Virus record (IMG/VR): IMGVR_UViG_3300025513_000009
Coordinates: 1 to 55,742 of that record
Reading direction: 5' to 3' (one strand)
Length of the DNA stretch: 55,742 nt
From: a virus
Lineage: Duplodnaviria > Caudoviricetes
Part shown: piece by piece, positions 1-55,742 of the stretch
Position numbering within the stretch: the stretch's first letter is position 1
Layout of the letters: every line of letters starts with the position of its first letter
Made by a program: the position numbers and the translations under genes
Notes under the pieces: generated by a model
The model's input: the letters and a program-made list of their open reading frames with translations, nothing else
What the model was told of the DNA's origin: nothing
Databases searched by the model: none

Positions 1-199
1 CTAAAGCACCAGCAGTTGTACACCAAATAGCATAATCTGTTCCAGCTGTAGCTGATGGCATAGTAATAGAAGTTGCTGAAGCTATAGTTTTAACATCACC
101 ATTAACTTCAATGTATAATCCTGTGTTTGTTTCCATTGTAAAAGCAGCAGTTTTACTCCAAGCAACAACTGTTGGGTCAATTTTAGAAAATAATCCATA
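1..199. repeat. Dispersed repeat copy A (matches 55031-55229)
   Basis: Positions 1-127 are identical to 55031-55157. Scattered substitutions follow, then divergence after ~199. Confidence 0.95.
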
Positions 200-547
200 A
201 ACTGGAGAAACTACACCTGATGCTAACTTGGCACTAGTAATAGAACCATCAACAAGTTGAGAAGTTCCTACTCCATCAACAGGAACATTTATTGTACCTA
301 CACTCTTACCTAAGAATACTGCATACATAACATCAGTACCTGTTGTTGCACTTGACAGCGTTAGAGTAGTACCTGATACAGTATAAGAACTGTTAGGATT
401 CTGCCTTACATTATTAATGAAAAGAGCAATTTCCTGGGGATTTGTTACTGAATATGATAAAGTATAGCTTGTCGTTGCAGAAGTTGTAAAGCTCTGCTTT
501 TGAAGAGTCTGGTATTTTTCCGCTGGTGTGTTACCTATATAACCCAA
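1..547 (-). CDS. Tail fibre / Mtd-like receptor-binding protein, copy 1 (3' end runs off the left edge)
   Basis: Not in the ORF track. TTG start at 547 follows a TAAGGAG RBS and the frame stays open to the edge: MGYIGNTPAEKYQ...YGLFSKIDPTVVAW...DYAIWCTTAGAL. The last ~66 codons nearly duplicate the Mtd-like gene at 55031-55229. Confidence 0.85.
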   Translation of the reverse strand, partial: MGYIGNTPAEKYQTLQKQSFTTSATTSYTLSYSVTNPQEIALFINNVRQNPNSSYTVSGTTLTLSSATTGTDVMYAVFLGKSVGTINVPVDGVGTSQLVDGSITSAKLASGVVSPVYGLFSKIDPTVVAWSKTAAFTMETNTGLYIEVNGDVKTIASATSITMPSATAGTDYAIWCTTAGAL

Positions 548-557
548 GTCTAACTCC

Positions 558-887
558 TTATGTACTTATTGTATCTATGTATGAAACTACTGTGTCTAGT
601 GATGTAGCTGTATCTGATACCGCTGCAATTTTATCTCCAGAAGCTAGTACAATTTTAGCACCACCATCAATTAGCTCAAGAGAACCTCCTACACTTATAG
701 GGGCTGACTTGATTAAATAATAATTAGTGGCTGATCTAATAATGTAGACATCTACATTGATAGCAGTTGCTGCTATGTTAGTGCACCTAATACCTATGAC
801 TGTATCATAACTATCTGCTTCTGCTAGAATATCTACAGGACTTGTCCCTGTATTTCTAGCTACTTGATTTCTAAAATTTTGTGCCAT
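558..887 (-). CDS. Small virion/tail-associated beta-rich protein
   Basis: 109 aa, AGGAG RBS, in the tail operon; resembles the protein at 49406-49744. Confidence 0.75.
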   Translation of the reverse strand: MAQNFRNQVARNTGTSPVDILAEADSYDTVIGIRCTNIAATAINVDVYIIRSATNYYLIKSAPISVGGSLELIDGGAKIVLASGDKIAAVSDTATSLDTVVSYIDTIST

Positions 888-896
888 TCTTACTCC

Positions 897-1397
897 TTAT
901 AAAGCAACTGCCATAGCAATTGCAAATCCATTTGTTGCAACATTTGTTACATCTATACCATTTACTGTAGTGACTTGCAAGTCAGCTAAAGCATTAATTA
1001 CATTTGTTCCATCCGAATAAATAAACGCGTCACGCCCAGAAGGTACAGTAAATGTTGTACCACTTCCAGTTGTTAAGATTAAATCATTACTATCTGCCGT
1101 ATTATTTAATACCATATACACTGTCTCTAGTGAAGGTACTGTAACCGTACAAGTGCCCCCTGGCGATCCAGCAAAGTTTAAGACAAAGTTTCTTCCATCC
1201 TCATCTGCGTAAGCCGTAGGGTCTGTAGTAAATGTTAATGTGTGTGTCGTACCTGATAGTGTAATAGAAGCATAACCTGTTATCTTGTTCTCAAGACGTT
1301 TTAAGTTATCATTAGTTTGATTACCCCAGGTGTTATCGTTTTCACCTGTGGTCATTAAACGTAAATTTAAACCACCATTACTCCAGGTAGATGTCAT
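897..1397 (-). CDS. Tail-associated structural protein
   Basis: 166 aa, Thr-rich, with a TGENDNTWG motif and a C-terminal FAIAMAVAL as seen in marine podovirus tail proteins. Confidence 0.75.
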   Translation of the reverse strand: MTSTWSNGGLNLRLMTTGENDNTWGNQTNDNLKRLENKITGYASITLSGTTHTLTFTTDPTAYADEDGRNFVLNFAGSPGGTCTVTVPSLETVYMVLNNTADSNDLILTTGSGTTFTVPSGRDAFIYSDGTNVINALADLQVTTVNGIDVTNVATNGFAIAMAVAL

Positions 1398-1849
1398 TAA
1401 CTAATCCTTATAATTGCGTTACTTGCATCTGCTGTTGGAAACTCAATAGTAAATGTACCATTAGAAACCGAGTAGTCTGCACCAAAATCTAAAACCATTA
1501 CGGCTGCGTTAGAATTATTTGTATTATAAATTATGCATCCTCTTGTAGTAAATGTAGAACTTGACCATGAAGTATTTGCGAAATCACAGATAGCTGTTGT
1601 ACCATCTAGAGTAGGAGTTACACTTGATAATGTATTTCCTCCTGTAGTGTATCCGCTGCCGTCTGCGAGTTCATCACTGTTTCCAGTAACGTCTGTATAA
1701 TTTGTGGTTGAAGCGCTATAAGTACCCGTTTGAGATGCTTGAGCTTTAATCAAAGCAATCTTAAAAGTATCCTGACCATTTGTAAAATTATGTTCAGCCT
1801 CAAGAATTTCTTGTTTAAAACTATTACATATTGCTGATGTAATTGCCAT
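1397..1849 (-). CDS. Conserved virion structural protein
   Basis: 150 aa MAITSAICNSFKQEIL...FKIAL family; its stop overlaps the next start. Confidence 0.8.
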   Translation of the reverse strand: MAITSAICNSFKQEILEAEHNFTNGQDTFKIALIKAQASQTGTYSASTTNYTDVTGNSDELADGSGYTTGGNTLSSVTPTLDGTTAICDFANTSWSSSTFTTRGCIIYNTNNSNAAVMVLDFGADYSVSNGTFTIEFPTADASNAIIRIS

Positions 1850-1852
1850 GCG

Positions 1853-2545
1853 TTATTGTCCTCTCTGCATTGTGTTTAGTTCACCATTACGAAACTCATC
1901 ATTTCGCATTCTTACTTGTTCCTCGTTAGCTAATGTTTGGATTGCTCGATTGTAATAACCTTGCCACAATTCTATTGTTTGAGGTGTTTCTTTCATGTAT
2001 CCTATAGCTTCGATCAATGTACCATATAGTATAGCGTCTGGGGCTTTGTCACCTATATAAGTATTTTGATTACTAGATGATAACCCTGGAACTCTCATAG
2101 TATATCCTATTTCAACTGTTGTTGCAAGGGCTGGAGTTGGTCCAAATAAAAAATTAGTTTGGCGATTACTACTTGTGTAAGTCGCGCCTGTTTGATTTAA
2201 AGCATAGTATCTTATCGCACCAGTGTTCGTGGTAGGATTCTTGCTATACTCTTTAATAAATGATTCGTCTTTCTCTAATAAAAAATCCCCGTTTTCAATT
2301 CTTAAATAACGAGGCACCACCATATCAGAAGGAACAGCTACTGTTGATGTGCCCCCTGTTAGAGATAGTGTTGAAAGTTTTCTAAAAGCAGTTAAATCTG
2401 CTTCTTTAGATATACGTAATTCCGCTAATTCAATACACAAATCGATAGGAGCTTGCCCGCTACCTGTTGCTGTAGTGAAAGACACGGCTGAGTTTTCTAG
2501 CCAGTCTTGTACGTTTTGTTTAAGTTGGTCGTATGTTAATCCCAT
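1853..2545 (-). CDS. Head-tail adaptor (tail tubular A-like)
   Basis: Start taken at 2545 (TAATG overlap; the track gives 2557). Motifs TYDQLK..., IELAELRI and PDAILYGTLIEA. Confidence 0.7.
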   Translation of the reverse strand: MGLTYDQLKQNVQDWLENSAVSFTTATGSGQAPIDLCIELAELRISKEADLTAFRKLSTLSLTGGTSTVAVPSDMVVPRYLRIENGDFLLEKDESFIKEYSKNPTTNTGAIRYYALNQTGATYTSSNRQTNFLFGPTPALATTVEIGYTMRVPGLSSSNQNTYIGDKAPDAILYGTLIEAIGYMKETPQTIELWQGYYNRAIQTLANEEQVRMRNDEFRNGELNTMQRGQ

Positions 2546-3387
2546 TAAGTACCCCAAGCATTAGAACCCCAGGTTTGACTACCCCAACCTGTTTCGTCTA
2601 TTGCAATTGATATTATACCAAATCCTGAGCTAAGTTGCAACCCGCCTACATCTTCTATTGTATTAATTGTTGGCGCAGTAAAACTTGTAGCTGCTGCTTG
2701 GCTTGATGCTGTTAAAGTAGAACTTGCTTGAAGAGATAAAGTTCCTTCGTTAGAAGATAGTTCAATACCAGCAGGCACTTCAGTACCACTAAAGTTCAAT
2801 CCAGTTGATCCATGTCCAGATGTTAAACTTTCACCTGTTGTTACCTGAGTAGAACTTGCGCTGTACACAGGACTTCCTTGCGTACTAGTTAAATTTTCTC
2901 CTGTTGTATTTTCTTGTGCACTGAAATTAAATGATCCGAATGCTGTTTGAATTAATTGAGAGTCTGCATCTTCTGCTGTATTAACTGAGATAGCACCACG
3001 CCCTGCAGTTAATGCTTCGCCAGATAAAGTGTAACCTGTAGCAATAGTTGGAATACTGAAAGCAGTTTGTAGTAATGTACTATCAACAACTTCAGATACA
3101 TTAATATTAATAGTACCAATATTAGATACTATAGGTGGAGTTCCTCTACCAAATAAAGAACCAAACTTTACTGTAGTTAAATCTACATCATTGTCAGGTC
3201 TTGGGTTTGATAGTGAAGTTGCTTCGGGACCAAGGTGAGGTGGATCTAATAAACTTTGTTTAGGCTCCCAGTCTTTCTTATGTACTCGGAGCCCGTTCCA
3301 CTCAGTCCTCGCATCTTTGTATCGTATCTTCCTGCCAGAACGATCATCAATCAGATATGCATATTTACCTGAAGCTCTTCTTGCCAT
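2545..3387 (-). CDS. Structural protein with conserved N-terminal domain and Thr/Ser-rich repeats
   Basis: 280 aa; DDRSG...EWNG...WEPKQ N-terminus, repeats of about 20 aa, and a GWGxxxWGxxxWG C-terminus. Confidence 0.7.
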   Translation of the reverse strand: MARRASGKYAYLIDDRSGRKIRYKDARTEWNGLRVHKKDWEPKQSLLDPPHLGPEATSLSNPRPDNDVDLTTVKFGSLFGRGTPPIVSNIGTININVSEVVDSTLLQTAFSIPTIATGYTLSGEALTAGRGAISVNTAEDADSQLIQTAFGSFNFSAQENTTGENLTSTQGSPVYSASSTQVTTGESLTSGHGSTGLNFSGTEVPAGIELSSNEGTLSLQASSTLTASSQAAATSFTAPTINTIEDVGGLQLSSGFGIISIAIDETGWGSQTWGSNAWGT

Positions 3388-3392
3388 CGTTC

Positions 3393-4106
3393 TTAGTATC
3401 CTCGAATCTTAGGTCGTATATAAAAACTTGCTCTTTCTCTATCTTCTTCTTTTGCGTATTGCCATTCTTGTTCATACATAGCTTTTAATTCTGCTCTACG
3501 TGCCCCATCTACTTTAGCTGGATTTTTATTAGCAAGTTCAACTGCTAATGCACTAATCAATGCAGGTAAATATCTTCTAGGTATGTCAGGATTTTCGGTA
3601 TACGTATCATTAACATCTTGGGGATATCTTATTGCCCAAGTATTTAATTGATAATAAGTTTGATTTGGAACAGGCCATAAATATATTGTATGTGTATTTG
3701 CACCAGCTGCTTTGAATTGACTGTTTCTTTCAACAGCAAATTGTACAGGCTTGCCTGATGTTGTCTTAGTGGGGAAGTTTAAATATTCTGATAAACTAAT
3801 TCTCTCGCAGTTAACATCAGAAACTGGAGAACTATTCGTATCTCTTACTGACGCATCTAGTATATCTAGAAATTGCCCAGCCGCTACAGTTGTGGTAGCG
3901 CTATCTTTAGTTAGATTAATTATATGGGAAGTAATAGTAAATAAATTTACTCCTTCGTTTACCCACTTCGTTAAAATTAAATTAAGGGAACGCCTAGCTG
4001 TTACTAGATCATAACCAGACTTAACATCAAAACCTACGCGTTCGTAGGCTTCCTGTATAATTTCAGCTGTGTCTAAATTAAATGTATGTGTACCCGATGT
4101 TGCCAT
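3393..4106 (-). CDS. Head-tail connector / tail tubular protein
   Basis: 237 aa MATSGT...GYDLVTARRSLN...W.N.G family, downstream of the capsid gene. Confidence 0.75.
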   Translation of the reverse strand: MATSGTHTFNLDTAEIIQEAYERVGFDVKSGYDLVTARRSLNLILTKWVNEGVNLFTITSHIINLTKDSATTTVAAGQFLDILDASVRDTNSSPVSDVNCERISLSEYLNFPTKTTSGKPVQFAVERNSQFKAAGANTHTIYLWPVPNQTYYQLNTWAIRYPQDVNDTYTENPDIPRRYLPALISALAVELANKNPAKVDGARRAELKAMYEQEWQYAKEEDRERASFYIRPKIRGY

Positions 4107-4123
4107 AATTTACCTGTTAAAGA

Positions 4124-4423
4124 TTAATTATAAGCAATAGTTACTGAAGTAGTGTTTGTTAAATCTATAAACACACCAGTTTCAAAAACTAAACCATCAT
4201 TAGGAACATAGACATCTAAGCCTTCTGTACCGAAACCTGCTTGATATCTTAGGATACCATTAGCATCTGTTCCATCATACAGTTTTACAGTTGAAGTTGC
4301 CACTCCAGCTCCTTGAATATATTGAACCCTTACTCTGCCCAGAAAATTATCTGTAGCTTGTGGGTCTTTACCAAATCTTCCGTCTGAAGTTCTGGTACTA
4401 AACTTTACGTCACTTGATGACAT
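4124..4423 (-). CDS. Small virion protein
   Basis: 99 aa with an AGGAGG RBS, in the capsid operon. Confidence 0.7.
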   Translation of the reverse strand: MSSSDVKFSTRTSDGRFGKDPQATDNFLGRVRVQYIQGAGVATSTVKLYDGTDANGILRYQAGFGTEGLDVYVPNDGLVFETGVFIDLTNTTSVTIAYN

Positions 4424-4440
4424 ATAAACCTCCTTGTGTT

Positions 4441-4458
4441 GGGGAGCCGAAACTCCCC
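4441..4458 (-). terminator. GC-rich hairpin (terminator or processing/stability stem)
   Basis: GGGGAGT-TTCG-GCTCCCC on the minus strand directly after a stop codon; U tail is weak. Confidence 0.45.
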
Positions 4459-4465
4459 GTTAAAA

Positions 4466-4669
4466 TTAAGATGATGCTATTGTAGCACCAGTATCGCTTC
4501 TTTTCCAATTAGATCCATCATAAAAAGCTAGGATTGCTGCACCTGCAGCTCCATCTGAAAAATACGCAATTTGACCTTCCACACCATCAGGTGCGGTAGC
4601 CACTGTATATACGTTAAGACCGATAACACTTAATGTGTTTACTGGTCCTGAAAAAGTTGTTGTTCCCAT
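4466..4669 (-). CDS. Small head fibre/decoration-like protein
   Basis: 67 aa, MGTTTFSGPV start and AFYDGSNW motif. Confidence 0.7.
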   Translation of the reverse strand: MGTTTFSGPVNTLSVIGLNVYTVATAPDGVEGQIAYFSDGAAGAAILAFYDGSNWKRSDTGATIASS

Positions 4670-4732
4670 AGTCTATAATCCTTTCATATAGTCTGCTAAG
4701 CAGTCCATGGTTGTTTATTTATTGCTTGAGAA

Positions 4733-4755
4733 GGGGGCACTTTTAAAATACCCCC
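4733..4755 (-). terminator. Probable terminator after the major capsid gene
   Basis: GGGGG-TATTTTAAAAGTG-CCCCC then TTCT on the minus strand. Confidence 0.45.
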
Positions 4756-4773
4756 TAGTCTAAGTTCTATTAG

Positions 4774-5682
4774 TTACGCGCCTGAGTTACCGTAAACAGC
4801 ACGCCAGTCAGACCAACCGAAGCTGTATCTTTCTCTGGCTTTATATCTTACGTTACCTGTTTCAAAATCGCCTTCCATCTTAGTGCTCATAGATGATCTG
4901 TTGAACATCTTTGTGCCATTAGGACAGTCGGTTCTAATGAACCATGCGTCTGGATCTGAGAACCTGTGGTTAGTAAAGTAACCGTTAGGAATCATACCCA
5001 TGTTGTTGACAGCGTTGATATCATTGTCAGCTGTGCCTGGACGACCCTGAGACTTCATAAGTCTTTCTGCTACAAATACCAATTGTCTTGGAATGTGTAG
5101 AGACTTACCTTGAAGTGCTACTGGGATACCTTTGTCATCTGTGAATCCAGCGATGTCAATCAAAGCTGTTTCTAAAGATGTCTCAGATAAGTCAGCAAAA
5201 GTGGCTGGTCTGTTAGAACCATTGTTGCCATTTTGTAGTGGGTGAGCATTAGATACTAATGCCTGTCCGTCACCACCTGTGACTGCTGCATTAAACGCAT
5301 TGTTATATACGTTAGCTGCTGTTAGCTGCTTAGTAGAAGCCATAGATCTAGCTAATGCTTTAGTTAGTCTAGTTGAAAGTTTATCATAAAGATTATCTTC
5401 CATTGCTTCTTCTGTTAATGAAAATGCTAATGCAACTGTGTTATGTGTATATCTTGATACATAACCTTCGCCTGACTCAGCATAATCAACTGCCGCGCCT
5501 TCGAATTTTTCGTTTGCATTACCAAAGCCTGGGAAGAGTACTTCTTCCTCAAAGGCTCTATTTGATGTTTCCTCATCGAACAAGACGGCATGCTCATTTT
5601 CGTATCTGTTATATTCAGTTCCGAAAATAGCGTTAAGACCTGGCTCTAGTTCTTTAAGGATTTGTGCTCTTGATATAGCCAT
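4774..5682 (-). CDS. Major capsid protein
   Basis: 302 aa MAISRAQILKELEPGLNAIFG...RERYSFGWSDWR, a recognisable marine phage capsid family; lies downstream of the scaffold gene. Confidence 0.9.
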   Translation of the reverse strand: MAISRAQILKELEPGLNAIFGTEYNRYENEHAVLFDEETSNRAFEEEVLFPGFGNANEKFEGAAVDYAESGEGYVSRYTHNTVALAFSLTEEAMEDNLYDKLSTRLTKALARSMASTKQLTAANVYNNAFNAAVTGGDGQALVSNAHPLQNGNNGSNRPATFADLSETSLETALIDIAGFTDDKGIPVALQGKSLHIPRQLVFVAERLMKSQGRPGTADNDINAVNNMGMIPNGYFTNHRFSDPDAWFIRTDCPNGTKMFNRSSMSTKMEGDFETGNVRYKARERYSFGWSDWRAVYGNSGA

Positions 5683-5693
5683 TTATATTCCCC

Positions 5694-6293
5694 TTATATT
5701 CCTGTTACGCCAGTAGCGCCTAGTCCAAATTGATGAGTATTAATTTTCACCAAAATGTCCATTGTAGTTCCTGCTGCTGAGTACGCATCATCCAACTCTG
5801 CACTGCCTAGTAATGTAACTGGGAAAGTGTTTGTTGTTGCTTTTGTACTTGAGTCAGCGGTTAACCCTGATTTGTGTGTAATCGCTGAACCTGTTGGTCC
5901 TGCTACGATTTGTAGATTTTTACCTACATCTGCAATTGTTAATGCAGTTGCAGCTTGATCAGCTTCCATTTCAAATAGAATATCTGGGTCATCGTATACG
6001 TACACTTTGTATTTGTCTTTAGCTACAGTTCCTGTTGGAATTGATCTAACGAATTTAACTTCGCCAGATGCATTGTCCACATACTCTGCTCCATAAAACA
6101 CTCCTACGACTGCTCCTGGACTTGCAGCGGCCATATCAGTTACGATATTTCCAGCTGAAAAAGTCACGAGATCGCCTTCGAAGAATGCGGATGGTGCGGT
6201 AGCGGCTATTCTGTAACCATTGGCTCCACTAAAGTTATTGGTTCTAATTGAACCACCTTTAGCGTGCTTCTTTGGTTTTAGGCCATATGCCAT
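5694..6293 (-). CDS. Minor capsid/decoration protein
   Basis: 199 aa immediately upstream of the MCP; GVFYG and YVYDDP motifs; GGAGG RBS. Confidence 0.75.
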   Translation of the reverse strand: MAYGLKPKKHAKGGSIRTNNFSGANGYRIAATAPSAFFEGDLVTFSAGNIVTDMAAASPGAVVGVFYGAEYVDNASGEVKFVRSIPTGTVAKDKYKVYVYDDPDILFEMEADQAATALTIADVGKNLQIVAGPTGSAITHKSGLTADSSTKATTNTFPVTLLGSAELDDAYSAAGTTMDILVKINTHQFGLGATGVTGI

Positions 6294-6342
6294 TTTTATA
6301 CCTCCATAGTATAGTTAAGCAAAATTCTGACCAATATTGCTA

Positions 6343-6813
6343 TCAGTCGTCAAACTTTGCAGTTTTATTTCCTCCACCTCGTGTGACTGAGGAAGATCCG
6401 TCTTGGCTGATAGGTGCAGCTGCGCTATTGTTGCTTTGCAATTCAGAGTTGACCGCTCTTTCTTGCATTTTGGTCTTGTTATCATAGTACTCATTTCTTT
6501 CGTCAGCGATCTCTTGATCAACCTTCATAAGAATTAAGTCACCACTTCTAACTACACCCGCATGCTTGCCTGTGTCTAAAACATCCGATTGCCAGTTCCC
6601 GCCAAGTTCATCGGGTTTTACTGGTTCGTATCCTTGACGAGCTCTTTCATGCACATTTCCTGATTGATCTTCATTCAGGAGTTCATGTCGAACCCATCTA
6701 TAATGTACACCATCTGGTGCAGCTGGTGTATCCAACTTGCTTGGTGGTGTCCATGTTGTCTTGCGAGTACCCGAACTTCGCGTTTTACGGGTTGTCTTAG
6801 TAGCCTGTGTCAT
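6343..6813 (-). CDS. Conserved head-module protein
   Basis: 156 aa, WTPPSKLDTP...YRWVR...GYEPV, between the scaffold and capsid genes. Confidence 0.75.
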   Translation of the reverse strand: MTQATKTTRKTRSSGTRKTTWTPPSKLDTPAAPDGVHYRWVRHELLNEDQSGNVHERARQGYEPVKPDELGGNWQSDVLDTGKHAGVVRSGDLILMKVDQEIADERNEYYDNKTKMQERAVNSELQSNNSAAAPISQDGSSSVTRGGGNKTAKFDD

Positions 6814-6824
6814 TCATCTACTCC

Positions 6825-7808
6825 TTATCTCGCCGACTCATCACGGCGTATTTTGTGTCGCGCATACTCTTGTAGCGAAACTCCAAGTTTATTGGCAGTC
6901 TCTACTTCTGACTTTGTCAGTGTGACCTTTTGTTTGCCACTGGGGGAAGTGCGCGTTCCGCCCGCTACTACTTGCACTTTTTTTACTGAAGAGTCTTGTT
7001 TAAACTTTCCAGGAAACTCTGTACGTACACGAGCGTCTAACTCGTTATAGTATTCATCAGGATCTGAATCAGGATATATTCCTTCTTCAATTAATTCCTT
7101 ATGAATTATCATCGCAGCTTGAGTCATAATCTTTTCGCTTTGATTATTTCCCCCAAACCAAGAGTTTCTTTTTTGCCAGGTTACAGCTTTCCTATCAGGG
7201 AGAGTTGCTTGTGGTTTTGTTTCAACAGTTTCTTCAGTAGAAACTTTTTGAGCAGAAGCTGATTTAGCTCTTTCTTCATACTGCCTTACAACTAATGCTT
7301 CAGCTTTAATCGATGCTAACTTATCTGTAGCGTCAATTTCTTTATCAACATCACCTGCTTCTTTAGCAGAACGAAGAGAAGATAATACTTCTCTCTCTTG
7401 AGCCTTGAGTCTGTCACCATACTGCACAACTGCAGCTAGTTCAGAATCAGCAGATCTTCCAACTAGTTCTTGGTTTTCCCTTTTGAATTTTACTTTCTCT
7501 TCTTCAAGATTAGCAAGACGTTCTTCAAGTTCTTTCCTTTGTTTAACTAGCCGTTTAATTCGCTTTTCAGCTCTTTTACCATATAGTTTTTTATCTTCAG
7601 ATCCTTCCTCTTCTTCAGTAGTTTCAGGTGATTCATCTACAGTTTCATCTGCATCATCATCATCATCTTCATCATCTACTTCAGTTTTGGGAGTTTCTTT
7701 TTCTGGAGCTTGTGGCTCTTCAGAAGACGTTTCTACTTGGCCTTCTTCATCAATTAAAACCTCGAGTTCTTCCTCTTGGTCAATCGGTTCTTTTGGGTCT
7801 TCTATCAT
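6825..7808 (-). CDS. Capsid scaffolding protein
   Basis: Acidic N-terminus, long coiled coil and C-terminal LTKSEVETANKLGVSLQEYA; GGAGG RBS. Confidence 0.8.
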   Translation of the reverse strand: MIEDPKEPIDQEEELEVLIDEEGQVETSSEEPQAPEKETPKTEVDDEDDDDDADETVDESPETTEEEEGSEDKKLYGKRAEKRIKRLVKQRKELEERLANLEEEKVKFKRENQELVGRSADSELAAVVQYGDRLKAQEREVLSSLRSAKEAGDVDKEIDATDKLASIKAEALVVRQYEERAKSASAQKVSTEETVETKPQATLPDRKAVTWQKRNSWFGGNNQSEKIMTQAAMIIHKELIEEGIYPDSDPDEYYNELDARVRTEFPGKFKQDSSVKKVQVVAGGTRTSPSGKQKVTLTKSEVETANKLGVSLQEYARHKIRRDESAR

Positions 7809-7852
7809 ATTTACCTCCGTCAGTTGCGAACTGCGTTATGCGCTATGCCAAT

Positions 7853-7882
7853 ATAATACCACAAATTGTGGCATATTTGCAA
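7853..7882 (-). promoter_or_regulatory. Sigma70-like promoter for the scaffold/capsid operon
   Basis: TTGCAA-18-TATTAT, with the palindrome CCACAATTTGTGG in the spacer. Confidence 0.5.
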
Positions 7883-7886
7883 GTGT

Positions 7887-8219
7887 CTATCTGTGTTTTA
7901 TCTTTGCTGGATTGGGTACTACGGCTACCACTTCATCATCATTAATGATAGAATAGTCAGCGTTTTCGTATTTGAATTTTAATCCAACATACTTACCTGT
8001 TAATACATAGTCTCCAGGCTTACACCAGGTAGTGCTTGATTTAGACATGTCTTTATAACATTCAGATCCCATGTCTATTACTTCAGCAACCACACAAGCA
8101 AACCTAATCATGTCTCTTGTCTGTTCTGAAAATATTACACCACCAGTTGATTTGTCTGATGGCTCCCAAGGTTTTAATAACATTCTATAACCTTGTGGTT
8201 TTGGTAGTTCTTTATTCAT
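7887..8219 (-). CDS. groES: Co-chaperonin GroES (Cpn10) homologue
   Basis: P.GYRMLL...TGGVI...KPGDYV...KYVG...IINDDEVVAVV pattern. Confidence 0.85.
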   Translation of the reverse strand: MNKELPKPQGYRMLLKPWEPSDKSTGGVIFSEQTRDMIRFACVVAEVIDMGSECYKDMSKSSTTWCKPGDYVLTGKYVGLKFKYENADYSIINDDEVVAVVPNPAKIKHR

Positions 8220-8430
8220 CTGTGCCTCCTGCTATTTCTTTATATAGCTTAATGTACTCTGTATGTAGACGATCTTTCATGTCTAACAGAGTTTGTCCTA
8301 TGCCTACTAGATATTTATAGTTTGCATAATCTTCTGCACTCCCATTTATTAATTGAGTATTGTTAACTTCTATAGCCTCACTCAAAACTTGTGTCATCCG
8401 TTCTTTGTATACTCTTGTTTGGTCTAACAT
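8212..8430 (-). CDS. Conserved small helical protein
   Basis: 72 aa, AGGAGG RBS, overlaps the groES start. Confidence 0.75.
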   Translation of the reverse strand: MLDQTRVYKERMTQVLSEAIEVNNTQLINGSAEDYANYKYLVGIGQTLLDMKDRLHTEYIKLYKEIAGGTDE

Positions 8431-8460
8431 TGATCCTCCTGTAAAAAGATTGTTGTTATT

Positions 8461-8490
8461 ATTATATAGTAATTAATACATAAATGTCAA
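8461..8490 (-). promoter_or_regulatory. Sigma70-like promoter
   Basis: TTGACA-18-TATAAT on the minus strand, upstream of 8430. Confidence 0.55.
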
Positions 8491-8492
8491 GA

Positions 8493-8975
8493 CTATTTCA
8501 TGCCAGCTAAGGGATTAGCTAAAGTCTTTTGAATTATTTCAGTAATTTTTATTTCTAGTTCTGCCATTTCATCTTGAATATCTTTAATAGCAAATTTAAT
8601 GTCAGATGAATTTTCTCTTGAATCTGTTTTCTGATTTTGTTCTACGTCTTCAATAATAGATTCAACTCTTCTTAAATCTGTGCGAAGGTCATTTTTTAGT
8701 TCATTGGCTACGTCAGATACTAAGGTTATTTCAGCAATCATCATTGCCATTTCACTAGATATAATACCTACTTTTTGTTCTATAAGAGCTAATTCTTTTT
8801 CCAAACCCGAAAGGTCGGGGGCCGAATAGGATAGCATTACGGATTTCATATCTTGATAATCCTTGAACATAACGAAGCCTCCATATAGAGAACCTATAAG
8901 AGTACTTAGAGCAAGTAAGATACCAAAGACCTTACCTCCTTTAAATTTTAATCCTGCAAATTCTACTTCTGCCAT
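8493..8975 (-). CDS. Membrane-anchored coiled-coil protein
   Basis: One hydrophobic segment near residues 16-37, then a heptad coiled coil. Confidence 0.75.
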   Translation of the reverse strand: MAEVEFAGLKFKGGKVFGILLALSTLIGSLYGGFVMFKDYQDMKSVMLSYSAPDLSGLEKELALIEQKVGIISSEMAMMIAEITLVSDVANELKNDLRTDLRRVESIIEDVEQNQKTDSRENSSDIKFAIKDIQDEMAELEIKITEIIQKTLANPLAGMK

Positions 8976-10567
8976 TATTTATATTGACTGTCTACTAGTT
9001 GATCCATTAGACTGTTGCTTCCTCCAAATAAAAGATACTGTGCTACGTTGTTATCAGATAACATTGTATCAGGTAACGAGTCATTTGTAAAGAACCCTTC
9101 TATATCTGGTATTGTTAATTGACTATTAAAAAAACTTTTAGTATCACCTAGTACTTGCATAACTATAAGAGTTTTAATTTGATTACCTTCTTCATACCTG
9201 CCTTTATCTCCCATATTTTTAACTATCTTTGTAGCTGCTTTTTGTTTAGCGGTAGGTTCCTTTTTAGGTTCTTCCTTAGGTTTTTCTATTTCTTCTTCAG
9301 GCTCAGGTTCTGATTCAGTTGGTTCGGCTTCAGTTTCTTCTGCTTCTTGTTCAACTTTTTCAGGCTTGGGTTCTTCAATTTCTTCTTGTTGCTCAGGTTC
9401 AGGCTCGGGTTCAAGTTTTGATTCTCCCACGTCCTCTTCAGGGGCTTCCATTTCTTGCGGCTCATTAGGTTCAGAATCCATATTAGTTTCCATATCAGGT
9501 TCATTGTCCATGGTCTTCGGCATATCCATAGTAGGTTCTTCTGTTGTTTCAATATCCATCTCCATTTCCATTTCAACGGAAGCCATTGTCATCTCCATAG
9601 GCGCATCCATTTCCATAGAACCATCTGGCATTATTGTAACAGTGGTAGGCATATCCATTGGTATATCATATTCCATATTCATATCCATATCCATTTGAAA
9701 ATCCATTTCAAACTCTTGCATTTCTGTTTCAACAGTTTCAAAAGAAAATTCATCCATAGGTTTTTCTATTGGCTCAAAGTTAAAATCATCTTTAATTTCA
9801 TTATTTTCAAATATCATTTCAGCAACATCATTAACATCTTGCTCGTAGTCTAAAGTTAAGAACTCTTCCATATTTTGAATGTGTTGAGTAACAATTGTAT
9901 TTACTACATTATAAAGAACATTGATTGTTACATCATCAAATAAAACTCCGACTGAAAGATTGATATCTTGTCCTCCAATCTCAATTGTAATAGTATTTAA
10001 AACACCACCGAAATCAAATCCACCTGAATATAACTGATAGCCTGAGGTAACTCCAGTTTCAGATAAGATATTAGTTCCTTTAAATATTTGTTCATTTCCA
10101 TTATTTCCGTGAATTTTCATATAGATTCTATCTTGTGAATCTTGCTTATCTACTTTAATTGTGTAATTAGTTCTACCCCCATTTGTAATATCTAATGATG
10201 AGATATCTATTTCTTGATAAAAAGTTGTTAAAGTGGAGGAAGTAATTTCAGCACATCTATCAGTACCTAATTCATTACAATAACTTCCTGTAGGCATTGA
10301 AGCAGAACCTTGCCCACCCCAGTCACTATCCATGTCACCTTCTTTAGTAGAAGTTACATAATCATTAATACCATCTAATAGGTCTCCTGAGTCTTGGTTA
10401 GTAACTGTAGTTTCTACAGTTTCTGTTGTTGAGGTTTCGAAGGTTACTCCAGGAGCACATAGTCCTATTGTTTCAGTTGTACACTCGGCTTTTGCATCAA
10501 AGCAAAATGGCAACAAAAGTAAGGATAGCAATAATATCCAAAGACTTATGCTTAGTTTCTCTTGCAT
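8975..10567 (-). CDS. Exported acidic, Met-rich protein of unknown function
   Basis: Signal peptide, Cys-containing beta domain, Met/Glu/Asp-rich tract, E/P/K linker and a globular C-terminus. Confidence 0.8.
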   Translation of the reverse strand: MQEKLSISLWILLLSLLLLPFCFDAKAECTTETIGLCAPGVTFETSTTETVETTVTNQDSGDLLDGINDYVTSTKEGDMDSDWGGQGSASMPTGSYCNELGTDRCAEITSSTLTTFYQEIDISSLDITNGGRTNYTIKVDKQDSQDRIYMKIHGNNGNEQIFKGTNILSETGVTSGYQLYSGGFDFGGVLNTITIEIGGQDINLSVGVLFDDVTINVLYNVVNTIVTQHIQNMEEFLTLDYEQDVNDVAEMIFENNEIKDDFNFEPIEKPMDEFSFETVETEMQEFEMDFQMDMDMNMEYDIPMDMPTTVTIMPDGSMEMDAPMEMTMASVEMEMEMDIETTEEPTMDMPKTMDNEPDMETNMDSEPNEPQEMEAPEEDVGESKLEPEPEPEQQEEIEEPKPEKVEQEAEETEAEPTESEPEPEEEIEKPKEEPKKEPTAKQKAATKIVKNMGDKGRYEEGNQIKTLIVMQVLGDTKSFFNSQLTIPDIEGFFTNDSLPDTMLSDNNVAQYLLFGGSNSLMDQLVDSQYK

Positions 10568-11066
10568 TATTTTTTTCTTTCTTTTTTAACTGTTCTTCTT
10601 TAGCTAGAGATGCAAACACTTGGCTATCTTTTGGGACCATGTGAGGATTGTCTAACCAACCCTGTTTAGCATCTTCCCCTATAGCCCCCATGTATGGACA
10701 AAAAGTTGATGACATCCACATTGCATCGAAGATTCTATAGTCAGCACATAATGTTGAAACAGCAGCTACTTTCATCTGCATGCCATATAATTGTCTACTT
10801 AATTTAATCATTTCACAATTAGTGTCTTTGATTGTTATACCTGAACTAATACCCAAGACTTGGGTTTGAACACTTCCAGAATATCCACTAGTACATACAT
10901 CTGAATTATTGACTACTACACTTGGGCTATTGGCTGTAGGTGGTGTGCTGTTTGTTACGACAGTACTCGACACAGTATTGGTTTCGGCTGCGTCTAAATC
11001 TTTTACTGTAAACGTGCAAGATGCTAAAAGTAATAATAATATAATTATATAATTATTTTTTACCAC
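10497..11066 (-). CDS. Exported Cys-rich protein with C-terminal hydrophobic tail
   Basis: LLLLASC lipobox-like signal, four further Cys and a C-terminal IIAILTFVAILL. Confidence 0.75.
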   Translation of the reverse strand: MVKNNYIIILLLLLASCTFTVKDLDAAETNTVSSTVVTNSTPPTANSPSVVVNNSDVCTSGYSGSVQTQVLGISSGITIKDTNCEMIKLSRQLYGMQMKVAAVSTLCADYRIFDAMWMSSTFCPYMGAIGEDAKQGWLDNPHMVPKDSQVFASLAKEEQLKKKEKNNARETKHKSLDIIAILTFVAILL

Positions 11067-11341
11067 TTTGCTTTATCTGCCCAGTATGCTGCAGACATTT
11101 TTCCTTTAGCTATATTTTTTCCATGCCTTGCTTTGAAGGAGGCACGTTTGGCTTTCATGCGCGCAGACTCACCAGCTTTAGGTTTGCCAGCAGTACTAGC
11201 TCCTTGTTCCCCAAATCTAATTGTCTTAACTTTAGTTCCTTCTTTAGCTACAACAACATGAGATTTTTTAGGATGGCTAGGTGTTCGCTTAGGTTTATTA
11301 TATCCGCTAACTCCAATTCTTTTTAAGACTGGATCTCCCAC
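11060..11341 (-). CDS. Small basic conserved phage protein
   Basis: 93 aa, Lys-rich: KTIRFG...SFKARH...SAAYWADK. Confidence 0.75.
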   Translation of the reverse strand: MGDPVLKRIGVSGYNKPKRTPSHPKKSHVVVAKEGTKVKTIRFGEQGASTAGKPKAGESARMKAKRASFKARHGKNIAKGKMSAAYWADKAKW

Positions 11342-13755
11342 TACATTCCTTCTTTTTTAATTGTAATTTTTGCTTGCTGTATTCCTGACTTAGCTAAGTC
11401 CATTGCATCTTTAGTTTCTTTGCGCTGTCTTTCTAAATCAGTGTTCTCATCATCAATCATAAGTTTAGCTTCTTCTAATCCCATTTCATCTGAATGTATT
11501 TTAGAGTCAAGAGCTAACTTAGCTTTACGTAAATCTAAATCTGCTTGTTGAATTTCTAGTTGTTGTTCAGCTACACTTTTCTTTTCGCCTGACATAATCT
11601 TTGCTTTCTCTTCGTCTAATTTCATAATAGAGTCAGAAGCATTTGCAGCAAGTAAAGCAATTTGATTTTCCATTTCAGGTGGTAAAGGTTGTCCTGACAT
11701 AACTGCTTGTTGTAATTGAGGATCTTGAATCATTTGAACAATTGAACTTCTATATTTCATAGCTAAGTGTTCTTGAATATGTGAAGCTAATGTTTGTACC
11801 ATAGGCATGTTTTCTTTATATGCTGGGTTATTTATTAAAGAAGCATGAGCCACAATATGCGCATCATGATTTTGTTCTGGTTTAGGTTGAAGAGGTGCCC
11901 CCTTCATAGCAGCCATATTTTCTGTCACAGGGTCTGCTGATATAGGTTGTTGTTTAGCTTTTAAATATCTTTGTGGTTCTTCAATCCCCATTGCAGAAAA
12001 CAATTCCATTCCTATCGCTTCCATGTTGTAAGCATTAGGATTTTGCTGAGCTATTTGCATTACTGCATTTACCTTTGCAATTCTGTGCGCTTCAGTGGGC
12101 ATGTTAGGATCTGAAACAGGAATGACATCAATTGATTTTAAATTAAAATCTTCCCTAAAAACTTGTTGTGCACCACCTGCGACCTCGTAAGGATACATAT
12201 CAGGAAGATACTCATGATCTAGTCTCGCGAGTATTCGCAGGTCTTTGGATTGAGCGTTATGCAGACGCTTGTGCACTGCTGAGAATAGCTTAGAAGATTG
12301 CTCTAATAAAGCCATGGTTGTACCAACTGGTCCATAGTTAGAAGCTTTTTCTACTATGTTATCAGCTGAGTCAGCAAACTCTTTTGCAGCATTTACTACA
12401 TACTGCATTAAATTGTATAAGGTACCTGAGGGTTCTTTAAAAGGTAAAGGTTGCAATGACTTGCTTAAGTCACCTGCTGGACTATTTACTTCTCTCCATT
12501 CACCAGGAGCAATAGGCTCATCTGGGGCAAGCACGCGAAGTCCATGTGCTTTGAACCCGCCAGGTAAATTTGCAAACGTACCAGCATCTATCAGTTGTCT
12601 CATAGATGAAGTCGCTGTCTTTGTTAAACCTCCAATTAAATGGATGTACCCGTAACCATAAAAACCTAATCCAGGTATCATGTAATAATGAGTGAAATAC
12701 ATTTTCTTTTCTTTTTTAACATCGTCCTCATTCCAGTTTTTACGAATAGCTAATACTACTCCTTCATCTGTCATGTGGACAATGTAGGGTAATTTCAACC
12801 CATCAGGATCTTCAAAACCAGGGATGTCTAAGTTCACATGCATCTCTAAGATTTCTACACGTTCTGTTTCTCCAAAGGGTTTTGTTAATCCTAAAACTTC
12901 ATTTGATGCATCTTCTGCATTACTTTCTGATACTGTACTTTCTTGGACATCTATGTCTCTAAAAGTTTTAGCTATTTGAAATTTTTTAATTTCGTTCATA
13001 GACATAGAATATTTATGTGTAAATCTTTCTGCAGTTTCTAAGTCAGAAGCATAATAGTCTATGTAAAAATCTTGTGCTTTAATATATTCTGTTCTTGGTC
13101 TTTGTAAAGAAACATCCCAATAAGTTTTTTTAAAAGCTGAACCGTACAAAGATACATAAAATAATAATCTATCTAACTCAGGTCCGTACTCAGGCATTTG
13201 AATTTGTGTTTGGTAATTCATAAAATGTCTTACACGATTTGCTTGCTCCATTTTTTGTGGAGTCTGTGATCCAACGATGCGCGTACGTATCGGTCCTTCT
13301 GTTGGAAATAATTCTTTGTAAGCTTTAGCTTGAAATTTTACTACTGCTTGTGCAAGTACAGGGTGAGAAGCAGATGCTGCTCCTGGAAAAGGTTCATCAC
13401 TATTTTCAGATTTAAATCCTAAAAGATCTACACCTTCTTCTGCTATAGTATCGTACTCTTCTCTTGAGTTTTGATCACGTTCAAACGAATCTAATAATTC
13501 ACTACCTATTGCACGTAAATCTGAATCATCAAGAATTTCAGCTAAGTTTGCTGAATGATCTTGAACATCCATTGGTAAATCTTCGTCATCAAATAAACCC
13601 ATTGCCTTAGCTTCTTCCATGAGAGGTTTATCTTCTAATGTAACTTCGGCTGTACCATCTTCTTGAACTATAATTTCTTCTTCCGCTGGAGTTAAATCAC
13701 GTACTGATTCTATCTCTTCTCCTGTGGGGTTATTTAAAATTTCTTCTATTGCCAT
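11341..13755 (-). CDS. Portal protein
   Basis: 804 aa directly after terL; PGLGFYGYGYIHLIGGL and NYGPVGTT motifs, coiled-coil C-terminus. Confidence 0.9.
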   Translation of the reverse strand: MAIEEILNNPTGEEIESVRDLTPAEEEIIVQEDGTAEVTLEDKPLMEEAKAMGLFDDEDLPMDVQDHSANLAEILDDSDLRAIGSELLDSFERDQNSREEYDTIAEEGVDLLGFKSENSDEPFPGAASASHPVLAQAVVKFQAKAYKELFPTEGPIRTRIVGSQTPQKMEQANRVRHFMNYQTQIQMPEYGPELDRLLFYVSLYGSAFKKTYWDVSLQRPRTEYIKAQDFYIDYYASDLETAERFTHKYSMSMNEIKKFQIAKTFRDIDVQESTVSESNAEDASNEVLGLTKPFGETERVEILEMHVNLDIPGFEDPDGLKLPYIVHMTDEGVVLAIRKNWNEDDVKKEKKMYFTHYYMIPGLGFYGYGYIHLIGGLTKTATSSMRQLIDAGTFANLPGGFKAHGLRVLAPDEPIAPGEWREVNSPAGDLSKSLQPLPFKEPSGTLYNLMQYVVNAAKEFADSADNIVEKASNYGPVGTTMALLEQSSKLFSAVHKRLHNAQSKDLRILARLDHEYLPDMYPYEVAGGAQQVFREDFNLKSIDVIPVSDPNMPTEAHRIAKVNAVMQIAQQNPNAYNMEAIGMELFSAMGIEEPQRYLKAKQQPISADPVTENMAAMKGAPLQPKPEQNHDAHIVAHASLINNPAYKENMPMVQTLASHIQEHLAMKYRSSIVQMIQDPQLQQAVMSGQPLPPEMENQIALLAANASDSIMKLDEEKAKIMSGEKKSVAEQQLEIQQADLDLRKAKLALDSKIHSDEMGLEEAKLMIDDENTDLERQRKETKDAMDLAKSGIQQAKITIKKEGM

Positions 13756-13767
13756 GTATCCAATCCT

Positions 13768-15342
13768 TTAATAAAAACGTCTGCGTTTTTTATTATATAC
13801 ACTTTCATCGCCCAAGTCAAGCCATGAATTGTCACTGTGTTCTAAGTATCCCCCATTACGTACGTATAGTACTGCTTGTGTTACAGAATCTACTATGTCA
13901 TCATGTGGACCTGAAGGAAATTGTCTACATTCTTCTATAGTTTCTGTTGCCCATACCTTTTTTAGAGGGGCATATATTCTTGCATTGTGAAATAAAGAAC
14001 TAACTGCATATGCTCTAGAAACTTTATCTCTATCTGGTTGATATTCTTGAATAGGTAAGCCAGCTAATCGTAGATCTTGTATTAATGACTGTCCTGAAGC
14101 TTTCTTTTCAATCACTATAGAGTCAGGTCTATGTTTAACATATTTTTCTACCGCTTTTTCTCTTAGTGTGGGGAAATCCCAGCGGCCTTTCTCCATTCCC
14201 AGTAAAACCATGTTGGCTATACTAAGTTCATCTTTTTTAAATATTCCCCATGTAGTGACTACGGAAAAATCTGCAGTAGTTTTAGTAGAAAACGCAGTAT
14301 CCCAGGACTGAATAATAAAATCACAGTCAGGTGGATCTTCGCTTGACCAATCTTGCCAGTACTCTACTGGAATTATGCCACCAGACTCTGATGATGGGGC
14401 CTGTAAGTACAAAGCATCAAACTTAAACGGGGGTGTATTGTTTTTTGTACGTACAATGTCTGCAGTTGTCCAACAAAAACCACCTACTCTGTCAGGTGCA
14501 GGCCAAAACGAGTTTCCAACCTTAGCTTTTGGGTAATCTTTTTCTAAATAACCTTGTTCAACTAAAGTTTTACGTGCTTTTTCTAATTCTTTGGCAGACT
14601 CTGTAGTATTTAACGCAGGTATTCGCACAACATTCCACTTATCTGCTAACGGAGAAGCATCTTGTTGGTTTAATAAGTAACCAGCAAGATCATTTTCGTG
14701 CCATCTTGTCATAACAAGCACAACTTTTCCACCTGGCATAAGTCTTGTACGCAATCCAGAGGAATACCAGTTGTTTAACTGTTCTCTTCGTGTCTTAGAA
14801 TAAGCATCTTGCTCTGATATAGGATCATCAATGACTGCAAGGTGGGCACCAAAACCTGCAATACCAGATCCAGAACCAGCAGCTAAGAAACTTCCTGCTA
14901 CTTTTCCTTCTGTCTCTAGCGCCCAAGAGTTTGCCGCTCTATTATCTTTACGAATTTTTACTTTAGGGAATATAGTCATGAACGCAGTAGTATTAATAAT
15001 ATCTCTTATAGTTCTACCGAACTTAGTAGCTAAGTCATCTGAGTGAGATACTGCTATCTCTTGCCAATAAGGATTACGACCTAAAGCCCACGCAGGAAAG
15101 TAAGTAGATGTGATTAAAGACTTAGATGAACGGGGAGAAACAAAGACCATGAGTCTATCTGTTTCGCCTCTCTCAAGTCCCATCAGTTCGTCACATAGTA
15201 AACGATGATGCGGCCCAACATTGAAGGATGGATTCATAAGCATAACGAATGCCAGTAAATCTTCCCGCGCTTGTTTAACCGCAAGCCTTGTGGCTGCGTC
15301 TCTATCTGCTAATTTATTCTGACTTGATGTAACCAAGGCCAC
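13768..15342 (-). CDS. terL: Terminase large subunit
   Basis: PRSSKS Walker A variant, AVIDDP Walker B, MTRWH, and the nuclease motifs QSWDTA and HDDIVDS. Confidence 0.95.
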   Translation of the reverse strand: MALVTSSQNKLADRDAATRLAVKQAREDLLAFVMLMNPSFNVGPHHRLLCDELMGLERGETDRLMVFVSPRSSKSLITSTYFPAWALGRNPYWQEIAVSHSDDLATKFGRTIRDIINTTAFMTIFPKVKIRKDNRAANSWALETEGKVAGSFLAAGSGSGIAGFGAHLAVIDDPISEQDAYSKTRREQLNNWYSSGLRTRLMPGGKVVLVMTRWHENDLAGYLLNQQDASPLADKWNVVRIPALNTTESAKELEKARKTLVEQGYLEKDYPKAKVGNSFWPAPDRVGGFCWTTADIVRTKNNTPPFKFDALYLQAPSSESGGIIPVEYWQDWSSEDPPDCDFIIQSWDTAFSTKTTADFSVVTTWGIFKKDELSIANMVLLGMEKGRWDFPTLREKAVEKYVKHRPDSIVIEKKASGQSLIQDLRLAGLPIQEYQPDRDKVSRAYAVSSLFHNARIYAPLKKVWATETIEECRQFPSGPHDDIVDSVTQAVLYVRNGGYLEHSDNSWLDLGDESVYNKKRRRFY

Positions 15343-15418
15343 CCCACAAAATTAATTGTGAATATATATCAATGGGTTCTTTGCCTGTGTACGGTTCTAG
15401 GTTTGGTGTTAAAATCAT
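15314..15418 (-). CDS. Possible 34-aa ORF bridging terS and terL
   Basis: ATGA overlap with the terS stop and a GGAG upstream: MILTPNLEPYTGKEPIDIYSQLILWGGLGYIKSE. Confidence 0.45.
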   Translation of the reverse strand: MILTPNLEPYTGKEPIDIYSQLILWGGLGYIKSE

Positions 15419-15879
15419 TTTGTTTCTCCTGATACAATTTTAAGTTTGGGCGTTGCGATTCTTTTAAGACGTTCAACATCTCTTTCAATATCTTCCTCTG
15501 AGTTACCAGATGCGAAGGCATTCATGATAGTTGTTTCGTTAACTGTCTTCTCTGTCCACAGTGCTTTATGTTTACCCAATAGTTCTAGGCTTCGAATGGC
15601 GGCATTGAAGTCACCCTCTTGTTCTGTTCGATCCGCTATTCTCACTAAGCGTCTCAAGATATCATCCGAGTCAATTGCTGTTCTCTTAAATGATTCTTCT
15701 TTTAGTTCTTCAATACGTTTGCGGATTGCCTCGTGCTTAAGAAATTTGTACGCATTTCGTTCGGCAGAGAGCTTACCGTATCCAGCACGCTTTGCAGCGG
15801 CTATCGCGTTAAGATCTTTAATGAACTCCGTGCAGAAGATTTCCTGGCGGTCTGTCAACCCCTTATCATTCTTTGCCAT
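15415..15879 (-). CDS. terS: Terminase small subunit
   Basis: LTDRQEIFCTEF...NAIAAAKRAGY...LELLGKH. Start taken at MAKN (15879), 6 nt below a TATAAT. Confidence 0.9.
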   Translation of the reverse strand: MAKNDKGLTDRQEIFCTEFIKDLNAIAAAKRAGYGKLSAERNAYKFLKHEAIRKRIEELKEESFKRTAIDSDDILRRLVRIADRTEQEGDFNAAIRSLELLGKHKALWTEKTVNETTIMNAFASGNSEEDIERDVERLKRIATPKLKIVSGETK

Positions 15880-15885
15880 AAAAAA

Positions 15886-15914
15886 ATTATAACATACCAC
15901 CCTTCCCTTAACAA
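15886..15914 (-). promoter_or_regulatory. terS promoter, apparently leaderless
   Basis: TTGTTA-17-TATAAT-6 nt-ATG with no Shine-Dalgarno. Confidence 0.6.
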
Positions 15915-15967
15915 GTGCTTGTATGGTAGCATTATGTTAACTCGTTTCACGCGAGTCTCCTGTAATA

Positions 15968-16009
15968 GAGGGGGCTTTAAAACATCGCCCTCACTCGATG
16001 TGCCCCCTC
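15968..16009 (+). other. Nested stem-loop in the divergent intergenic region
   Basis: Outer stem GAGGGGGC/GCCCCCTC and inner stem ACATCG/CGATGT. Confidence 0.6.
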
Positions 16010-16032
16010 GACTAAACAGGCAAGGAGATCCC

Positions 16033-16236
16033 ATGTATAAACTTCACCGCATTATTACAGAAGAAAAATTAAAAAGGAATACCGAGCGCCTACTTAAAGT
16101 CCTATTCAATGCCATGAGTCATAAACAAATTATGCGGATGCTTATTGATTACTTTGTAGCAAGGAGGGGCACGCGAAATTCTAACAGGCCTGATCTGGAA
16201 CTACGCACCCTGATACGTAAAAGAAAAAAAGTCTAA
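16033..16236 (+). CDS. Small basic hypothetical protein (67 aa)
   Basis: AAGGAG RBS before the ATG at 16033; the longer track ORF overlaps terS antisense. Confidence 0.6.
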   Translation: MYKLHRIITEEKLKRNTERLLKVLFNAMSHKQIMRMLIDYFVARRGTRNSNRPDLELRTLIRKRKKV

Positions 16237-16405
16237 AATTTTGCTAAAATTTTTGGACCTGCATATATATAAGATAAGATTTTCTATATTTTGGGGGTGG
16301 GGGTAAAGATATAAGTCCCCCTAGTCAGTAGATAGGCAAGTTGCTAAAGGCTAAAAAGTTTAGCCATGTCTAAGTTTATATAGTGCCGTATATCGCCATT
16401 CTACC

Positions 16406-16450
16406 TGCGACATAATGCCGATTGCTATTGATAACCTTATTTGATCTAAT
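16406..16450 (+). promoter_or_regulatory. Early promoter 1 with RegA-like box
   Basis: TGCGACATAATGCCGA abutting TTGCTA-17-TCTAAT. Confidence 0.6.
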
Positions 16451-16474
16451 AGATTTAGAAATGAGGTAATAACC

Positions 16475-16666
16475 ATGACAATACTTTTAAAAGAAAGATC
16501 ACGCGCCAGGCTCAGAGTACTAATCAGAAGCCACACACGCAAGGCGAATAGCCCGACCGAGTTCAAGATATGGCAGGGGCAGGAAATGATTAACAAATAC
16601 GCGACTGCAACAAAACCGACCACTAGGTTTAAACGCCAATGGTTCGCGAGAGCTGCGGCAATATAG
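16475..16666 (+). CDS. Early basic hypothetical protein
   Basis: 63 aa, GAGGT RBS, downstream of promoter 1. Confidence 0.6.
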   Translation: MTILLKERSRARLRVLIRSHTRKANSPTEFKIWQGQEMINKYATATKPTTRFKRQWFARAAAI

Positions 16667-16681
16667 CACAGGAGACTATGC

Positions 16682-16704
16682 GATAAGGGGTAATGCCCCT
16701 TATC
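16682..16704 (+). other. Perfect 9-bp hairpin
   Basis: GATAAGGGG-TAATG-CCCCTTATC. Confidence 0.6.
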
Positions 16705-16712
16705 AGATGGTC

Positions 16713-16756
16713 TGCGACAATACGCCGATTGACTAATCACCGATTGGTGGTACAAT
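16713..16756 (+). promoter_or_regulatory. Early promoter 2 with RegA-like box
   Basis: TGCGACAATACGCCGA abutting TTGACT-16-TACAAT. Confidence 0.75.
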
Positions 16757-16812
16757 CAGATCAGAAATACAGATGCGTGAAAATCGTAGGGCAGACAACG
16801 CCTTTAAAAAGG

Positions 16813-16856
16813 TGCGACCTTATGCCACAGGGGTGCGACACTATACCATATTGACA
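16813..16856 (+). promoter_or_regulatory. Tandem RegA-like boxes followed by TTGACA
   Basis: TGCGACCTTATGCCAC (16813) and TGCGACACTATACCAT (16834), 21 bp apart, then TTGACA at 16851. Confidence 0.6.
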
Positions 16857-16868
16857 CTATATACGACC

Positions 16869-16883
16869 GAACAAACCACGAAC
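16869..16883 (+). promoter_or_regulatory. Alphaproteobacterial-type LexA (SOS) box
   Basis: GAAC-AAACCAC-GAAC, i.e. GAAC-N7-GAAC, 9 bp upstream of a TATAAT at 16893. Confidence 0.6.
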
Positions 16884-16911
16884 AAATATACATATAATAA
16901 GACTAAGCAAC

Positions 16912-16965
16912 TGCGACACATTGGCATAAAATAGTTGTTGACATTTCAAATGCATTTGCCATAAT
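16912..16965 (+). promoter_or_regulatory. Early promoter 3 with RegA-like box
   Basis: TGCGACACATTGGCAT, 10 bp, then TTGACA-16-CATAAT. Confidence 0.7.
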
Positions 16966-17044
16966 GAAAGCAGATAACCAATAAAAAACAACTTAGTTAT
17001 TAACTAATAACCTTTTATTATTATCTAATTAAGATACTAAAAAA

Positions 17045-17088
17045 TGCGACACTTTGGCAATTGACTTTAAAAACCAACCTGCCATACT
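17045..17088 (+). promoter_or_regulatory. Early promoter 4 with RegA-like box
   Basis: TGCGACACTTTGGCAA abutting TTGACT-16-CATACT. Confidence 0.75.
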
Positions 17089-17119
17089 GAAGGAACAATA
17101 AAACTAAAAGGGGTACAAA

Positions 17120-17311
17120 ATGGCTAACAGGACTTTATATATGGACGCGAACGGCAAGATTAAAAAGGGGTTTGAGCATGGACAAAAATGGCAATTCGGA
17201 TCACTTGGTAAAGAAGCTACGTATTGTGAGGGCATATACGAGTTAAGACAAAAAGCAAAAGATCATCCTGAATATGATTACTGGATGAGAATGGCAAGTA
17301 CAAGGGTGTGA
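17120..17311 (+). CDS. Early hypothetical protein
   Basis: 63 aa, AGGGG RBS, own promoter. Confidence 0.7.
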   Translation: MANRTLYMDANGKIKKGFEHGQKWQFGSLGKEATYCEGIYELRQKAKDHPEYDYWMRMASTRV

Positions 17312-17350
17312 CAAAATGCCGATTGACTTAACGAATCAATTTGCTAAGAT
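17307..17350 (+). promoter_or_regulatory. Early promoter 5 with RegA-like box
   Basis: TGTGACAAAATGCCGA abutting TTGACT-16-TAAGAT. Confidence 0.75.
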
Positions 17351-17382
17351 AAAAACAGATTAACAAAAAGAGGTAATAAACT

Positions 17383-17649
17383 ATGACTAAGAAGTATTTA
17401 TATGTAGTATATGGCGGTGATTTACCACGACCATATGTTTATGGAAATGTAAAAGCATGTTGGGAGACTGTTCAAAAGTTTATGGACACACCCTATCATT
17501 TTAGAGAAGGCAAACCAATGTTAGCTTTAACGTATAGCAGATTTAACTCTATACTTAAAAAAGAGAATAATATGCTAGTATATCCATCAACACATGCTAG
17601 CAATGATAGCATAAACGTAGACACAGTAGAATTGAATGAGGTATTTTAA
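17383..17649 (+). CDS. Early hypothetical protein
   Basis: 88 aa, GAGGT RBS. Confidence 0.7.
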   Translation: MTKKYLYVVYGGDLPRPYVYGNVKACWETVQKFMDTPYHFREGKPMLALTYSRFNSILKKENNMLVYPSTHASNDSINVDTVELNEVF

Positions 17650-17862
17650 ATGAGTAAAAGAAAAAAGATAGAACAACTGATTGCTAAGATAAACGAAATA
17701 TATGTCAAGGATTATGAAGTAGAGCATAATTCATCATATACATATCCATATAGGATACGATCTAATAACGGATCGCATGATGTCACCGAAAGACTGACAC
17801 CTACCGAATGTTTGACATGGTGTAAGGGTGTGCTTCATGTAGCATGGGATATCGAAAGATGA
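17650..17862 (+). CDS. Early hypothetical protein
   Basis: 70 aa, GAGGT RBS, abuts the previous gene. Confidence 0.7.
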   Translation: MSKRKKIEQLIAKINEIYVKDYEVEHNSSYTYPYRIRSNNGSHDVTERLTPTECLTWCKGVLHVAWDIER

Positions 17863-17902
17863 TATTCAATAAACAGGTTGACTTGGAAAAAGATTATTTC
17901 CG

Positions 17903-17947
17903 TGCGACACAATGGCTTATTGCAATTACTTATATGATTGCTATAAT
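17903..17947 (+). promoter_or_regulatory. Early promoter 6 with RegA-like box
   Basis: TGCGACACAATGGCTT-A-TTGCAA-16-TATAAT. Confidence 0.75.
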
Positions 17948-17981
17948 AATTTTATTAACTAACATATAGTGAGGTACTAAT

Positions 17982-19397
17982 ATGACAGAAGCAATCGATA
18001 CTAAAAGTTTGTTAAGACTTATGCGATCTAGGACTTATAGTACTAGCTCAAGCAGTAGTCTTTCATACTACGAAGTTTATAGACGATTCAGAATAAAATA
18101 CCTGACACGACATGACTTACTTGATAGGGAAAAGTTAGAGCTGCATTTAAGGGAAACAGTTGGTCGCCCTAATGAGGATTTAGGTGCGTTATTTTCTAGG
18201 ATATCAGCATTTACTAGAATAATACACGATCATTGTACTGCTAGGGGCTTCAATGTATCAAGACATTCTAATCTATTATGGAGTATGCGATCTACTACCC
18301 CGTTATCTGAAGCGTCTGACTATGACTTAAGTCAATGTGAAGATTGTGACGGATATGACAACTATGATGAAATGATATTCATTGAGGGATCAGGTGAGAT
18401 AAGAGTCTGTCAAAGTTGTTGTGACGGAGATTACAGTTATTCAGAGCATGACGGAATGTATTATCATAACGACGATTACCCTGACTATGATGATGAGTTT
18501 GATGACGAACGTGATGAAACAGATATAGATGAATACGGCAAACACTATTATAAAACATGTGTAGTTAACTTCATGCAAGGTCGTGGCTTAACAACAGGGT
18601 GGATCAATGAGGGCATGAGGTTGCCAAGTGATGACAAAGATGAGATGCTTATGGGACTTGAATCTGAATTTAGATTGAGGGACGACCATGATCTAGAAGA
18701 TGTAGTATCAGATATACATTCACAAATGAAAGGGTTTGCGATTGTAAAAAATGACGGCTCATTAGGGGATGACGATACAGATAGTGGGGAGATTGTGACT
18801 ATACCTGCCACCCTAAAAGCACAAAAATATATGTGGTCTAAATTCTGTGAAAGTAAACATAACTTTGCAGATAGAATAAAAGCATGGCACTCTAGAGATT
18901 GTGGCATACATATTCATATAGATAGGAGATCAGTCACACCATTAGAAATCGGTAAGCTATTAATATTTATAAATGGTGGGCATAATGCTGACTTTATAAA
19001 TCAGTTTGCTGGTAGAGGATCGGCTTCATACTGTGAAAGATCACCCAAGTCAGTCAAGGAAGGGCTTGAGAGTTCTAGAAATAGATATGAAGCTCTTAAT
19101 AATGGCAATTCTAAAACTATAGAGTTCAGAATATTTAGAGGAAACATTGCCAAGCAAGGGGTACTAAGGAACTTAGAATTTGTCCATGCCTTAGTTCAAT
19201 TTGTAAAGCAATCTGCCTATGATAATCATTCAGATAGGATAATTGAACTGACCTATGAAAAATTTGCAGACTATGTGAGTATGCAAAACAATAGAGGTGT
19301 GTATCCATACCTTTATAAGTGGCTTGTGAAGAATGGCTTTTCACAACCTAAGATAAACAACACTATAAGAGAAAATGAGGTAAACGAATGTGCTTAA
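17982..19397 (+). CDS. Putative amidoligase (COOH-NH2 ligase fold) with Cys-rich N-terminal region
   Basis: GLESE, DGSL, EIVT, CGIHIH, RYEALN and TIEFR motifs; CxxC pairs upstream. Confidence 0.85.
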   Translation: MTEAIDTKSLLRLMRSRTYSTSSSSSLSYYEVYRRFRIKYLTRHDLLDREKLELHLRETVGRPNEDLGALFSRISAFTRIIHDHCTARGFNVSRHSNLLWSMRSTTPLSEASDYDLSQCEDCDGYDNYDEMIFIEGSGEIRVCQSCCDGDYSYSEHDGMYYHNDDYPDYDDEFDDERDETDIDEYGKHYYKTCVVNFMQGRGLTTGWINEGMRLPSDDKDEMLMGLESEFRLRDDHDLEDVVSDIHSQMKGFAIVKNDGSLGDDDTDSGEIVTIPATLKAQKYMWSKFCESKHNFADRIKAWHSRDCGIHIHIDRRSVTPLEIGKLLIFINGGHNADFINQFAGRGSASYCERSPKSVKEGLESSRNRYEALNNGNSKTIEFRIFRGNIAKQGVLRNLEFVHALVQFVKQSAYDNHSDRIIELTYEKFADYVSMQNNRGVYPYLYKWLVKNGFSQPKINNTIRENEVNECA

Positions 19398-20371
19398 TAG
19401 TAAAAACAAATGACTCTTCAGAAGTCAAAGAAAACTTAATCAAGTCTGCATATGAAAATAATTCAGACGGATTTGGTGTCATGTATCTAATGAAAGATAG
19501 AATACATACACAAAAGATTGTGCCTAAATCTTCAGATGACATTGTGCAACTGTTCGATAAGTACAAAGATTTAAAAATTCCAATGGGATTACATTGGAGA
19601 TACACAACAGTAGGTGAAACTAACAAAAGTAATTGCCACCCCTTTAGTGTATTGACTATGGAAAAACATGGTCGTGATTTATTCTTGATGCACAATGGTG
19701 CAAAGCTACCTACCCCAATGCTTGACAAAGATAAATCAGACACACACCAGTATATAAAGTATGTATTGCGACCTATGTTAGCCAACAATCCTGATCTACT
19801 ATACAATAGAGATTGGCAGGACATGATAGAGGATAGTATCGGAAGCGATAAGTTATTATTCCTAGATAGTAAGACAAAGAAGTTTACTACTATCAATGAA
19901 GATCAAGGTGAAACTTTAGATAATGATATGTGGCTATCCAATACATACTCACTATCAAGGGGGGTTGGTATGGATTATGATCCTGTGACTGACACCTTGT
20001 CAGATAACAAACCACTATCAGTATATGGTAATACATATGCTAATGGTACATGGTTTAATAAGAAAGTTAAAGGTATGTATGATGATAATATGTACGGCTA
20101 TGATGGTTGGGATGGTGGAATGTATGACTACGACACCGAAACTTTCAAACCATTAAGTAAGACATTCGATATAGCTAGAGATGGAGAGTTGTATAACCTA
20201 TCTGATTTGTATGGGGCAACCCATGATGAAATAGATGAGGTCATTAAGAGAAATCCTAGTGGGACTGCTGAACTATTGCAAGACCTAGTATATGCTACTG
20301 ATGATGAAATCTATGACAGTATATCTGAACTGCAACAACTTAAGAATAATAAAAAGAAGGGAAACAAATAA
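19388..20371 (+). CDS. Class II (Ntn) glutamine amidotransferase
   Basis: N-terminal Met-Cys, NSDGFG, HWRYTT.G, NCHPF, HNG and SDT. Confidence 0.9.
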   Translation: MCLIVKTNDSSEVKENLIKSAYENNSDGFGVMYLMKDRIHTQKIVPKSSDDIVQLFDKYKDLKIPMGLHWRYTTVGETNKSNCHPFSVLTMEKHGRDLFLMHNGAKLPTPMLDKDKSDTHQYIKYVLRPMLANNPDLLYNRDWQDMIEDSIGSDKLLFLDSKTKKFTTINEDQGETLDNDMWLSNTYSLSRGVGMDYDPVTDTLSDNKPLSVYGNTYANGTWFNKKVKGMYDDNMYGYDGWDGGMYDYDTETFKPLSKTFDIARDGELYNLSDLYGATHDEIDEVIKRNPSGTAELLQDLVYATDDEIYDSISELQQLKNNKKKGNK

Positions 20372-21117
20372 TGACATGGACTTATAAAGTAAAACCTATA
20401 GCTATGCAAAAGCAAATGATTATGGGATTATGTTTATCAACAAGAAGAAACTTTGTTATGTTTAAGAAAGACAGAAGTTATGTATTTGTTGATAAAGATT
20501 TACGAAATGCTAGAGCATTTAAAGATGAGAGTTTGCAGAGATATGCAAAAGGTGTAGCTGAAAGCCTTGAATCACAGGTAAATATGAAAGATATATCTTG
20601 GGGCATCGCCAAAATTATGCCACCTCATATACCTTACACCCATAGATTTAAGATTGTCGATACTGATGAATCAACTATCACCAAAATTAAACAGCAGATC
20701 AAGGAGTTAAAGTTTGTGGATAACCATGAATCAAAGTATATCTTGATTGCGACAGGCACTAAGATAAACCATGCCGAATTTAATTCCTTAGTGGTAGACA
20801 AACCTGAGTATAAAATACACAGGAGAATATTAACTAAGCCGAATGTATGGCGATCATATAAGTATCTATATCCTGCCGTGAAAAAGAATATGCCTTTCTT
20901 CAACAGGGCATATATAAATTCAAGGGATGTGACAACTTCTGAGTACAGTATGCCCAATGGTATACCTCATGACCTGAAGGCAATGATATTCCATACTGGT
21001 AGAAATGAGTTTGAATTGCTACCGACAGATAACATTGAACAACTGTCCAAAGATTCAGACAAAACTTTATCATGGGATGAACACGGATATAAGACACCTT
21101 TAATTTCAACAAATTAG
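20371..21117 (+). CDS. Hypothetical protein
   Basis: 248 aa, coupled to the GATase stop. Confidence 0.7.
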   Translation: MTWTYKVKPIAMQKQMIMGLCLSTRRNFVMFKKDRSYVFVDKDLRNARAFKDESLQRYAKGVAESLESQVNMKDISWGIAKIMPPHIPYTHRFKIVDTDESTITKIKQQIKELKFVDNHESKYILIATGTKINHAEFNSLVVDKPEYKIHRRILTKPNVWRSYKYLYPAVKKNMPFFNRAYINSRDVTTSEYSMPNGIPHDLKAMIFHTGRNEFELLPTDNIEQLSKDSDKTLSWDEHGYKTPLISTN

Positions 21118-21135
21118 CATAGCTAATACCTCACG

Positions 21136-21180
21136 AAAAGAGGGGGCACGGCAAAACTGAATTGCAATGTCCCCTTTTTT
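21136..21180 (+). terminator. Probable intrinsic terminator of the early operon
   Basis: AAAAGAGGGGGCA...TGTCCCC followed by TTTTTT. Confidence 0.55.
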
Positions 21181-21189
21181 CCCAATATA

Positions 21190-21390
21190 ACACCGTGAAA
21201 TCACCGACAAACCCCGAACCACACCTGTTTAGGGGATGTCACACCCTCACCCTTACATATATATATATATATATATAATTAATTATATATAAAAAAATAA
21301 TATAATTAAAATCGTATATTAGAGGGGTATGGGGGTGGGTAGTACGATAAGGGTGTAATACGAGGTCATTCGGTGATCGTGCGGTATTAC
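21190..21390. other. Putative replication origin
   Basis: 56-bp A/T-only core (21257-21312, including (AT)10) flanked by a C-rich left arm and a G-rich right arm with inverted repeats. Confidence 0.55.
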
Positions 21391-21395
21391 ATTAC

Positions 21396-21439
21396 TGCGA
21401 CACAATAGTTGTTGCATTTAATAATAGAAGGAGTATAAT
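21396..21439 (+). promoter_or_regulatory. Promoter 7 with RegA-like half box
   Basis: TGCGACACAATAGTTG abutting TTGCAT-16-TATAAT. Confidence 0.65.
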
Positions 21440-21644
21440 GATGACTATGATTAACAGACTAAAGACGGAACTAAGTACACTACAAACGGATCTATCTCAA
21501 CAGATAGAAGGGTACGAGAGATTGCCAGTCGGAACAAGTGATGAACGAATCACGCAAGGGTGGCTTGAGGCGGTCGAGTATATAGATAAACATATACAAA
21601 GGCTAGAAGAAGATGAACAACAGGAGGACTTTGACAATGGGTAA
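21438..21644 (+). CDS. Hypothetical protein
   Basis: 68-aa helical ORF; exact start uncertain. Confidence 0.65.
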   Translation: MMTMINRLKTELSTLQTDLSQQIEGYERLPVGTSDERITQGWLEAVEYIDKHIQRLEEDEQQEDFDNG

Positions 21645-21831
21645 GGTAAAAGAATGGATGCAAGATCAGGTAGAGAACATGACTGATGTAGAACTACAAG
21701 AGTATGAAGATACTAATGCACACCAAGATGATTTGTTTAGTGTGTTAGTTAATGCACACAAAGAATCAATGACATGGTACGAACATGAAGGACAGTTCGT
21801 AAGGAAGGATAAGAATGAAAAAGATAGTTAA
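21637..21831 (+). CDS. Hypothetical acidic protein
   Basis: MGKVKEWM start after AGGAGG. Confidence 0.65.
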   Translation: MGKVKEWMQDQVENMTDVELQEYEDTNAHQDDLFSVLVNAHKESMTWYEHEGQFVRKDKNEKDS

Positions 21832-21852
21832 CCCAATGGAGGAGGATAGAAA

Positions 21853-21936
21853 ATGAACTACGAAAGTATAACTGTAATGCTACTGACTATGACAATAATT
21901 ATTTGTCTAGCATTTACTTTAGGGTACTTCATATGA
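21853..21936 (+). CDS. Small single-TM peptide (27 aa)
   Basis: GGAGGA RBS; MNYESITVMLLTMTIIICLAFTLGYFI. Confidence 0.5.
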   Translation: MNYESITVMLLTMTIIICLAFTLGYFI

Positions 21937-22106
21937 CTGGCTTAGTATTATTTTTTATGCTGGTGTTTATGGGTAGTCTAGGATATGGAGGTGCATATCT
22001 CCATATGAATAGGCAGATAAAGATGAGGGAAATTGAAATCAATATACTGCATATGTATATAAGTAAGGAGTTAGGCAATGAAGAAAGAAGAGCAGTTGGA
22101 ATATGA
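21933..22106 (+). CDS. Small membrane protein
   Basis: ATGA overlap; hydrophobic N-terminus. Confidence 0.55.
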   Translation: MTGLVLFFMLVFMGSLGYGGAYLHMNRQIKMREIEINILHMYISKELGNEERRAVGI

Positions 22107-22227
22107 AAGACTTAAAGGTAATGCTATCAATGGTACTATGAATTTTGATAAGGCTATGCGTTACTTCACACTAGCAAGGAAGTATAAGGAAGGTAAGGCT
22201 AATGACAAAACAAGAAACACAAAATAG
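22078..22227 (+). CDS. Hypothetical 49-aa protein
   Basis: TAAGGAG RBS; fills the gap between neighbouring genes. Confidence 0.5.
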   Translation: MKKEEQLEYERLKGNAINGTMNFDKAMRYFTLARKYKEGKANDKTRNTK

Positions 22228-22396
22228 AGAGTTCTCTAAAGGGCTTATACAATTCATGCGTAAGTATATACCACTAGGTCAGGTCGAAAGATTACTAGCC
22301 GAGAGGTTGGCTCAATGTTATGATGCGTTTCCTCAAACAGAGATGCAAGACAGGGAACAGTTTCAGAAATGGTTGAGTATACACAATGAAGGATGA
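22202..22396 (+). CDS. Hypothetical protein
   Basis: 64-aa ORF in the early/middle cluster. Confidence 0.6.
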   Translation: MTKQETQNREFSKGLIQFMRKYIPLGQVERLLAERLAQCYDAFPQTEMQDREQFQKWLSIHNEG

Positions 22397-22610
22397 GGAT
22401 ATGGTATGGGATATAGCCTATTGGAATCCCTCCGACAAAGTGACGGACGCACAGCTAGATAGATTCCTATTAGACGGAACAGGATCGTCAGTAGAGATGC
22501 CAAAGTATTATACTGTCCGACAGTTTGTCGAAGCATATAACAATCAAGAGATAACAGACATGGGTTGGTTGTATCACACTGACCGACACAATGACAGGAG
22601 AATAAAATGA
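22386..22610 (+). CDS. Hypothetical protein
   Basis: 74 aa, overlapping the previous stop. Confidence 0.6.
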   Translation: MKDEDMVWDIAYWNPSDKVTDAQLDRFLLDGTGSSVEMPKYYTVRQFVEAYNNQEITDMGWLYHTDRHNDRRIK

Positions 22611-22756
22611 TAATGAAGTTAGTATATAAGATATTAAATATTAAACCAACACCACGCTCTACTAAAATGAAATGGGTCTGGCTTGGTATACATTGTAATG
22701 ATGATAAACTAAATAAATTTGTTGACATCAGTAAGAAAATGTGATAACAATAGAGT

Positions 22757-23161
22757 ATGAAACTACCTAAACATATAAGAATCGGAGCATTTAAAATTGA
22801 GTTAGTATGTCTACCTCATAACTTAATGTACGAAATCGGAGAAGCACAAGGTACATTTATAGTCAAGCCACCCTATCAAATCTTTCTAGATAAGGAAATG
22901 ATAGACACGGGTGGGGCTGATGCAATCAATGTGGTACTGCATGAACTATTACATGTAGGTTATTATCAATACCATTTGAAAGATAAGGAAGAAGAGACTA
23001 TAGTTAATTCATTCGGTAACTTTATGACTGAACTCTTATGTCACACAGGGCTAGGAGATTGGATTGCGTTTGAAAAAAACAGAGAAAGGAAAACAAGTGG
23101 AGGAATACCTGTTCGTATACGGAACACTAAAAAGAAACGAAAGACTACACGACCTACTTAG
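22757..23161 (+). CDS. HExxH zinc metallopeptidase-like protein
   Basis: VVLHELLH plus a downstream EEE; TTGACA promoter at ~22722. Confidence 0.7.
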   Translation: MKLPKHIRIGAFKIELVCLPHNLMYEIGEAQGTFIVKPPYQIFLDKEMIDTGGADAINVVLHELLHVGYYQYHLKDKEEETIVNSFGNFMTELLCHTGLGDWIAFEKNRERKTSGGIPVRIRNTKKKRKTTRPT

Positions 23162-23510
23162 ATCACAAGAGTTTATAGATACTGCTACAACAGTGGACGC
23201 GAACTTTAACATGGGAGATCTAGGCAATGCCTACCCTATAGTATTTAGAAGTAACGAAGATGAAGATACATTTAAGTACAAGATAAGGGGCGAGGTTTTT
23301 AAACTGACTAACCCTGCCGTGTACCACTACATAGATAGAATGGAAAAGGGTGCGGCATATAAGATGGTTGACACCATAGTTAGATTAAGCGATAATAAAA
23401 AGATGATAGTAAAGATGTATGTAATGGACGACCTGCCATACAAGCCTAGCTATTTAACTCAAGACAATATTAAATCTAAAAGAAACATACTCGAATGGAG
23501 CAATCAATAA
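23064..23510 (+). CDS. Gamma-glutamylcyclotransferase (AIG2/YtfP family)
   Basis: LFVYGTLK...YP...GEVF...DRME...Y; an alternative GTG start lies at 23097. Confidence 0.85.
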   Translation: MRLKKTEKGKQVEEYLFVYGTLKRNERLHDLLRSQEFIDTATTVDANFNMGDLGNAYPIVFRSNEDEDTFKYKIRGEVFKLTNPAVYHYIDRMEKGAAYKMVDTIVRLSDNKKMIVKMYVMDDLPYKPSYLTQDNIKSKRNILEWSNQ

Positions 23511-23632
23511 TGGGCTTCGAAGAAATATGTAATAGGATCACAGGAGCATTGATGTGGGTAGCTACTTACGGAGTAGCTATTCTTTTCATAGGTTTATTTA
23601 TACAAAACGTAATACTTTAAAAGGAGGACGGC

Positions 23633-23860
23633 ATGACTAAAAAGAAAAAGACATATACGACAGGTGATGATTTCTTAACTGATGAAACACTAGAATTATT
23701 TGACGAGAACATGGACATCAGTGAGTATGTAGATGACCCAAGATTTGACGCAAACGATTACGAATATTTACAGGAGGTACACAGAGATGGGATTCAATCC
23801 AAAGACGTACAATTTATTTCAACAGATAGATATTTCAAACGCCTTAGAAAAGGCGAGTGA
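23633..23860 (+). CDS. Acidic hypothetical protein
   Basis: 75 aa, AGGAGG RBS. Confidence 0.65.
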   Translation: MTKKKKTYTTGDDFLTDETLELFDENMDISEYVDDPRFDANDYEYLQEVHRDGIQSKDVQFISTDRYFKRLRKGE

Positions 23861-24113
23861 TTACATTGACTCAGTTGACAAGGAAGAAGTAAAACTATTT
23901 ATACCAAGCGACAATCCTTTCGCACTTAAGATGAGGATACACCGATATGTAAAAGCATATCGTGAACAGATGTCTAACAAAGATAATGTTGACCACCAAA
24001 AGTATGACATGTTATCTATCAACACATCAGACAAGGGAGTTGAAATCTCTAGCGTCCTCGATAAAATGCAGGACTTAATTATTAAAGATGCAGATACAGG
24101 AGTGGAAATATAA
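23787..24113 (+). CDS. Hypothetical protein
   Basis: MGFNPK start after AGGAGG (the track starts at 23733). Confidence 0.65.
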   Translation: MGFNPKTYNLFQQIDISNALEKASDYIDSVDKEEVKLFIPSDNPFALKMRIHRYVKAYREQMSNKDNVDHQKYDMLSINTSDKGVEISSVLDKMQDLIIKDADTGVEI

Positions 24114-24412
24114 TGGAAGAAGAAGAATATAGATTAGAGTTTGAGAAGGCTATCGAGACATTGAAACCTGCCATACTAGAGGCGGCTGAAGAATACCCTA
24201 CTGATGTAGTGGTGTCAGCTTTGATCGAGGTAGGCATGAGGCTATCACTACTTAAGTATGGTGCTATGGGGTTAGTTGGTTTACTTGCTGACATCCTACA
24301 TACAACAGCTACATCAGGTAAGATGATAGATGAGATGCAAAAGAAAGCAAGTAAGTCAGATCAAGATGTGATGACTGAATTTAAAAATGCAGGAAAGGAT
24401 ACTCAACACTAA
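24113..24412 (+). CDS. Hypothetical protein
   Basis: 99 aa, translationally coupled. Confidence 0.7.
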   Translation: MEEEEYRLEFEKAIETLKPAILEAAEEYPTDVVVSALIEVGMRLSLLKYGAMGLVGLLADILHTTATSGKMIDEMQKKASKSDQDVMTEFKNAGKDTQH

Positions 24413-24657
24413 TGGTAAAAGAAAAAGAAAAAGAAATTACTCTTGAGATTCCTAGTGAGTTACTAGAGACAGACCCTCTTGTACTAGCCGAAGATGAGAA
24501 GGGTATACAAACTATCGTTGCTTATCTACAGGCTACGAGAGAGAACGTGAGACATGCCGAGGCAAGTGGTAAGAGAATTAGTAAAGGGTCTGCGACAAAG
24601 ATAGCACCTAAAAAGTTTGACAAGAACCCACTTGACATGTTACTATCAGAAACATAG
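24412..24657 (+). CDS. Hypothetical protein
   Basis: 81 aa, translationally coupled. Confidence 0.7.
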   Translation: MVKEKEKEITLEIPSELLETDPLVLAEDEKGIQTIVAYLQATRENVRHAEASGKRISKGSATKIAPKKFDKNPLDMLLSET

Positions 24658-24667
24658 GAGAAAATAA

Positions 24668-25627
24668 ATGAGTGAGTTGCCCGAAAGATTAAGGAAGTTT
24701 ATATGGAACGACAGAGGTGCCCCCGTCCAGAAGGTATGGGATACATCTAGTCTAAGTTCTTTTCTTGCATGTCCAAGATATTATAACTGGTCAGTACTAA
24801 ATGGTTGGCGACATGCTAGCTATGGTACGGCTACAGGTTTTGGATCAGCAGTACACGAGGGCTTTGAACAACTAGAGATTGGTAAGTTCGAAGGTAAATC
24901 TAAAGAAGAGTCACTAGTCATGGCGGTTAAGTTTGTCCTCGAAAATTTTGGCAAGGAACTAAACTTGTCTGATGATAAGGCAAGGGGATTAGAATCCTGT
25001 CTACGTGCTATCGTATGGAGAGCCGAAGAATATTGGGACGACAACTTAAAGTTAGCGACCATGCCTGACGGAACGCCTGCCCTTGAGCAGAGATTCGAAG
25101 TACCTATTGGAGACAAAGGTCACAGGTTTAGTGGTAGGATAGATAAGATTGTTACCATAGATGATAGGTTATATATTGTAGACTTTAAAACTACGAAGAC
25201 ATCCTTGTCTGACTATTACTTCAAAGGATTCATGCCTAACAATCAGATCTTTGCATACATATGGGCGTGTCGTGAGGTACTCAAGTTACCTGTGGATGGT
25301 GCTATCATTGATGGAGTACAGACAGGTGTGAACTTTACTAGGTTTGCAAGGCAAGTATTCAATGTACATAAAGATTTACTTGACGAGTGGTATGAAGATA
25401 CGATACACCACCTTGAGATATCAGATGTATATGCTGACTCAGGTTATTATCCTGCGGATTTTACAGCATGTAATAACTATGGTGGGTGTAAGTTTAGAGA
25501 GACTTGCTCACACTCAGGTAATCAAAGAGATATGTTCTTCGAAGAAGATTTCAGACAGCAGTTACATGCAGACTTAGAAGAGACTAAGCCTATGACGTTA
25601 GAGGTTATTGATGGTGGTACTAAATGA
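24668..25627 (+). CDS. PD-(D/E)XK RecB/Cas4-like exonuclease
   Basis: SSLSSFLACPR, GSAVH, GRID, VDFKT, Q...Y and C-terminal C..C..C (probable Fe-S staple). Confidence 0.9.
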   Translation: MSELPERLRKFIWNDRGAPVQKVWDTSSLSSFLACPRYYNWSVLNGWRHASYGTATGFGSAVHEGFEQLEIGKFEGKSKEESLVMAVKFVLENFGKELNLSDDKARGLESCLRAIVWRAEEYWDDNLKLATMPDGTPALEQRFEVPIGDKGHRFSGRIDKIVTIDDRLYIVDFKTTKTSLSDYYFKGFMPNNQIFAYIWACREVLKLPVDGAIIDGVQTGVNFTRFARQVFNVHKDLLDEWYEDTIHHLEISDVYADSGYYPADFTACNNYGGCKFRETCSHSGNQRDMFFEEDFRQQLHADLEETKPMTLEVIDGGTK

Positions 25628-25845
25628 GAAAGCATATAGAAATATATTCAAAAGAAAATTGTAGCTACTGTCAAAACGCGAAACAGTTACTGAAAGAATA
25701 TAATCCTGTTGTACTTATGTTAGACAAGGATTTTAAGAGGGAAGAGTTCTTTGAATTGTTTCCTGATGCGCGATCCTTTCCACAGATCGTAGTCAATGGT
25801 AGGCACATAGGTACTTATCACGATGCCAAGAAACTTTTTTCTTGA
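25624..25845 (+). CDS. Glutaredoxin
   Basis: CSYC active site, SFPQI and IG.Y. Confidence 0.9.
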   Translation: MRKHIEIYSKENCSYCQNAKQLLKEYNPVVLMLDKDFKREEFFELFPDARSFPQIVVNGRHIGTYHDAKKLFS

Positions 25846-25869
25846 CAAATATTTAAAACAAGATATACT
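25842..25869 (+). promoter_or_regulatory. Sigma70-like promoter for replication genes
   Basis: TTGACA-16-TATACT. Confidence 0.65.
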
Positions 25870-25893
25870 TACAACTTAAATAGGAGACCATAG

Positions 25894-26697
25894 ATGGCGA
25901 ACATAAGTCAACACAAATCAACATCAGTTACTAAGCTACTTCTCGTAGGAGATAGTGGCAGTGGTAAGACATCAGCCCTTGCGAGTTTAGCAAACGCTGG
26001 TAAAAAATTACGCATCCTAGATTTTGATGATGGGTTAGATATTCTTTCAGAATACTTAACACCTGACGCAGTATCTAGGGTGTCGTATGTATCATTAAGA
26101 GATTCATTGGGACAAGCATCTGCGTTCAGAAGAGGGGCACAATTATTAGCCACTTGGAAAGACGGAGAAGAGAACTTCGGTTCCGTGAAAGAGTGGGGAG
26201 ACGATACTGTTTTAGTTATTGATTCTCTTACACTCATGGGTGAGGCTGCTTTGAGAGGAGCACTCGTCTTTAATAACAAGAAACCTACTGAGCAACCGAC
26301 ACAACCTGAATGGGGAACGGCTGCTCGAGATGTGCAGAATATTCTCCAATACATTACAGGAGACGAGGTGAAATGTAACGTGGTAGTTACTTCACATATT
26401 CAATACATGGAAGGTGAGTTAGGTATGTCCAAAGCATATCCTACTTCCGTAGGTTCTAAGTTGTCTACCAAGATAGGTAGATACTTTAACTGTGTATGTC
26501 GCATAGATAGCAAGACAACAAGCAAAGGCAATGAACGTTCTCTGAGAACAGTATCTGATAACAAGATGGATCTCAAAGTAACTGCGCCTAGTTTGATTGA
26601 ACCTAACATGGAGTTAGACTTAAGTAAATTGTTTACTTCCATACAAGCTAATGCGAAAAGCAAACTACAAACAACCACAACAAAAGGAGACAAATAA
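25894..26697 (+). CDS. P-loop ATPase (AAA_24/Sak4-like recombination protein)
   Basis: GDSGSGKT and LVIDSLT; lies between an exonuclease and an SSB-like gene. Confidence 0.85.
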   Translation: MANISQHKSTSVTKLLLVGDSGSGKTSALASLANAGKKLRILDFDDGLDILSEYLTPDAVSRVSYVSLRDSLGQASAFRRGAQLLATWKDGEENFGSVKEWGDDTVLVIDSLTLMGEAALRGALVFNNKKPTEQPTQPEWGTAARDVQNILQYITGDEVKCNVVVTSHIQYMEGELGMSKAYPTSVGSKLSTKIGRYFNCVCRIDSKTTSKGNERSLRTVSDNKMDLKVTAPSLIEPNMELDLSKLFTSIQANAKSKLQTTTTKGDK

Positions 26698-27140
26698 TGT
26701 CAAACGTTGCTGACTTTCTAACCATGACACCACAGGATACACCTATGACAGTTGTATTACCTGAGGGTAGTTATGACTTCATTATCACTAGCTATAGAGC
26801 TGATGTGGTAGGTGAAAACCAGACACCACTTGTCAAAGTGAATGTCAAAGCCACAGGTATTTTGGAATCTGATTTAACAGATAAAGATCTGCCTAACGCT
26901 GAGCCCACACGTATGGAGTTTTGGGCTACTCCAAATGCACTGAAGGTTAAGAACCCTGCGACAGGGTTAAAGTCTTTCCTCACATCAGGAATAGACCTAG
27001 GTCATGTAGATGATCTGCCTTACAGTGAGTTGCTAGAAATGGCAATAGGTAAAACCTTCAAGGGAGTTATCAAACATGAGATGGTAGGTAAGAATAAAGA
27101 TATCTTACAAGCATCAGTTAAAAGAATACTGAGTAACTAA
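26697..27140 (+). CDS. Probable ssDNA-binding protein (DUF669-like)
   Basis: LPEGSY N-terminal motif and position after the Sak4-like ATPase. Confidence 0.6.
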   Translation: MSNVADFLTMTPQDTPMTVVLPEGSYDFIITSYRADVVGENQTPLVKVNVKATGILESDLTDKDLPNAEPTRMEFWATPNALKVKNPATGLKSFLTSGIDLGHVDDLPYSELLEMAIGKTFKGVIKHEMVGKNKDILQASVKRILSN

Positions 27141-27142
27141 TC

Positions 27143-28246
27143 ATGTCCGAGCATGCTGTTCTTAAACCAGTTCCATCTCAGAAACCAAAGAGTGATCTGC
27201 AATGTAAGATTGCCTTCGTCTTTGACTTCCCCACTAATGAGGAAGCCAGACTAGGTGAGATTATGACAGGCTCTGCTGGTAGAATGTTCCATCAGCTAGT
27301 CGAGATACTAGGTATAGGTGTGGAGAACTGCTTGCTCACATACGCTCTCTCATATAAACCCGCTCAAGAAAACCCAGCACACTTCTTCCACAATCGCGCC
27401 AACTACAAGGCGTTGTGCAAGACAACAGACTGGCGTAGTAAATATTCTGTCAGCGGGTTTGGATATCTCACGGAAGATAAAGAACCTGAGATCGAGAGGC
27501 TAGCAAACGAGCTTAGTGCTGCGCAACCTAATATCATTATTGCTATGGGTGGCTTGGCATTATGGGCGCTAACAGGGCTAGACAAAGTAGGTACATACAG
27601 GGGGACGATCTTAAATTCTAAAACTTTAAGTGAGGACATCAAGGTACTTCCTACGTATAGCCCTAGTGCCATAGTAAGAAACTATGACTTCAGACCAGTG
27701 GTACTTGCCGATATAAAGAAAGCATTACTAGAATCTGAATCAAAAGAAATAACAACTATAGAAAGAGAGTTATGGATTGAACCAACTATTAAAGACCTTA
27801 AAGAATTTTATGATCTACACATCAGAGAAAATAACATGGATGTTCCTCTTAGTTTCGACATCGAGACCGCTTCAGGTGACATTACTTGCATTGGTTTTGC
27901 TCCTAGCGATCGCATCGCTATTGTAATACCGTTCAGAGATGACAGACAAATATTAAAAAACTATTGGCATGACTATGATGAAGAACTACAAGCATGGGCA
28001 TGGGTTAAAGGAGTACTAGAAAATGAAAACATAACTAAGGTAGCACAGAATCAAACCTATGATGTCTCGTGGTTACAATATAAGAAAGGCATACGTGTAG
28101 CAGGATTAGTACACGATACGATGCATGCTCAACATGCACTACAGCCAGAACAACAAAAAGGATTGGGCTACTTAGGCTCTATCTATACTAACGAGAGTGC
28201 TTGGAAAACTATGGCTACGTTTTCTAAAAGTACTAGGAAAGAATGA
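27143..28246 (+). CDS. UDG-like domain fused to partial 3'-5' exonuclease (N-terminal part of split DNA polymerase)
   Basis: Family-4 UDG-like scaffold (GSAG, PNIIIAMG..A, PTYSPS), then ExoI SFDIET, ExoII QNQTYD and DTM. Confidence 0.85.
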   Translation: MSEHAVLKPVPSQKPKSDLQCKIAFVFDFPTNEEARLGEIMTGSAGRMFHQLVEILGIGVENCLLTYALSYKPAQENPAHFFHNRANYKALCKTTDWRSKYSVSGFGYLTEDKEPEIERLANELSAAQPNIIIAMGGLALWALTGLDKVGTYRGTILNSKTLSEDIKVLPTYSPSAIVRNYDFRPVVLADIKKALLESESKEITTIERELWIEPTIKDLKEFYDLHIRENNMDVPLSFDIETASGDITCIGFAPSDRIAIVIPFRDDRQILKNYWHDYDEELQAWAWVKGVLENENITKVAQNQTYDVSWLQYKKGIRVAGLVHDTMHAQHALQPEQQKGLGYLGSIYTNESAWKTMATFSKSTRKE

Positions 28247-28255
28247 TAACATCAA

Positions 28256-28540
28256 ATGAAACGCGCTCCGTATTTTTCGGAGTTGCTAATACCACATGAA
28301 TTAGTAACTATCGAAAGTCAAGTTCGGCTGTGGAGGGCTGTAATAGATCAGGCATTGATAGATTTTTTAACGAACAGTAAGTCAAGAGAGGCACAAGTGG
28401 ATAAAGAGAAAGCAAAGATATGGTTAAGAGGCAAGTCAAAAGACTTCAGTCTAGTCTGTGAGTATGCTGAGCTCAATGCCAAAGAAGTGAGGGAAGAGGT
28501 ATACAAAATTATAGGAGGAGTAGATGAGCTCTACAGATAA
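28256..28540 (+). CDS. Hypothetical protein
   Basis: 94 aa, LWRAVIDQALID...DF..VC. Confidence 0.7.
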   Translation: MKRAPYFSELLIPHELVTIESQVRLWRAVIDQALIDFLTNSKSREAQVDKEKAKIWLRGKSKDFSLVCEYAELNAKEVREEVYKIIGGVDELYR

Positions 28541-28754
28541 ATACACATACACTAGCTTAGATAAACAAGTGGGAGGCGATCACTATAAAAATTTTGTGAT
28601 ACAACCTGCACACTTTACTAATGAAAACAAACTACCTTTCGCAGAGGGCAACGCATTAAAATACATTTGCCGTCACAGTTTCAAAGGTGGTAAGGAAGAC
28701 TTAGAAAAAGCTAAACACTATATCGATATGATTATCGAACGCGACTACAGATAA
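28524..28754 (+). CDS. DUF3310 family protein
   Basis: QVGGDHY, GNALKYICR...KGG.EDLEKA.HY. Confidence 0.85.
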   Translation: MSSTDKYTYTSLDKQVGGDHYKNFVIQPAHFTNENKLPFAEGNALKYICRHSFKGGKEDLEKAKHYIDMIIERDYR

Positions 28755-28776
28755 ATTAACATGGGAGACAAAAGCA

Positions 28777-30321
28777 ATGGCGAGGATAATAAAGAACGTA
28801 GACATACAGAATATTGAACTTGATTCTGAACAAACTCTTTGGACTTATTGCGCATTAGATTGCGCTGTTACTCTAGAGATATGGCAGAAGATTAAAAAAG
28901 AATTAGACGAAGAATCCAGCAAGACATATCAATTTGAATTAGATAGCCTTAAGCCTGCGATGGCTATGATGTTACGCGGCTTACGTGTGGATGATGATAA
29001 GGTTGTGAAAATGCGTGCCCCTCTCAAAGATAAGAGGATTAAATTAGAGCGCATGCTTAATCTATTTGCTAACGCGGTAGTAGGTAAAGATCTTAATCAT
29101 GCCTCGCCTAAACAGTTGATGGATTTATTTTACACGCACTTAAATCTGCCACCTGTTATCGCATACAAAAAAGGTAAGCAGAAAGTTTCTACAGATAGGG
29201 AAGCGCTAGAACATTTACGTTCAGAGTATCCTAGAGCACGTCCTTTCTGCAATACAATCATGGCACTACGTGACATTGATAAACAACTCAACGTATTACA
29301 AACGACTAGAGATAAAGACAATCGTATACGTTGTTCATACAATGTAGCTGGCACCGAGACAGGTAGATGGTCATCATCTGAATCTCCTTGGGGTACAGGT
29401 ACTAACCTACAAAATATTACAAAAGACTTACGATCTATCTTCATACCTGACGAGGGTATGACTATGTTCTATGCGGATTTAGAGCAAGCAGAGTCTCGTG
29501 TTGTTGCATACATCACAGGGGACGAAGGATATATCAATGCATGTGAGAGTGGTGACCTACATACTACTGTTGTTAAAATGGTATGGCCCAATATGGGGTG
29601 GAGTGGTGACCCAAAACAAGAGCGTGCCTTGGCTGATAAGATTTTCTACTTACACTTCACATACAGGGACATGTGTAAGAGAGCTGGTCATGGTACTAAC
29701 TATGGGTTATCTGCTACATCATTAGGCAGACACTTAAAAATTAAAATCTCACATGCCACAAGGTTTCAACTACTATACTACGGAGGTGTTATCCCCGTAG
29801 AAACTGTGTCACGTTGGCATACTCAAGACCCTAAGGGTGGGTTCGATGAACTTGCTTCCTATGGTGTAGAATTTGGTGACAAGATTAAGTACTTGCGTAT
29901 TGATGGAGCATTTCCTGGTGTACGTAACTGGCACAACACAGTACTACAAGAGTTAGAAAAGGAGGGGGCACTGGTAACTCCACTAGGTAGACGCAGGCAA
30001 TTTTGGGGACGACTCAATGATGCCGCGACCTTGCGTGAAGCCATTGCTTATGTACCCCAGTCTACCATCGGAGATCTATTAAACGTAGGGCTCTACCGTG
30101 TGTGGAATGAGCTGGAAGGTAGAGGGGTACAAGTTCTTGGGCAAGTTCACGATGCTATCTTAGGTCAAGTACCTACGGATAGAGTTGATGAACTTATGCC
30201 TGAGATTATTAACTGTATGACTAACCCAATAAAGATGGGTGATCGTGAATTAATTATACCATCAGTTGCTGAAGTAGGTAACTCATGGAAAGACTTAAAA
30301 GTATGGGAGAAGCATGACTAG
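28777..30321 (+). CDS. polA: Family A DNA polymerase, C-terminal part
   Basis: ExoIII YCALD, TETGRWSS, NLQN, motif A ADLEQAE, motif B RDMCKRAGHGTNYG and motif C QVHD. Confidence 0.95.
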   Translation: MARIIKNVDIQNIELDSEQTLWTYCALDCAVTLEIWQKIKKELDEESSKTYQFELDSLKPAMAMMLRGLRVDDDKVVKMRAPLKDKRIKLERMLNLFANAVVGKDLNHASPKQLMDLFYTHLNLPPVIAYKKGKQKVSTDREALEHLRSEYPRARPFCNTIMALRDIDKQLNVLQTTRDKDNRIRCSYNVAGTETGRWSSSESPWGTGTNLQNITKDLRSIFIPDEGMTMFYADLEQAESRVVAYITGDEGYINACESGDLHTTVVKMVWPNMGWSGDPKQERALADKIFYLHFTYRDMCKRAGHGTNYGLSATSLGRHLKIKISHATRFQLLYYGGVIPVETVSRWHTQDPKGGFDELASYGVEFGDKIKYLRIDGAFPGVRNWHNTVLQELEKEGALVTPLGRRRQFWGRLNDAATLREAIAYVPQSTIGDLLNVGLYRVWNELEGRGVQVLGQVHDAILGQVPTDRVDELMPEIINCMTNPIKMGDRELIIPSVAEVGNSWKDLKVWEKHD

Positions 30322-31579
30322 AATATATAAAGATTACATAGACGCATGCGTTGAGGCTAGTGCTGATAGTCCTATCCCTAAAATCTTTAGGAGATGGGCT
30401 GCGCTTTCTTCAGTAGCTGGTGCATTAGGTAGGCGTGTCTGGTTTCCTATGGCGAACTACGATATACGATCTAATATATTCGTTGTCATGATCGCTGGGC
30501 CTGGTCGTAACAAATCTGTTAGCTTAGTCCTACCATATAGTAAAGTATTTACTAAACTAACTACACCACCTGGATCACAACCTGACCATGAACAATTCAA
30601 TGCAGGCTTAGATCAGTATGGTATGCGAGACTATCCTTTGTATTTAATACAAGATAGAATCACGCCAGAAAAATTAGCAGTTGACATGTGTAAGATTTCT
30701 CGTTGGGATATGAGATTGTCTACACCTACTGATGAATTTTATGATGGGTCTATGACATTAGTTACGTCTGAACTTGGTACATTCTTATCAAGACATGAGA
30801 GATATTTACAAATGTTTCTTACAGATATGTGGGATAGTAAAGAAGAGTACTCACATAAAACTAAAACATCAGGTGAATATATTATTAAAGGTCCGTGTTT
30901 AAATTGGATAGCATGTGCTACACCTGAGCAATTCGTAGATAACTTACCTGAGGATGCAAGGTCTCAAGGTTTACTATCAAGAATTATTCCTGTGTTCTAT
31001 GACGGACCAAAGATTCCTCAATCTCTTTTACAAAAAAGAATTGATGATCAGACTGTAGTAAATTTAAGAGAAGACTTGTCACAGATATCTAAGATGTATG
31101 GACCAGCTAAGTTTGATCCTCTTGCATTTGATAAAATTAATTTAGATATAGAGGGCGGCTTATCACCTGAACCTACTGACCCCAACCTAGCTGAGTACAC
31201 TCAACGTAGAGTATCTCACTTCATTAAGATAGCTTTATCTGTGTCAGCTTCTAGTAGTGCTAGTAAGATCATAACATGGGATCAGTGGCAACGTACTAAA
31301 GACCTGATGTTTGAAGTAGAAGAACATATGCCTAAAGCATTGGCAGGATTTGGTATGGGTAGGACAGGTAAAATTGCACAGGAAATGGGGGTATGGTTTA
31401 AGAATACCATGTCATCTAATGGTAACAAGTATGTACACCTTAAGAAATTCAAGAGGGAGTTGCTACGTAAGATACCTAACCCTGGCGAACTAGAACAAAC
31501 TGTCAAGGCTATGGAAGATTCAGGATACATCGAAGTAAAAGATGGTGTTGTTTTTCCTAAAGCACTTGAACACATTTAG
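30314..31579 (+). CDS. Putative helicase/ATPase (DUF3987-like)
   Basis: AGPGRNKS Walker A variant, TPEKL, SELG and GLLSRII; overlaps the pol stop. Confidence 0.65.
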   Translation: MTRIYKDYIDACVEASADSPIPKIFRRWAALSSVAGALGRRVWFPMANYDIRSNIFVVMIAGPGRNKSVSLVLPYSKVFTKLTTPPGSQPDHEQFNAGLDQYGMRDYPLYLIQDRITPEKLAVDMCKISRWDMRLSTPTDEFYDGSMTLVTSELGTFLSRHERYLQMFLTDMWDSKEEYSHKTKTSGEYIIKGPCLNWIACATPEQFVDNLPEDARSQGLLSRIIPVFYDGPKIPQSLLQKRIDDQTVVNLREDLSQISKMYGPAKFDPLAFDKINLDIEGGLSPEPTDPNLAEYTQRRVSHFIKIALSVSASSSASKIITWDQWQRTKDLMFEVEEHMPKALAGFGMGRTGKIAQEMGVWFKNTMSSNGNKYVHLKKFKRELLRKIPNPGELEQTVKAMEDSGYIEVKDGVVFPKALEHI

Positions 31580-31641
31580 GTAAGTGTGATACAATACAAA
31601 GCTCGTCCCTCAACAAACAAAACTTTCTTAAAGGAGAAAAA

Positions 31642-33399
31642 ATGAAAATAAATATTGACTACTCACGCGATGACCTCTTGACAAATGCAGGTAAAATGAT
31701 ACTGAAAGACAGGTATATGCTGCCTACTGAAGCTAGTCCACAGGATGCTTTCGCAAGAGCTTCAATAGCCTTTGCTGATGATGAAGCACACGCTCAAAGG
31801 TTATATGATTACTCGAGTAACTTATGGTTTATGTTTGCTACTCCTATCTTATCTAATGGAGGCACCACTAGAGGGTTGCCTATATCATGCTTCTTAAATT
31901 ATGTAGATGATTCAAGAGAAGGATTAGCAGATCACTATACTGAAAACATTTGGTTGTCTAGTATGGGCGGCGGAATTGGTGGCTACTGGGGAGCTATCAG
32001 ATCACAAGGTATGTCAACCAGTATAGGAAATAAAACTACAGGGGTAATACCTTTCATGCACGTAGTAGATTCACAGATGACTGCCTTCCATCAAGGAGCA
32101 ACAAGACGCGGTAGCTATGCTGCCTACATGGATGTAGCCCACCCTGAGATTATAGAGTTCATTGAGATGCGTAAGCCTACAGGTGGAGATATACATAGAA
32201 AGAATATGAACTTACACCATGGTATTAATATATCAGATAAGTTTATGGAAGCAGTAGAGAGTGGTACGTCATGGGATTTAATTGATCCACATACTCAACA
32301 GGTTATTAATACTGTAGATGCTAGGTCATTGTGGATTAAGATATTAGAAACAAGAATGTCTACAGGTGAGCCTTACTTATGTTTTGTTGACACAGTTAAT
32401 GCTGCCTTACCTAAGGTGCAAAAAGATTTAGGATTAAAGTTTAATCATTCTAACTTATGTTCAGAGATTACATTACCTACTGCTATGGATAGAACTGCAG
32501 TGTGTTGTTTATCTTCTACTAACTTAGAATACTATGATGAATGGAAGGACAACCCTTTATTCATTGAAGATTTAGTGCGTATGCTTGATAATGTGTTAGA
32601 GTCTTTTATATCTAATGCTCCACAATACATGTGGAAAGCAGTTAACAGTGCTCGCCATGAGCGTGCGATAGGTCTAGGTGCTATGGGTTTACATACCTAT
32701 TTCCAAAAGAGAAGACTATCTTTTGATAGTGCTATCGCTAAGGACGTTAACAAAAATATCTTTAAGCATATACACAAACAAGCTCAACTCGCAAACTATA
32801 AGTTGGGAACCGAGAGAGGTTCACCTTCAGATATGGAAGGCACAGGCAAAAGACACTCCCATGTGATCGCTATTGCTCCTAATGCATCTTCCTCTATTAT
32901 CTGTGGAGGAACCTCTCCGTCTATAGAACCTACGCGAGCAAACTCTTTTTCTCAAAAGACTTTAACAGGTACGTTTGAAATACGTAACAAGTACCTAGAG
33001 AAAAGGTTGATTGAACTAGGGAAAAACAATAGAGAAGTATGGAAATCTATAACCACCAATGGTGGTAGTGTAAGGCAGTTTGATTTCTTATCTACAGAAG
33101 ATAAAAAAATATTTAAAACTGCAATTGAAATGGATCAGAACAACTTGGTAGAATTGGCTGGAGATAGGCAAGAATTTATTTGTCAATCACAAAGTCTTAA
33201 CATATTCTTACCACCTGATGTGGACTCTAAAGTGTTGCATCAAATACATTTCACAGCATGGAAGAGTAAAGTAAAAACTTTATACTACTTAAGAAGTCAG
33301 GCTTTAAAAAAGGTCGAGAACCTGACCACGAAAATCGAAAGAACAATACGACCAGACTTTAACAAAGAAGAGGAAGCATGCCTAGCATGCGAAGCATAG
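31642..33399 (+). CDS. nrdA: Ribonucleotide reductase class Ia alpha subunit
   Basis: ATPILSN, ISC, SNLCSEI, IAPNASSS, KTLYY and C-terminal CLAC; no ATP cone evident. Confidence 0.95.
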   Translation: MKINIDYSRDDLLTNAGKMILKDRYMLPTEASPQDAFARASIAFADDEAHAQRLYDYSSNLWFMFATPILSNGGTTRGLPISCFLNYVDDSREGLADHYTENIWLSSMGGGIGGYWGAIRSQGMSTSIGNKTTGVIPFMHVVDSQMTAFHQGATRRGSYAAYMDVAHPEIIEFIEMRKPTGGDIHRKNMNLHHGINISDKFMEAVESGTSWDLIDPHTQQVINTVDARSLWIKILETRMSTGEPYLCFVDTVNAALPKVQKDLGLKFNHSNLCSEITLPTAMDRTAVCCLSSTNLEYYDEWKDNPLFIEDLVRMLDNVLESFISNAPQYMWKAVNSARHERAIGLGAMGLHTYFQKRRLSFDSAIAKDVNKNIFKHIHKQAQLANYKLGTERGSPSDMEGTGKRHSHVIAIAPNASSSIICGGTSPSIEPTRANSFSQKTLTGTFEIRNKYLEKRLIELGKNNREVWKSITTNGGSVRQFDFLSTEDKKIFKTAIEMDQNNLVELAGDRQEFICQSQSLNIFLPPDVDSKVLHQIHFTAWKSKVKTLYYLRSQALKKVENLTTKIERTIRPDFNKEEEACLACEA

Positions 33400-33407
33400 G
33401 AGAATAG

Positions 33408-34367
33408 ATGTCAGTATTTGAAGGAAGAGAATATTATAAACCGTTTGAGTATCCGTGGGCTTTTGAAGCTTACGATCAACAACAAAAGATGCACTGGTTA
33501 CCCAGTGAAGTTCCATTACATGAGGACGTACATGACTGGAGCTCTAAGATGACTGCGCCAGAAAAGAATTTAGTAAAACAAATCTTAACTTTCTTTACCC
33601 AAGGTGATGTAGATATAGCACAAGCCTATATGGATGTGTATATACCCATGTTTAAAAAACCTGAAGTGCGTATGATGTTATCCGCTATTGCTACATCAGA
33701 GGCTAACCATGCGCACAGTTATTCTTTATTGAATGATACCATAGGTATGGATGATAGAGAGTACAAAGCTTTCCAAGAATATAAAGAGATGGCCGACAAG
33801 CACAACTATCTTTGGCAAAGCAAAGGGGGCACGGACAATCAAAAAGTTATTCGAGACATGGCTGTCTTCTCTGCATTTGGTGAGGGCTTACAATTGTTTG
33901 GGTCATTCATCATGCTGTTAAACTTTCAAAGGTTTGGTAAGATGAAAGGCATGGGTCAGATAGTGGCTTGGTCTATCAGAGATGAGAACCACCACGTTGA
34001 GAACATGCTTAAACTATTTCATACAATATTAGATGAGCAACCTGAGCTATGGAATGATGACTTTAAGAAATCACTCTACGATATATGCAGAGATATGGTA
34101 ACTCTTGAAGAGAAGTTCATTGACCTGGCATTTAACCAAGGACCAGTCGAAGGGCTAACACCTGAAGAGGTTAAGAGTTATATACATTACATGGCAGACA
34201 GAAGGTTATTGCAGCTAGGATTAAAGCCTAACTACGGGGTAAAAGAAAACCCACTAGATTGGGTAGACTATATAGTCAATGGCCAAGCACATGAGAACTT
34301 CTTTGAGACTAAGTCTACTGAGTACGCTAAAGGTGCAGTCCAAGGTGACTGGTCTAACGCGTTTTAA
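33408..34367 (+). CDS. nrdB: Ribonucleotide reductase beta subunit
   Basis: D..., EANHAHSY, EG and RDENHH metal ligands; NFFE. Confidence 0.95.
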   Translation: MSVFEGREYYKPFEYPWAFEAYDQQQKMHWLPSEVPLHEDVHDWSSKMTAPEKNLVKQILTFFTQGDVDIAQAYMDVYIPMFKKPEVRMMLSAIATSEANHAHSYSLLNDTIGMDDREYKAFQEYKEMADKHNYLWQSKGGTDNQKVIRDMAVFSAFGEGLQLFGSFIMLLNFQRFGKMKGMGQIVAWSIRDENHHVENMLKLFHTILDEQPELWNDDFKKSLYDICRDMVTLEEKFIDLAFNQGPVEGLTPEEVKSYIHYMADRRLLQLGLKPNYGVKENPLDWVDYIVNGQAHENFFETKSTEYAKGAVQGDWSNAF

Positions 34368-34369
34368 TG

Positions 34370-34398
34370 TTGACAAATAGTATCAACTATGCTATACT
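34370..34398 (+). promoter_or_regulatory. Strong sigma70-like promoter
   Basis: TTGACA-17-TATACT with an extended TG. Confidence 0.75.
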
Positions 34399-34404
34399 TA
34401 ATTT

Positions 34405-34522
34405 AATAAGTGGGGGGCACAAAGAACCTTACGCGCCTTAGATGTAATATTTAAGGAGAGTTTGGGGATACTCAACTTCCACACCGAGTGAGGGACAGAC
34501 TGAAAAGCCTGTCCCTTTTTTT
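34405..34522 (+). ncRNA. Candidate structured small RNA or attenuator leader (~120 nt)
   Basis: Bounded by a consensus promoter and an intrinsic terminator, with several internal hairpins and no convincing ORF. Confidence 0.55.
34491..34522 (+). terminator. Rho-independent terminator
   Basis: AGGGACAG...CTGTCCC followed by T7. Confidence 0.85.
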
Positions 34523-34546
34523 ATTACATCACCATACAGGAGAACT

Positions 34547-34729
34547 ATGGAAACATTCAACTACCCTGAGTCTACTCAGTACGATAGCCATGCAAAATTG
34601 CTATACCAGTCATTCACTGATTTCCAATTGACTAAACGATATAAATTTGATAGACTCCCTATCAAGGATAAGGACTATTGGAGAGCCTTAGCCGAGATAT
34701 CCAAACGGGAGAAACTATGGAAAACGTAA
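34547..34729 (+). CDS. Hypothetical protein
   Basis: 60 aa, AGGAG RBS. Confidence 0.65.
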   Translation: METFNYPESTQYDSHAKLLYQSFTDFQLTKRYKFDRLPIKDKDYWRALAEISKREKLWKT

Positions 34730-34914
34730 AGAACAATGTGTTCGGTATTACTAGAAGATCAATAGATGCATTAATAAATATTGCATCAAGTGCTAGTACA
34801 GCGAAACAAAATGAAAAAGATCTTATATCTTATGCCAAGAATGAGTATCAAGACGATTGGCAATGGGCCTTATCTTATTACAAAAGTAATAAGGCTTTTC
34901 CTAAAAACTACTAG
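34717..34914 (+). CDS. Hypothetical protein
   Basis: MENVKNN start after GGAG; YAKNEYQDDWQWA motif. Confidence 0.6.
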   Translation: MENVKNNVFGITRRSIDALINIASSASTAKQNEKDLISYAKNEYQDDWQWALSYYKSNKAFPKNY

Positions 34915-34948
34915 GTATAAATCAGACGAGCTGGGTAGTATATACTAC

Positions 34949-35587
34949 CTAGTCCTGTTCTGAGAACTCATAAAAGAAATTATTATCATCACCCGCAGTG
35001 TACTTAGACTTACTCTCAACCCCATACTCAATAGTAGATACCTTATAATCAGGGAACCTCATCTTCTTAGGTGACAAAGACTTATCATAGAATAGTACAC
35101 GATTATTAGGCTGAGCTGCGAAGTATCCATTATCTAATTGAATAATATTAAAAGACTTATGCTGTGTAGGTGCTTCAGAATACCCCACATCTGGTATGTT
35201 GTAGTCTGGATGACAACTATCTATGGTGTATAAGTACTCACCAAAATAAAAATTCCCGTTAGGAGCCTTGTATTTACATTTACCTGACCCTACACTCACC
35301 TTTTGTATAACTGATATGTGATAGCTAAAAGCGTCCCATAACTCAAGGTCTTCCAGCTTCATCTCTTCCTTAGTTTCTTTCCAAACAAACGCGGATATAG
35401 GAAGCTTATCGTATAAAGCGCCAGTCTCATAGAGGTATGTCTCAAAGTACAGAGCTCTGCCCTGTATAGACTTAACGGTTATCCATACACCTGGTTCGTA
35501 TTCACCGTGCCCCCTCTCAAAGTCATAGAGATATTCTTTCTTAACAAGGACTTCAGTAGGTGGGATGTTGGCTACAAGAAAAGCCAT
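34949..35587 (-). CDS. Conserved hypothetical phage protein
   Basis: 212 aa MAFLVANIPP...LPISAF...YLYTID...HK...AQPNNR. Confidence 0.8.
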   Translation of the reverse strand: MAFLVANIPPTEVLVKKEYLYDFERGHGEYEPGVWITVKSIQGRALYFETYLYETGALYDKLPISAFVWKETKEEMKLEDLELWDAFSYHISVIQKVSVGSGKCKYKAPNGNFYFGEYLYTIDSCHPDYNIPDVGYSEAPTQHKSFNIIQLDNGYFAAQPNNRVLFYDKSLSPKKMRFPDYKVSTIEYGVESKSKYTAGDDNNFFYEFSEQD

Positions 35588-35817
35588 TAACTTCTATACT
35601 TATCTAATGAATCTGTAGTGAAAGTATCTACACAAGTGTACTTAAATCCTCCACCATTTACAAATATATCTTGAATGTCTTCTGCTATATCATAGCCTTC
35701 AAACATACATAGATCAAAGTTATCATGCTTAGCCTCGCCCATAATTCTGACGCAACTCTTATCTAAATATTCGCTAGCAGGTAAGCAAAGTTGTGCAAGA
35801 AGCACCCACTTAAGCAT
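35587..35817 (-). CDS. Small Cys-containing protein
   Basis: 76 aa with four Cys, coupled to the lysozyme gene. Confidence 0.6.
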   Translation of the reverse strand: MLKWVLLAQLCLPASEYLDKSCVRIMGEAKHDNFDLCMFEGYDIAEDIQDIFVNGGGFKYTCVDTFTTDSLDKYRS

Positions 35818-36259
35818 CAGCTTGTGCTCTAATTATTAAAGAAAGTTCTTCAGCACGGTGCGGGGTTTGCATACTCCACCTAGAGTCGAGCATCTCATCT
35901 GCCGCACTACCATACTGATGTTTGGATAAGTTCAGTAAGAACTTTTTAAATTTACCAACTCCGCTTGCACCAAGTTGGAATACCATTTCAATTAGAACTT
36001 CGAAAACCACTGTTCTATGCTCGTTAATATAGATATGATTATCTTCAGCGATACGCATAGCACCTTGCTTAGCATTTTCCAAATCAATTTGAAAGGTAGC
36101 TTCAAGCTGGTCCACGCTATATTCATTGCCTTCTTCATAGTCGTCCTCCTCTGTTAACAAATGGCCCCACCCTATAGTAGCCTTGCCAAGTGAGTCTTTA
36201 TATACGAAAGATCTAAACCCTTCGTGTTCTTTTATTCTCTCCTCTAAATTTTTTTGCAT
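35810..36259 (-). CDS. Endolysin, T4-type lysozyme (GH24)
   Basis: HEG...YKDSLGKATIGWGH (E/D/T triad), MVFQLG and EMLDSRW..QTPHRA. Confidence 0.9.
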   Translation of the reverse strand: MQKNLEERIKEHEGFRSFVYKDSLGKATIGWGHLLTEEDDYEEGNEYSVDQLEATFQIDLENAKQGAMRIAEDNHIYINEHRTVVFEVLIEMVFQLGASGVGKFKKFLLNLSKHQYGSAADEMLDSRWSMQTPHRAEELSLIIRAQADA

Positions 36260-36672
36260 TACTTAGCAACCCCTTTTACTTTCTCAAAACTTCTAATGCC
36301 TGCCATTCCCAAGAGGGCCATGACTAAAGGCATCAGTGTACCCATATCTAATGCAGGTAAAGGTTGTGTCTCTACTTGGAAAACTGCTAGAAAGAATATG
36401 AGAAAATTCTTAATAACATATTCCCATGCGATTGCGAGAGCACAGGAGAATCCAATGAGAGGTCTCCATGAACGCTGCAAGAAACCAGAGATACCACCAG
36501 ACACAGACTTAGCATCTGCCAAATTAATTTCGCTCTGAGCTTTGTTAAGTTGTGCTTCAATTTCTTTTAACTTTATCTTAGCATTATTTTTTTCGTCTTC
36601 CGAAGTGTGAACTGAATCTATAATAGAACCTACAGATTTAACTAAGTCCCCGCCTAATAATTTCGCTAACAT
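36259..36672 (-). CDS. Holin (3TM/GTA-type)
   Basis: HTSEDEK, WRPLIG and LLGMAGIRSFEK with TM segments; adjacent to the lysozyme. Confidence 0.85.
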   Translation of the reverse strand: MLAKLLGGDLVKSVGSIIDSVHTSEDEKNNAKIKLKEIEAQLNKAQSEINLADAKSVSGGISGFLQRSWRPLIGFSCALAIAWEYVIKNFLIFFLAVFQVETQPLPALDMGTLMPLVMALLGMAGIRSFEKVKGVAK

Positions 36673-36923
36673 TATGTTACCTTTCTATACTTCTTTACTT
36701 TCTTTGCAATGGCTTTCGGTTGTTTCACAAACTGTTTGCCCTGCTTTGTTCCTTGGCGCTTTGCTTTGGTCGTTGCCGCATACTCCGCAGATGATAGGCT
36801 CTTGATTGCTTTCTCTGGTAGATATCTTTCGCCTGTCTTCGAAGAAGGCTTTCCAGATTTTGTTTGCCATTTTTGTTTTGTCCATTGGTTTAAACTTTTC
36901 TGAGACTTTTTTAGTCCAGGCAT
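36672..36923 (-). CDS. Small basic protein
   Basis: 83 aa, SL..WTKQKW.TKSGK...GERYLP. Confidence 0.75.
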   Translation of the reverse strand: MPGLKKSQKSLNQWTKQKWQTKSGKPSSKTGERYLPEKAIKSLSSAEYAATTKAKRQGTKQGKQFVKQPKAIAKKVKKYRKVT

Positions 36924-37105
36924 TATGATTTGTACCCGCCGCCCTTTGCTTTATATTGCTTGGCTAACATCTGTGCTTTTCTTGCTGACCATTGACCAGC
37001 TCCGCCACCTTTACTGCCTGCTTTAATATTATTAAACAAAGTCTTCCTCATACCTGGCTTGGTATAATTAGCTGCTTTATTGACAGTGCTTTTACTGCCA
37101 ACCAT
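36923..37105 (-). CDS. Small basic protein
   Basis: 60 aa, YTKP...GQWSARKAQ...YKAKGGGY. Confidence 0.75.
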   Translation of the reverse strand: MVGSKSTVNKAANYTKPGMRKTLFNNIKAGSKGGGAGQWSARKAQMLAKQYKAKGGGYKS

Positions 37106-37254
37106 TAAGGTTTCTTCTTAAGCTTCTTAAACTTCTTAACTATTTTTTCTAGCTTAGGAGACATTTTAATTTTAGGCTTAGGCTTACCACCTGGAGCATT
37201 TGCTTTAGGTTTATTTTTAGTAGTCTGATATAGACTAGCTCTGGACATAGCCAT
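37105..37254 (-). CDS. Small Lys-rich protein (49 aa)
   Basis: Fills the gap exactly, with its stop overlapping the next start: MAMSRASLYQ...KKLKKKP. Confidence 0.65.
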   Translation of the reverse strand: MAMSRASLYQTTKNKPKANAPGGKPKPKIKMSPKLEKIVKKFKKLKKKP

Positions 37255-37256
37255 TA

Positions 37257-37682
37257 CTATCTAGCCTTGTTGCCTAGTTTAGTGTTAAGATATTTCTTTA
37301 AATCTTTTTTACCATCTTTGAATCCAGCCTTCTTAACTTCATCTTTAGTGGTGGCTGCATACTTCTTACCATTGTAGTCAAACTCTTTAACGCCAGCTTT
37401 CTTAGCAGCTTTAAAAGCTTCGCCAAAACTTTGCTTAGATTTTTTAGGGTTAGCTAACTTTAAAGGATCAGGTCCTTTTGATTTACCTTTAGTAGAGATA
37501 TCAATTTTTTTAGTCGGAGATGTAATTAATTTCTTAACGTCAGATCCAACTTGTTTTATGAAATCACTTCCTCTTTTAAACCCATCTTTAAGGCCGCCTG
37601 TTGATTTACTTTTAGTACCTGTTGCCTTAGGTCCTTTAGGTTTAGTTAAGTTGCCTCTTGTATTATAATTTTTATTCGCCAT
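37257..37682 (-). CDS. Lys-rich protein
   Basis: 141 aa with an SFGEAFKAAK...F.YNGKKY motif. Confidence 0.75.
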   Translation of the reverse strand: MANKNYNTRGNLTKPKGPKATGTKSKSTGGLKDGFKRGSDFIKQVGSDVKKLITSPTKKIDISTKGKSKGPDPLKLANPKKSKQSFGEAFKAAKKAGVKEFDYNGKKYAATTKDEVKKAGFKDGKKDLKKYLNTKLGNKAR

Positions 37683-37707
37683 TTTATTCCTTTACTGTTT
37701 GGGGTTA

Positions 37708-37803
37708 CTACGAACCGTTAGATTCGTCTTCGATTTTAACTGCATCCCCGCCAACTTTTACAGTAGGTACAGCAAGTACTATCTCGTCTGTTATTTTTTC
37801 CAT
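37708..37803 (-). CDS. Possible leaderless 31-aa peptide
   Basis: ATG 7 nt below TATAAT: MEKITDEIVLAVPTVKVGGDAVKIEDESNGS. Confidence 0.45.
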   Translation of the reverse strand: MEKITDEIVLAVPTVKVGGDAVKIEDESNGS

Positions 37804-37810
37804 AACAAAC

Positions 37811-37861
37811 ATTATACCACCGCAGAAACTTGTTGACAAGGGGTAAAAACCGTGGTAATAT
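37811..37861. promoter_or_regulatory. Back-to-back divergent promoters with overlapping -35 hexamers
   Basis: Plus strand: TTGACA(37833)-17-TAATAT. Minus strand: TTGTCA(37839)-17-TATAAT. Confidence 0.7.
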
Positions 37862-37885
37862 TCACAATCTACAGGAGAACTATAC

Positions 37886-39109
37886 ATGAAAAATAAACTA
37901 ATAGACGCACTAAACGCGGTCATTTCTGCCAAGGGAAACAAGGCAGCAGCTGCCCGAACACTAGGCATTCCGCGCACTACGTTACTCGAACGATTAGAAC
38001 AAGCACAACTCAAAGGGGTTAAGCCCACATTGGTGCCCCCTGATGCGGAGGCTGCACTGATAGAGAAACAATTCGAGCATGACGCAGAGATGCGCATACT
38101 TAAAAGGCAAGTCGAAGTACTAGCTAAAGAAAATGTATCACATCAAAGAATTAAAGATAGCCTTATTAAAGCTGACACGTATGTAGCTAAGCCACCTAAG
38201 TGGTTAACCAAATCATCTCCAGCGAGAGGGGCACCTGGAGTACCTACTATCTTCTTGTCCGACTTCCATTGGGGAGAGGTAGTAGTTAAAGAAGCGGTGG
38301 GCGGTATCAATGAATACGATAGAACCATAGCCTCACGTAGGTTACGTACCGTTATTGAAACCACTATTGACTTATGTACTAACCATATGGTCAACCCAAA
38401 GTATCCTGGAATTGTTGTAGCCCTTGGCGGTGACATGATATCAGGAGACATTCATGATGAGCTAGCCGAGAACAATGATGGCTCCAACATAGAGCATGTA
38501 CTTGATTTAATAGACGAGTTGTCATGGGGTTTAGAAAAGTTTGCCGATGTGTTCGGTAAAGTCTTTGTACCTTGTACCTTTGGTAATCACTCCAGAACGT
38601 ACAAACAATACAGACATAAGCAAGCCGCCAAAACTAACTATGATTGGATGCTATATAACCTATTGTCTAGGCACTTTAAGAATGATGATCGTATTCAGTT
38701 TCAAATTCCTAGTGGATTCGATACTGTATACAAGATCTTTGGTGTAAGTTATTTACTGACACACGGAGATCGCCTAGGTGTAGCAGGTGGTTCAGGTATC
38801 ATAGGTATGCTTGGTCCTATCGCTAGAGGTGTGCAGAAAATTAAGCAAGAGTACAACAATCGAAACAAAACAATTGACTATGTTATCTTGGGCCACTATC
38901 ACCAATACATATCTCTTAAAGGAACGATTGTTAACGGCTCGACTAAAGGGTACGATGAGTATGCTTACTCAAATAGATTCGTATCAGAAAGACCTCAGCA
39001 AGCATTGTGGTTTACACACCCACAATATGGAGTAACCTTTCAAGTTCCTGTAGTAGCGGAAAACTCAGTAGCCGCAAAGTCTAATGACTGGGTACAGTGG
39101 TCTAAGTAA
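37886..39109 (+). CDS. HTH-coiled coil-calcineurin-like metallophosphoesterase
   Basis: Fis-type HTH (GNKAAAARTLGIPRTTL); SDFH, GGD, GNH, HGD and GHYH motifs. Confidence 0.85.
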   Translation: MKNKLIDALNAVISAKGNKAAAARTLGIPRTTLLERLEQAQLKGVKPTLVPPDAEAALIEKQFEHDAEMRILKRQVEVLAKENVSHQRIKDSLIKADTYVAKPPKWLTKSSPARGAPGVPTIFLSDFHWGEVVVKEAVGGINEYDRTIASRRLRTVIETTIDLCTNHMVNPKYPGIVVALGGDMISGDIHDELAENNDGSNIEHVLDLIDELSWGLEKFADVFGKVFVPCTFGNHSRTYKQYRHKQAAKTNYDWMLYNLLSRHFKNDDRIQFQIPSGFDTVYKIFGVSYLLTHGDRLGVAGGSGIIGMLGPIARGVQKIKQEYNNRNKTIDYVILGHYHQYISLKGTIVNGSTKGYDEYAYSNRFVSERPQQALWFTHPQYGVTFQVPVVAENSVAAKSNDWVQWSK

Positions 39110-39126
39110 TCACTATAGGTGCGGGG

Positions 39127-42100
39127 CTATTGTAAGCCTCGCGCCTCCCTATCAGCTAAAGTATCGACAAAATTAAAATATCCAGACTTTGCATATCTTA
39201 CTTCTTTGTTAATGTCAGAGAAAGCTTCTTGCAATAACCTATATGTATCAACTGTTAACAAATTCTTAGGTTTCTGTTTACTATTATAATCAAAAATTTC
39301 TAGCATAATTTTATTTAATTCGTTTTGTGCATCAAATTGTGCATCTCTATTATCTTCCTGTATACCAACTAACAGTTCTCTAAATGTGTTTTTAACTCTA
39401 TTGTTAAATCTTTTCTGCCTAATAGAGTTACGCCCTGAATTTTTTCTTTCTAAGAATAACACTTCTCTTTCCTTGGATAATTTAGTGGGATTAAATCCTA
39501 GTACTTTAGCTAAACCTTCTAGTGCATTTATGTCAGAAGATATAGTGGTACCGTATCCGCTTTCAGCTTTACCTGTTAATCCCATTTGCCCACCTTTAAC
39601 TGCATTAGTTAAAAAAGTAGGAAGTGCTGTGTGCATTACAGCTGCCCAAGGAAACTCTCCTGTTTGATCATAGTCTCTAAACGCTTTTCTAGCATTTTGA
39701 AACAGTATAGCACCAGGTGCTCCAAATACAGCATCAGGAGTTGTTCCTGTATTAAAACCAGCCAAACCTAAAGCAGCTCTTATTTGTTGTGATCCAGGTA
39801 TATTACCAAAAGATAATCTTCTTTGTACATCTATACCAAGAGCAGCGTTAAACACTCCGTCTGTGAAAAGTTCTGTAGCCCGTGGCCCAATGCTGGCAGA
39901 TAACATTTTTTTAGTTTCGTTTCTTATATCTATATCTAATCCAGGGAATGTTTTTAACATCATCTCCATAAGCCAAGCTAAGTCATCACCAAATGGTAGT
40001 CCAAATAAACCACCTGTTGATAATATCATAACCATTTGTTTAGCTAATATTTTTCTACCTATAGCACGTTGGGCAGGACTACCTGACCTTGTCAATAGTC
40101 TACCCATTAAACTAAACATCTGACTTATATAAGTTTGAAACAATAAAAATACAGAACCAATTCCTCTCATTAATTCAGGCCTTTGTTCTTTTCCGTACAC
40201 ACCAAAATTTTCTTCTATCATTTGTTGTGCTACAATTCGAGGAGTAACCACTCCATTGTTAGCATTTACATTAGCTATAAAATCTCTATCACTAGAGTAA
40301 TGATCTGTTGCATTTTGAATAGACTTAGGGTCTTTCATCATTCTATACGTAGCAATATACGCAGATAGTCTAGCTACAGTTTCCATAGTATTAAACATAC
40401 CACCTATTATAGTATTCTCTACAGTTCTAAACTTTTCTCTATTTTTATCTCTACCGCTTCTAATACCTGCACCTGTAGGCATCCCAGTTTCATGTAAGGC
40501 CATGCCTTGTTTTATAATACCATTCATAATATCAAGCTTAGCATCTTCTTTAATATCGTCAGGCAGTTTACTAAAATCTAAAAACACGTCTTGATATTTT
40601 CTACCATTAAATTGCATCATAGCCATTACTTCTTTAAAAGCCTTACTTAACTCTACGACAGCTGATTGTTTATTTCCGCTAAGAGTACTGATAGTTGGGC
40701 CAACAAATTGTACAATACTCATTAACTGTAACAATGCTGATGACACGTTACCACCTAAGAAATACCAAAAACCCATTCTTCTAATTGCTGCATATTCTTG
40801 CTTAGGATCACTTACATAATCATACCATTTCTTAATAGATTTTTGTAACATAGGGTCAACTGAATTACCTTCAGAATCTATAACATCATCTTGTTGTGAC
40901 TTAATAAATGCATCACTAATACTTTTATTAAATCTATTTCCTGCAGCAAATGTACTAGAAGCTTGCCCATATTGACTAATTCCCCTTACGAAATCTGTAC
41001 TAAAACCAGGAACACCTCCCTGTTTTTTACGAGGAGCAATAAAAGAACTAAAACCTACAACAGGTTGACCAGCTGAGCTTCCCTTATTCAGTATAGTATT
41101 TAATTCTTTTCTAATCTCTAGATAAGCATTCACATTTACATCAGACATGGACTGAGCTGCTGAATCTATTGAAGCTAGATCTGCAATACGATTTTGTTTT
41201 AACCTATTTAATGATACTTCTTTAGTATCAGATATAATAAATTCATTTGAATCTCCATACTTTTCATTTAAATCTTGTCGTACTTCTTTTTCTTCATTCA
41301 TAAATTTGTCAATGTATTTCCCTTTATTAAACATTCTATAATCAACAACCTCACCTGTTGTTTTATTTTTAACAGTAATAAACTTATCACCATACCTTTG
41401 TAAAGGGATATAATCTGTTTTTAAAAACTCATCATATTTTTTTAATTCAAAGTTAAGAGCCAATAATCCTGATCCAACTTTAAACTGTTCGTCTTTTGTT
41501 TCATCTAGTCTACCTAACATGGTGCTAATTCTTGAAGACAATTCTTTTCTTCTGTCTTCAGTTAAAGGAAGGCCGTTAATATTTTGTATGTCTGTAGATA
41601 AAGAAAGGTTTTGTATACCTTGTAAAATATCTACCATAGCATCAATGTCTCCTGATGTTAAGTTTTCATAATCTTCTTTTGTCATTTCATTAATTGACTT
41701 AGTACCATTAATAAATATTTTAGCATCAGGCTGTGGTACAAACTCAGCCATTAGATCTAAAACATCGTTTAGAAGAGGAAGAGAATTACCTCCTGCTAAC
41801 ATTCCTTTTATGATTTCTTTATGTTGCAATTGAATAGCTAATTGTACATCTTCGTAAGCAGTAGCTATATCTCCCTCTAAGACAACAACATCTCCAGCTT
41901 TAACTGTACTACCTGCTCCATCTCCATCTCTTTCTGCTCTAAAAATAATTCGACCATCAGAGTCTTTTCTATATCTGCCTGCAACTTGTTGAGATATTTC
42001 AAACGCTTTTTCTAATAATATTTTATACTCTGGATTTTGAATAACTGTAGTAAATATTTCACTTAGTTTATCTACATATTGGCTTTGCAATTCTTTAGTT

Positions 42101-45100
42101 TTTAAATTTTTGTTGTAAACTCCTAACCACAATGGAGTAAAGATAGGATGTTCTTTTGCCCATATCCTAGCGTGCCCCATAATTCTCTGAAAGAATCCAA
42201 ACTTGTTAGGGTTAGTAACGTTATTATCTTTATTAGTAAATGTATTTTTATCTTGATCAATGAGATTTGCAGTTCGCCTTTGCTGATCTCTAACTTCAGA
42301 TCTTTTAGGTTTAGGCCTTTGATTATCTTTGGAGTCAGTAGGGTCGTCAATAAAAGCTTGTGACTGATTAAAGTGATAGTCTATATAAGAAGGGTCATCA
42401 GGATCTAATCCCATTCGCGTGCCCCTCTTCCTATTAACAGCAATAGTCTTACTTACTTCTCTGACTAACTCTTGTGCTCTTTTCTTTTGTCGCTTACCCA
42501 AACTAATTTCTTCAAAAATTTGTTCAGGTTTTTTATAATTCGTATCAAATAAAGTATCAGATAGTGCAATAAGATATGCTTCTAGTTTTAAGAAAGCTTG
42601 CTTGACTGGTCCTTTATAAATCTTATCTCTCAATATGTGAGAGGCAAATGCGTCTGACATTGCTTCTTCAAGCTGTTGATCTTCTGTTAAGTTCGGGTAT
42701 CTTTCTTTAATGTTGTATTCTTTTATCCAATTTTCTTTGGCATATTTTTTAAACAATGTTAATTCTTTAGCAGTAAAGAAACCGTTCTCTATAAGAGCGT
42801 GCATAGCTTCATGATGTAACATAAAGAGTCTAGACTCTATGCCAGTAATTTCTCTACCAAATGTTTGTTTACCCCCAATACTATTTACAGATAAAATACT
42901 TATCCACTGAGGGTTTTGGAAAGTTAAACCCATGTTAACTAAATCTTCATGAATTAAAAAGTTACCTTTGTGACCTTCTTCTTTCATTTTATTTAACAAG
43001 AACTCACTAAGAGGTTTACCTTCCATGTTTAAACCTACAAAACTTAAACCCAATTGATCTAATCTATCTCTAAGCATTTGATAGATTCCTTTTTCATTGT
43101 TTTCAAATGCAGGAGTTAATTTAAAATCAGGGTTGTCTTTATAAAATTTACTTAAGACTTGTTTCTGTGTAACTTTTTTTGTCTTTCCTTTTACTTTAGT
43201 AGTTAGAGGTCCTCTGCCTCTATAAGAATTTACAGAGATTTTTTCTAGCTCTGAATCTGTAAAAGGTTTTAATCCGAAAGATGCTATTGTTTTTTGCCAC
43301 AAGGTTTGATTAGCTTCAGCATTGTTTAGTAAGTTGTTTAGAAAATTTAATTCAGTAGCTTTAGCTTCTTCAGATATAAACGGATTGTTTTGTGTGGCTT
43401 GTATTTGATTTCTTAAACCTCGTATAGCACTAGGGCTTGCGTCACTCTGATTGCCTTTAAAAGCAGTTCTTGATAATTCATTTAATGTAAGTAATCTGCT
43501 TTCAGGATTTTGTTCTGATACCTCAATCGCATCATCTAGAAATTTTAACTCAGTGTTAATTTCATTACGTTCTTGTTCTGTGGTTGCTCTGTTTAATTTA
43601 TTATTTAATTGATTCTTACGATTTCTTATTCGAGCATTAGCTGCTTCTTGAATTGCAGAGGCTTCTTGTGGGACAGTAACAACTACTTCACCAGTAGGTT
43701 CATTGGTCTTTATAACCTTAGCATCATTGTATATTTTATTATTTAAAATATCTTCCAGCATTTCTCTGCCATAAGATTTTTTAGTCTTGGGATTTATATT
43801 AGTATTATTTTTAATACCTGAGACTACTGCTTCTCCCATAGTAGGTTCATTAAGAATTTCAATAGTACTTTCTTGATTCTCTACAACTCTAGTAGATTTT
43901 TTAAAGTAACCCAGTTTATCTAGAGCACTAAGCTCTTCTTCTGAAACATAGTTTTCATTTTCACGAGAGTCTTTAGCGAACTCTACAATTTGGTAGTCAT
44001 CATATCTATCAATCTCGCTTTGAGGATAACCTCGTTCTTTTAATATTTTTTTAGATTTATTTAATGTTTTTTTATTTACAGGTAAAGATTTATTGTAAGG
44101 GATAAAATCTTGTTTAGCTACAGAGATATCATCAGGATTAATTTCACCTGTTTTAGAATCAATACTTTGTGCTTTAGTTGAGTCTATAGGTGCCTTAAGT
44201 TCATTCAATACAGATAGATCTGAGATAGGTTGTAATATGTTTTGTTCACCTGATCCTTCTTGATCACGTACAAGAACTGCAAACTTCTTTCCATTTTTTT
44301 CTACAACCCCTTTTACCTTATAAGTGGGTGTAATAATTTCCCTATTTTCATCTCTTTTCTGATTACCATCTTCGTCTTTAATATCATATACACCAGAAAC
44401 TGTATAGGTTTTACCTTTGTATTCTTGTACTTCAGGAGCGTCTTCAATAAGTTCATCATTACTAACATAGACACCACTCTCACCTATTTCTAAACTATCT
44501 ATTTTTCTTTTTCTTTTACCTATATTAACACTTTTAACTACACCACCTGCAATACCAAAAGGCCCTGAACCTGCTGCACCAGAAGCCGCAGCCTCTCCTG
44601 TAGCTTTCCAAAATTCTTTACTAGTATACAAGTCAGCCAACTCTGCTTTAACACTTTCACCAGGCTGTAATCCTTTTTCAATACGTCCTGCAGACTCAGT
44701 AAGAATATTCTGAGAACCCTCAGCTAAAGCCTCACCAGCTTGCGTCTTCAATAATTCTCTACCTATAATGCCTTTAGTTGTTTGCTTTAAAGTTTTATCT
44801 ACTGTTGCCTTGACAGCATCTTTTCCAAATTTTTTATATAAAGTTTGTTGCAGCATAGCACCTGCACCAAACAATCTTTCGGAAGCTGCATAAAATACAC
44901 CTGTTGCTAAAGATAGTCCAGCATTAGCTCCTTCAAAATCTCTTGCCTCTAGTTGAGCTATTCGAGAATCTCCGATACCCATACCATACATAGCACCAAT
45001 ACCTAGTGTAGGGTTGATTACACTAGCTGCAAAAATTGGGATAATAGTAGCAGCACCACTGCCTACGTTAAAACCAATCCAATCAATAAACTCACTTAGT

Positions 45101-45690
45101 TTATCTTCAGAGTTCATAATCTCTTCAATAGACGTAGTAAAAGCTTCTGCTTTACCTGTCTCTTCATTCATAGTATATTGACTAGCCGCACCTTCCAATT
45201 GATACTGTTGAATGGCTTTGTTAGTAGCTTCCTCTAATTCTTCCATGGCTAATAAATCAGCTATAGTTCCGAGTGCCCCTGCTCCTATTTGTTTAAGACC
45301 AGACCAACCACCCTTGAGGCCTTTCATAATAGAGGTATCGTTTAAATCATCAGCAGCGTTATATCTTTCTGCAGACAACCCATACTTGTATAAGAAACCT
45401 TGGTCGTATAATTGTTTTTCTACTTGTTCAGATTTTAATATCTCTGCAATCTGTTCGTTAGTTGCATCAGCCCTGACCTTTATGAAGGGGGCACTTGGGT
45501 CGTCAGATATCTTTACTCTTTTAGTGGGTATTGATTTAGGATCGGGAGAAGGAACTAAATTGTTCCCTAGTTGTGATTGACTTGAAGATTGGAATAACTC
45601 AGGATATTGCGAGATAACTTCTTGAGCACGGGTGTTGGCAGCCGCTGTGGGATCATAAGGTGTAGGTGTATACTTTACGTCTTCTGCCAT
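39127..45690 (-). CDS. Large internal virion/ejection protein
   Basis: 2187 aa, last of the ejection-protein cluster; hydrophobic Gly/Ala segments and an internal HHEAMH...EE motif. Confidence 0.8.
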   Translation of the reverse strand: MAEDVKYTPTPYDPTAAANTRAQEVISQYPELFQSSSQSQLGNNLVPSPDPKSIPTKRVKISDDPSAPFIKVRADATNEQIAEILKSEQVEKQLYDQGFLYKYGLSAERYNAADDLNDTSIMKGLKGGWSGLKQIGAGALGTIADLLAMEELEEATNKAIQQYQLEGAASQYTMNEETGKAEAFTTSIEEIMNSEDKLSEFIDWIGFNVGSGAATIIPIFAASVINPTLGIGAMYGMGIGDSRIAQLEARDFEGANAGLSLATGVFYAASERLFGAGAMLQQTLYKKFGKDAVKATVDKTLKQTTKGIIGRELLKTQAGEALAEGSQNILTESAGRIEKGLQPGESVKAELADLYTSKEFWKATGEAAASGAAGSGPFGIAGGVVKSVNIGKRKRKIDSLEIGESGVYVSNDELIEDAPEVQEYKGKTYTVSGVYDIKDEDGNQKRDENREIITPTYKVKGVVEKNGKKFAVLVRDQEGSGEQNILQPISDLSVLNELKAPIDSTKAQSIDSKTGEINPDDISVAKQDFIPYNKSLPVNKKTLNKSKKILKERGYPQSEIDRYDDYQIVEFAKDSRENENYVSEEELSALDKLGYFKKSTRVVENQESTIEILNEPTMGEAVVSGIKNNTNINPKTKKSYGREMLEDILNNKIYNDAKVIKTNEPTGEVVVTVPQEASAIQEAANARIRNRKNQLNNKLNRATTEQERNEINTELKFLDDAIEVSEQNPESRLLTLNELSRTAFKGNQSDASPSAIRGLRNQIQATQNNPFISEEAKATELNFLNNLLNNAEANQTLWQKTIASFGLKPFTDSELEKISVNSYRGRGPLTTKVKGKTKKVTQKQVLSKFYKDNPDFKLTPAFENNEKGIYQMLRDRLDQLGLSFVGLNMEGKPLSEFLLNKMKEEGHKGNFLIHEDLVNMGLTFQNPQWISILSVNSIGGKQTFGREITGIESRLFMLHHEAMHALIENGFFTAKELTLFKKYAKENWIKEYNIKERYPNLTEDQQLEEAMSDAFASHILRDKIYKGPVKQAFLKLEAYLIALSDTLFDTNYKKPEQIFEEISLGKRQKKRAQELVREVSKTIAVNRKRGTRMGLDPDDPSYIDYHFNQSQAFIDDPTDSKDNQRPKPKRSEVRDQQRRTANLIDQDKNTFTNKDNNVTNPNKFGFFQRIMGHARIWAKEHPIFTPLWLGVYNKNLKTKELQSQYVDKLSEIFTTVIQNPEYKILLEKAFEISQQVAGRYRKDSDGRIIFRAERDGDGAGSTVKAGDVVVLEGDIATAYEDVQLAIQLQHKEIIKGMLAGGNSLPLLNDVLDLMAEFVPQPDAKIFINGTKSINEMTKEDYENLTSGDIDAMVDILQGIQNLSLSTDIQNINGLPLTEDRRKELSSRISTMLGRLDETKDEQFKVGSGLLALNFELKKYDEFLKTDYIPLQRYGDKFITVKNKTTGEVVDYRMFNKGKYIDKFMNEEKEVRQDLNEKYGDSNEFIISDTKEVSLNRLKQNRIADLASIDSAAQSMSDVNVNAYLEIRKELNTILNKGSSAGQPVVGFSSFIAPRKKQGGVPGFSTDFVRGISQYGQASSTFAAGNRFNKSISDAFIKSQQDDVIDSEGNSVDPMLQKSIKKWYDYVSDPKQEYAAIRRMGFWYFLGGNVSSALLQLMSIVQFVGPTISTLSGNKQSAVVELSKAFKEVMAMMQFNGRKYQDVFLDFSKLPDDIKEDAKLDIMNGIIKQGMALHETGMPTGAGIRSGRDKNREKFRTVENTIIGGMFNTMETVARLSAYIATYRMMKDPKSIQNATDHYSSDRDFIANVNANNGVVTPRIVAQQMIEENFGVYGKEQRPELMRGIGSVFLLFQTYISQMFSLMGRLLTRSGSPAQRAIGRKILAKQMVMILSTGGLFGLPFGDDLAWLMEMMLKTFPGLDIDIRNETKKMLSASIGPRATELFTDGVFNAALGIDVQRRLSFGNIPGSQQIRAALGLAGFNTGTTPDAVFGAPGAILFQNARKAFRDYDQTGEFPWAAVMHTALPTFLTNAVKGGQMGLTGKAESGYGTTISSDINALEGLAKVLGFNPTKLSKEREVLFLERKNSGRNSIRQKRFNNRVKNTFRELLVGIQEDNRDAQFDAQNELNKIMLEIFDYNSKQKPKNLLTVDTYRLLQEAFSDINKEVRYAKSGYFNFVDTLADREARGLQ

Positions 45691-45734
45691 TTGTTCCTCG
45701 CGCTATGCGCATTCAAGAGATTGTATCTCTTTAG

Positions 45735-46658
45735 TTATTTAATACCTGCAGTAGCATCAATATCTGTTGAAGCTGCTGAGTTACCTAGTGTTGTACTGTA
45801 ATTCTCGTCTTGTAAACTTTTTAAAATGTCAGCAAAGTTTGGATTTTTTTGCATCAGTTGGATTAAAGCCTGTTGAGTTACATCTTGAGGAGTGGATAGT
45901 CCTAAAGCTTTACCCGCTGCGGACGAAGTATTATCTTCTAAATATTTTCTTACAGCAGCACTATACTCTGGTGTACCTGGTTCGGCTAATGTGCTAGCGA
46001 ACAAAAATGCTCTGCTTGTTAAAGTAGTATTAATCATACCCTCTTTGTATAGCTTGTCTACTTCAGCTTTACTAATTGATAAAGCATCTGCTAATCCTTC
46101 TCGTCCTCTTTGATATTGTTTTTCTTCAGCTGCTGTTGATAGAGCTGTTATCTCTTTATCTTGTCTTTCAATTTCATTTAATAGTCCGTCACCTCTGCCT
46201 ATAGCATTACCTAAAGACACTAAGTCGTATTTTTCAAAAAATTTTTGAAGCATACCCCTATCGTCTTTTTCTTTTTCTGCAGTAGTTTCTTTTTTATTAT
46301 CTGTCTTTTCTGTAGTTTTTTTTGAATTATTTTCTTTTTCTTTTTTTCTTTTTAAATCTCTAAGTATTTTGTCCTCATAAAATTTTTCATCTGTAAGCGC
46401 AGCTATCCCTGAATCTTTAGCTTTTTTATCCGCAATTCTTTTATTAAGTTTTTCAACACCAAATCCTTCTACAGCGTCAAAATCTTTTTTATCAACAAAA
46501 CCGCCTTGCATAAAGCCATCTGCATCTGCATCAATGTATGGTGTATTTACAAATGGGATTGCATTTGTAAAGTCACTTGCAAAGTTGTAAGGATAAGATG
46601 CAGCAGATAGAATTCCTCTGTTTAACATTTCCAAGATACCTTTATTTTTTTCTGCCAT
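45735..46658 (-). CDS. Internal virion protein
   Basis: 307 aa, helical and charged; AGGAG RBS. Confidence 0.7.
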   Translation of the reverse strand: MAEKNKGILEMLNRGILSAASYPYNFASDFTNAIPFVNTPYIDADADGFMQGGFVDKKDFDAVEGFGVEKLNKRIADKKAKDSGIAALTDEKFYEDKILRDLKRKKEKENNSKKTTEKTDNKKETTAEKEKDDRGMLQKFFEKYDLVSLGNAIGRGDGLLNEIERQDKEITALSTAAEEKQYQRGREGLADALSISKAEVDKLYKEGMINTTLTSRAFLFASTLAEPGTPEYSAAVRKYLEDNTSSAAGKALGLSTPQDVTQQALIQLMQKNPNFADILKSLQDENYSTTLGNSAASTDIDATAGIK

Positions 46659-46668
46659 TATTTATCTC

Positions 46669-47547
46669 CTAACCTCCGAAAGGATTCCATCCTAAATTGC
46701 CAGCTATACCTAAGCCTGAAATTCCTGCACCCATTGCTTGATTTAAAAAGCTAGGTTGCGGTGTGTATGTACTACCTACAGTTGATTGGCTGTAAGGTGT
46801 ACCTTGTAATATGTTTGAGTAGAAACCTAGTTGTGCTTTAGGATAATCTCTTTCTTGCATAAAGTTTTGATAACCTAAGTCTAAAGCTTGTTGATCCATC
46901 TGCCTACCTAATCCACCAATACCCATTTGTTGTTGAATATCAGCTTGCCCTAATGCCTGTTGTTGTCCAGCTGTTGTGGACATACCTAGGGAAGATTGCA
47001 ACTGTTGTTGCCTGTCTTGTTGTGAGGCACTTAATGCAGTTTGATATGCATCAGCTTGAGCCTTAGCGTAAAGATCTCCTACCCCTTGTGTTAAATTCTT
47101 TTGACGTTCTGCTTCTAATATAGCTTGACGTGAACCACCGAAAGCTCCAACGTTCGCAGCTTGTGCTCCGATACCTTGTTGCTGTATAGCAGATTGATCA
47201 CGCATTTCTCTAGCTGCAACATCTGCTACATTTTTATTGTAGTCAGTCATGTAGCTACCTACACTAGATAGTGCTGGTGCGCCTGAAGCTGTGGCGGCAG
47301 TAAATGCTTGGCCTGCTTGTGTTTGACCTATCCCTCTTGAAGCTTGTGATTGTGTTATTGCATCTTTTTCTATCTGACTTAAGCCTGCAAGCCTTTGTCC
47401 TGTATAAGGTATGTATCCTTCTTTGGCTACATCACCTGCAGTTGCTACTAAAGACTCTGAAGCCTTGTCAATATAATCTGGTAACTTAACTTGTGAAGTA
47501 GTCTGTTTAGCCTGATCACTTCCAAATAAAAAATCAAACATTCCCAT
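46669..47547 (-). CDS. DNA ejection/pilot protein
   Basis: Gln/Ala/Gly-rich, with GAFGGSRQAI and PYTGQRLAG. Confidence 0.8.
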   Translation of the reverse strand: MGMFDFLFGSDQAKQTTSQVKLPDYIDKASESLVATAGDVAKEGYIPYTGQRLAGLSQIEKDAITQSQASRGIGQTQAGQAFTAATASGAPALSSVGSYMTDYNKNVADVAAREMRDQSAIQQQGIGAQAANVGAFGGSRQAILEAERQKNLTQGVGDLYAKAQADAYQTALSASQQDRQQQLQSSLGMSTTAGQQQALGQADIQQQMGIGGLGRQMDQQALDLGYQNFMQERDYPKAQLGFYSNILQGTPYSQSTVGSTYTPQPSFLNQAMGAGISGLGIAGNLGWNPFGG

Positions 47548-49355
47548 TAAGCAGTCTCACTTTCTTTTATTCTTTTAAACATATCTCCAAAACTCTCTAA
47601 CATATTTATTCTCTTAGGATCAGAAGTGTATGCTCTGGAAATAAGATCTTCAAATGTCATAGGCGCTTGAAACTGTCTTTGATATCCGAAGTAAGGATAC
47701 TCATCATCTTCCGTTGTAGCATCATCTTCTTCTGTTGTACTGCCTGTATTAGAAACTACTGAAGATTGATTGGCATTATCTCTTGGGTTCATTATTCTGT
47801 TAACTGCTCCAGACATTTGAGGAGTCATAGCAGGCCGCCCTATTATATTTTGATTTACAAAACCATCTGTACCTTTGCCACCATTTGGACCTAAGTTATA
47901 ACCTATTCCTCCAGTTGCTGGATCGAAGAAGCTTGCATTTAATCCACCCATAAATTCACCACCTTCTCTTGCTGAAGTAGGTTTTGTTTTTTTATTAACT
48001 ACAAACTTATCAGGAAGGTTATATGATTTATTTGGATTTACATTTATAGGACTAGTGCTACCATCTTGTCTCATAGCATCTTCTATTAAATCGTTTAGGT
48101 ATTGAGCCTCATCAGCATTAGCTCCACTGTAATAATCTTCTTTAGTTCTGTCACCTCTTGCTATTTTCATTATGTCATCTTCATAATCTGATTCAATAGC
48201 AACTTCCTCACCTGATTTATAAGGCGTTGACTTGCCGTACATAGCGTTAGCTTGGGCTGGCCCCATTCCCATTCCAGTACCGTTTAATATATCTTGAACT
48301 TGTTTTTGAAAATCTGTTTCTCTTTTAGTTGGAGCTTCTTCTTCTACTTCTCCACCCTTACCCAGTGCTTTCATAAGAAAACCTAAAGGACTGACAGTTG
48401 GAAAGTTTTTTATATCTGAAGATAATCTTCTGCGGACATCCCCTCCCACTTCACCTGGAGTAGGTTGCGCTATTGTAAGTGAGCCTGTGACAGGATCATA
48501 TGATAACCCACGCCCATAATCCTCTATGAAACCCAGCCCCTTGGTTAATTGATCTTGAGTAATCACACCTTGAGCTTCTAACATAGCAGCATCTTTGCCG
48601 CTTAATCTTATGTTACGTAATCTGTTTTGGTCTACATCACGCATAATGTTTCCTGCTATATCACCCATACTAAAACCACTCTTGGCAAACCCACCACTCT
48701 TAGCAAATTTAAGTTGCTTAACCATCTGCATTTTTTTGTAGTTAGATAAGTTAGGATCGTTTTCTACTTCTTTAATTTTTGAATTAACATTAGACGCAAT
48801 ATCTCTTACTTCTTGATTGCCCCCAAGTATTTTTTGGAAAATGTTTTGTTCTTCTACAGGAGGTGTAGTGTTTTTGCTTTTCTTATTACTCTCTGCTTCA
48901 CTTTTATCATAAGCCGCTTTCCGAGCCTTCATTGAGTTAGCTGCTTTCTGTGATTCAGATGCTTTTGATTTTGAGAATTTTCCAGTACCGCCTTTTCTAC
49001 CTCTAGCAAAAGAAGGAATACCTTGTGGTGTCATATCACCTGAGCCGCCCAGCAGTTTTAATATGCCTGCCTCTTGCTCGTTGATGTAAGCTAACTGCTC
49101 GCCCTCTGGCGCCATAGCATTTAAAGTTTGCGTCTGTCCTTGAATTTCGTTTTGTACATTCATGAGTGATTGATTGTAAAAGTCTGGGTTGGCCTGCTGT
49201 GTGTCAGGCAATTGAAAGATTCCCTGTGCCCCCTTCATGTTTTGTTTACGTAATAGTGCAGCAATACCAGGAGAAGCCTGGTCATTTTTTACTACCATAT
49301 CGCCAGGGTTTACTGGCCCAGCATAGTTATTCGGTTGAGTAGATCCATATGCCAT
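47547..49355 (-). CDS. Internal virion protein
   Basis: 602 aa; APEGEQLAYIN..EAGILKLLGGSG...GIPSF motif, then low-complexity sequence. Confidence 0.7.
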   Translation of the reverse strand: MAYGSTQPNNYAGPVNPGDMVVKNDQASPGIAALLRKQNMKGAQGIFQLPDTQQANPDFYNQSLMNVQNEIQGQTQTLNAMAPEGEQLAYINEQEAGILKLLGGSGDMTPQGIPSFARGRKGGTGKFSKSKASESQKAANSMKARKAAYDKSEAESNKKSKNTTPPVEEQNIFQKILGGNQEVRDIASNVNSKIKEVENDPNLSNYKKMQMVKQLKFAKSGGFAKSGFSMGDIAGNIMRDVDQNRLRNIRLSGKDAAMLEAQGVITQDQLTKGLGFIEDYGRGLSYDPVTGSLTIAQPTPGEVGGDVRRRLSSDIKNFPTVSPLGFLMKALGKGGEVEEEAPTKRETDFQKQVQDILNGTGMGMGPAQANAMYGKSTPYKSGEEVAIESDYEDDIMKIARGDRTKEDYYSGANADEAQYLNDLIEDAMRQDGSTSPINVNPNKSYNLPDKFVVNKKTKPTSAREGGEFMGGLNASFFDPATGGIGYNLGPNGGKGTDGFVNQNIIGRPAMTPQMSGAVNRIMNPRDNANQSSVVSNTGSTTEEDDATTEDDEYPYFGYQRQFQAPMTFEDLISRAYTSDPKRINMLESFGDMFKRIKESETA

Positions 49356-49361
49356 CGTACT

Positions 49362-49390
49362 ATTATAGCCTTTCTATGCCCTGTTTGCAA
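49362..49390 (-). promoter_or_regulatory. Promoter for the ejection-protein operon, apparently leaderless
   Basis: TTGCAA-17-TATAAT-6 nt-ATG, with GTGCCCCC immediately upstream of the -35. Confidence 0.7.
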
Positions 49391-49405
49391 GGGGGCACGC
49401 CATTT

Positions 49406-49744
49406 TTATATAGGGTTATTAGTGTCACTTCTTACTTCCATGTAGCTCATAGCTCCTTGAATATCATTCGCCGAGCCTGCTTGTAATTTTAATATATCTG
49501 CAGCTTCTAGTACAATCACACCATCTAATAAGTTTTGAGATGAGTTACTGGATAACGAGTGATGTGCAATTTCATACGTATTAGCTCCTCTTGTTATAAA
49601 CAATTGAGTCACTACATTACCTGTTCCATGATTGTGGCTTTGTATAGTTTTAACAATAGTTTCTGTTTCAGATGGGCAAGTATATATTGTAGTAAGAGCT
49701 GTAGTTGTTAAGTCAAACAGTTCTGATTTATATAAAGTGGACAT
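49406..49744 (-). CDS. Small tail-associated protein
   Basis: Start at the TAATG overlap; TTIYTCP...VLEAADILK, similar to 558-887. Confidence 0.7.
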   Translation of the reverse strand: MSTLYKSELFDLTTTALTTIYTCPSETETIVKTIQSHNHGTGNVVTQLFITRGANTYEIAHHSLSSNSSQNLLDGVIVLEAADILKLQAGSANDIQGAMSYMEVRSDTNNPI

Positions 49745-49941
49745 TAACTGTGGTCCCCCATAAACCATGAGAAAGCCCTGGTCTCTGTTTGATCTGCAAT
49801 TTTTACTGGAGGATTTTCTTCCGAGTAATCTCTTAGTTTTAAAACCTGAATCAAAGCATCGTAGGTACGAACCTCAATCTTTCCTTCCGCTCTTTCTCTG
49901 TAGGAAGGTTCTGGATATACTGGTCTGCTATATAATGACAT
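49744..49941 (-). CDS. Small hypothetical protein
   Basis: 65 aa, coupled on both sides. Confidence 0.65.
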   Translation of the reverse strand: MSLYSRPVYPEPSYRERAEGKIEVRTYDALIQVLKLRDYSEENPPVKIADQTETRAFSWFMGDHS

Positions 49942-51791
49942 TATCTTAACCCGTCCTGTCTACCATCTGCACGCCATGTCCCTAGTCTCCATGAAACTCC
50001 AGTAGCATCAGACTCATATCTAGCTTGGAATGATCTACCCCTTGCACGGAAATCTAACTCTGGATCAGTGGAGCCTATAGTAAACGGCCCTTTGTTTATC
50101 TGTGCCCCTTGTGGATATATCTTTATATTCAAAGTAAACTTCATAGAAGTACCACTTTTAAATGTAACATCAGGAATAACTCTGTATATGAAATATACGT
50201 TGTCACCATTCTGATCTCCATTAAAGAAACCTGTTTCTACAAAAGAAGTGATAGCACTACCCGCTGCATCAGTTCCATCTTCTTGATTGTATTGAATGCC
50301 TGTGGAATCAATAGCTAAAGGATTAGAATAGATATTGGAATCAACCCACGCTGTTCTACCTAAGTTACCAATAGACCAAGTCTTATCTATGTAATTATAA
50401 ATGGCATACTTATCCACATCCGTAGATCCTTCTGATGGATAAAACCACCACAGCTCATTGAACTTAATGTTCTGTCCACAAAAAACTTTTTCCCTTTGTA
50501 CTTGATTAAAGTCATTAAACACATGAGTTAGTACAGGGCATTCTAAAGTTCTAACCGCACCATCAAACATATAGAAGTTGTCTACGCCCATCCAAAACGA
50601 AGCACCTTCAATTGTAGTTGCCGCATTCTTGGATATGGTACCAGATATTTCTCCCAACACTGAGAATGAAAATGTAAAAGGAGGGCCGATAAACTGCATA
50701 GAATAGACGTCTGCATCTGTCCATAAGAATATTTGACCACGCCCTTTCTCTACTGCTTCAATATTATTTCCCGTACCTAGTCTTTGTTCACCTGCTGTAT
50801 TAATAAGTTGAGGTGTCCATGTTATGAAATCTTCTTGATCAGAGAATCGTACAGTCATTCTGTCATAGACAGATGAACCTACAGGAGTAGAACCAAAACA
50901 GATTAAGTGTCTGTCTGGTGTAGATACCATGACTTGTCCTACTTTAGTAGGGACTTGTGATGCATCTCCGCTTAAAGTATTAACAATATAATAAGATAGT
51001 GTAGTGCCTCTGAAAGTTGTAGGCGCTGCTAAGAATGCACTGATATCAAAATAATATATAGTATCTTCGCCGCCTCCTACAGATGCTACGATGTCTTCAC
51101 CCCACGTATCCATTGACCAAACTCGTGGTGATAAAACAACACCTGATGAACTTCTAGCTGTACCCCAAGAGGACTGTCCCCAAAGACCACCACCAAAACC
51201 ATAGCCTGTTAAACCATCAGTCGGTCCGTTGTTAACAAGATAACGTAAGTCTACTGAACCTCCTCCAGTTACGCTGCCTGATGTGGCTGTACCTGAACCT
51301 GTTATAGTGTAAGAGTTAGCGTCTATATAAGTAGCTACGTACTCTCCCGCTGCAATAGTAACACCATCAAGTGTCACTGCTGTATCAATAACTACGCGAG
51401 AGCCTGGATCAGTATTGGCTAAACCATGTGCTGTATCTGTTACTGTCACAACACTAGTACCTGCTGCGCCTGTAGTATATGGATTTGTTAAGCTGATTGT
51501 ATCTGTTCTATATGGAGTAATGTCATAAACACTGCCACCATACTCTACAAAAACATGGGTAGAAGTACCCATTAAAATAAACTTAGCTCCGTTTAAATCT
51601 CTATGAGGAAGAATGTTTCGACACACACCACTGATTTGCGCTGAGCTAAACCGCTTAGTCCAGCCCCCTATCTTCTCGGCATACCCCTGAAAGAAACGAG
51701 CCTTGTCCGCATTTGTATAACGCATCTGTGCTTGGTAGTCTGTGACGTCTGTGATAACTCCTGGCGGAGCTGTTAATTGTATTAATGGCAT
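49941..51791 (-). CDS. Tail nozzle / tail tubular B-like protein
   Basis: 616 aa, beta-propeller-like: EKIGGW, RFSDQED, AGEQRL, ELWWFYP and a C-terminal DGLR. Confidence 0.8.
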   Translation of the reverse strand: MPLIQLTAPPGVITDVTDYQAQMRYTNADKARFFQGYAEKIGGWTKRFSSAQISGVCRNILPHRDLNGAKFILMGTSTHVFVEYGGSVYDITPYRTDTISLTNPYTTGAAGTSVVTVTDTAHGLANTDPGSRVVIDTAVTLDGVTIAAGEYVATYIDANSYTITGSGTATSGSVTGGGSVDLRYLVNNGPTDGLTGYGFGGGLWGQSSWGTARSSSGVVLSPRVWSMDTWGEDIVASVGGGEDTIYYFDISAFLAAPTTFRGTTLSYYIVNTLSGDASQVPTKVGQVMVSTPDRHLICFGSTPVGSSVYDRMTVRFSDQEDFITWTPQLINTAGEQRLGTGNNIEAVEKGRGQIFLWTDADVYSMQFIGPPFTFSFSVLGEISGTISKNAATTIEGASFWMGVDNFYMFDGAVRTLECPVLTHVFNDFNQVQREKVFCGQNIKFNELWWFYPSEGSTDVDKYAIYNYIDKTWSIGNLGRTAWVDSNIYSNPLAIDSTGIQYNQEDGTDAAGSAITSFVETGFFNGDQNGDNVYFIYRVIPDVTFKSGTSMKFTLNIKIYPQGAQINKGPFTIGSTDPELDFRARGRSFQARYESDATGVSWRLGTWRADGRQDGLR

Positions 51792-51804
51792 TTTTCCGTG
51801 CCCC

Positions 51805-52017
51805 TTACTCTCTGAGAGATGCTTGTGTTCTGTTAACTAAATACTTTTCCATCCACATTATTTTTTCTTTAATGATGGCTACGTCTCTTTGTATAGTGTT
51901 AAGAGAATCTACTTTAATTTCTAAAGCCGTTACTTTAGTATTCATTGTACCATAAGTTATTCCTATTAATAAGAGCATAGGTACAAAGGATACTAAAGTT
52001 TTTAGCTCTATATTCAT
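51805..52017 (-). CDS. Small membrane-anchored coiled-coil protein
   Basis: 70 aa with an N-terminal TM. Confidence 0.65.
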   Translation of the reverse strand: MNIELKTLVSFVPMLLLIGITYGTMNTKVTALEIKVDSLNTIQRDVAIIKEKIMWMEKYLVNRTQASLRE

Positions 52018-52024
52018 CTAGACC

Positions 52025-53914
52025 TTAAGCAAGACTCCCACTTGAAGTAAATAAATGATAAGTATATCCACCTACTTCTGTAATAGTACCACCTGTAAAA
52101 ACTGTACTACCAGAGTATCTAAATATTACAGCACCACCAGCACCTGTACCAGCAGTTCCACCACCTGAACCAGCACCACCACCAGCACCATAGTTTGTTG
52201 CTGTTGCGTTAGTATCTACTCCTGCACCACCAGTACTGTTAGCTCCGTTATAAGCACCTGAACCACCAGCACCAAAATATCCGTTGTAACCAAATTGTGA
52301 AAAGTTAGCGTAGTATAAACCAGCACCACCACCAGCAGTATTATATCCATGTGAGCCTGTAGCAGTTCCACCTGAACCACCAGCACCACCGCCACCGCCT
52401 CCACCATAAGTTGAAGAATTACCACCACCTGAATTAGATTGAGGTGAACCTGAAGTACCACCACTTCTATTAGCAGTTCCAGCACCTCCAGCTTGATAAG
52501 TAGTTGAGTTACCTGAAAATACAAATTTTGAAAGACCACCAGCACCACCTGTGCCACCACTAGAACCACCTGAACTTCCTCCACTACCAACAGTAACAGT
52601 AGAGGTATCAGTAGATGGTGTCATATTTAAAGTACCTGTAACAATACCACCTCCGCCTCCGCCACCACCATTTGGATTTCCACCAACACCACTTTGACCA
52701 GCACCACCACCACCACCAGCACCGATTACTAAGTATTCGACACTAGCAATAACAATAACAGTTAAGCTAAATGCTCTGTCTGCTGTTTGTGTTTCAACGT
52801 CTGTTCCTCTAATAGTAAAATTGTAAGTTGTACTTGACCCTATAGAACTATTTTCTGTACCTGTAATTGCACCTGTAGAAGTATTTAAAGAATAACCACT
52901 TGGTAAAGCACCTGATAAAATACTATAAGTTACAGCACTATCTGAAGTTGCTGAAACTGCAAAAGAAGTGCTACCACCTTTTGCAACAGCACCAATAGAA
53001 CCAGCAGTAGTTGACCATGTAACTACACCTGAAGCATTAAGTATTGCTGAACCACTTTGACCAGCAGTACCATTAGTGTTTTCTACTCTAATAAAATATG
53101 CTGCATCAGCTAGACTTCCTGAAGTAGCTGCAATAGTTGTTGAGTTTGTATAGCTAACAGTAGCTGCATTAGTTATAACACCACTTGAATTAATAAATTG
53201 TACTTGTGGGTTATCTGTAAATCCTGTTCCTGTAATTGTAATTGCTGTATCGGCACTATCAGGAATAGCTACTGGTGACACAGATGTTACAGTTGGTGCT
53301 GGAATAGAAGCATCAGTAAAAGATAACTGACCACTAGAATCAACACCCAAAACTTTATTATTTTGTGGAGCAGTTGTTGGTAAAGTTAATGTATAAGATT
53401 GTTGAGAAGCATGGGGTGGAGATTGTATACCAACTCCGTGAGAATTATTTTGACAATTTAATTGTATTTTACCAACAACACTACTTCCATTACCTTTAAC
53501 TTCTACAAGACCTGAACCATCAGGTGCAAGTTTTAAATTTGCATTTGATGTTGTTATAATTTCTTCAACATCTAAAGTGCCTGCAATACCAATATTAGTT
53601 GCTAATTTTGAACTTGTTACTGTACCATCACTTGGTACTCCTAAATCCAAAACTGAACCCAGTATTAATATAAAATCTATAACATCACCTGTCACAAGAT
53701 TTTGCGAAAATACAATCTGTGATGAACTAATTACAAAGCTAGTTCCAGCTTTCTGTACTACACCATTAAGTGAACAAATTACGTTAAAGTTAGATCCTGG
53801 AATTACATTAATTCCTGCAACTTGCATATTGTATGATGCTTGACCATTTACAACAGAAATTGCATCGCACATTTGAAAATTTCCTATTTCAGGTTGTCGT
53901 CCGATGTATGCCAT
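52025..53914 (-). CDS. Tail fibre with Ig-like domains and glycine-rich C-terminus
   Basis: MAYIG anchor, IPT/TIG-like PTVTSVSP..ITITGTGF, He_PIG-like GALPSG.SLN..TG.ITGT, and a VEYLVIGAGGGGG domain. Confidence 0.85.
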   Translation of the reverse strand: MAYIGRQPEIGNFQMCDAISVVNGQASYNMQVAGINVIPGSNFNVICSLNGVVQKAGTSFVISSSQIVFSQNLVTGDVIDFILILGSVLDLGVPSDGTVTSSKLATNIGIAGTLDVEEIITTSNANLKLAPDGSGLVEVKGNGSSVVGKIQLNCQNNSHGVGIQSPPHASQQSYTLTLPTTAPQNNKVLGVDSSGQLSFTDASIPAPTVTSVSPVAIPDSADTAITITGTGFTDNPQVQFINSSGVITNAATVSYTNSTTIAATSGSLADAAYFIRVENTNGTAGQSGSAILNASGVVTWSTTAGSIGAVAKGGSTSFAVSATSDSAVTYSILSGALPSGYSLNTSTGAITGTENSSIGSSTTYNFTIRGTDVETQTADRAFSLTVIVIASVEYLVIGAGGGGGAGQSGVGGNPNGGGGGGGGIVTGTLNMTPSTDTSTVTVGSGGSSGGSSGGTGGAGGLSKFVFSGNSTTYQAGGAGTANRSGGTSGSPQSNSGGGNSSTYGGGGGGGAGGSGGTATGSHGYNTAGGGAGLYYANFSQFGYNGYFGAGGSGAYNGANSTGGAGVDTNATATNYGAGGGAGSGGGTAGTGAGGAVIFRYSGSTVFTGGTITEVGGYTYHLFTSSGSLA

Positions 53915-54032
53915 TATGCGTTCTCCAAAATCTTAGTAGTTGTTACTGCATCATCTGCAAAAGCACTTACTGCTGATATCGAATTATTGTTTAATTTTAT
54001 TAAAGCCATATCATTTCTCCTATATATGCCAT
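53914..54032 (-). pseudogene. Two tail-gene remnants (10 aa and 31 aa)
   Basis: MAYIGEMIWL* (54032-54000) and MALIKLNNNSISAVSAFADDAVTTTKILENA* (54009-53914). Confidence 0.55.
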
Positions 54033-54268
54033 TATTCAAAATCTTCTTTAGTAAATTCAAATCTTTCAATAGTAGATAAATCTTCTATATCAGTCCAAAT
54101 AGGTTCTAGTGTTGCACCATCATAATCAGGTTCATTATAATTATCAGGATAGGTTTGAATGTTTTGCTTTCTACTCATAGTACCTTTTAGTAAAATAATA
54201 AATTCATTATATTCAGGTGTGCCTTGAATTTTATTTAAGTCTTGTCTGGTGTTAATTATATATTTCAT
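54032..54268 (-). CDS. Small protein accompanying the Mtd-like gene
   Basis: 78 aa IINTR.DL....GTPE...STIERF.F..EDF. From memory it resembles the small ORF downstream of BPP-1-type DGR cassettes (unverified). Confidence 0.7.
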   Translation of the reverse strand: MKYIINTRQDLNKIQGTPEYNEFIILLKGTMSRKQNIQTYPDNYNEPDYDGATLEPIWTDIEDLSTIERFEFTKEDFE

Positions 54269-54269
54269 A

Positions 54270-55742
54270 TTATTCTCCTACCTTATGATTGCAGACGCCA
54301 CGAGACCCAACACTGTTAGCAGAATGAGTAGGAGCATTATGCCATCCAGAACCACGTGACCCAGAGAGAGAAGCATTAAACCAAGGACCACCGAGAAACA
54401 CGGCGTTAGAAAGACTGTGAGTCGAACCACGACCTTCAGTATTAGCAGTCCAAGCCGAAGAACCATTTGGTCCACCAAAATGATTACCCCAAGTATTTAT
54501 ACAGCCAGTAGATTGGATAACACCCCATTTAGAAGTAAAGTTATCGTCTGTTGCACTCATTTGTGTTGTAGTTGGGTCACTTCCTCTTGAACTTGCTTCT
54601 GTAGTTCCATAAGCTAATGCAGAAAATTCTTGATAAGTAGGTGGTCTTTTCCCATGAGAAGATAATAGTTCAGCTTGTTCCCACCAAGTATAAGAACCAT
54701 AAGTTGTTGAACCATTACCACCAAATAAACTTGGTACTTTAGGTGGTGAACTTCCATCTGCTATTGTAACATTATAATAAGATGTTCCATTAGTATGATG
54801 GTCAACTCCTGTTAAATAAATATCTGACCAAAAATGTCCACCAACTAAAGTCATACCTCTTGGGTCTGGACAATTAGGTTTCCATTTTAAATCCCATAAT
54901 GAATATTCGTTAATTGATGCAGTAGTATCTCCACCTGATGTTCCTGTTGCGTTTCCACCAGGAGCATAATGAAATCCACCTACTTTTCTAGCATTTGCTG
55001 ATGGTGGACTAACATGGTCTGTAGTTGCTTCTAAAGCACCAGCAGTTGTACACCAAATAGCATAATCTGTTCCAGCTGTAGCTGATGGCATAGTAATAGA
55101 AGTTGCTGAAGCTATAGTTTTAACATCACCATTAACTTCAATGTATAATCCTGTGTTAGTCTCCATTGTGAAAGCACCTGTTTTATCCCAAGCAACAACT
55201 GTTGGGTCAATTTTAGAAAATAATCCATATGCTATACTTCCAGAAGAAGCATCACCCCAAGAAATATCAGTACCATCTGTTGTTAAAAATTGACCAACAG
55301 TACCAGTTGTTAAAATTGATGTAACAGCACTAGCATTTCCATAAAGAATACTTCCTCTACTTAATGCGTCTAATTTATTTAATTCTGTTGCAGTAGAAGT
55401 TACTCCGTCAAGAATATTTAATTCAGCAGTAGTTGATGTAACACCATCTAATTTATTTAATTCTGTTGCAGTAGAAGTTACTACTACATCTTCATTTATT
55501 TTTGGTGAAGTTAAAGTTTTGTTTGTAAGCGTTTCTACTCCAGCTAAAGTTGCAAAACCACTTGTACTTACAGCTACGTTTTCCCATGCACTACCACTAT
55601 AAATACGCATAATAGTTGAAGTAGTATTATAATAAAGCATACCAGCAGCTAAAGCATCACCATCATTATCTGTAGTTGGATCAGAAGATTTAGAACCTAA
55701 ATAAACATCATCAAAAGCATCAGCAGATGCTGCGGCTTCATT
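54270..55742 (-). CDS. mtd: Tail fibre with C-terminal major tropism determinant (Mtd)-like C-type-lectin domain, copy 2 (5' end off the right edge)
   Basis: Frame is open to 55742. The C-terminal part parallels BPP-1 Mtd (GGFHYAPGGNA, SLWDL, DPRGMTLV, FW.DIYL, GTS.YNVTIADG, HGKR.P.Y.EF, FTSKWGV.Q..G, GG.W....SGSR, G.RGVC.H). Confidence 0.9.
   Translation of the reverse strand, partial: NEAAASADAFDDVYLGSKSSDPTTDNDGDALAAGMLYYNTTSTIMRIYSGSAWENVAVSTSGFATLAGVETLTNKTLTSPKINEDVVVTSTATELNKLDGVTSTTAELNILDGVTSTATELNKLDALSRGSILYGNASAVTSILTTGTVGQFLTTDGTDISWGDASSGSIAYGLFSKIDPTVVAWDKTGAFTMETNTGLYIEVNGDVKTIASATSITMPSATAGTDYAIWCTTAGALEATTDHVSPPSANARKVGGFHYAPGGNATGTSGGDTTASINEYSLWDLKWKPNCPDPRGMTLVGGHFWSDIYLTGVDHHTNGTSYYNVTIADGSSPPKVPSLFGGNGSTTYGSYTWWEQAELLSSHGKRPPTYQEFSALAYGTTEASSRGSDPTTTQMSATDDNFTSKWGVIQSTGCINTWGNHFGGPNGSSAWTANTEGRGSTHSLSNAVFLGGPWFNASLSGSRGSGWHNAPTHSANSVGSRGVCNHKVGE
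54285..54465 (-). other. DGR variable-repeat (VR)-like segment
   Basis: Abrupt scarcity of A-ending codons and use of CGT/CTC/GTC; ends in GGGTCTCGTGGCGTCTGC, like the BPP-1 G/C-IMH junction. Confidence 0.6.
55031..55229. repeat. Dispersed repeat copy B (matches 1-199)
   Basis: 127 bp identical, then near-identical to the window start. Confidence 0.95.
55369..55482 (-). repeat. 39-bp/13-aa tandem repeat in the fibre shaft
   Basis: STATELNKLDGVT-STTAELNILDGVT-STATELNKLD; a 36-bp exact copy at 55369 and 55447. Confidence 0.85.

What the first reader, a model, noticed from the sequence alone, without database searches (positions are those of the whole stretch)
1153..51804. Unexplained genome-wide GC-rich word GGGGCAC/GTGCCCC (~25 copies)
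Seen by manual count (some may be missed): GTGCCCC at 1153, 2349, 3500, 11895, 16000, 24717, 29015, 35507, 38033, 42172, 42419, 45273, 49226, 50102 and 51798; GGGGCAC at 4734, 16166, 21143, 26134, 29965, 33826, 34414, 38228, 45488 and 49392. Fifteen extend to the 8-mer GGGGGCAC. Only about 1-2 are expected if GC is 35-40% (rough estimate). Copies occur in both orientations, inside genes on either strand, and at six intergenic spots (terminator stems, the 5' end of the sRNA candidate, next to a -35). Four inverted pairs lie about 165-215 bp apart (16000/16166, 38033/38228, 45273/45488, 49226/49392), and the first four copies are about 1.2 kb apart. It does not match the Chi or KOPS sequences I know. 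Inference: a selected DNA-level signal, such as a host-specific Chi-like protection site, a priming or helicase-loading site, or a binding site for a DNA-organising or anti-defence protein.
Basis: partly seen in the sequence, partly recalled or inferred. Interest (0 to 1): 0.8.

Follow-up and report, generated by a model that had tools for sequence, protein, structure and literature searches.

The report
Conserved GGGGCAC word in marine phage
A 7-8-base G-rich DNA word occurs about ten times more often than chance in this uncultured marine and salt-lake phage and its relatives and is kept by selection, most likely as a signal for DNA-end processing or recombination, though its reader is unknown.

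Summary
GGGGCAC/GTGCCCC occurs 25 times against 1.9 expected and is the most enriched 7-mer. The window is a whole 55.7-kb podovirus record.

- Codon-preserving shuffles give 2.85 or 1.21 genic copies against 20 observed.
- In relatives about 74% identical in DNA, 13 of 17 and 10 of 17 aligned sites are intact, against 16-17% of ordinary 7-mers.

The sites lie in all three frames, antisense, and at about 5-fold higher density between genes. Both orientations are enriched. The whole phage family carries a GGGGCA core whose flanking bases differ by clade. In two related genomes the sites are evenly spaced in each orientation.

The word is therefore a selected DNA-level signal. Its function is not shown.

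My best guess (about 0.35) is a Chi-like site that tames a helicase-nuclease and promotes recombination from either direction. Known Chi-rich phages have the same density, but differ in orientation and in lacking recombination genes.

The rivals are nick sites, protein-binding sites and priming sites. The host is unknown, and only assembled contigs were available, so nicks could not be tested.

The parts
1153..1159 (-). GGGGCAC copy, sense, in gene 897-1397
   Evidence: intact in G002, changed in G004, not aligned in G001 and G003
2349..2355 (-). copy, sense, in gene 1853-2557
   Evidence: changed in G002 and G004
3500..3506 (-). copy, sense, in gene 3393-4106
   Evidence: changed in G002 and G004
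4734..4740 (+). intergenic copy downstream of the capsid-like gene 4774-5682, opposite to the flanking genes; its G-run can pair with a CCCCC run 13 nt away
   Evidence: intact in G001 and G002, GGGGCAA in G004
11895..11901 (-). copy, sense, in the portal gene 11341-13755
   Evidence: intact in G002 and G003; lost by synonymous change in G001, also lost in G004
16000..16006 (-). intergenic copy between terS (15415-15900, -) and a small + gene (16034-16236); left member of a -/+ pair
   Evidence: intact in G001
16166..16172 (+). copy, sense, in the small ORF 16034-16236; right member of the pair (gap 166 bp)
   Evidence: not aligned in relatives
21143..21149 (+). intergenic copy after gene 20371-21117
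   Evidence: not aligned
24717..24723 (-). copy, antisense, in the PD-(D/E)XK exonuclease gene 24668-25627
   Evidence: changed in G001 and G002
26134..26140 (+). copy, sense, in the Sak4-like gene 25894-26697
   Evidence: intact in G001, GGGGCAA in G002 and G003, lost in G004
29015..29021 (-). copy, antisense, in the DNA polymerase gene 28777-30321
   Evidence: intact in G001, G002 and G004 amid diverged flanks
29965..29971 (+). copy, sense, in the DNA polymerase gene
   Evidence: changed in all 4 relatives
33826..33832 (+). copy, sense, in nrdB-like gene 33408-34367
   Evidence: intact in G001, G002 and G004
34414..34420 (+). intergenic copy about 16 nt after a TTGACA-17-TATACT promoter-like site (34370-34398)
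   Evidence: intact in G001 and G002
35507..35513 (-). copy, sense, in gene 34949-35587
   Evidence: intact in G001 and G002, lost in G004
38033..38039 (-). copy, antisense, in the HTH-metallophosphoesterase gene 37886-39109 (+); left member of a -/+ pair
   Evidence: intact in G001 and G002
38228..38234 (+). copy, sense, in the same gene; right member of the pair (gap 195 bp)
   Evidence: intact in G001, G003 and G004; synonymous loss (GGT GCG) in G002
42172..42178 (-). copy, sense, in the 2187-aa gene 39127-45690
   Evidence: not aligned
42419..42425 (-). copy, sense, in the 2187-aa gene
   Evidence: not aligned
45273..45279 (-). copy, sense, in the 2187-aa gene; left member of a -/+ pair
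   Evidence: intact in G001 and G002
45488..45494 (+). copy, antisense, in the 2187-aa gene; right member of the pair (gap 215 bp)
   Evidence: not aligned
49226..49232 (-). copy, sense, in gene 47547-49355; left member of a -/+ pair
   Evidence: intact in G001
49392..49398 (+). intergenic copy abutting the -35 of a minus-strand promoter-like site (49390-49362); right member of the pair (gap 166 bp)
   Evidence: intact in G001 amid diverged flanks
50102..50108 (-). copy, sense, in gene 49941-51791
   Evidence: changed in G001, G002 and G003
51798..51804 (-). intergenic copy 7-13 nt upstream of the ATG of gene 49941-51791
   Evidence: intact in G001 and G002 with indels on both sides

Best explanation
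SHOWN: (A/G)GGGGCAC is a DNA-level signal kept by selection across a family of uncultured marine and salt-lake podoviruses. It does not depend on reading frame or on the encoded protein. It is enriched in both orientations and is densest where coding does not constrain it. It is conserved at orthologous places and is also gained anew in diverged lineages, so that about one site per 2 kb is maintained. INFERRED (about 0.35): it works like a Chi site. A helicase-nuclease enters a double-strand end of phage DNA, either the host's RecBCD/AddAB type or possibly the phage's own RecB-family nuclease. It degrades until it reads the G-rich word on the 3'-ended strand, then switches to making a recombinogenic 3' tail. 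If the ends of the packaged DNA are variable, which is itself an inference from the terminase type, ends can arise anywhere. Sites facing both ways would then be needed all along the genome. That would explain the interleaved, evenly spaced two-orientation pattern in G001 and G002. Sites arranged as -/+ pairs would leave complementary 3' tails that the phage's Sak4-like annealing protein could join.
For: Enrichment: 25 observed against 1.9 expected; top 7-mer. It survives synonymous-codon and codon-order shuffles: 20 genic copies against 2.85 +/- 1.75 and 1.21 +/- 1.15. The motif uses GGG, the rarest Gly codon at 10%. Conservation: 13/17 and 10/17 aligned sites are intact in G001 and G002, against 0.16-0.17 for all 7-mers and 0.20-0.22 for 7-mers containing GGGG (P = 3.5e-6 and 4e-4). 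The word is an island of identity within diverged intergenic flanks. Family-wide: G001 29, G002 29, G003 21 and G004 12 copies, against 0-1 of the reversed control word; 220 against 22.9 expected over 80 loci. Turnover: G003 shares only 1-2 of 5 aligned sites with the others yet has 21 copies. Both orientations are enriched, 7.5x sense and 4.8x antisense. Even spacing: the coefficient of variation (CV) of the gaps between sites is 0.60 and 0.59 in G001 and G002, against 0.95 for random placement; each orientation alone gives CV 0.45-0.60, P 0.003-0.03. Of 11 close pairs, 9 are -/+. Likeness to Chi: a G-rich asymmetric 7-8-mer. Its density of 1 per 2.2 kb matches the Chi-rich phage LLS, with 23 Chi at 1 per 1.86 kb (PMC12315714, passages read). 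The flanking base differs between clades, as Chi variants differ between related bacteria (bioRxiv 10.1101/2020.08.13.249359, part 1 read).
Against: No host genome could be examined, so the defining property of Chi, the same word enriched and polarised in the host and read by its enzyme, is untested. Known Chi-rich phages have nearly one orientation (20:3 and 32:0) and lack recombination modules. This phage has 10 '+' and 15 '-' copies. It also encodes a Sak4-like protein, a PD-(D/E)XK exonuclease and an Mre11-like nuclease, with two sites inside that recombination module. The orientation bias relative to genes (0.77) is not significantly above the 0.68 expected from codon usage (p = 0.08). 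Even spacing is significant only in G001 and G002, which share 17 of 23 aligned sites and so count as about one lineage. In W the gap CV is 0.86, not significant. Permuted ends are inferred, not shown: IMG/VR finds no end repeats, and the contig does not close on itself.
Confidence: 0.35

Rival explanations
1. Binding sites on duplex DNA for a phage or host protein. This could be a genome organiser or packaging protein, or a dispersed operator or roadblock like the stoperators of Cluster A mycobacteriophages (the stoperator comparison is recalled, not from a call).
For: Both orientations are enriched to a similar degree. Density is about 5-fold higher between genes: 6 of 25 sites in the 5.2% of the window that is non-coding. 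Two sites sit beside promoter-like hexamers, at 34414 and 49392. Sites are conserved in position, with clade-specific variants. A family-specific gene with a Fis-type HTH exists (37886-39109), and its recognition helix differs in G004, the genome with the relaxed motif.
Against: 19 of 25 sites lie inside genes at no fixed distance from starts. No repressor or integrase was seen among the proteins scanned; about 38 of 75 were scanned. A phage with a 43%-identical HTH-nuclease (MW202713) has no comparably enriched word, its maximum 7-mer z being 7.1. The HTH covariation rests on one genome.
Confidence: 0.2
2. Recognition sites of a phage nickase: localised single-strand interruptions in virion DNA, as in T5, the phiKMV-like phages and tf/LUZ24-like phages.
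For: In tf, 14 copies of a 9-mer mark nicks. The positions are similar in related phages, and the main consensus differs by one base between relatives (PMC3517423, passages read). The same pattern of positional conservation and clade variants is seen here. One virion protein of this phage (49941-51791) has its tblastn matches mostly in Pseudomonas phages, some of them named Bruynoghevirus (100 of 127 matching records are Pseudomonas phages; that LUZ24 belongs to Bruynoghevirus is recalled, not from a call). A candidate nuclease with an HTH is present.
Against: In every described case all sites are on one strand. Here the strands carry 10 and 15 copies in W, 16 and 13 in G001, and 14 and 15 in G002. 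There is no physical evidence: only assembled contigs were available, which cannot show ends. Metallophosphoesterase nucleases of this family occur in many phages for which these calls showed no nicks.
Confidence: 0.15
3. Priming sites: a primase reads 5'-GGGGCA(C)-3' on the template, with one or two cryptic 3' bases, and makes pppGCCCC. This would resemble SP6 primase at 5'-GCA-3' or T7 primase at 5'-GGGTC-3'.
For: The invariant core ends in GCA, the SP6 primase triplet. T7, SP6 and plant Twinkle primases use a cryptic 3' base or bases (PMC5737085, passages read; the T7 pentamer is recalled). The average spacing of about 2 kb is near Okazaki-fragment size (recalled). Most genic sites are on the sense strand, which would be the lagging-strand template if replication runs with transcription.
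Against: No primase domain (DnaG/TOPRIM, zinc-binding or archaeo-eukaryotic) was found. The protein that PHROGs labels 'DNA primase' is a DUF3987 ATPase whose Walker A motif starts near residue 61. The strand bias does not exceed composition. In G001 both orientations run along the whole genome. Known primase sites are 3-5 nt, not 7-8.
Confidence: 0.08
4. An RNA- or translation-level signal, such as a Shine-Dalgarno-like purine/G-run or an RNA-protein or RNase site, or simply a by-product of protein sequence or composition.
For: The upstream flank is purine-rich. One site lies 7-13 nt before a start codon. 15 of 19 genic sites in W are sense. Windows around sites fold slightly better than GC-rich controls, -17.8 against -15.6 kcal/mol.
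Against: Antisense copies are 4.8x enriched, and some are conserved, for example 29015 in 3 of 4 relatives. All three frames are used. The enrichment survives protein- and codon-preserving shuffles. The phage's real ribosome-binding sites are AGGAG/GGAGG-like, and the CAC part is not complementary to an anti-SD (the anti-SD sequence is recalled). There is no Rfam hit. None of the 41 terminator-like hairpins overlaps a site.
Confidence: 0.04

Closest known systems
Chi-rich phages (E. coli lambdoid phage LLS, Pseudomonas phage MD8, phage P1) and Chi / Chi-like sites of bacteria
   Same: A short G-rich asymmetric word, far above chance, at about one per 2 kb (LLS: 23 sites, one per 1.86 kb). It is kept in coding DNA at the cost of codon choice. 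Variants differ by a base between related lineages.
   Different: In LLS and MD8 the sites face one way (20:3 and 32:0), cluster toward one end, and the phages lack recombination genes. Here the sites face both ways and are spread out, evenly so in G001 and G002, and the phage has a Sak4-type recombination module. The word matches no published Chi listed. The host and its enzyme are unknown.
Localised single-strand interruptions (nick sites) of T5, phiKMV-like and tf/LUZ24-like phages
   Same: A dispersed, over-represented consensus that is conserved in position among relatives and changes by one base between relatives.
   Different: Known nick sites number 4-14, are 9-19 nt long, and are all on one strand. 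Here there are 25-29 sites of 7-8 nt on both strands. Nicks have not been shown.
Primase recognition sites (SP6 5'-GCA-3', T7 5'-GTC-3')
   Same: The core ends in GCA preceded by a G-run, analogous to T7's preferred GGGTC. There is variation at what would be the cryptic 3' base.
   Different: The word is much longer than any known primase site. No primase gene was found. No strong lagging-strand polarity is seen.
Stoperators of Cluster A mycobacteriophages (recalled, not from a call)
   Same: About 25-30 asymmetric sites spread over the whole genome, partly co-oriented with transcription, conserved in place, with variants specific to subgroups.
   Different: Those sites are 13 bp, mostly intergenic, and serve an immunity repressor of temperate phages. 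Here the sites are mostly inside genes, and no repressor or integrase was seen.

Membership tests
Chi / Chi-like hotspot (including Chi-rich phages) | Short asymmetric G-rich word strongly over-represented in the genome | tested here: met
   25 against 1.9 expected; top 7-mer; also in 4 relatives
Chi / Chi-like hotspot (including Chi-rich phages) | Same word over-represented and strand-polarised in the host chromosome | not testable with these tools
   Host unknown. The genome-contig scan found only 29-32% TerL matches in Bacillota, Actinomycetota and Myxococcales.
Chi / Chi-like hotspot (including Chi-rich phages) | Recognised by RecBCD/AddAB with attenuation of degradation | not testable with these tools
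   Needs biochemistry or genetics.
Chi / Chi-like hotspot (including Chi-rich phages) | Sites predominantly in the one active orientation (20:3 in LLS, 32:0 in MD8) | tested here: not met
   10 '+' and 15 '-' copies. Sense fraction over 5 genomes is 0.77 against 0.68 expected, p = 0.08. In G001 both orientations span the genome.
Chi / Chi-like hotspot (including Chi-rich phages) | Phage lacks its own recombination module (rule for Chi-rich lambdoid phages) | tested here: not met
   Sak4-like protein (phrog_124, PF13479), PD-(D/E)XK exonuclease (PF12705) and metallophosphoesterase exonuclease (phrog_284) are present.
Phage nick sites (localised single-strand interruptions) | Dispersed consensus, positions conserved among relatives, consensus varying slightly between relatives | tested here: met
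   compare
Phage nick sites (localised single-strand interruptions) | All sites on one DNA strand | tested here: not met
   Both strands carry sites in all 5 genomes.
Phage nick sites (localised single-strand interruptions) | Physical, ligatable nick at the site in virion DNA | not testable with these tools
   All 24 runs are held as assembled contigs. No begin/end table could be produced.
Primase recognition site | A primase (DnaG/T7-type with zinc-binding domain, or AEP) encoded by the phage or shown to act | tested here: not met
   Only a DUF3987 ATPase was found, with no primase domain in Pfam, NCBIfam or PDB sequence searches. Not all 75 proteins were scanned.
Primase recognition site | Polarity: sites on the lagging-strand template | tested here: inconclusive
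   The origin is unknown. The bias follows gene direction no more than composition predicts.
FtsK/SpoIIIE orienting sequences (KOPS/SRS) | Very strong polarity toward a terminus (the >85% figure is recalled) | tested here: not met
   Orientation changes between neighbours are as frequent as or more frequent than random.
Stoperator-type dispersed operators | Cognate repressor and temperate life style | tested here: not met
   No integrase or repressor family appeared among the proteins scanned. The scan was incomplete.

The most novel reading that the evidence does not exclude
The word is a phage-autonomous mark, read by a phage-encoded factor rather than by the host. The family-specific HTH-Mre11-like nuclease, or the RecB-type nuclease acting with the helicase, would nick or load at about 25-30 sites on both strands. 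This would create dispersed start points for recombination-dependent replication and for end-joining of permuted genomes. Such a two-strand, evenly spaced system has not been described for any phage.
Probability: 0.15. Interest if true: 0.85.

Novelty: new variant of a known kind. Interest (0 to 1): 0.62.

Why it matters
Short words kept by selection across a viral genome mark an interaction with a DNA-processing machine.

If this word is the host's Chi-like signal, it would give the first such sequence for the (probably marine) host group. Chi-like motifs are named in that preprint for only five bacterial species. The word would also become a sequence tag for assigning uncultured phages to hosts.

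It would extend the recently recognised class of Chi-rich phages in two ways: to a phage that has its own recombination genes, and to a two-orientation, evenly spaced layout.

If the word instead marks nicks or binding by a phage protein, it would be a new form of those systems, acting on both strands. Either way, the 25 sites make the question directly testable on virion DNA or with purified enzymes.

Tried and rejected
Host identification.
- The single genome-contig scan with TerL gave only 29-32% matches in unrelated phyla.
- The Atlas look-up of the holin gave only viral clusters.
- No tRNA was found.
The host-genome test of the Chi reading could therefore not be done.

Cultured relatives.
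- The nearest (Pelagibacter phages HTVC023P and HTVC027P, DSL-LC04, CRP-901, 023Pt_psg01; TerL 31-39%) share only structural genes. None shows the enrichment.
- CRP-901's 20 GGGGCA against 0 of the reversed control looked promising. However, GGGGCA is not among its enriched words; the control is depressed because it contains CG.
- Caulobacter phage Kuura, with the closest polymerase (40%), and MW202713, with the closest HTH-nuclease (43%), also lack the enrichment.

Search for unrelated phages with the same word.
- L144 is a tandem protein repeat.
- G006 and G007 have 10 and 8 copies against 4 and 3 control copies.
- L217 looked enriched, but its 73 relatives are not. I found no evidence that the word extends beyond the family.

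Sequencing runs.
- All 24 runs are contigs.
- Laying 4 of them on 33001-53000 gave no table of molecule ends. Only 40 of about 1,970 differences were printed, none of them in a motif. This is no evidence either way.

Other readings rejected.
- Sigma-54 promoters: GGCAC(G) resembles the -24 box (recalled), but no -12 TTGC follows.
- Terminator stems: no overlap with 41 terminator-like hairpins.
- Rfam: no hit.
- A wider binding site: no information beyond aaaG-GGGGCA-C.
- Literature word searches for the 6-, 7- and 8-mers in PMC and bioRxiv gave nothing on phages or bacteria.
- Earlier-scan notes with the word concern tandem heptamer arrays in other bacteria.

They may hold per-phage Chi orientations and nick logos that bear on the comparisons.

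Full report
WHAT THE WINDOW IS

The window is the whole of one virus record (55,742 bases, one contig). It is a podovirus-like phage. Its identified genes are:
- large terminase, portal and tail proteins;
- a small terminase of family Terminase_2 at 15415-15900;
- a split family-A DNA polymerase with UDG-like and exonuclease domains;
- a PD-(D/E)XK exonuclease, a Sak4-like AAA_24 protein and a DUF3987 ATPase;
- class I ribonucleotide reductase, a lysozyme and a GTA-type holin.

It has no tRNA and no Rfam match. The closest cultured phages share only about 31-39% TerL identity (Pelagibacter phages HTVC023P and HTVC027P, DSL-LC04, CRP-901). Near-identical DNA is held by salt-lake and marine metagenome runs. 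The host is unknown.

THE OBSERVATION

- Shuffles that keep dinucleotides expect 1.91 (largest 7; 0 of 100 reach 25).
- GGGGCAC is the most enriched 7-mer under order-1 to order-3 Markov models, and GGGGGCAC (15 copies) is the most enriched 8-mer.
- GGGCAC occurs 26 times, 25 of them inside the 7-mer. Single-base variants are at background, 0-7 copies.
- Other enriched words such as GGTGGTG and GGTGCTGG are different in kind. They cluster at 52.1-52.7 kb in the glycine-rich repeats of one tail-fibre gene.

IS IT A BY-PRODUCT OF CODING?

No.
- With proteins and each gene's codon usage held fixed, 500 synonymous shuffles give 2.85 +/- 1.75 genic copies (largest 11) against 20 observed. Permuting codons within genes gives 1.21 +/- 1.15.
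- Sense copies use all three frames (8/5/2 in W; all frames in the four relatives too), and antisense copies exist.
- The word needs GGG or GGC glycine codons, which make up 10% and 14% of glycine codons here.
- With a revised gene list, 15 copies are sense, 4 are antisense and 6 lie in the 2,892 non-coding bases (5.2% of the window). Density is about 2.1 per kb between genes against 0.36 per kb within them.

RELATIVES

A terminase search of IMG/VR found 235 relatives, of which 80 loci were kept. Over those 80 loci the word occurs 220 times against 22.9 expected. These counts are not independent, because the loci are homologous.

Four large records were read whole. Their copy numbers, against 0-1 copies of the reversed control word, are:
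- G001: 29 copies in 51.9 kb
- G002: 29 copies in 60.6 kb
- G003: 21 copies in 57.5 kb
- G004: 12 copies in 50.6 kb

The common core is GGGGCA.
- G001 and G002 use GGGGGCAC (27 and 24 copies).
- W uses (A/G)GGGGCAC.
- G003 uses GGGGCA followed by C or A.
- G004 uses GGGGGCA followed by any base.
- In the 28 loci with few GGGGCAC copies, GGGGCA is still enriched and is followed by A 73, C 30, G 54, T 57 of 214.

A logo from 161 non-redundant GGGGCA sites shows information only at aaa-G-GGGGCA-C, with a weak A five bases downstream.

CONSERVATION

Window sites were mapped onto the relatives by blastn. G001 and G002 are about 74% identical over 54-60% of the window. G003 and G004 are about 69% identical over 27-31%.

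| Relative | Motif intact / aligned sites | All 7-mers identical | GGGG-containing 7-mers identical |
|---|---|---|---|
| G001 | 13/17 | 0.158 | 0.225 |
| G002 | 10/17 | 0.172 | 0.197 |
| G003 | 2/6 | 0.101 | 0.143 |
| G004 | 3/11 | 0.106 | 0.100 |

The binomial P against the GGGG-containing background is 3.5e-6, 4.3e-4, 0.21 and 0.09 respectively. That background is itself inflated by windows that overlap the motif.

In intergenic alignments the word stands out as an island of identity among substitutions and indels (34414, 49392, 51798). Some losses are synonymous (GGT GCG at 38228 in G002, GGT GCC at 11895 in G001). This shows that the protein did not need the word.

Seven sites are not conserved in any aligned relative (2349, 3500, 24717, 29965, 50102) or only partly (11895, 26134). 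G003 shares only 1-2 of 5 aligned sites with any other genome yet keeps 21 copies. There is therefore turnover with maintained density as well as site-level constraint.

ORIENTATION AND SPACING

Over the five genomes, genic copies are 73 sense and 22 antisense, with 21 intergenic. Synonymous shuffles expect 9.7 sense and 4.6 antisense. The enrichments are thus 7.5-fold and 4.8-fold. The sense fraction of 0.77 does not differ significantly from the expected 0.68 (p = 0.08; the counts are not independent).

Much of that bias is explained by composition.

In G001 and G002 the sites are spaced more evenly than chance. The measure is the coefficient of variation (CV) of the gaps between neighbouring sites.
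- All sites: CV 0.60 and 0.59 against 0.95 for random placement (about 0.2% of simulations as low); largest gap about 4 kb.
- Each orientation alone: CV 0.45-0.60, P 0.003-0.034.
- In G001 neighbours alternate in orientation more often than random: 20 changes against 14.3, P 0.021.

These two genomes share 17 of 23 aligned sites, so this is roughly one lineage's evidence. W (CV 0.86), G003 and G004 are not significant.

Of 11 neighbour pairs closer than 260 bp in the five genomes, 9 have GTGCCCC on the left and GGGGCAC on the right. Several of these pairs are orthologous.

WHAT IT IS NOT

- It is not a repeat element, since the flanks are unrelated.
- It is not a terminator stem: 0 of 41 terminator-like hairpins overlap a site.
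- It is not a ribosome-binding site. The real sites are AGGAG/GGAGG-like, and only one copy lies before a start codon.
- It is not a sigma-54 promoter, since no -12 element follows (the consensus is recalled).
- It is not general to the wider structural supergroup or to phages sharing single modules. HTVC027P, HTVC023P, 023Pt_psg01, DSL-LC04, CRP-901, Kuura and MW202713 lack it. Five of them were scanned de novo, and their strongest simple 7-mers reach z of only about 6-10, against 19-25 here.
- A scan of IMG/VR for pairs of the 8-mer found no convincing unrelated carrier.

CANDIDATE READERS

Genes present in all five motif-bearing genomes and absent from the structural outgroups are:
- the small terminase;
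- the amidoligase, amidotransferase and cyclotransferase set;
- three small unknown genes;
- the exonuclease, the Sak4-like gene, a gene I take to be an SSB (inferred; it matched no family), the polymerase and the DUF3987 block;
- the 2187-aa protein;
- a 407-aa protein on the opposite strand (37886-39109).

That last protein has a Fis-type HTH (PF02954, E = 2.9e-6). It also has a metallophosphoesterase exonuclease domain (phrog_284, E = 4.9e-44). The DxH, GD, GNH and GHxH motifs visible are my reading of the sequence.

Its recognition helix is GIPRTTLL in W and G001-G003 but GLPRPTLN in G004, the genome with the relaxed motif. This is one data point. A 43%-identical homologue sits in a phage with no enriched word.

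No primase domain was found. About half of the 75 genes were scanned.

MECHANISM

The data show a selected DNA word that is useful in either orientation, wanted about every 2 kb, and tolerated in genes at a cost in codon choice.

The best-fitting known logic is Chi.
- Chi is a G-rich 5-8-mer, read on single-stranded DNA by a helicase-nuclease that has entered a double-strand end.
- Chi-rich phages are now documented. LLS has 23 Chi, one per 1.86 kb; MD8 has 32 (PMC12315714, passages read).
- Those phages have fixed ends, nearly one orientation, and no recombination genes.
- This phage probably packages by the headful (an inference from the terminase type only), so ends could arise anywhere and both orientations would be needed. 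A -/+ pair would leave complementary 3' tails suited to annealing by the Sak4-like protein.

This fits the two-orientation, interleaved, evenly spaced layout, but it is inference. Three points count against it: the phage has its own recombination module, the host is unknown, and the word matches no published Chi. I put this reading at about 0.35.

The rivals are:
- duplex binding sites, 0.20;
- nick sites, 0.15. These match on positional conservation and clade variants but fail the one-strand rule (PMC3517423);
- priming sites, 0.08. The core ends in the SP6 triplet GCA (PMC5737085), but no primase was found;
- RNA-level signals or by-products, 0.04.

The remainder is for functions I have not thought of.

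VERDICT

It is best filed as a new variant of a known kind (dispersed selected phage words such as Chi or nick sites), with membership in either family unproven. It would interest a specialist and is directly testable.

Noticed in passing
window 1-127 and 55031-55157: The first 127 bases of the window recur exactly inside the right-edge tail-fibre-like gene; identity ends at base 128. The contig ends do not overlap end to end. The record is therefore probably cut at a repeat shared by two fibre genes, not closed as a circle.
   Followed up: partly
window 52100-52720: GGTGGTG, GGTGCTGG and related words, the next most enriched k-mers and superficially like E. coli Chi, are concentrated in the glycine-rich repeats of the tail-fibre gene 52025-53914. 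They are a protein-repeat effect.
   Followed up: yes
window 37886-39109 (+): A 407-aa gene on the opposite strand within the late block joins a Fis-type HTH to a metallophosphoesterase (Mre11/SbcD-like) exonuclease domain. It is 61-84% identical in all four relatives. A 43% homologue in MW202713 also lies next to the lysis and injection genes.
   Followed up: partly
window 30314-31579 (+): The protein that PHROGs labels 'DNA primase' is a DUF3987 P-loop ATPase with no detectable primase domain. No primase was found elsewhere among the proteins scanned, so how lagging strands are primed is open.
   Followed up: partly
window 15900-16240: A naive ORF call (15733-16236, +) is spurious in its 5' half. 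The region holds terS (15415-15900, -), a 133-bp divergent gap containing an inverted GGGGGC...GCCCCC repeat, and a small + ORF (16034-16236) with an AAGGAG ribosome site.
   Followed up: partly
loci L240-L313 (for example L258, L262): A second marine podovirus family (TerL about 37% identical to the window's) lacks the GGGGCA word but has its own strongly enriched palindrome. TAGTACTA occurs 80 times against 4.3 expected over 74 homologous loci. AGTACTA occurs 11 against 0.3 expected in L258 and 10 against 0.4 in L262.
   Followed up: no
locus L098 (Caulobacter phage Kuura): The phage with the closest polymerase module has a moderately enriched G-rich 7-mer, GAGGGAC, 33 against 6.7 expected.
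   Followed up: no
locus L144, 45-560: An unrelated IMG/VR contig carries nine GGGGGCAC copies inside a tandem repeat with alternating gaps of about 48 and 90 bp (a protein-coding repeat by my reading). It was a false lead in the search for other carriers.
   Followed up: yes
window 17982-23510: The amidoligase, class-II amidotransferase and gamma-glutamyl cyclotransferase genes are conserved in all five family genomes and absent from the structural outgroups. Their role is unknown.
   Followed up: no

What the first reader, a model, noticed from the sequence alone, without database searches (positions are those of the whole stretch)
16406..21439. Early promoter array with a RegA/PrrA-type box abutting the -35: phage early transcription may read host redox state
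Seen: nine same-strand copies of a 16-bp box at 16406 TGCGACATAATGCCGA, 16713 TGCGACAATACGCCGA, 16813 TGCGACCTTATGCCAC, 16834 TGCGACACTATACCAT, 16912 TGCGACACATTGGCAT, 17045 TGCGACACTTTGGCAA, 17307 TGTGACAAAATGCCGA, 17903 TGCGACACAATGGCTT and 21396 TGCGACACAATAGTTG. Seven end 0-1 bp before a -35 hexamer and one sits a helical turn (10 bp) upstream. Six of the seven complete promoters have a 16-bp spacer, and the late promoters lack the box. Established: the alphaproteobacterial RegA/PrrA/ActR/RegR consensus is about YGCGRCRxWWxGNCGC, and RegA activates from sites near the -35 under the redox sensor RegB. Inference: these are activator-dependent promoters driven by a host factor present at injection, so the onset of infection could be gated by host energy or redox status. 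No phage RNAP or obvious early activator is encoded.
Basis: partly seen in the sequence, partly recalled or inferred. Interest (0 to 1): 0.88.

Follow-up and report, generated by a model that had tools for sequence, protein, structure and literature searches.

The report
Palindromic operator beside phage early promoters
A marine phage carries, right against the -35 of its strong early promoters, one well-kept half of a 17-base palindromic protein-binding site that closely fits the published sites of the bacterial redox regulator RegA/PrrA, so early infection may be tuned by a host regulator, although the binding protein and the host are still unknown.

Summary
Eight same-strand boxes (at most 1 mismatch) lie in 16406-17903, against 0.12 expected. 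A ninth lies at 21396. Seven boxes sit 0-1 nt from a TTG hexamer, and six of seven complete promoters have 16-nt spacers, all with a TGn extended -10.

New here: the box is the kept half of a 17-bp palindrome, TGCGACA-N3-TGTCGCA. The palindrome is perfect in relatives of HTVC023P-type pelagiphages and in an unrelated complete 45-kb phage, with the same abutment to the -35. Its centre lies near -42.

The palindrome fits the published PrrA string at 11 of 12 specified positions and the RegR and RegA strings. In one small low-GC regA-bearing alphaproteobacterium, the only two near-perfect copies lie upstream of hemA/hemC and a pseudoazurin-like gene.

- The core promoters are near consensus, so strict activator dependence is unlikely.
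- The box is patchy among close relatives.
- It is not enriched genome-wide in regA-bearing genomes.
- The host is unknown.
- The phage does encode a Fis-type HTH protein (37886-39109), but its distribution does not follow the box.

Verdict: a real operator. A host RegA-family binder is the best guess (about 0.4) and is unproven.

The parts
16406..16450 (+). Box 16406-16421, -35 TTGCTA 16422-16427, 17-nt spacer with TGn, -10 TCTAAT 16445-16450; drives the 63-aa ORF 16475-16666.
   Evidence: The relative L009 keeps this -35 and -10 but loses the alternative TTGATA hexamer.
16713..16756 (+). Box 16713-16728, -35 TTGACT 16729-16734, 16-nt spacer with TG, -10 TACAAT 16751-16756.
   Evidence: 10 of 12 hexamer matches, TG flagged.
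16813..16856 (+). Two boxes whose starts are 21 nt apart (16813-16828 and 16834-16849), then TTGACA at 16851-16856. No acceptable -10 follows.
   Evidence: The same paired arrangement stands in L004 and L009.
16912..16965 (+). Box 16912-16927, 10-nt gap, -35 TTGACA 16938-16943, 16-nt spacer with TG, -10 CATAAT 16960-16965.
   Evidence: 11 of 12, the best site in the scan.
17045..17088 (+). Box 17045-17060, -35 TTGACT 17061-17066, 16-nt spacer with TG, -10 CATACT 17083-17088; drives ORF 17120-17311.
17307..17350 (+). Box 17307-17322 (TGTGACA variant), -35 TTGACT 17323-17328, 16-nt spacer with TG, -10 TAAGAT 17345-17350; drives ORFs 17383-17649 and 17650-17862.
17903..17947 (+). Box 17903-17918, 1-nt gap, -35 TTGCAA 17920-17925, 16-nt spacer with TG, -10 TATAAT 17942-17947; drives the amidoligase-like gene (17982), the GATase-like gene (19388) and ORF 20371.
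   Evidence: In alignment A1 of 7 orthologous promoters, TGCGACA, AATG, the TT of the -35, the TG and the -10 positions are invariant while mean column identity is 68%.
21396..21439 (+). Box with a degenerate right half 21396-21411, -35 TTGCAT 21412-21417, 16-nt spacer, -10 TATAAT 21434-21439. It lies after a hairpin plus T-run at about 21130-21175 and opens the next gene block.
   Evidence: A box with the same layout stands in L047.
37886..39109 (+). Phage gene for P0001 (407 aa): an N-terminal Fis-type HTH (residues 14-39) fused to a metallophosphoesterase-type 'exonuclease'. It has its own promoter-like site at 37833. It is a candidate rival binder.
   Evidence: Pfam HTH_8 27.3 bits against a cut-off of 22. 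phrog_284, E 4.9e-44. 385 relatives in viral contigs.

Best explanation
Each box is the promoter-distal, strongly kept half (TGCGACA, then 3 mostly A/T bases, then TG.C) of a 17-bp palindromic operator, TGCGACA-N3-TGTCGCA, for a dimeric helix-turn-helix protein. The operator is placed so that its last base is the first T of the -35 hexamer, or lies 1 nt before it. With a start site 7 nt after the -10 (inferred), its centre lies near -42 or -43, where a bound dimer can touch sigma region 4 or the alpha subunit.

The promoters themselves are near-consensus sigma-70 promoters with extended -10 elements. The bound protein therefore most likely tunes early transcription up or down rather than being indispensable for it.

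The binder is most likely a host protein present at injection. The best candidate is the RegA/PrrA/ActR-family response regulator of an alphaproteobacterial host, which would couple early phage transcription to the RegB-sensed redox state.

Shown: the element, its palindromic nature in relatives, its fixed geometry, its conservation, and its fit to published consensus strings. Inferred: protein binding, host origin of the binder, RegA identity, and the direction of the effect.
For: 1. Reality and selection.
- 8 sites against 0.12 expected.
- TGCGACA and AATG are invariant in 7 orthologous promoters whose flanks, -35 hexamers and right halves differ (A1).

2. Palindrome. Perfect TGCGACA-N3-TGTCGCA copies occur 3-5 times in each of L064, L068, L055 and L179. 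G419 holds 11 sites at up to 3 mismatches against 0 for the reversed control.

3. Geometry. 155 distinct TGCGACA contexts were collected from 18 box-bearing records. Of these, 45 have a sigma-70-like promoter within 45 nt. The -35 starts 16 or 17 nt after the box start in 32 of the 45, 9-10 nt after it in 8, and 26 nt after it in 2.

4. Host rather than phage factor.
- The same box-to--35 abutment occurs in lineages that share no detectable regulator. Among window ORFs of 40 aa or more, only TerL, portal, PolA and a ferredoxin-like protein, plus ORFs that overlap the TerL and portal genes in other frames, hit the HTVC023P-type box contigs at E below 1e-4.
- The complete 45.3-kb phage G415 (51.5% GC) has 4 boxes against 0 control and shares only PolA, at 24% identity, with the window.

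5. RegA fit. See the consensus strings. PrrA, RegA and RegR have 100% identical HTH motifs (passages), so one box could serve hosts of very different GC content.

6. Alphaproteobacterial setting.
- The nearest isolates by TerL and portal infect Pelagibacter, Roseobacter and Caulobacter.
- The L064-type TerL is 73% identical to that of Pelagibacter phage HTVC027P.
- SAR11 carries RegB/RegA (passage of PMC7318151).
- regA scores over its cut-off in 70 of 151 sampled alphaproteobacterial genomes.

7. Host-side sites.
- In G068 (1.4 Mb, about 35% GC, regA 257 bits against a cut-off of 250), the only two sites at up to 2 mismatches lie 102 nt upstream of 5-aminolevulinate synthase, in the hemC-hemA gap, and about 85 nt upstream of a pseudoazurin-like gene.
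- A TGCG[AT]C hexamer lies 72-102 nt upstream of hemA in 5 of 6 low-GC genomes examined. Five of these carry regA over its cut-off and one (G162) a match below it. Each locus holds only 1-3 such hexamers in 4.2-5 kb.
- hemA and hemC belong to the RegA/PrrA regulons (passages of PMC5359404).
- A one-mismatch copy lies 182 nt upstream of a regB-like/regA-like gene pair in L282.
Against: 1. The -35, spacer, TGn and -10 are near consensus, unlike typical activator-dependent promoters.

2. The box is patchy among close kin.
- G003 and G004 (TerL 73-74% identical, 96-100% complete) have 0 copies of TGCGACANNNTG.
- G003 instead carries TGCCA-N3-TGGCA palindromes about 12 nt upstream of its -35 hexamers. 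This is a symmetric change in both half-sites, as expected if the binder itself differs. G004 has A/T-rich repeats there.
- Only 1 of 80 TerL-kin loci of the L064 type (L179) has palindromes.
- 0 of 5 large contigs of that group have a site at up to 2 mismatches.
- The first 50 kb of isolates HTVC023P and HTVC027P have none.
A regulator with an invariant HTH does not by itself explain this pattern.

3. There is no genome-wide enrichment.
- 152 of 401 sampled alphaproteobacterial genomes have a site at up to 1 mismatch, with per-genome counts like those of the reversed control.
- My hand tally for the 72 genomes with regA at E up to 1e-30 is 56 sites against 72 control sites.
- Around regA itself, in 51 loci, there are 6 sites at up to 3 mismatches against 7 control.
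- The SAR11-like G129 has 1 TGCGACANNNTG against 1 control.

4. The published RegA-family consensus is degenerate. PrrA ChIP-seq gave no strong motif (passage of PMC4263372), so a fit to it carries limited weight.

5. The host of this phage is not known. A genome scan with P0001 found only prophage-like homologs at 38-49% identity, plus one 38-residue fragment at 55%.

6. The hemA and regBA observations were found after the fact, in few and related genomes.
Confidence: 0.4

Rival explanations
1. The operator is bound by a phage-encoded regulator, for example an early shut-off repressor or an early-to-middle switch protein. Such a protein would sit against the -35 of every early promoter and shut transcription down or hold RNA polymerase there. 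The candidates are the HTH_8 protein P0001 (37886-39109) or one of the unassigned small early proteins.
For: - The window encodes a Fis-type HTH protein, the same DNA-binding fold class as RegA (PrrA's domain is called Fis-like in a passage of PMC4263372).
- Patchiness among close relatives, and the symmetric operator variant in G003, resemble exchangeable regulator and operator sets.
- In HTVC023P-type contigs, a roughly 4-kb early module carries the boxes together with genes found in 0-1 of 81 box-less relatives.
- The 88-aa early protein 17383-17649 has homologs in every box-bearing member of the window's own group and none in G003-G005 at E 1e-5.
- Near-consensus promoters suit repression better than activation.
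Against: - P0001 does not follow the box. It is present at 61-64% identity in G003 and G004, which have no box, and in G005. It is absent from complete G415, which has 4 boxes, and from G006-G010.
- The P0001 HTH of G005, which has a TGCGACA-type site, is the most divergent.
- There is no BLAST similarity between the P0001 N-terminus and a RegA HTH.
- No early protein is shared between the window group, the HTVC023P-type box contigs and G415, although their operators are the same.
- Pfam and PHROGs find no DNA-binding family in about 30 early or small proteins tested.
Confidence: 0.27
2. The binder is a host dimeric regulator other than RegA: another Fis-type, TetR-type or similar protein of an unidentified marine host. 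The fit to RegA strings would then be a coincidence of a degenerate consensus.
For: - The same evidence for a host factor as in the best explanation.
- The degeneracy of RegA-family motifs.
- The lack of genome-wide enrichment in regA-bearing genomes.
- One relative, DSL-LC04, is labelled in its record with a gammaproteobacterial host.
Against: - The fit to PrrA is 11 of 12 specified positions, and the napE repeat differs by one base.
- Box copies lie at hemA/hemC, at a cupredoxin gene and at a regBA-like operon.
- No other named regulator was matched, but I ran no motif-library comparison.
Confidence: 0.2
3. No dedicated protein binds the box. It is part of a duplicated promoter cassette, or an upstream promoter element read by RNA polymerase itself, spread by copying within and between phages.
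For: - Promoters are densely packed, 7 in 1.5 kb.
- In the window only one half of the palindrome is kept.
- A/T-rich repeats occupy the same place in G004.
Against: - Perfect 17-bp palindromes occur, some far from any promoter and in arrays.
- The box is G+C-rich, unlike known upstream elements (recalled).
- In A1 the box is invariant while the neighbouring -35 and flanks change, which is not what cassette copying predicts.
- The same element occurs in unrelated phages.
Confidence: 0.08

Closest known systems
Binding sites of the RegA/PrrA/RegR (ActR) redox response regulators of proteobacteria
   Same: Both are imperfect or perfect inverted repeats built on GCG...CGC with a 5-base centre. 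The phage palindrome fits the published strings for PrrA, RegR and RegA and the RegR site quoted as GCGGC-N5-GTCGC. G415 position 17714 holds an exact GCGGC-N5-GTCGC. The known sites usually lie upstream of the -35 (abstract passage of PMC5506826).
   Different: - The known sites are degenerate, with variable half-site spacing, and lie at varied distances from promoters. The phage sites have one fixed spacing and a fixed abutment to the -35.
- In this window only the distal half is kept.
- No binding has been shown.
- The host and its RegA are unknown.
Heptameric inverted repeat of the Paracoccus pantotrophus napE promoter
   Same: It has 7-base arms and a 3-base spacer and differs from the phage palindrome at 1 of 14 specified bases (passage of bioRxiv 10.1101/2023.01.17.523660). 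The preprint says it was suggested to bind a redox-responsive regulator.
   Different: It is a single chromosomal site suggested to act negatively. Its position relative to the -35 was not seen in the passages I read.
Host-regulator boxes in cyanophage promoters (PhoB pho boxes, NtcA sites)
   Same: Phage genes are wired to a host two-component or global regulator, so that infection reads host physiology. Zeng and Chisholm 2012 was seen only as a reference title in PMC12753301. NtcA sites in cyanophages are recalled, not checked.
   Different: Those cases mostly concern auxiliary metabolic genes or promoters without a -35. Here every immediate-early promoter carries the site, on top of a full consensus promoter, and the regulator would sense redox state rather than nutrient supply.
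Phage-encoded regulators acting next to the -35 (lambda cI at PRM, phi29 p4)
   Same: A dimeric site centred near -42 or just upstream of the -35. It can activate or, on strong promoters, repress (recalled textbook knowledge).
   Different: No cognate phage regulator gene could be tied to the box. The same operator occurs in phages that share no regulator.

Membership tests
RegA/PrrA/RegR-type binding site | Sequence fits the published consensus strings | tested here: met
   By-hand comparison with the strings quoted in PMC5506826 and the preprint. The family palindrome fits PrrA at 11 of 12 specified positions, RegR at 9 of 11 with the other two in the variable spacer, and RegA at all positions. 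In the window's own sites the left half fits and the right half only partly (TG.C kept).
RegA/PrrA/RegR-type binding site | The host encodes RegB/RegA | not testable with these tools
   The host is unknown. Context only: the nearest isolates infect alphaproteobacteria, SAR11 has RegB/RegA, and regA is over its cut-off in 70 of 151 sampled alphaproteobacterial genomes.
RegA/PrrA/RegR-type binding site | The same motif marks RegA-regulon promoters in candidate hosts | tested here: inconclusive
   For: the two best sites of G068 lie at hemA/hemC and a pseudoazurin-like gene; a TGCG[AT]C hexamer lies 72-102 nt upstream of hemA in 5 of 6 genomes; L282 has a copy upstream of a regBA-like pair. Against: no enrichment over the reversed control in 401 genomes, near regA in 51 loci, or in G129, G044 and G068 overall.
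RegA/PrrA/RegR-type binding site | Specific binding by the regulator; transcription depends on regA | not testable with these tools
   Needs EMSA or footprinting and regA mutants.
Sigma-70 promoter with extended -10 | A -35 hexamer, 16-18-nt spacer, TGn and a -10 hexamer | tested here: met
   seven complete promoters, six with 16-nt spacers, and TGn in six of the seven (21396 has AG there).
Sigma-70 promoter with extended -10 | A mapped transcription start | tested here: inconclusive
   Two marine RNA runs hold only short contigs of relatives. Contigs cannot show starts.
Class II activator-dependent promoter | Activator site centred near -41.5 together with a weak or absent -35 | tested here: not met
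   The centre is near -42 or -43, taking a start 7 nt after the -10, but the -35 hexamers match TTGACA at 4-6 of 6 positions and the -10 is extended.
Phage regulator with its own operators (immunity-like set), with P0001 as the regulator | The regulator gene and the operators are inherited together | tested here: not met
   P0001 is present without boxes in G003 and G004. Boxes are present without P0001 in complete G415.

The most novel reading that the evidence does not exclude
Several abundant marine phage lineages have independently placed a high-affinity RegA/PrrA operator against the -35 of their immediate-early promoters. These are this 55-kb group, a subset of HTVC023P-type pelagiphage relatives, and an unrelated 45-kb phage. 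If so, the first minutes of infection would be set by the host's RegB/RegA redox signal, meaning respiratory electron flow, oxygen and energy state. The phage copies would then be cleaner than any host site and could define the RegA box of streamlined marine alphaproteobacteria, whose regulons are otherwise opaque.
Probability: 0.28. Interest if true: 0.85.

Novelty: new variant of a known kind. Interest (0 to 1): 0.66.

Why it matters
Phages that read host regulators are known for phosphate and nitrogen status in cyanophages. A redox or energy-state input to the very first promoters of abundant phages of marine heterotrophs would be a new input at a new point in the infection cycle. It would bear on when infections of slow-growing, energy-limited ocean bacteria proceed.

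The claim is also directly testable. The RegA helix-turn-helix is reported to be identical across model species, so purified RegA/PrrA and existing regA or prrA mutants of Rhodobacter or Caulobacter can be used without culturing the unknown host.

Whoever the binder is, the palindrome and its fixed position give a clean handle on early gene control in phage groups that have no described promoters. My searches found none in print.

Tried and rejected
- Nucleotide search of the early region against isolated phages: no match.
- A 46-nt box-plus-promoter query against isolated phages gave only chance hits at E about 10.
- Viral-contig search with the amidoligase-like protein found no relative.
- Genome-contig scan with P0001, looking for host-linked copies: only prophage-like homologs at 38-49% identity, plus one 38-residue fragment at 55%, in diverse Proteobacteria and others.
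- PHROGs and Pfam on about 30 early and small proteins found no DNA-binding family except HTH_8 in P0001.
- Pfam on 8 large minus-strand proteins found no RNA polymerase family.
- The protein atlas gave nothing usable for the 88-aa and 63-aa early proteins.
- Rfam at gathering thresholds gave 0 matches in the window.
- No tRNA genes were found.
- RNA runs: two marine metatranscriptome runs of one study held 6-7% of the sampled words. When laid, they gave 12 short contig pieces 90-99% alike. No starts could be read, and the uncovered parts say nothing.
- Autoregulatory sites near regA: 6 sites against 7 control in 51 loci, so this idea is rejected as a general feature.
- Covariation between the P0001 recognition helix and box type is not supported, because G005 breaks it.
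- A repeated perfect palindrome of another kind in box-less relatives: none found.
- I considered CRP/FNR-type sites and rejected them from recalled knowledge: those sites have even length, and this palindrome is odd (17 bp).
That was wrong. There is no exact terminal repeat; only window 1-199 matches 55031-55229 at 96.5%.
The RegA and PrrA ChIP peak tables of PMC5359404 and PMC4263372, and the 80 genomes of PMC9599517, may bear on the motif comparison and on box distribution. I did not see them.
- The sample includes one unpublished genome (G254). It enters only the tallies, as 1 of 401, and no separate claim rests on it.

Full report
WHAT THE WINDOW IS. The window is a whole virus record of 55,742 bases, with 37-41% G+C over most of its length and no tRNA genes. 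Minus-strand structural genes fill positions 1-16,000; they include the small terminase at 15415, the large terminase at 13768 and the portal at 11341. A plus-strand block runs from 16,400 to 34,900. It starts with small ORFs, followed by an amidoligase-like gene (17982) and a class-II glutamine-amidotransferase-like gene (19388). After a hairpin and T-run near 21,150 come more small ORFs, a GGACT-family gene, an exonuclease, Sak4, a split family-A DNA polymerase, a primase and a class I ribonucleotide reductase. No isolated phage matches at the DNA level. By large terminase and portal, the nearest isolates are Pelagibacter phages HTVC023P and HTVC027P, phage DSL-LC04, Roseobacter phages CRP-901 and CRP-902 and Caulobacter phages, at 30-42% identity.

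THE OBSERVATION. Eight match TGCGACANWWTGCC with at most one mismatch. All eight are on the plus strand within 1.5 kb, against 0.12 expected, and no shuffle reached 8. The ninth (21396) is weaker on its right side but keeps the exact heptamer. The geometry is as described. A TTG hexamer follows at 0 nt at five sites, at 1 nt at two and at 10 nt at one. 16813 is an upstream partner of 16834. Seven sites have a -10, six of them with a 16-nt spacer. In addition, the five promoter-like sites that the generic scan flags with TG before the -10 are all box promoters, and 16406 carries TGn by eye, while 21396 does not. The other near-consensus promoter-like sites in the genome lack the box.

WHAT THE BOX IS. 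A scan of viral contigs for the box joined to TTGAC returned 71 stretches. Of these, 21 hold two or more loose boxes, and 17 of those 21 have 35-43% G+C. Some are close relatives of the window: L004 and L009 are about 85% identical over the terminase, L019, L042, L043 and L054 about 84%, and L016 and L047 about 75%. In orthologous promoters upstream of the amidoligase gene from seven genomes, TGCGACA and the following AATG are invariant, together with the TT of the -35, the TG, the -10 positions and the ribosome-binding site. Mean column identity is 68%, and the -35 hexamer and the right half of the box change (A1).

Other contigs (L064, L028, L029, L068, L055, L039, L048, L179) share only terminase and portal with the window, at 38-42% identity. 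There the element is a perfect 17-bp palindrome, TGCGACA-N3-TGTCGCA, present many times, often directly followed by ATTGACA. The window's box is therefore one strongly kept half-site plus a decayed second half (TG.C). Across 155 distinct contexts, position 11 is T in 127, position 12 is G in 115 and position 14 is C in 105. Among 45 contexts with a promoter nearby, the -35 starts 16 or 17 nt after the box start in 32. Taking a start 7 nt after the -10 (inferred), the palindrome centre lies at about -42 or -43. For 16912 it lies one helical turn further upstream.

WHO BINDS IT: PHAGE OR HOST. In fact gene 37886-39109 (P0001) has an N-terminal Fis-type HTH above Pfam's cut-off, fused to a metallophosphoesterase-type exonuclease, and has 385 relatives in viral contigs. 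Its distribution does not follow the box.
- The syntenic near-complete relatives G003 and G004 keep it at 63-64% identity but have no box.
- G005, whose HTH is the most divergent, has a near-perfect palindrome 10 nt upstream of a TTGACA.
- The complete, unrelated 45.3-kb phage G415 (51.5% G+C) has four boxes against 0 for the control, one of them abutting a TTGACA exactly as in the window. It has no P0001 and shares only a 24%-identical polymerase with the window.
- No small ORF of the window finds a partner in the HTVC023P-type box contigs, G415 or G416.
- The box-linked early genes of the HTVC023P-type contigs find none in the window group.
The same operator and the same geometry, in lineages with no shared regulator, point to a host protein.

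The box is nevertheless patchy. G003 has TGCCA-N3-TGGCA palindromes about 12 nt upstream of its early -35 hexamers, which is a symmetric one-base change in each half. G004 has A/T-rich repeats at that place. Only one of 80 terminase-kin loci of the L064 type has palindromes. Five larger contigs of that group have none. The first 50 kb of isolates HTVC023P and HTVC027P have none. This pattern is easier to explain with exchangeable regulator and operator sets, so I keep a phage-encoded binder as a serious rival.

IS IT RegA? I could read passages of several papers.
- PMC5506826 quotes the consensus strings RegA SSGNVRDNHYSNCSS, PrrA YSCGGC(5)GWCRMA and RegR GNGRCRTTNNGNCGC, and states that the three proteins have identical HTH domains. 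[quoted passage not shown]
- The phage palindrome fits PrrA at 11 of 12 specified positions (A instead of G at position 5). It fits RegR at all nine positions outside the spacer, and it fits RegA throughout.
- A preprint (10.1101/2023.01.17.523660) cites a heptameric inverted repeat in the P. pantotrophus napE promoter that differs from the phage palindrome at one base, and relates it to the RegR site GCGGC-N5-GTCGC.
- G415 position 17714 and a site in G419 contain that RegR core exactly or nearly so.
[quoted passage not shown] PMC4064962 says RegR half-sites are differently spaced and imperfect.

HOST-SIDE TESTS. The L064-type large terminase is 73% identical to that of Pelagibacter phage HTVC027P, so at least that box-bearing group probably infects SAR11 or close relatives. 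SAR11 carries RegB/RegA. I sampled 401 alphaproteobacterial genomes. 152 have a site at up to 1 mismatch, but per-genome counts resemble the reversed-pattern control. regA scores over its cut-off in 70 of 151 genomes. My hand tally over the 72 genomes with a regA match is 56 sites against 72 control sites. Around regA, 51 loci hold 6 sites at up to 3 mismatches against 7 control. Small low-GC genomes with regA show no excess.

Some individual sites are telling.
- In G068 the only two sites at up to 2 mismatches share the form TGCGACA-N3-TGTCTAA. One lies in the hemC-hemA gap, 102 nt before 5-aminolevulinate synthase. The other lies about 85 nt before a pseudoazurin-like gene.
- G162 has a two-mismatch copy 78 nt before hemA.
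- A TGCG[AT]C hexamer lies 72-102 nt before hemA in five of six genomes, each of whose loci has only 1-3 such hexamers.
- hemA and hemC are RegA/PrrA targets in Rhodobacter.
- In L282 a one-mismatch copy lies 182 nt before a gene pair whose best NCBIfam hits are the RegB and RegA families, both below their cut-offs.
These are post hoc observations, few in number and from related genomes. I count them as moderate support.

HOW IT LIKELY WORKS. The promoters are close to consensus in every element. They would be recognised by the host sigma-70 holoenzyme at injection without help (inference from textbook promoter rules). A dimer centred at about -42 could add contacts and boost initiation. On such strong promoters it could instead slow escape or block the -35. 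The paired sites at 16813 and 16834, which have a -35 but no -10, and the arrays in relatives suggest cooperative or titrating binding (inference). If the binder is RegA, phosphorylation by RegB under reducing conditions would change occupancy. The direction of the effect cannot be told from sequence.

KNOWN OR NEW. Host-regulator sites in phage promoters are a known kind; I saw the PhoB case only as a cited title, and NtcA sites are recalled. I found no description of promoter motifs in pelagiphages or of RegA-type boxes in phages, in two searches and in passages of PMC9599517 and PMC12753301. I file this as a new variant of a known kind.

Odds:
- A real operator for a sequence-specific dimeric protein: about 0.9.
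- Host-encoded binder: about 0.6.
- RegA family specifically: about 0.4.
- Actual redox gating of infection: about 0.28.

LIMITS. The host is unknown. No start sites are mapped; the RNA-run contigs were uninformative. No complete box-bearing HTVC023P-type genome was at hand. The consensus comparisons were made by hand against strings quoted second-hand.

Noticed in passing
window 37886-39109 (+): A lone plus-strand gene inside the minus-strand block, with divergent promoter-like sites at 37833 and 37839. It encodes a Fis-type HTH fused to a metallophosphoesterase 'exonuclease'. It is very widespread: 385 relatives in viral contigs, and the best 80 are 59-94% identical.
   Followed up: yes
window 22431-22598, inside ORF 22386-22610: Three box-like elements built on CGACA-N3-TG. 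The middle one, at 22516, is an inner perfect palindrome (CGACA-N3-TGTCG) kept in G001 and G002, with only the central base varying. It could be a coding constraint or an internal binding site.
   Followed up: partly
window 21434-21449; L047 about 6700-6720: The -10 of the 21396 promoter overlaps the first ATG of the ORF. An in-frame ATG lies exactly 7 nt after the -10 in both the window and L047, which suggests a leaderless mRNA, while a Shine-Dalgarno sequence also precedes the first ATG.
   Followed up: no
window 16260-16320 and 21250-21345: Two similar elements: an A/T-rich or (TA)n tract followed by a GGGGGTGGG-type run, each just upstream of a box-promoter block. Function unknown; an origin, a bend or a terminator region are possible.
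   Followed up: no
window 17982-21117 and 23064-23510: An amidoligase-like gene, a class-II glutamine-amidotransferase-like gene and a gamma-glutamyl-cyclotransferase-family (GGACT) gene are the first large early genes. The first two are kept in G001-G005.
   Followed up: partly
window 1-199 and 55031-55229: A 199-bp repeat at 96.5% identity lies within two minus-strand tail-fibre-like ORFs.
   Followed up: yes
L064 3030-3110, 3790-3830, 5180-5215 and matching places in L028, L029, L068 and L055: Runs of an 8-nt unit (GCTTGNNG, 4-8 copies) lie next to G+C-rich hairpins and box palindromes in HTVC023P-type contigs. Unexplained.
   Followed up: no
G003 (L172), contig positions about 41800-41960: The early promoters of a box-less sister phage carry TGCCA-N3-TGGCA palindromes about 12 nt upstream of the -35. 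This is a symmetric variant of the box core.
   Followed up: partly
G005 (L177), contig positions about 21540-21575: Two adjacent TTATCCACA (DnaA-box-like) elements lie in the early intergenic region of this relative. The window has single copies at 20715 and 50410.
   Followed up: no
G415 (L338) 15900-18100: The unrelated 45-kb phage also has repeated TGTGTG-CACACA-type palindromes about 60 nt upstream of its leftward genes, and a cluster of TGTCAC repeats at 16300-16600. This may be a second operator system or an origin.
   Followed up: no
L345 (G068), L348 (G162), L346, L349, L350: A conserved TGCG[AT]C element lies 72-102 nt upstream of hemA in 5 of 6 low-GC alphaproteobacterial genomes with a regA match (five over the cut-off, G162 below it). 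It may be a handle on the RegA regulon of streamlined marine alphaproteobacteria.
   Followed up: partly
HTVC023P (L280) 12400-12560 and 14890-15150: This isolate has its own, different repeated elements (about 35-nt direct repeats) in the region upstream of its large terminase gene, where its box-bearing relatives carry the palindromes.
   Followed up: no
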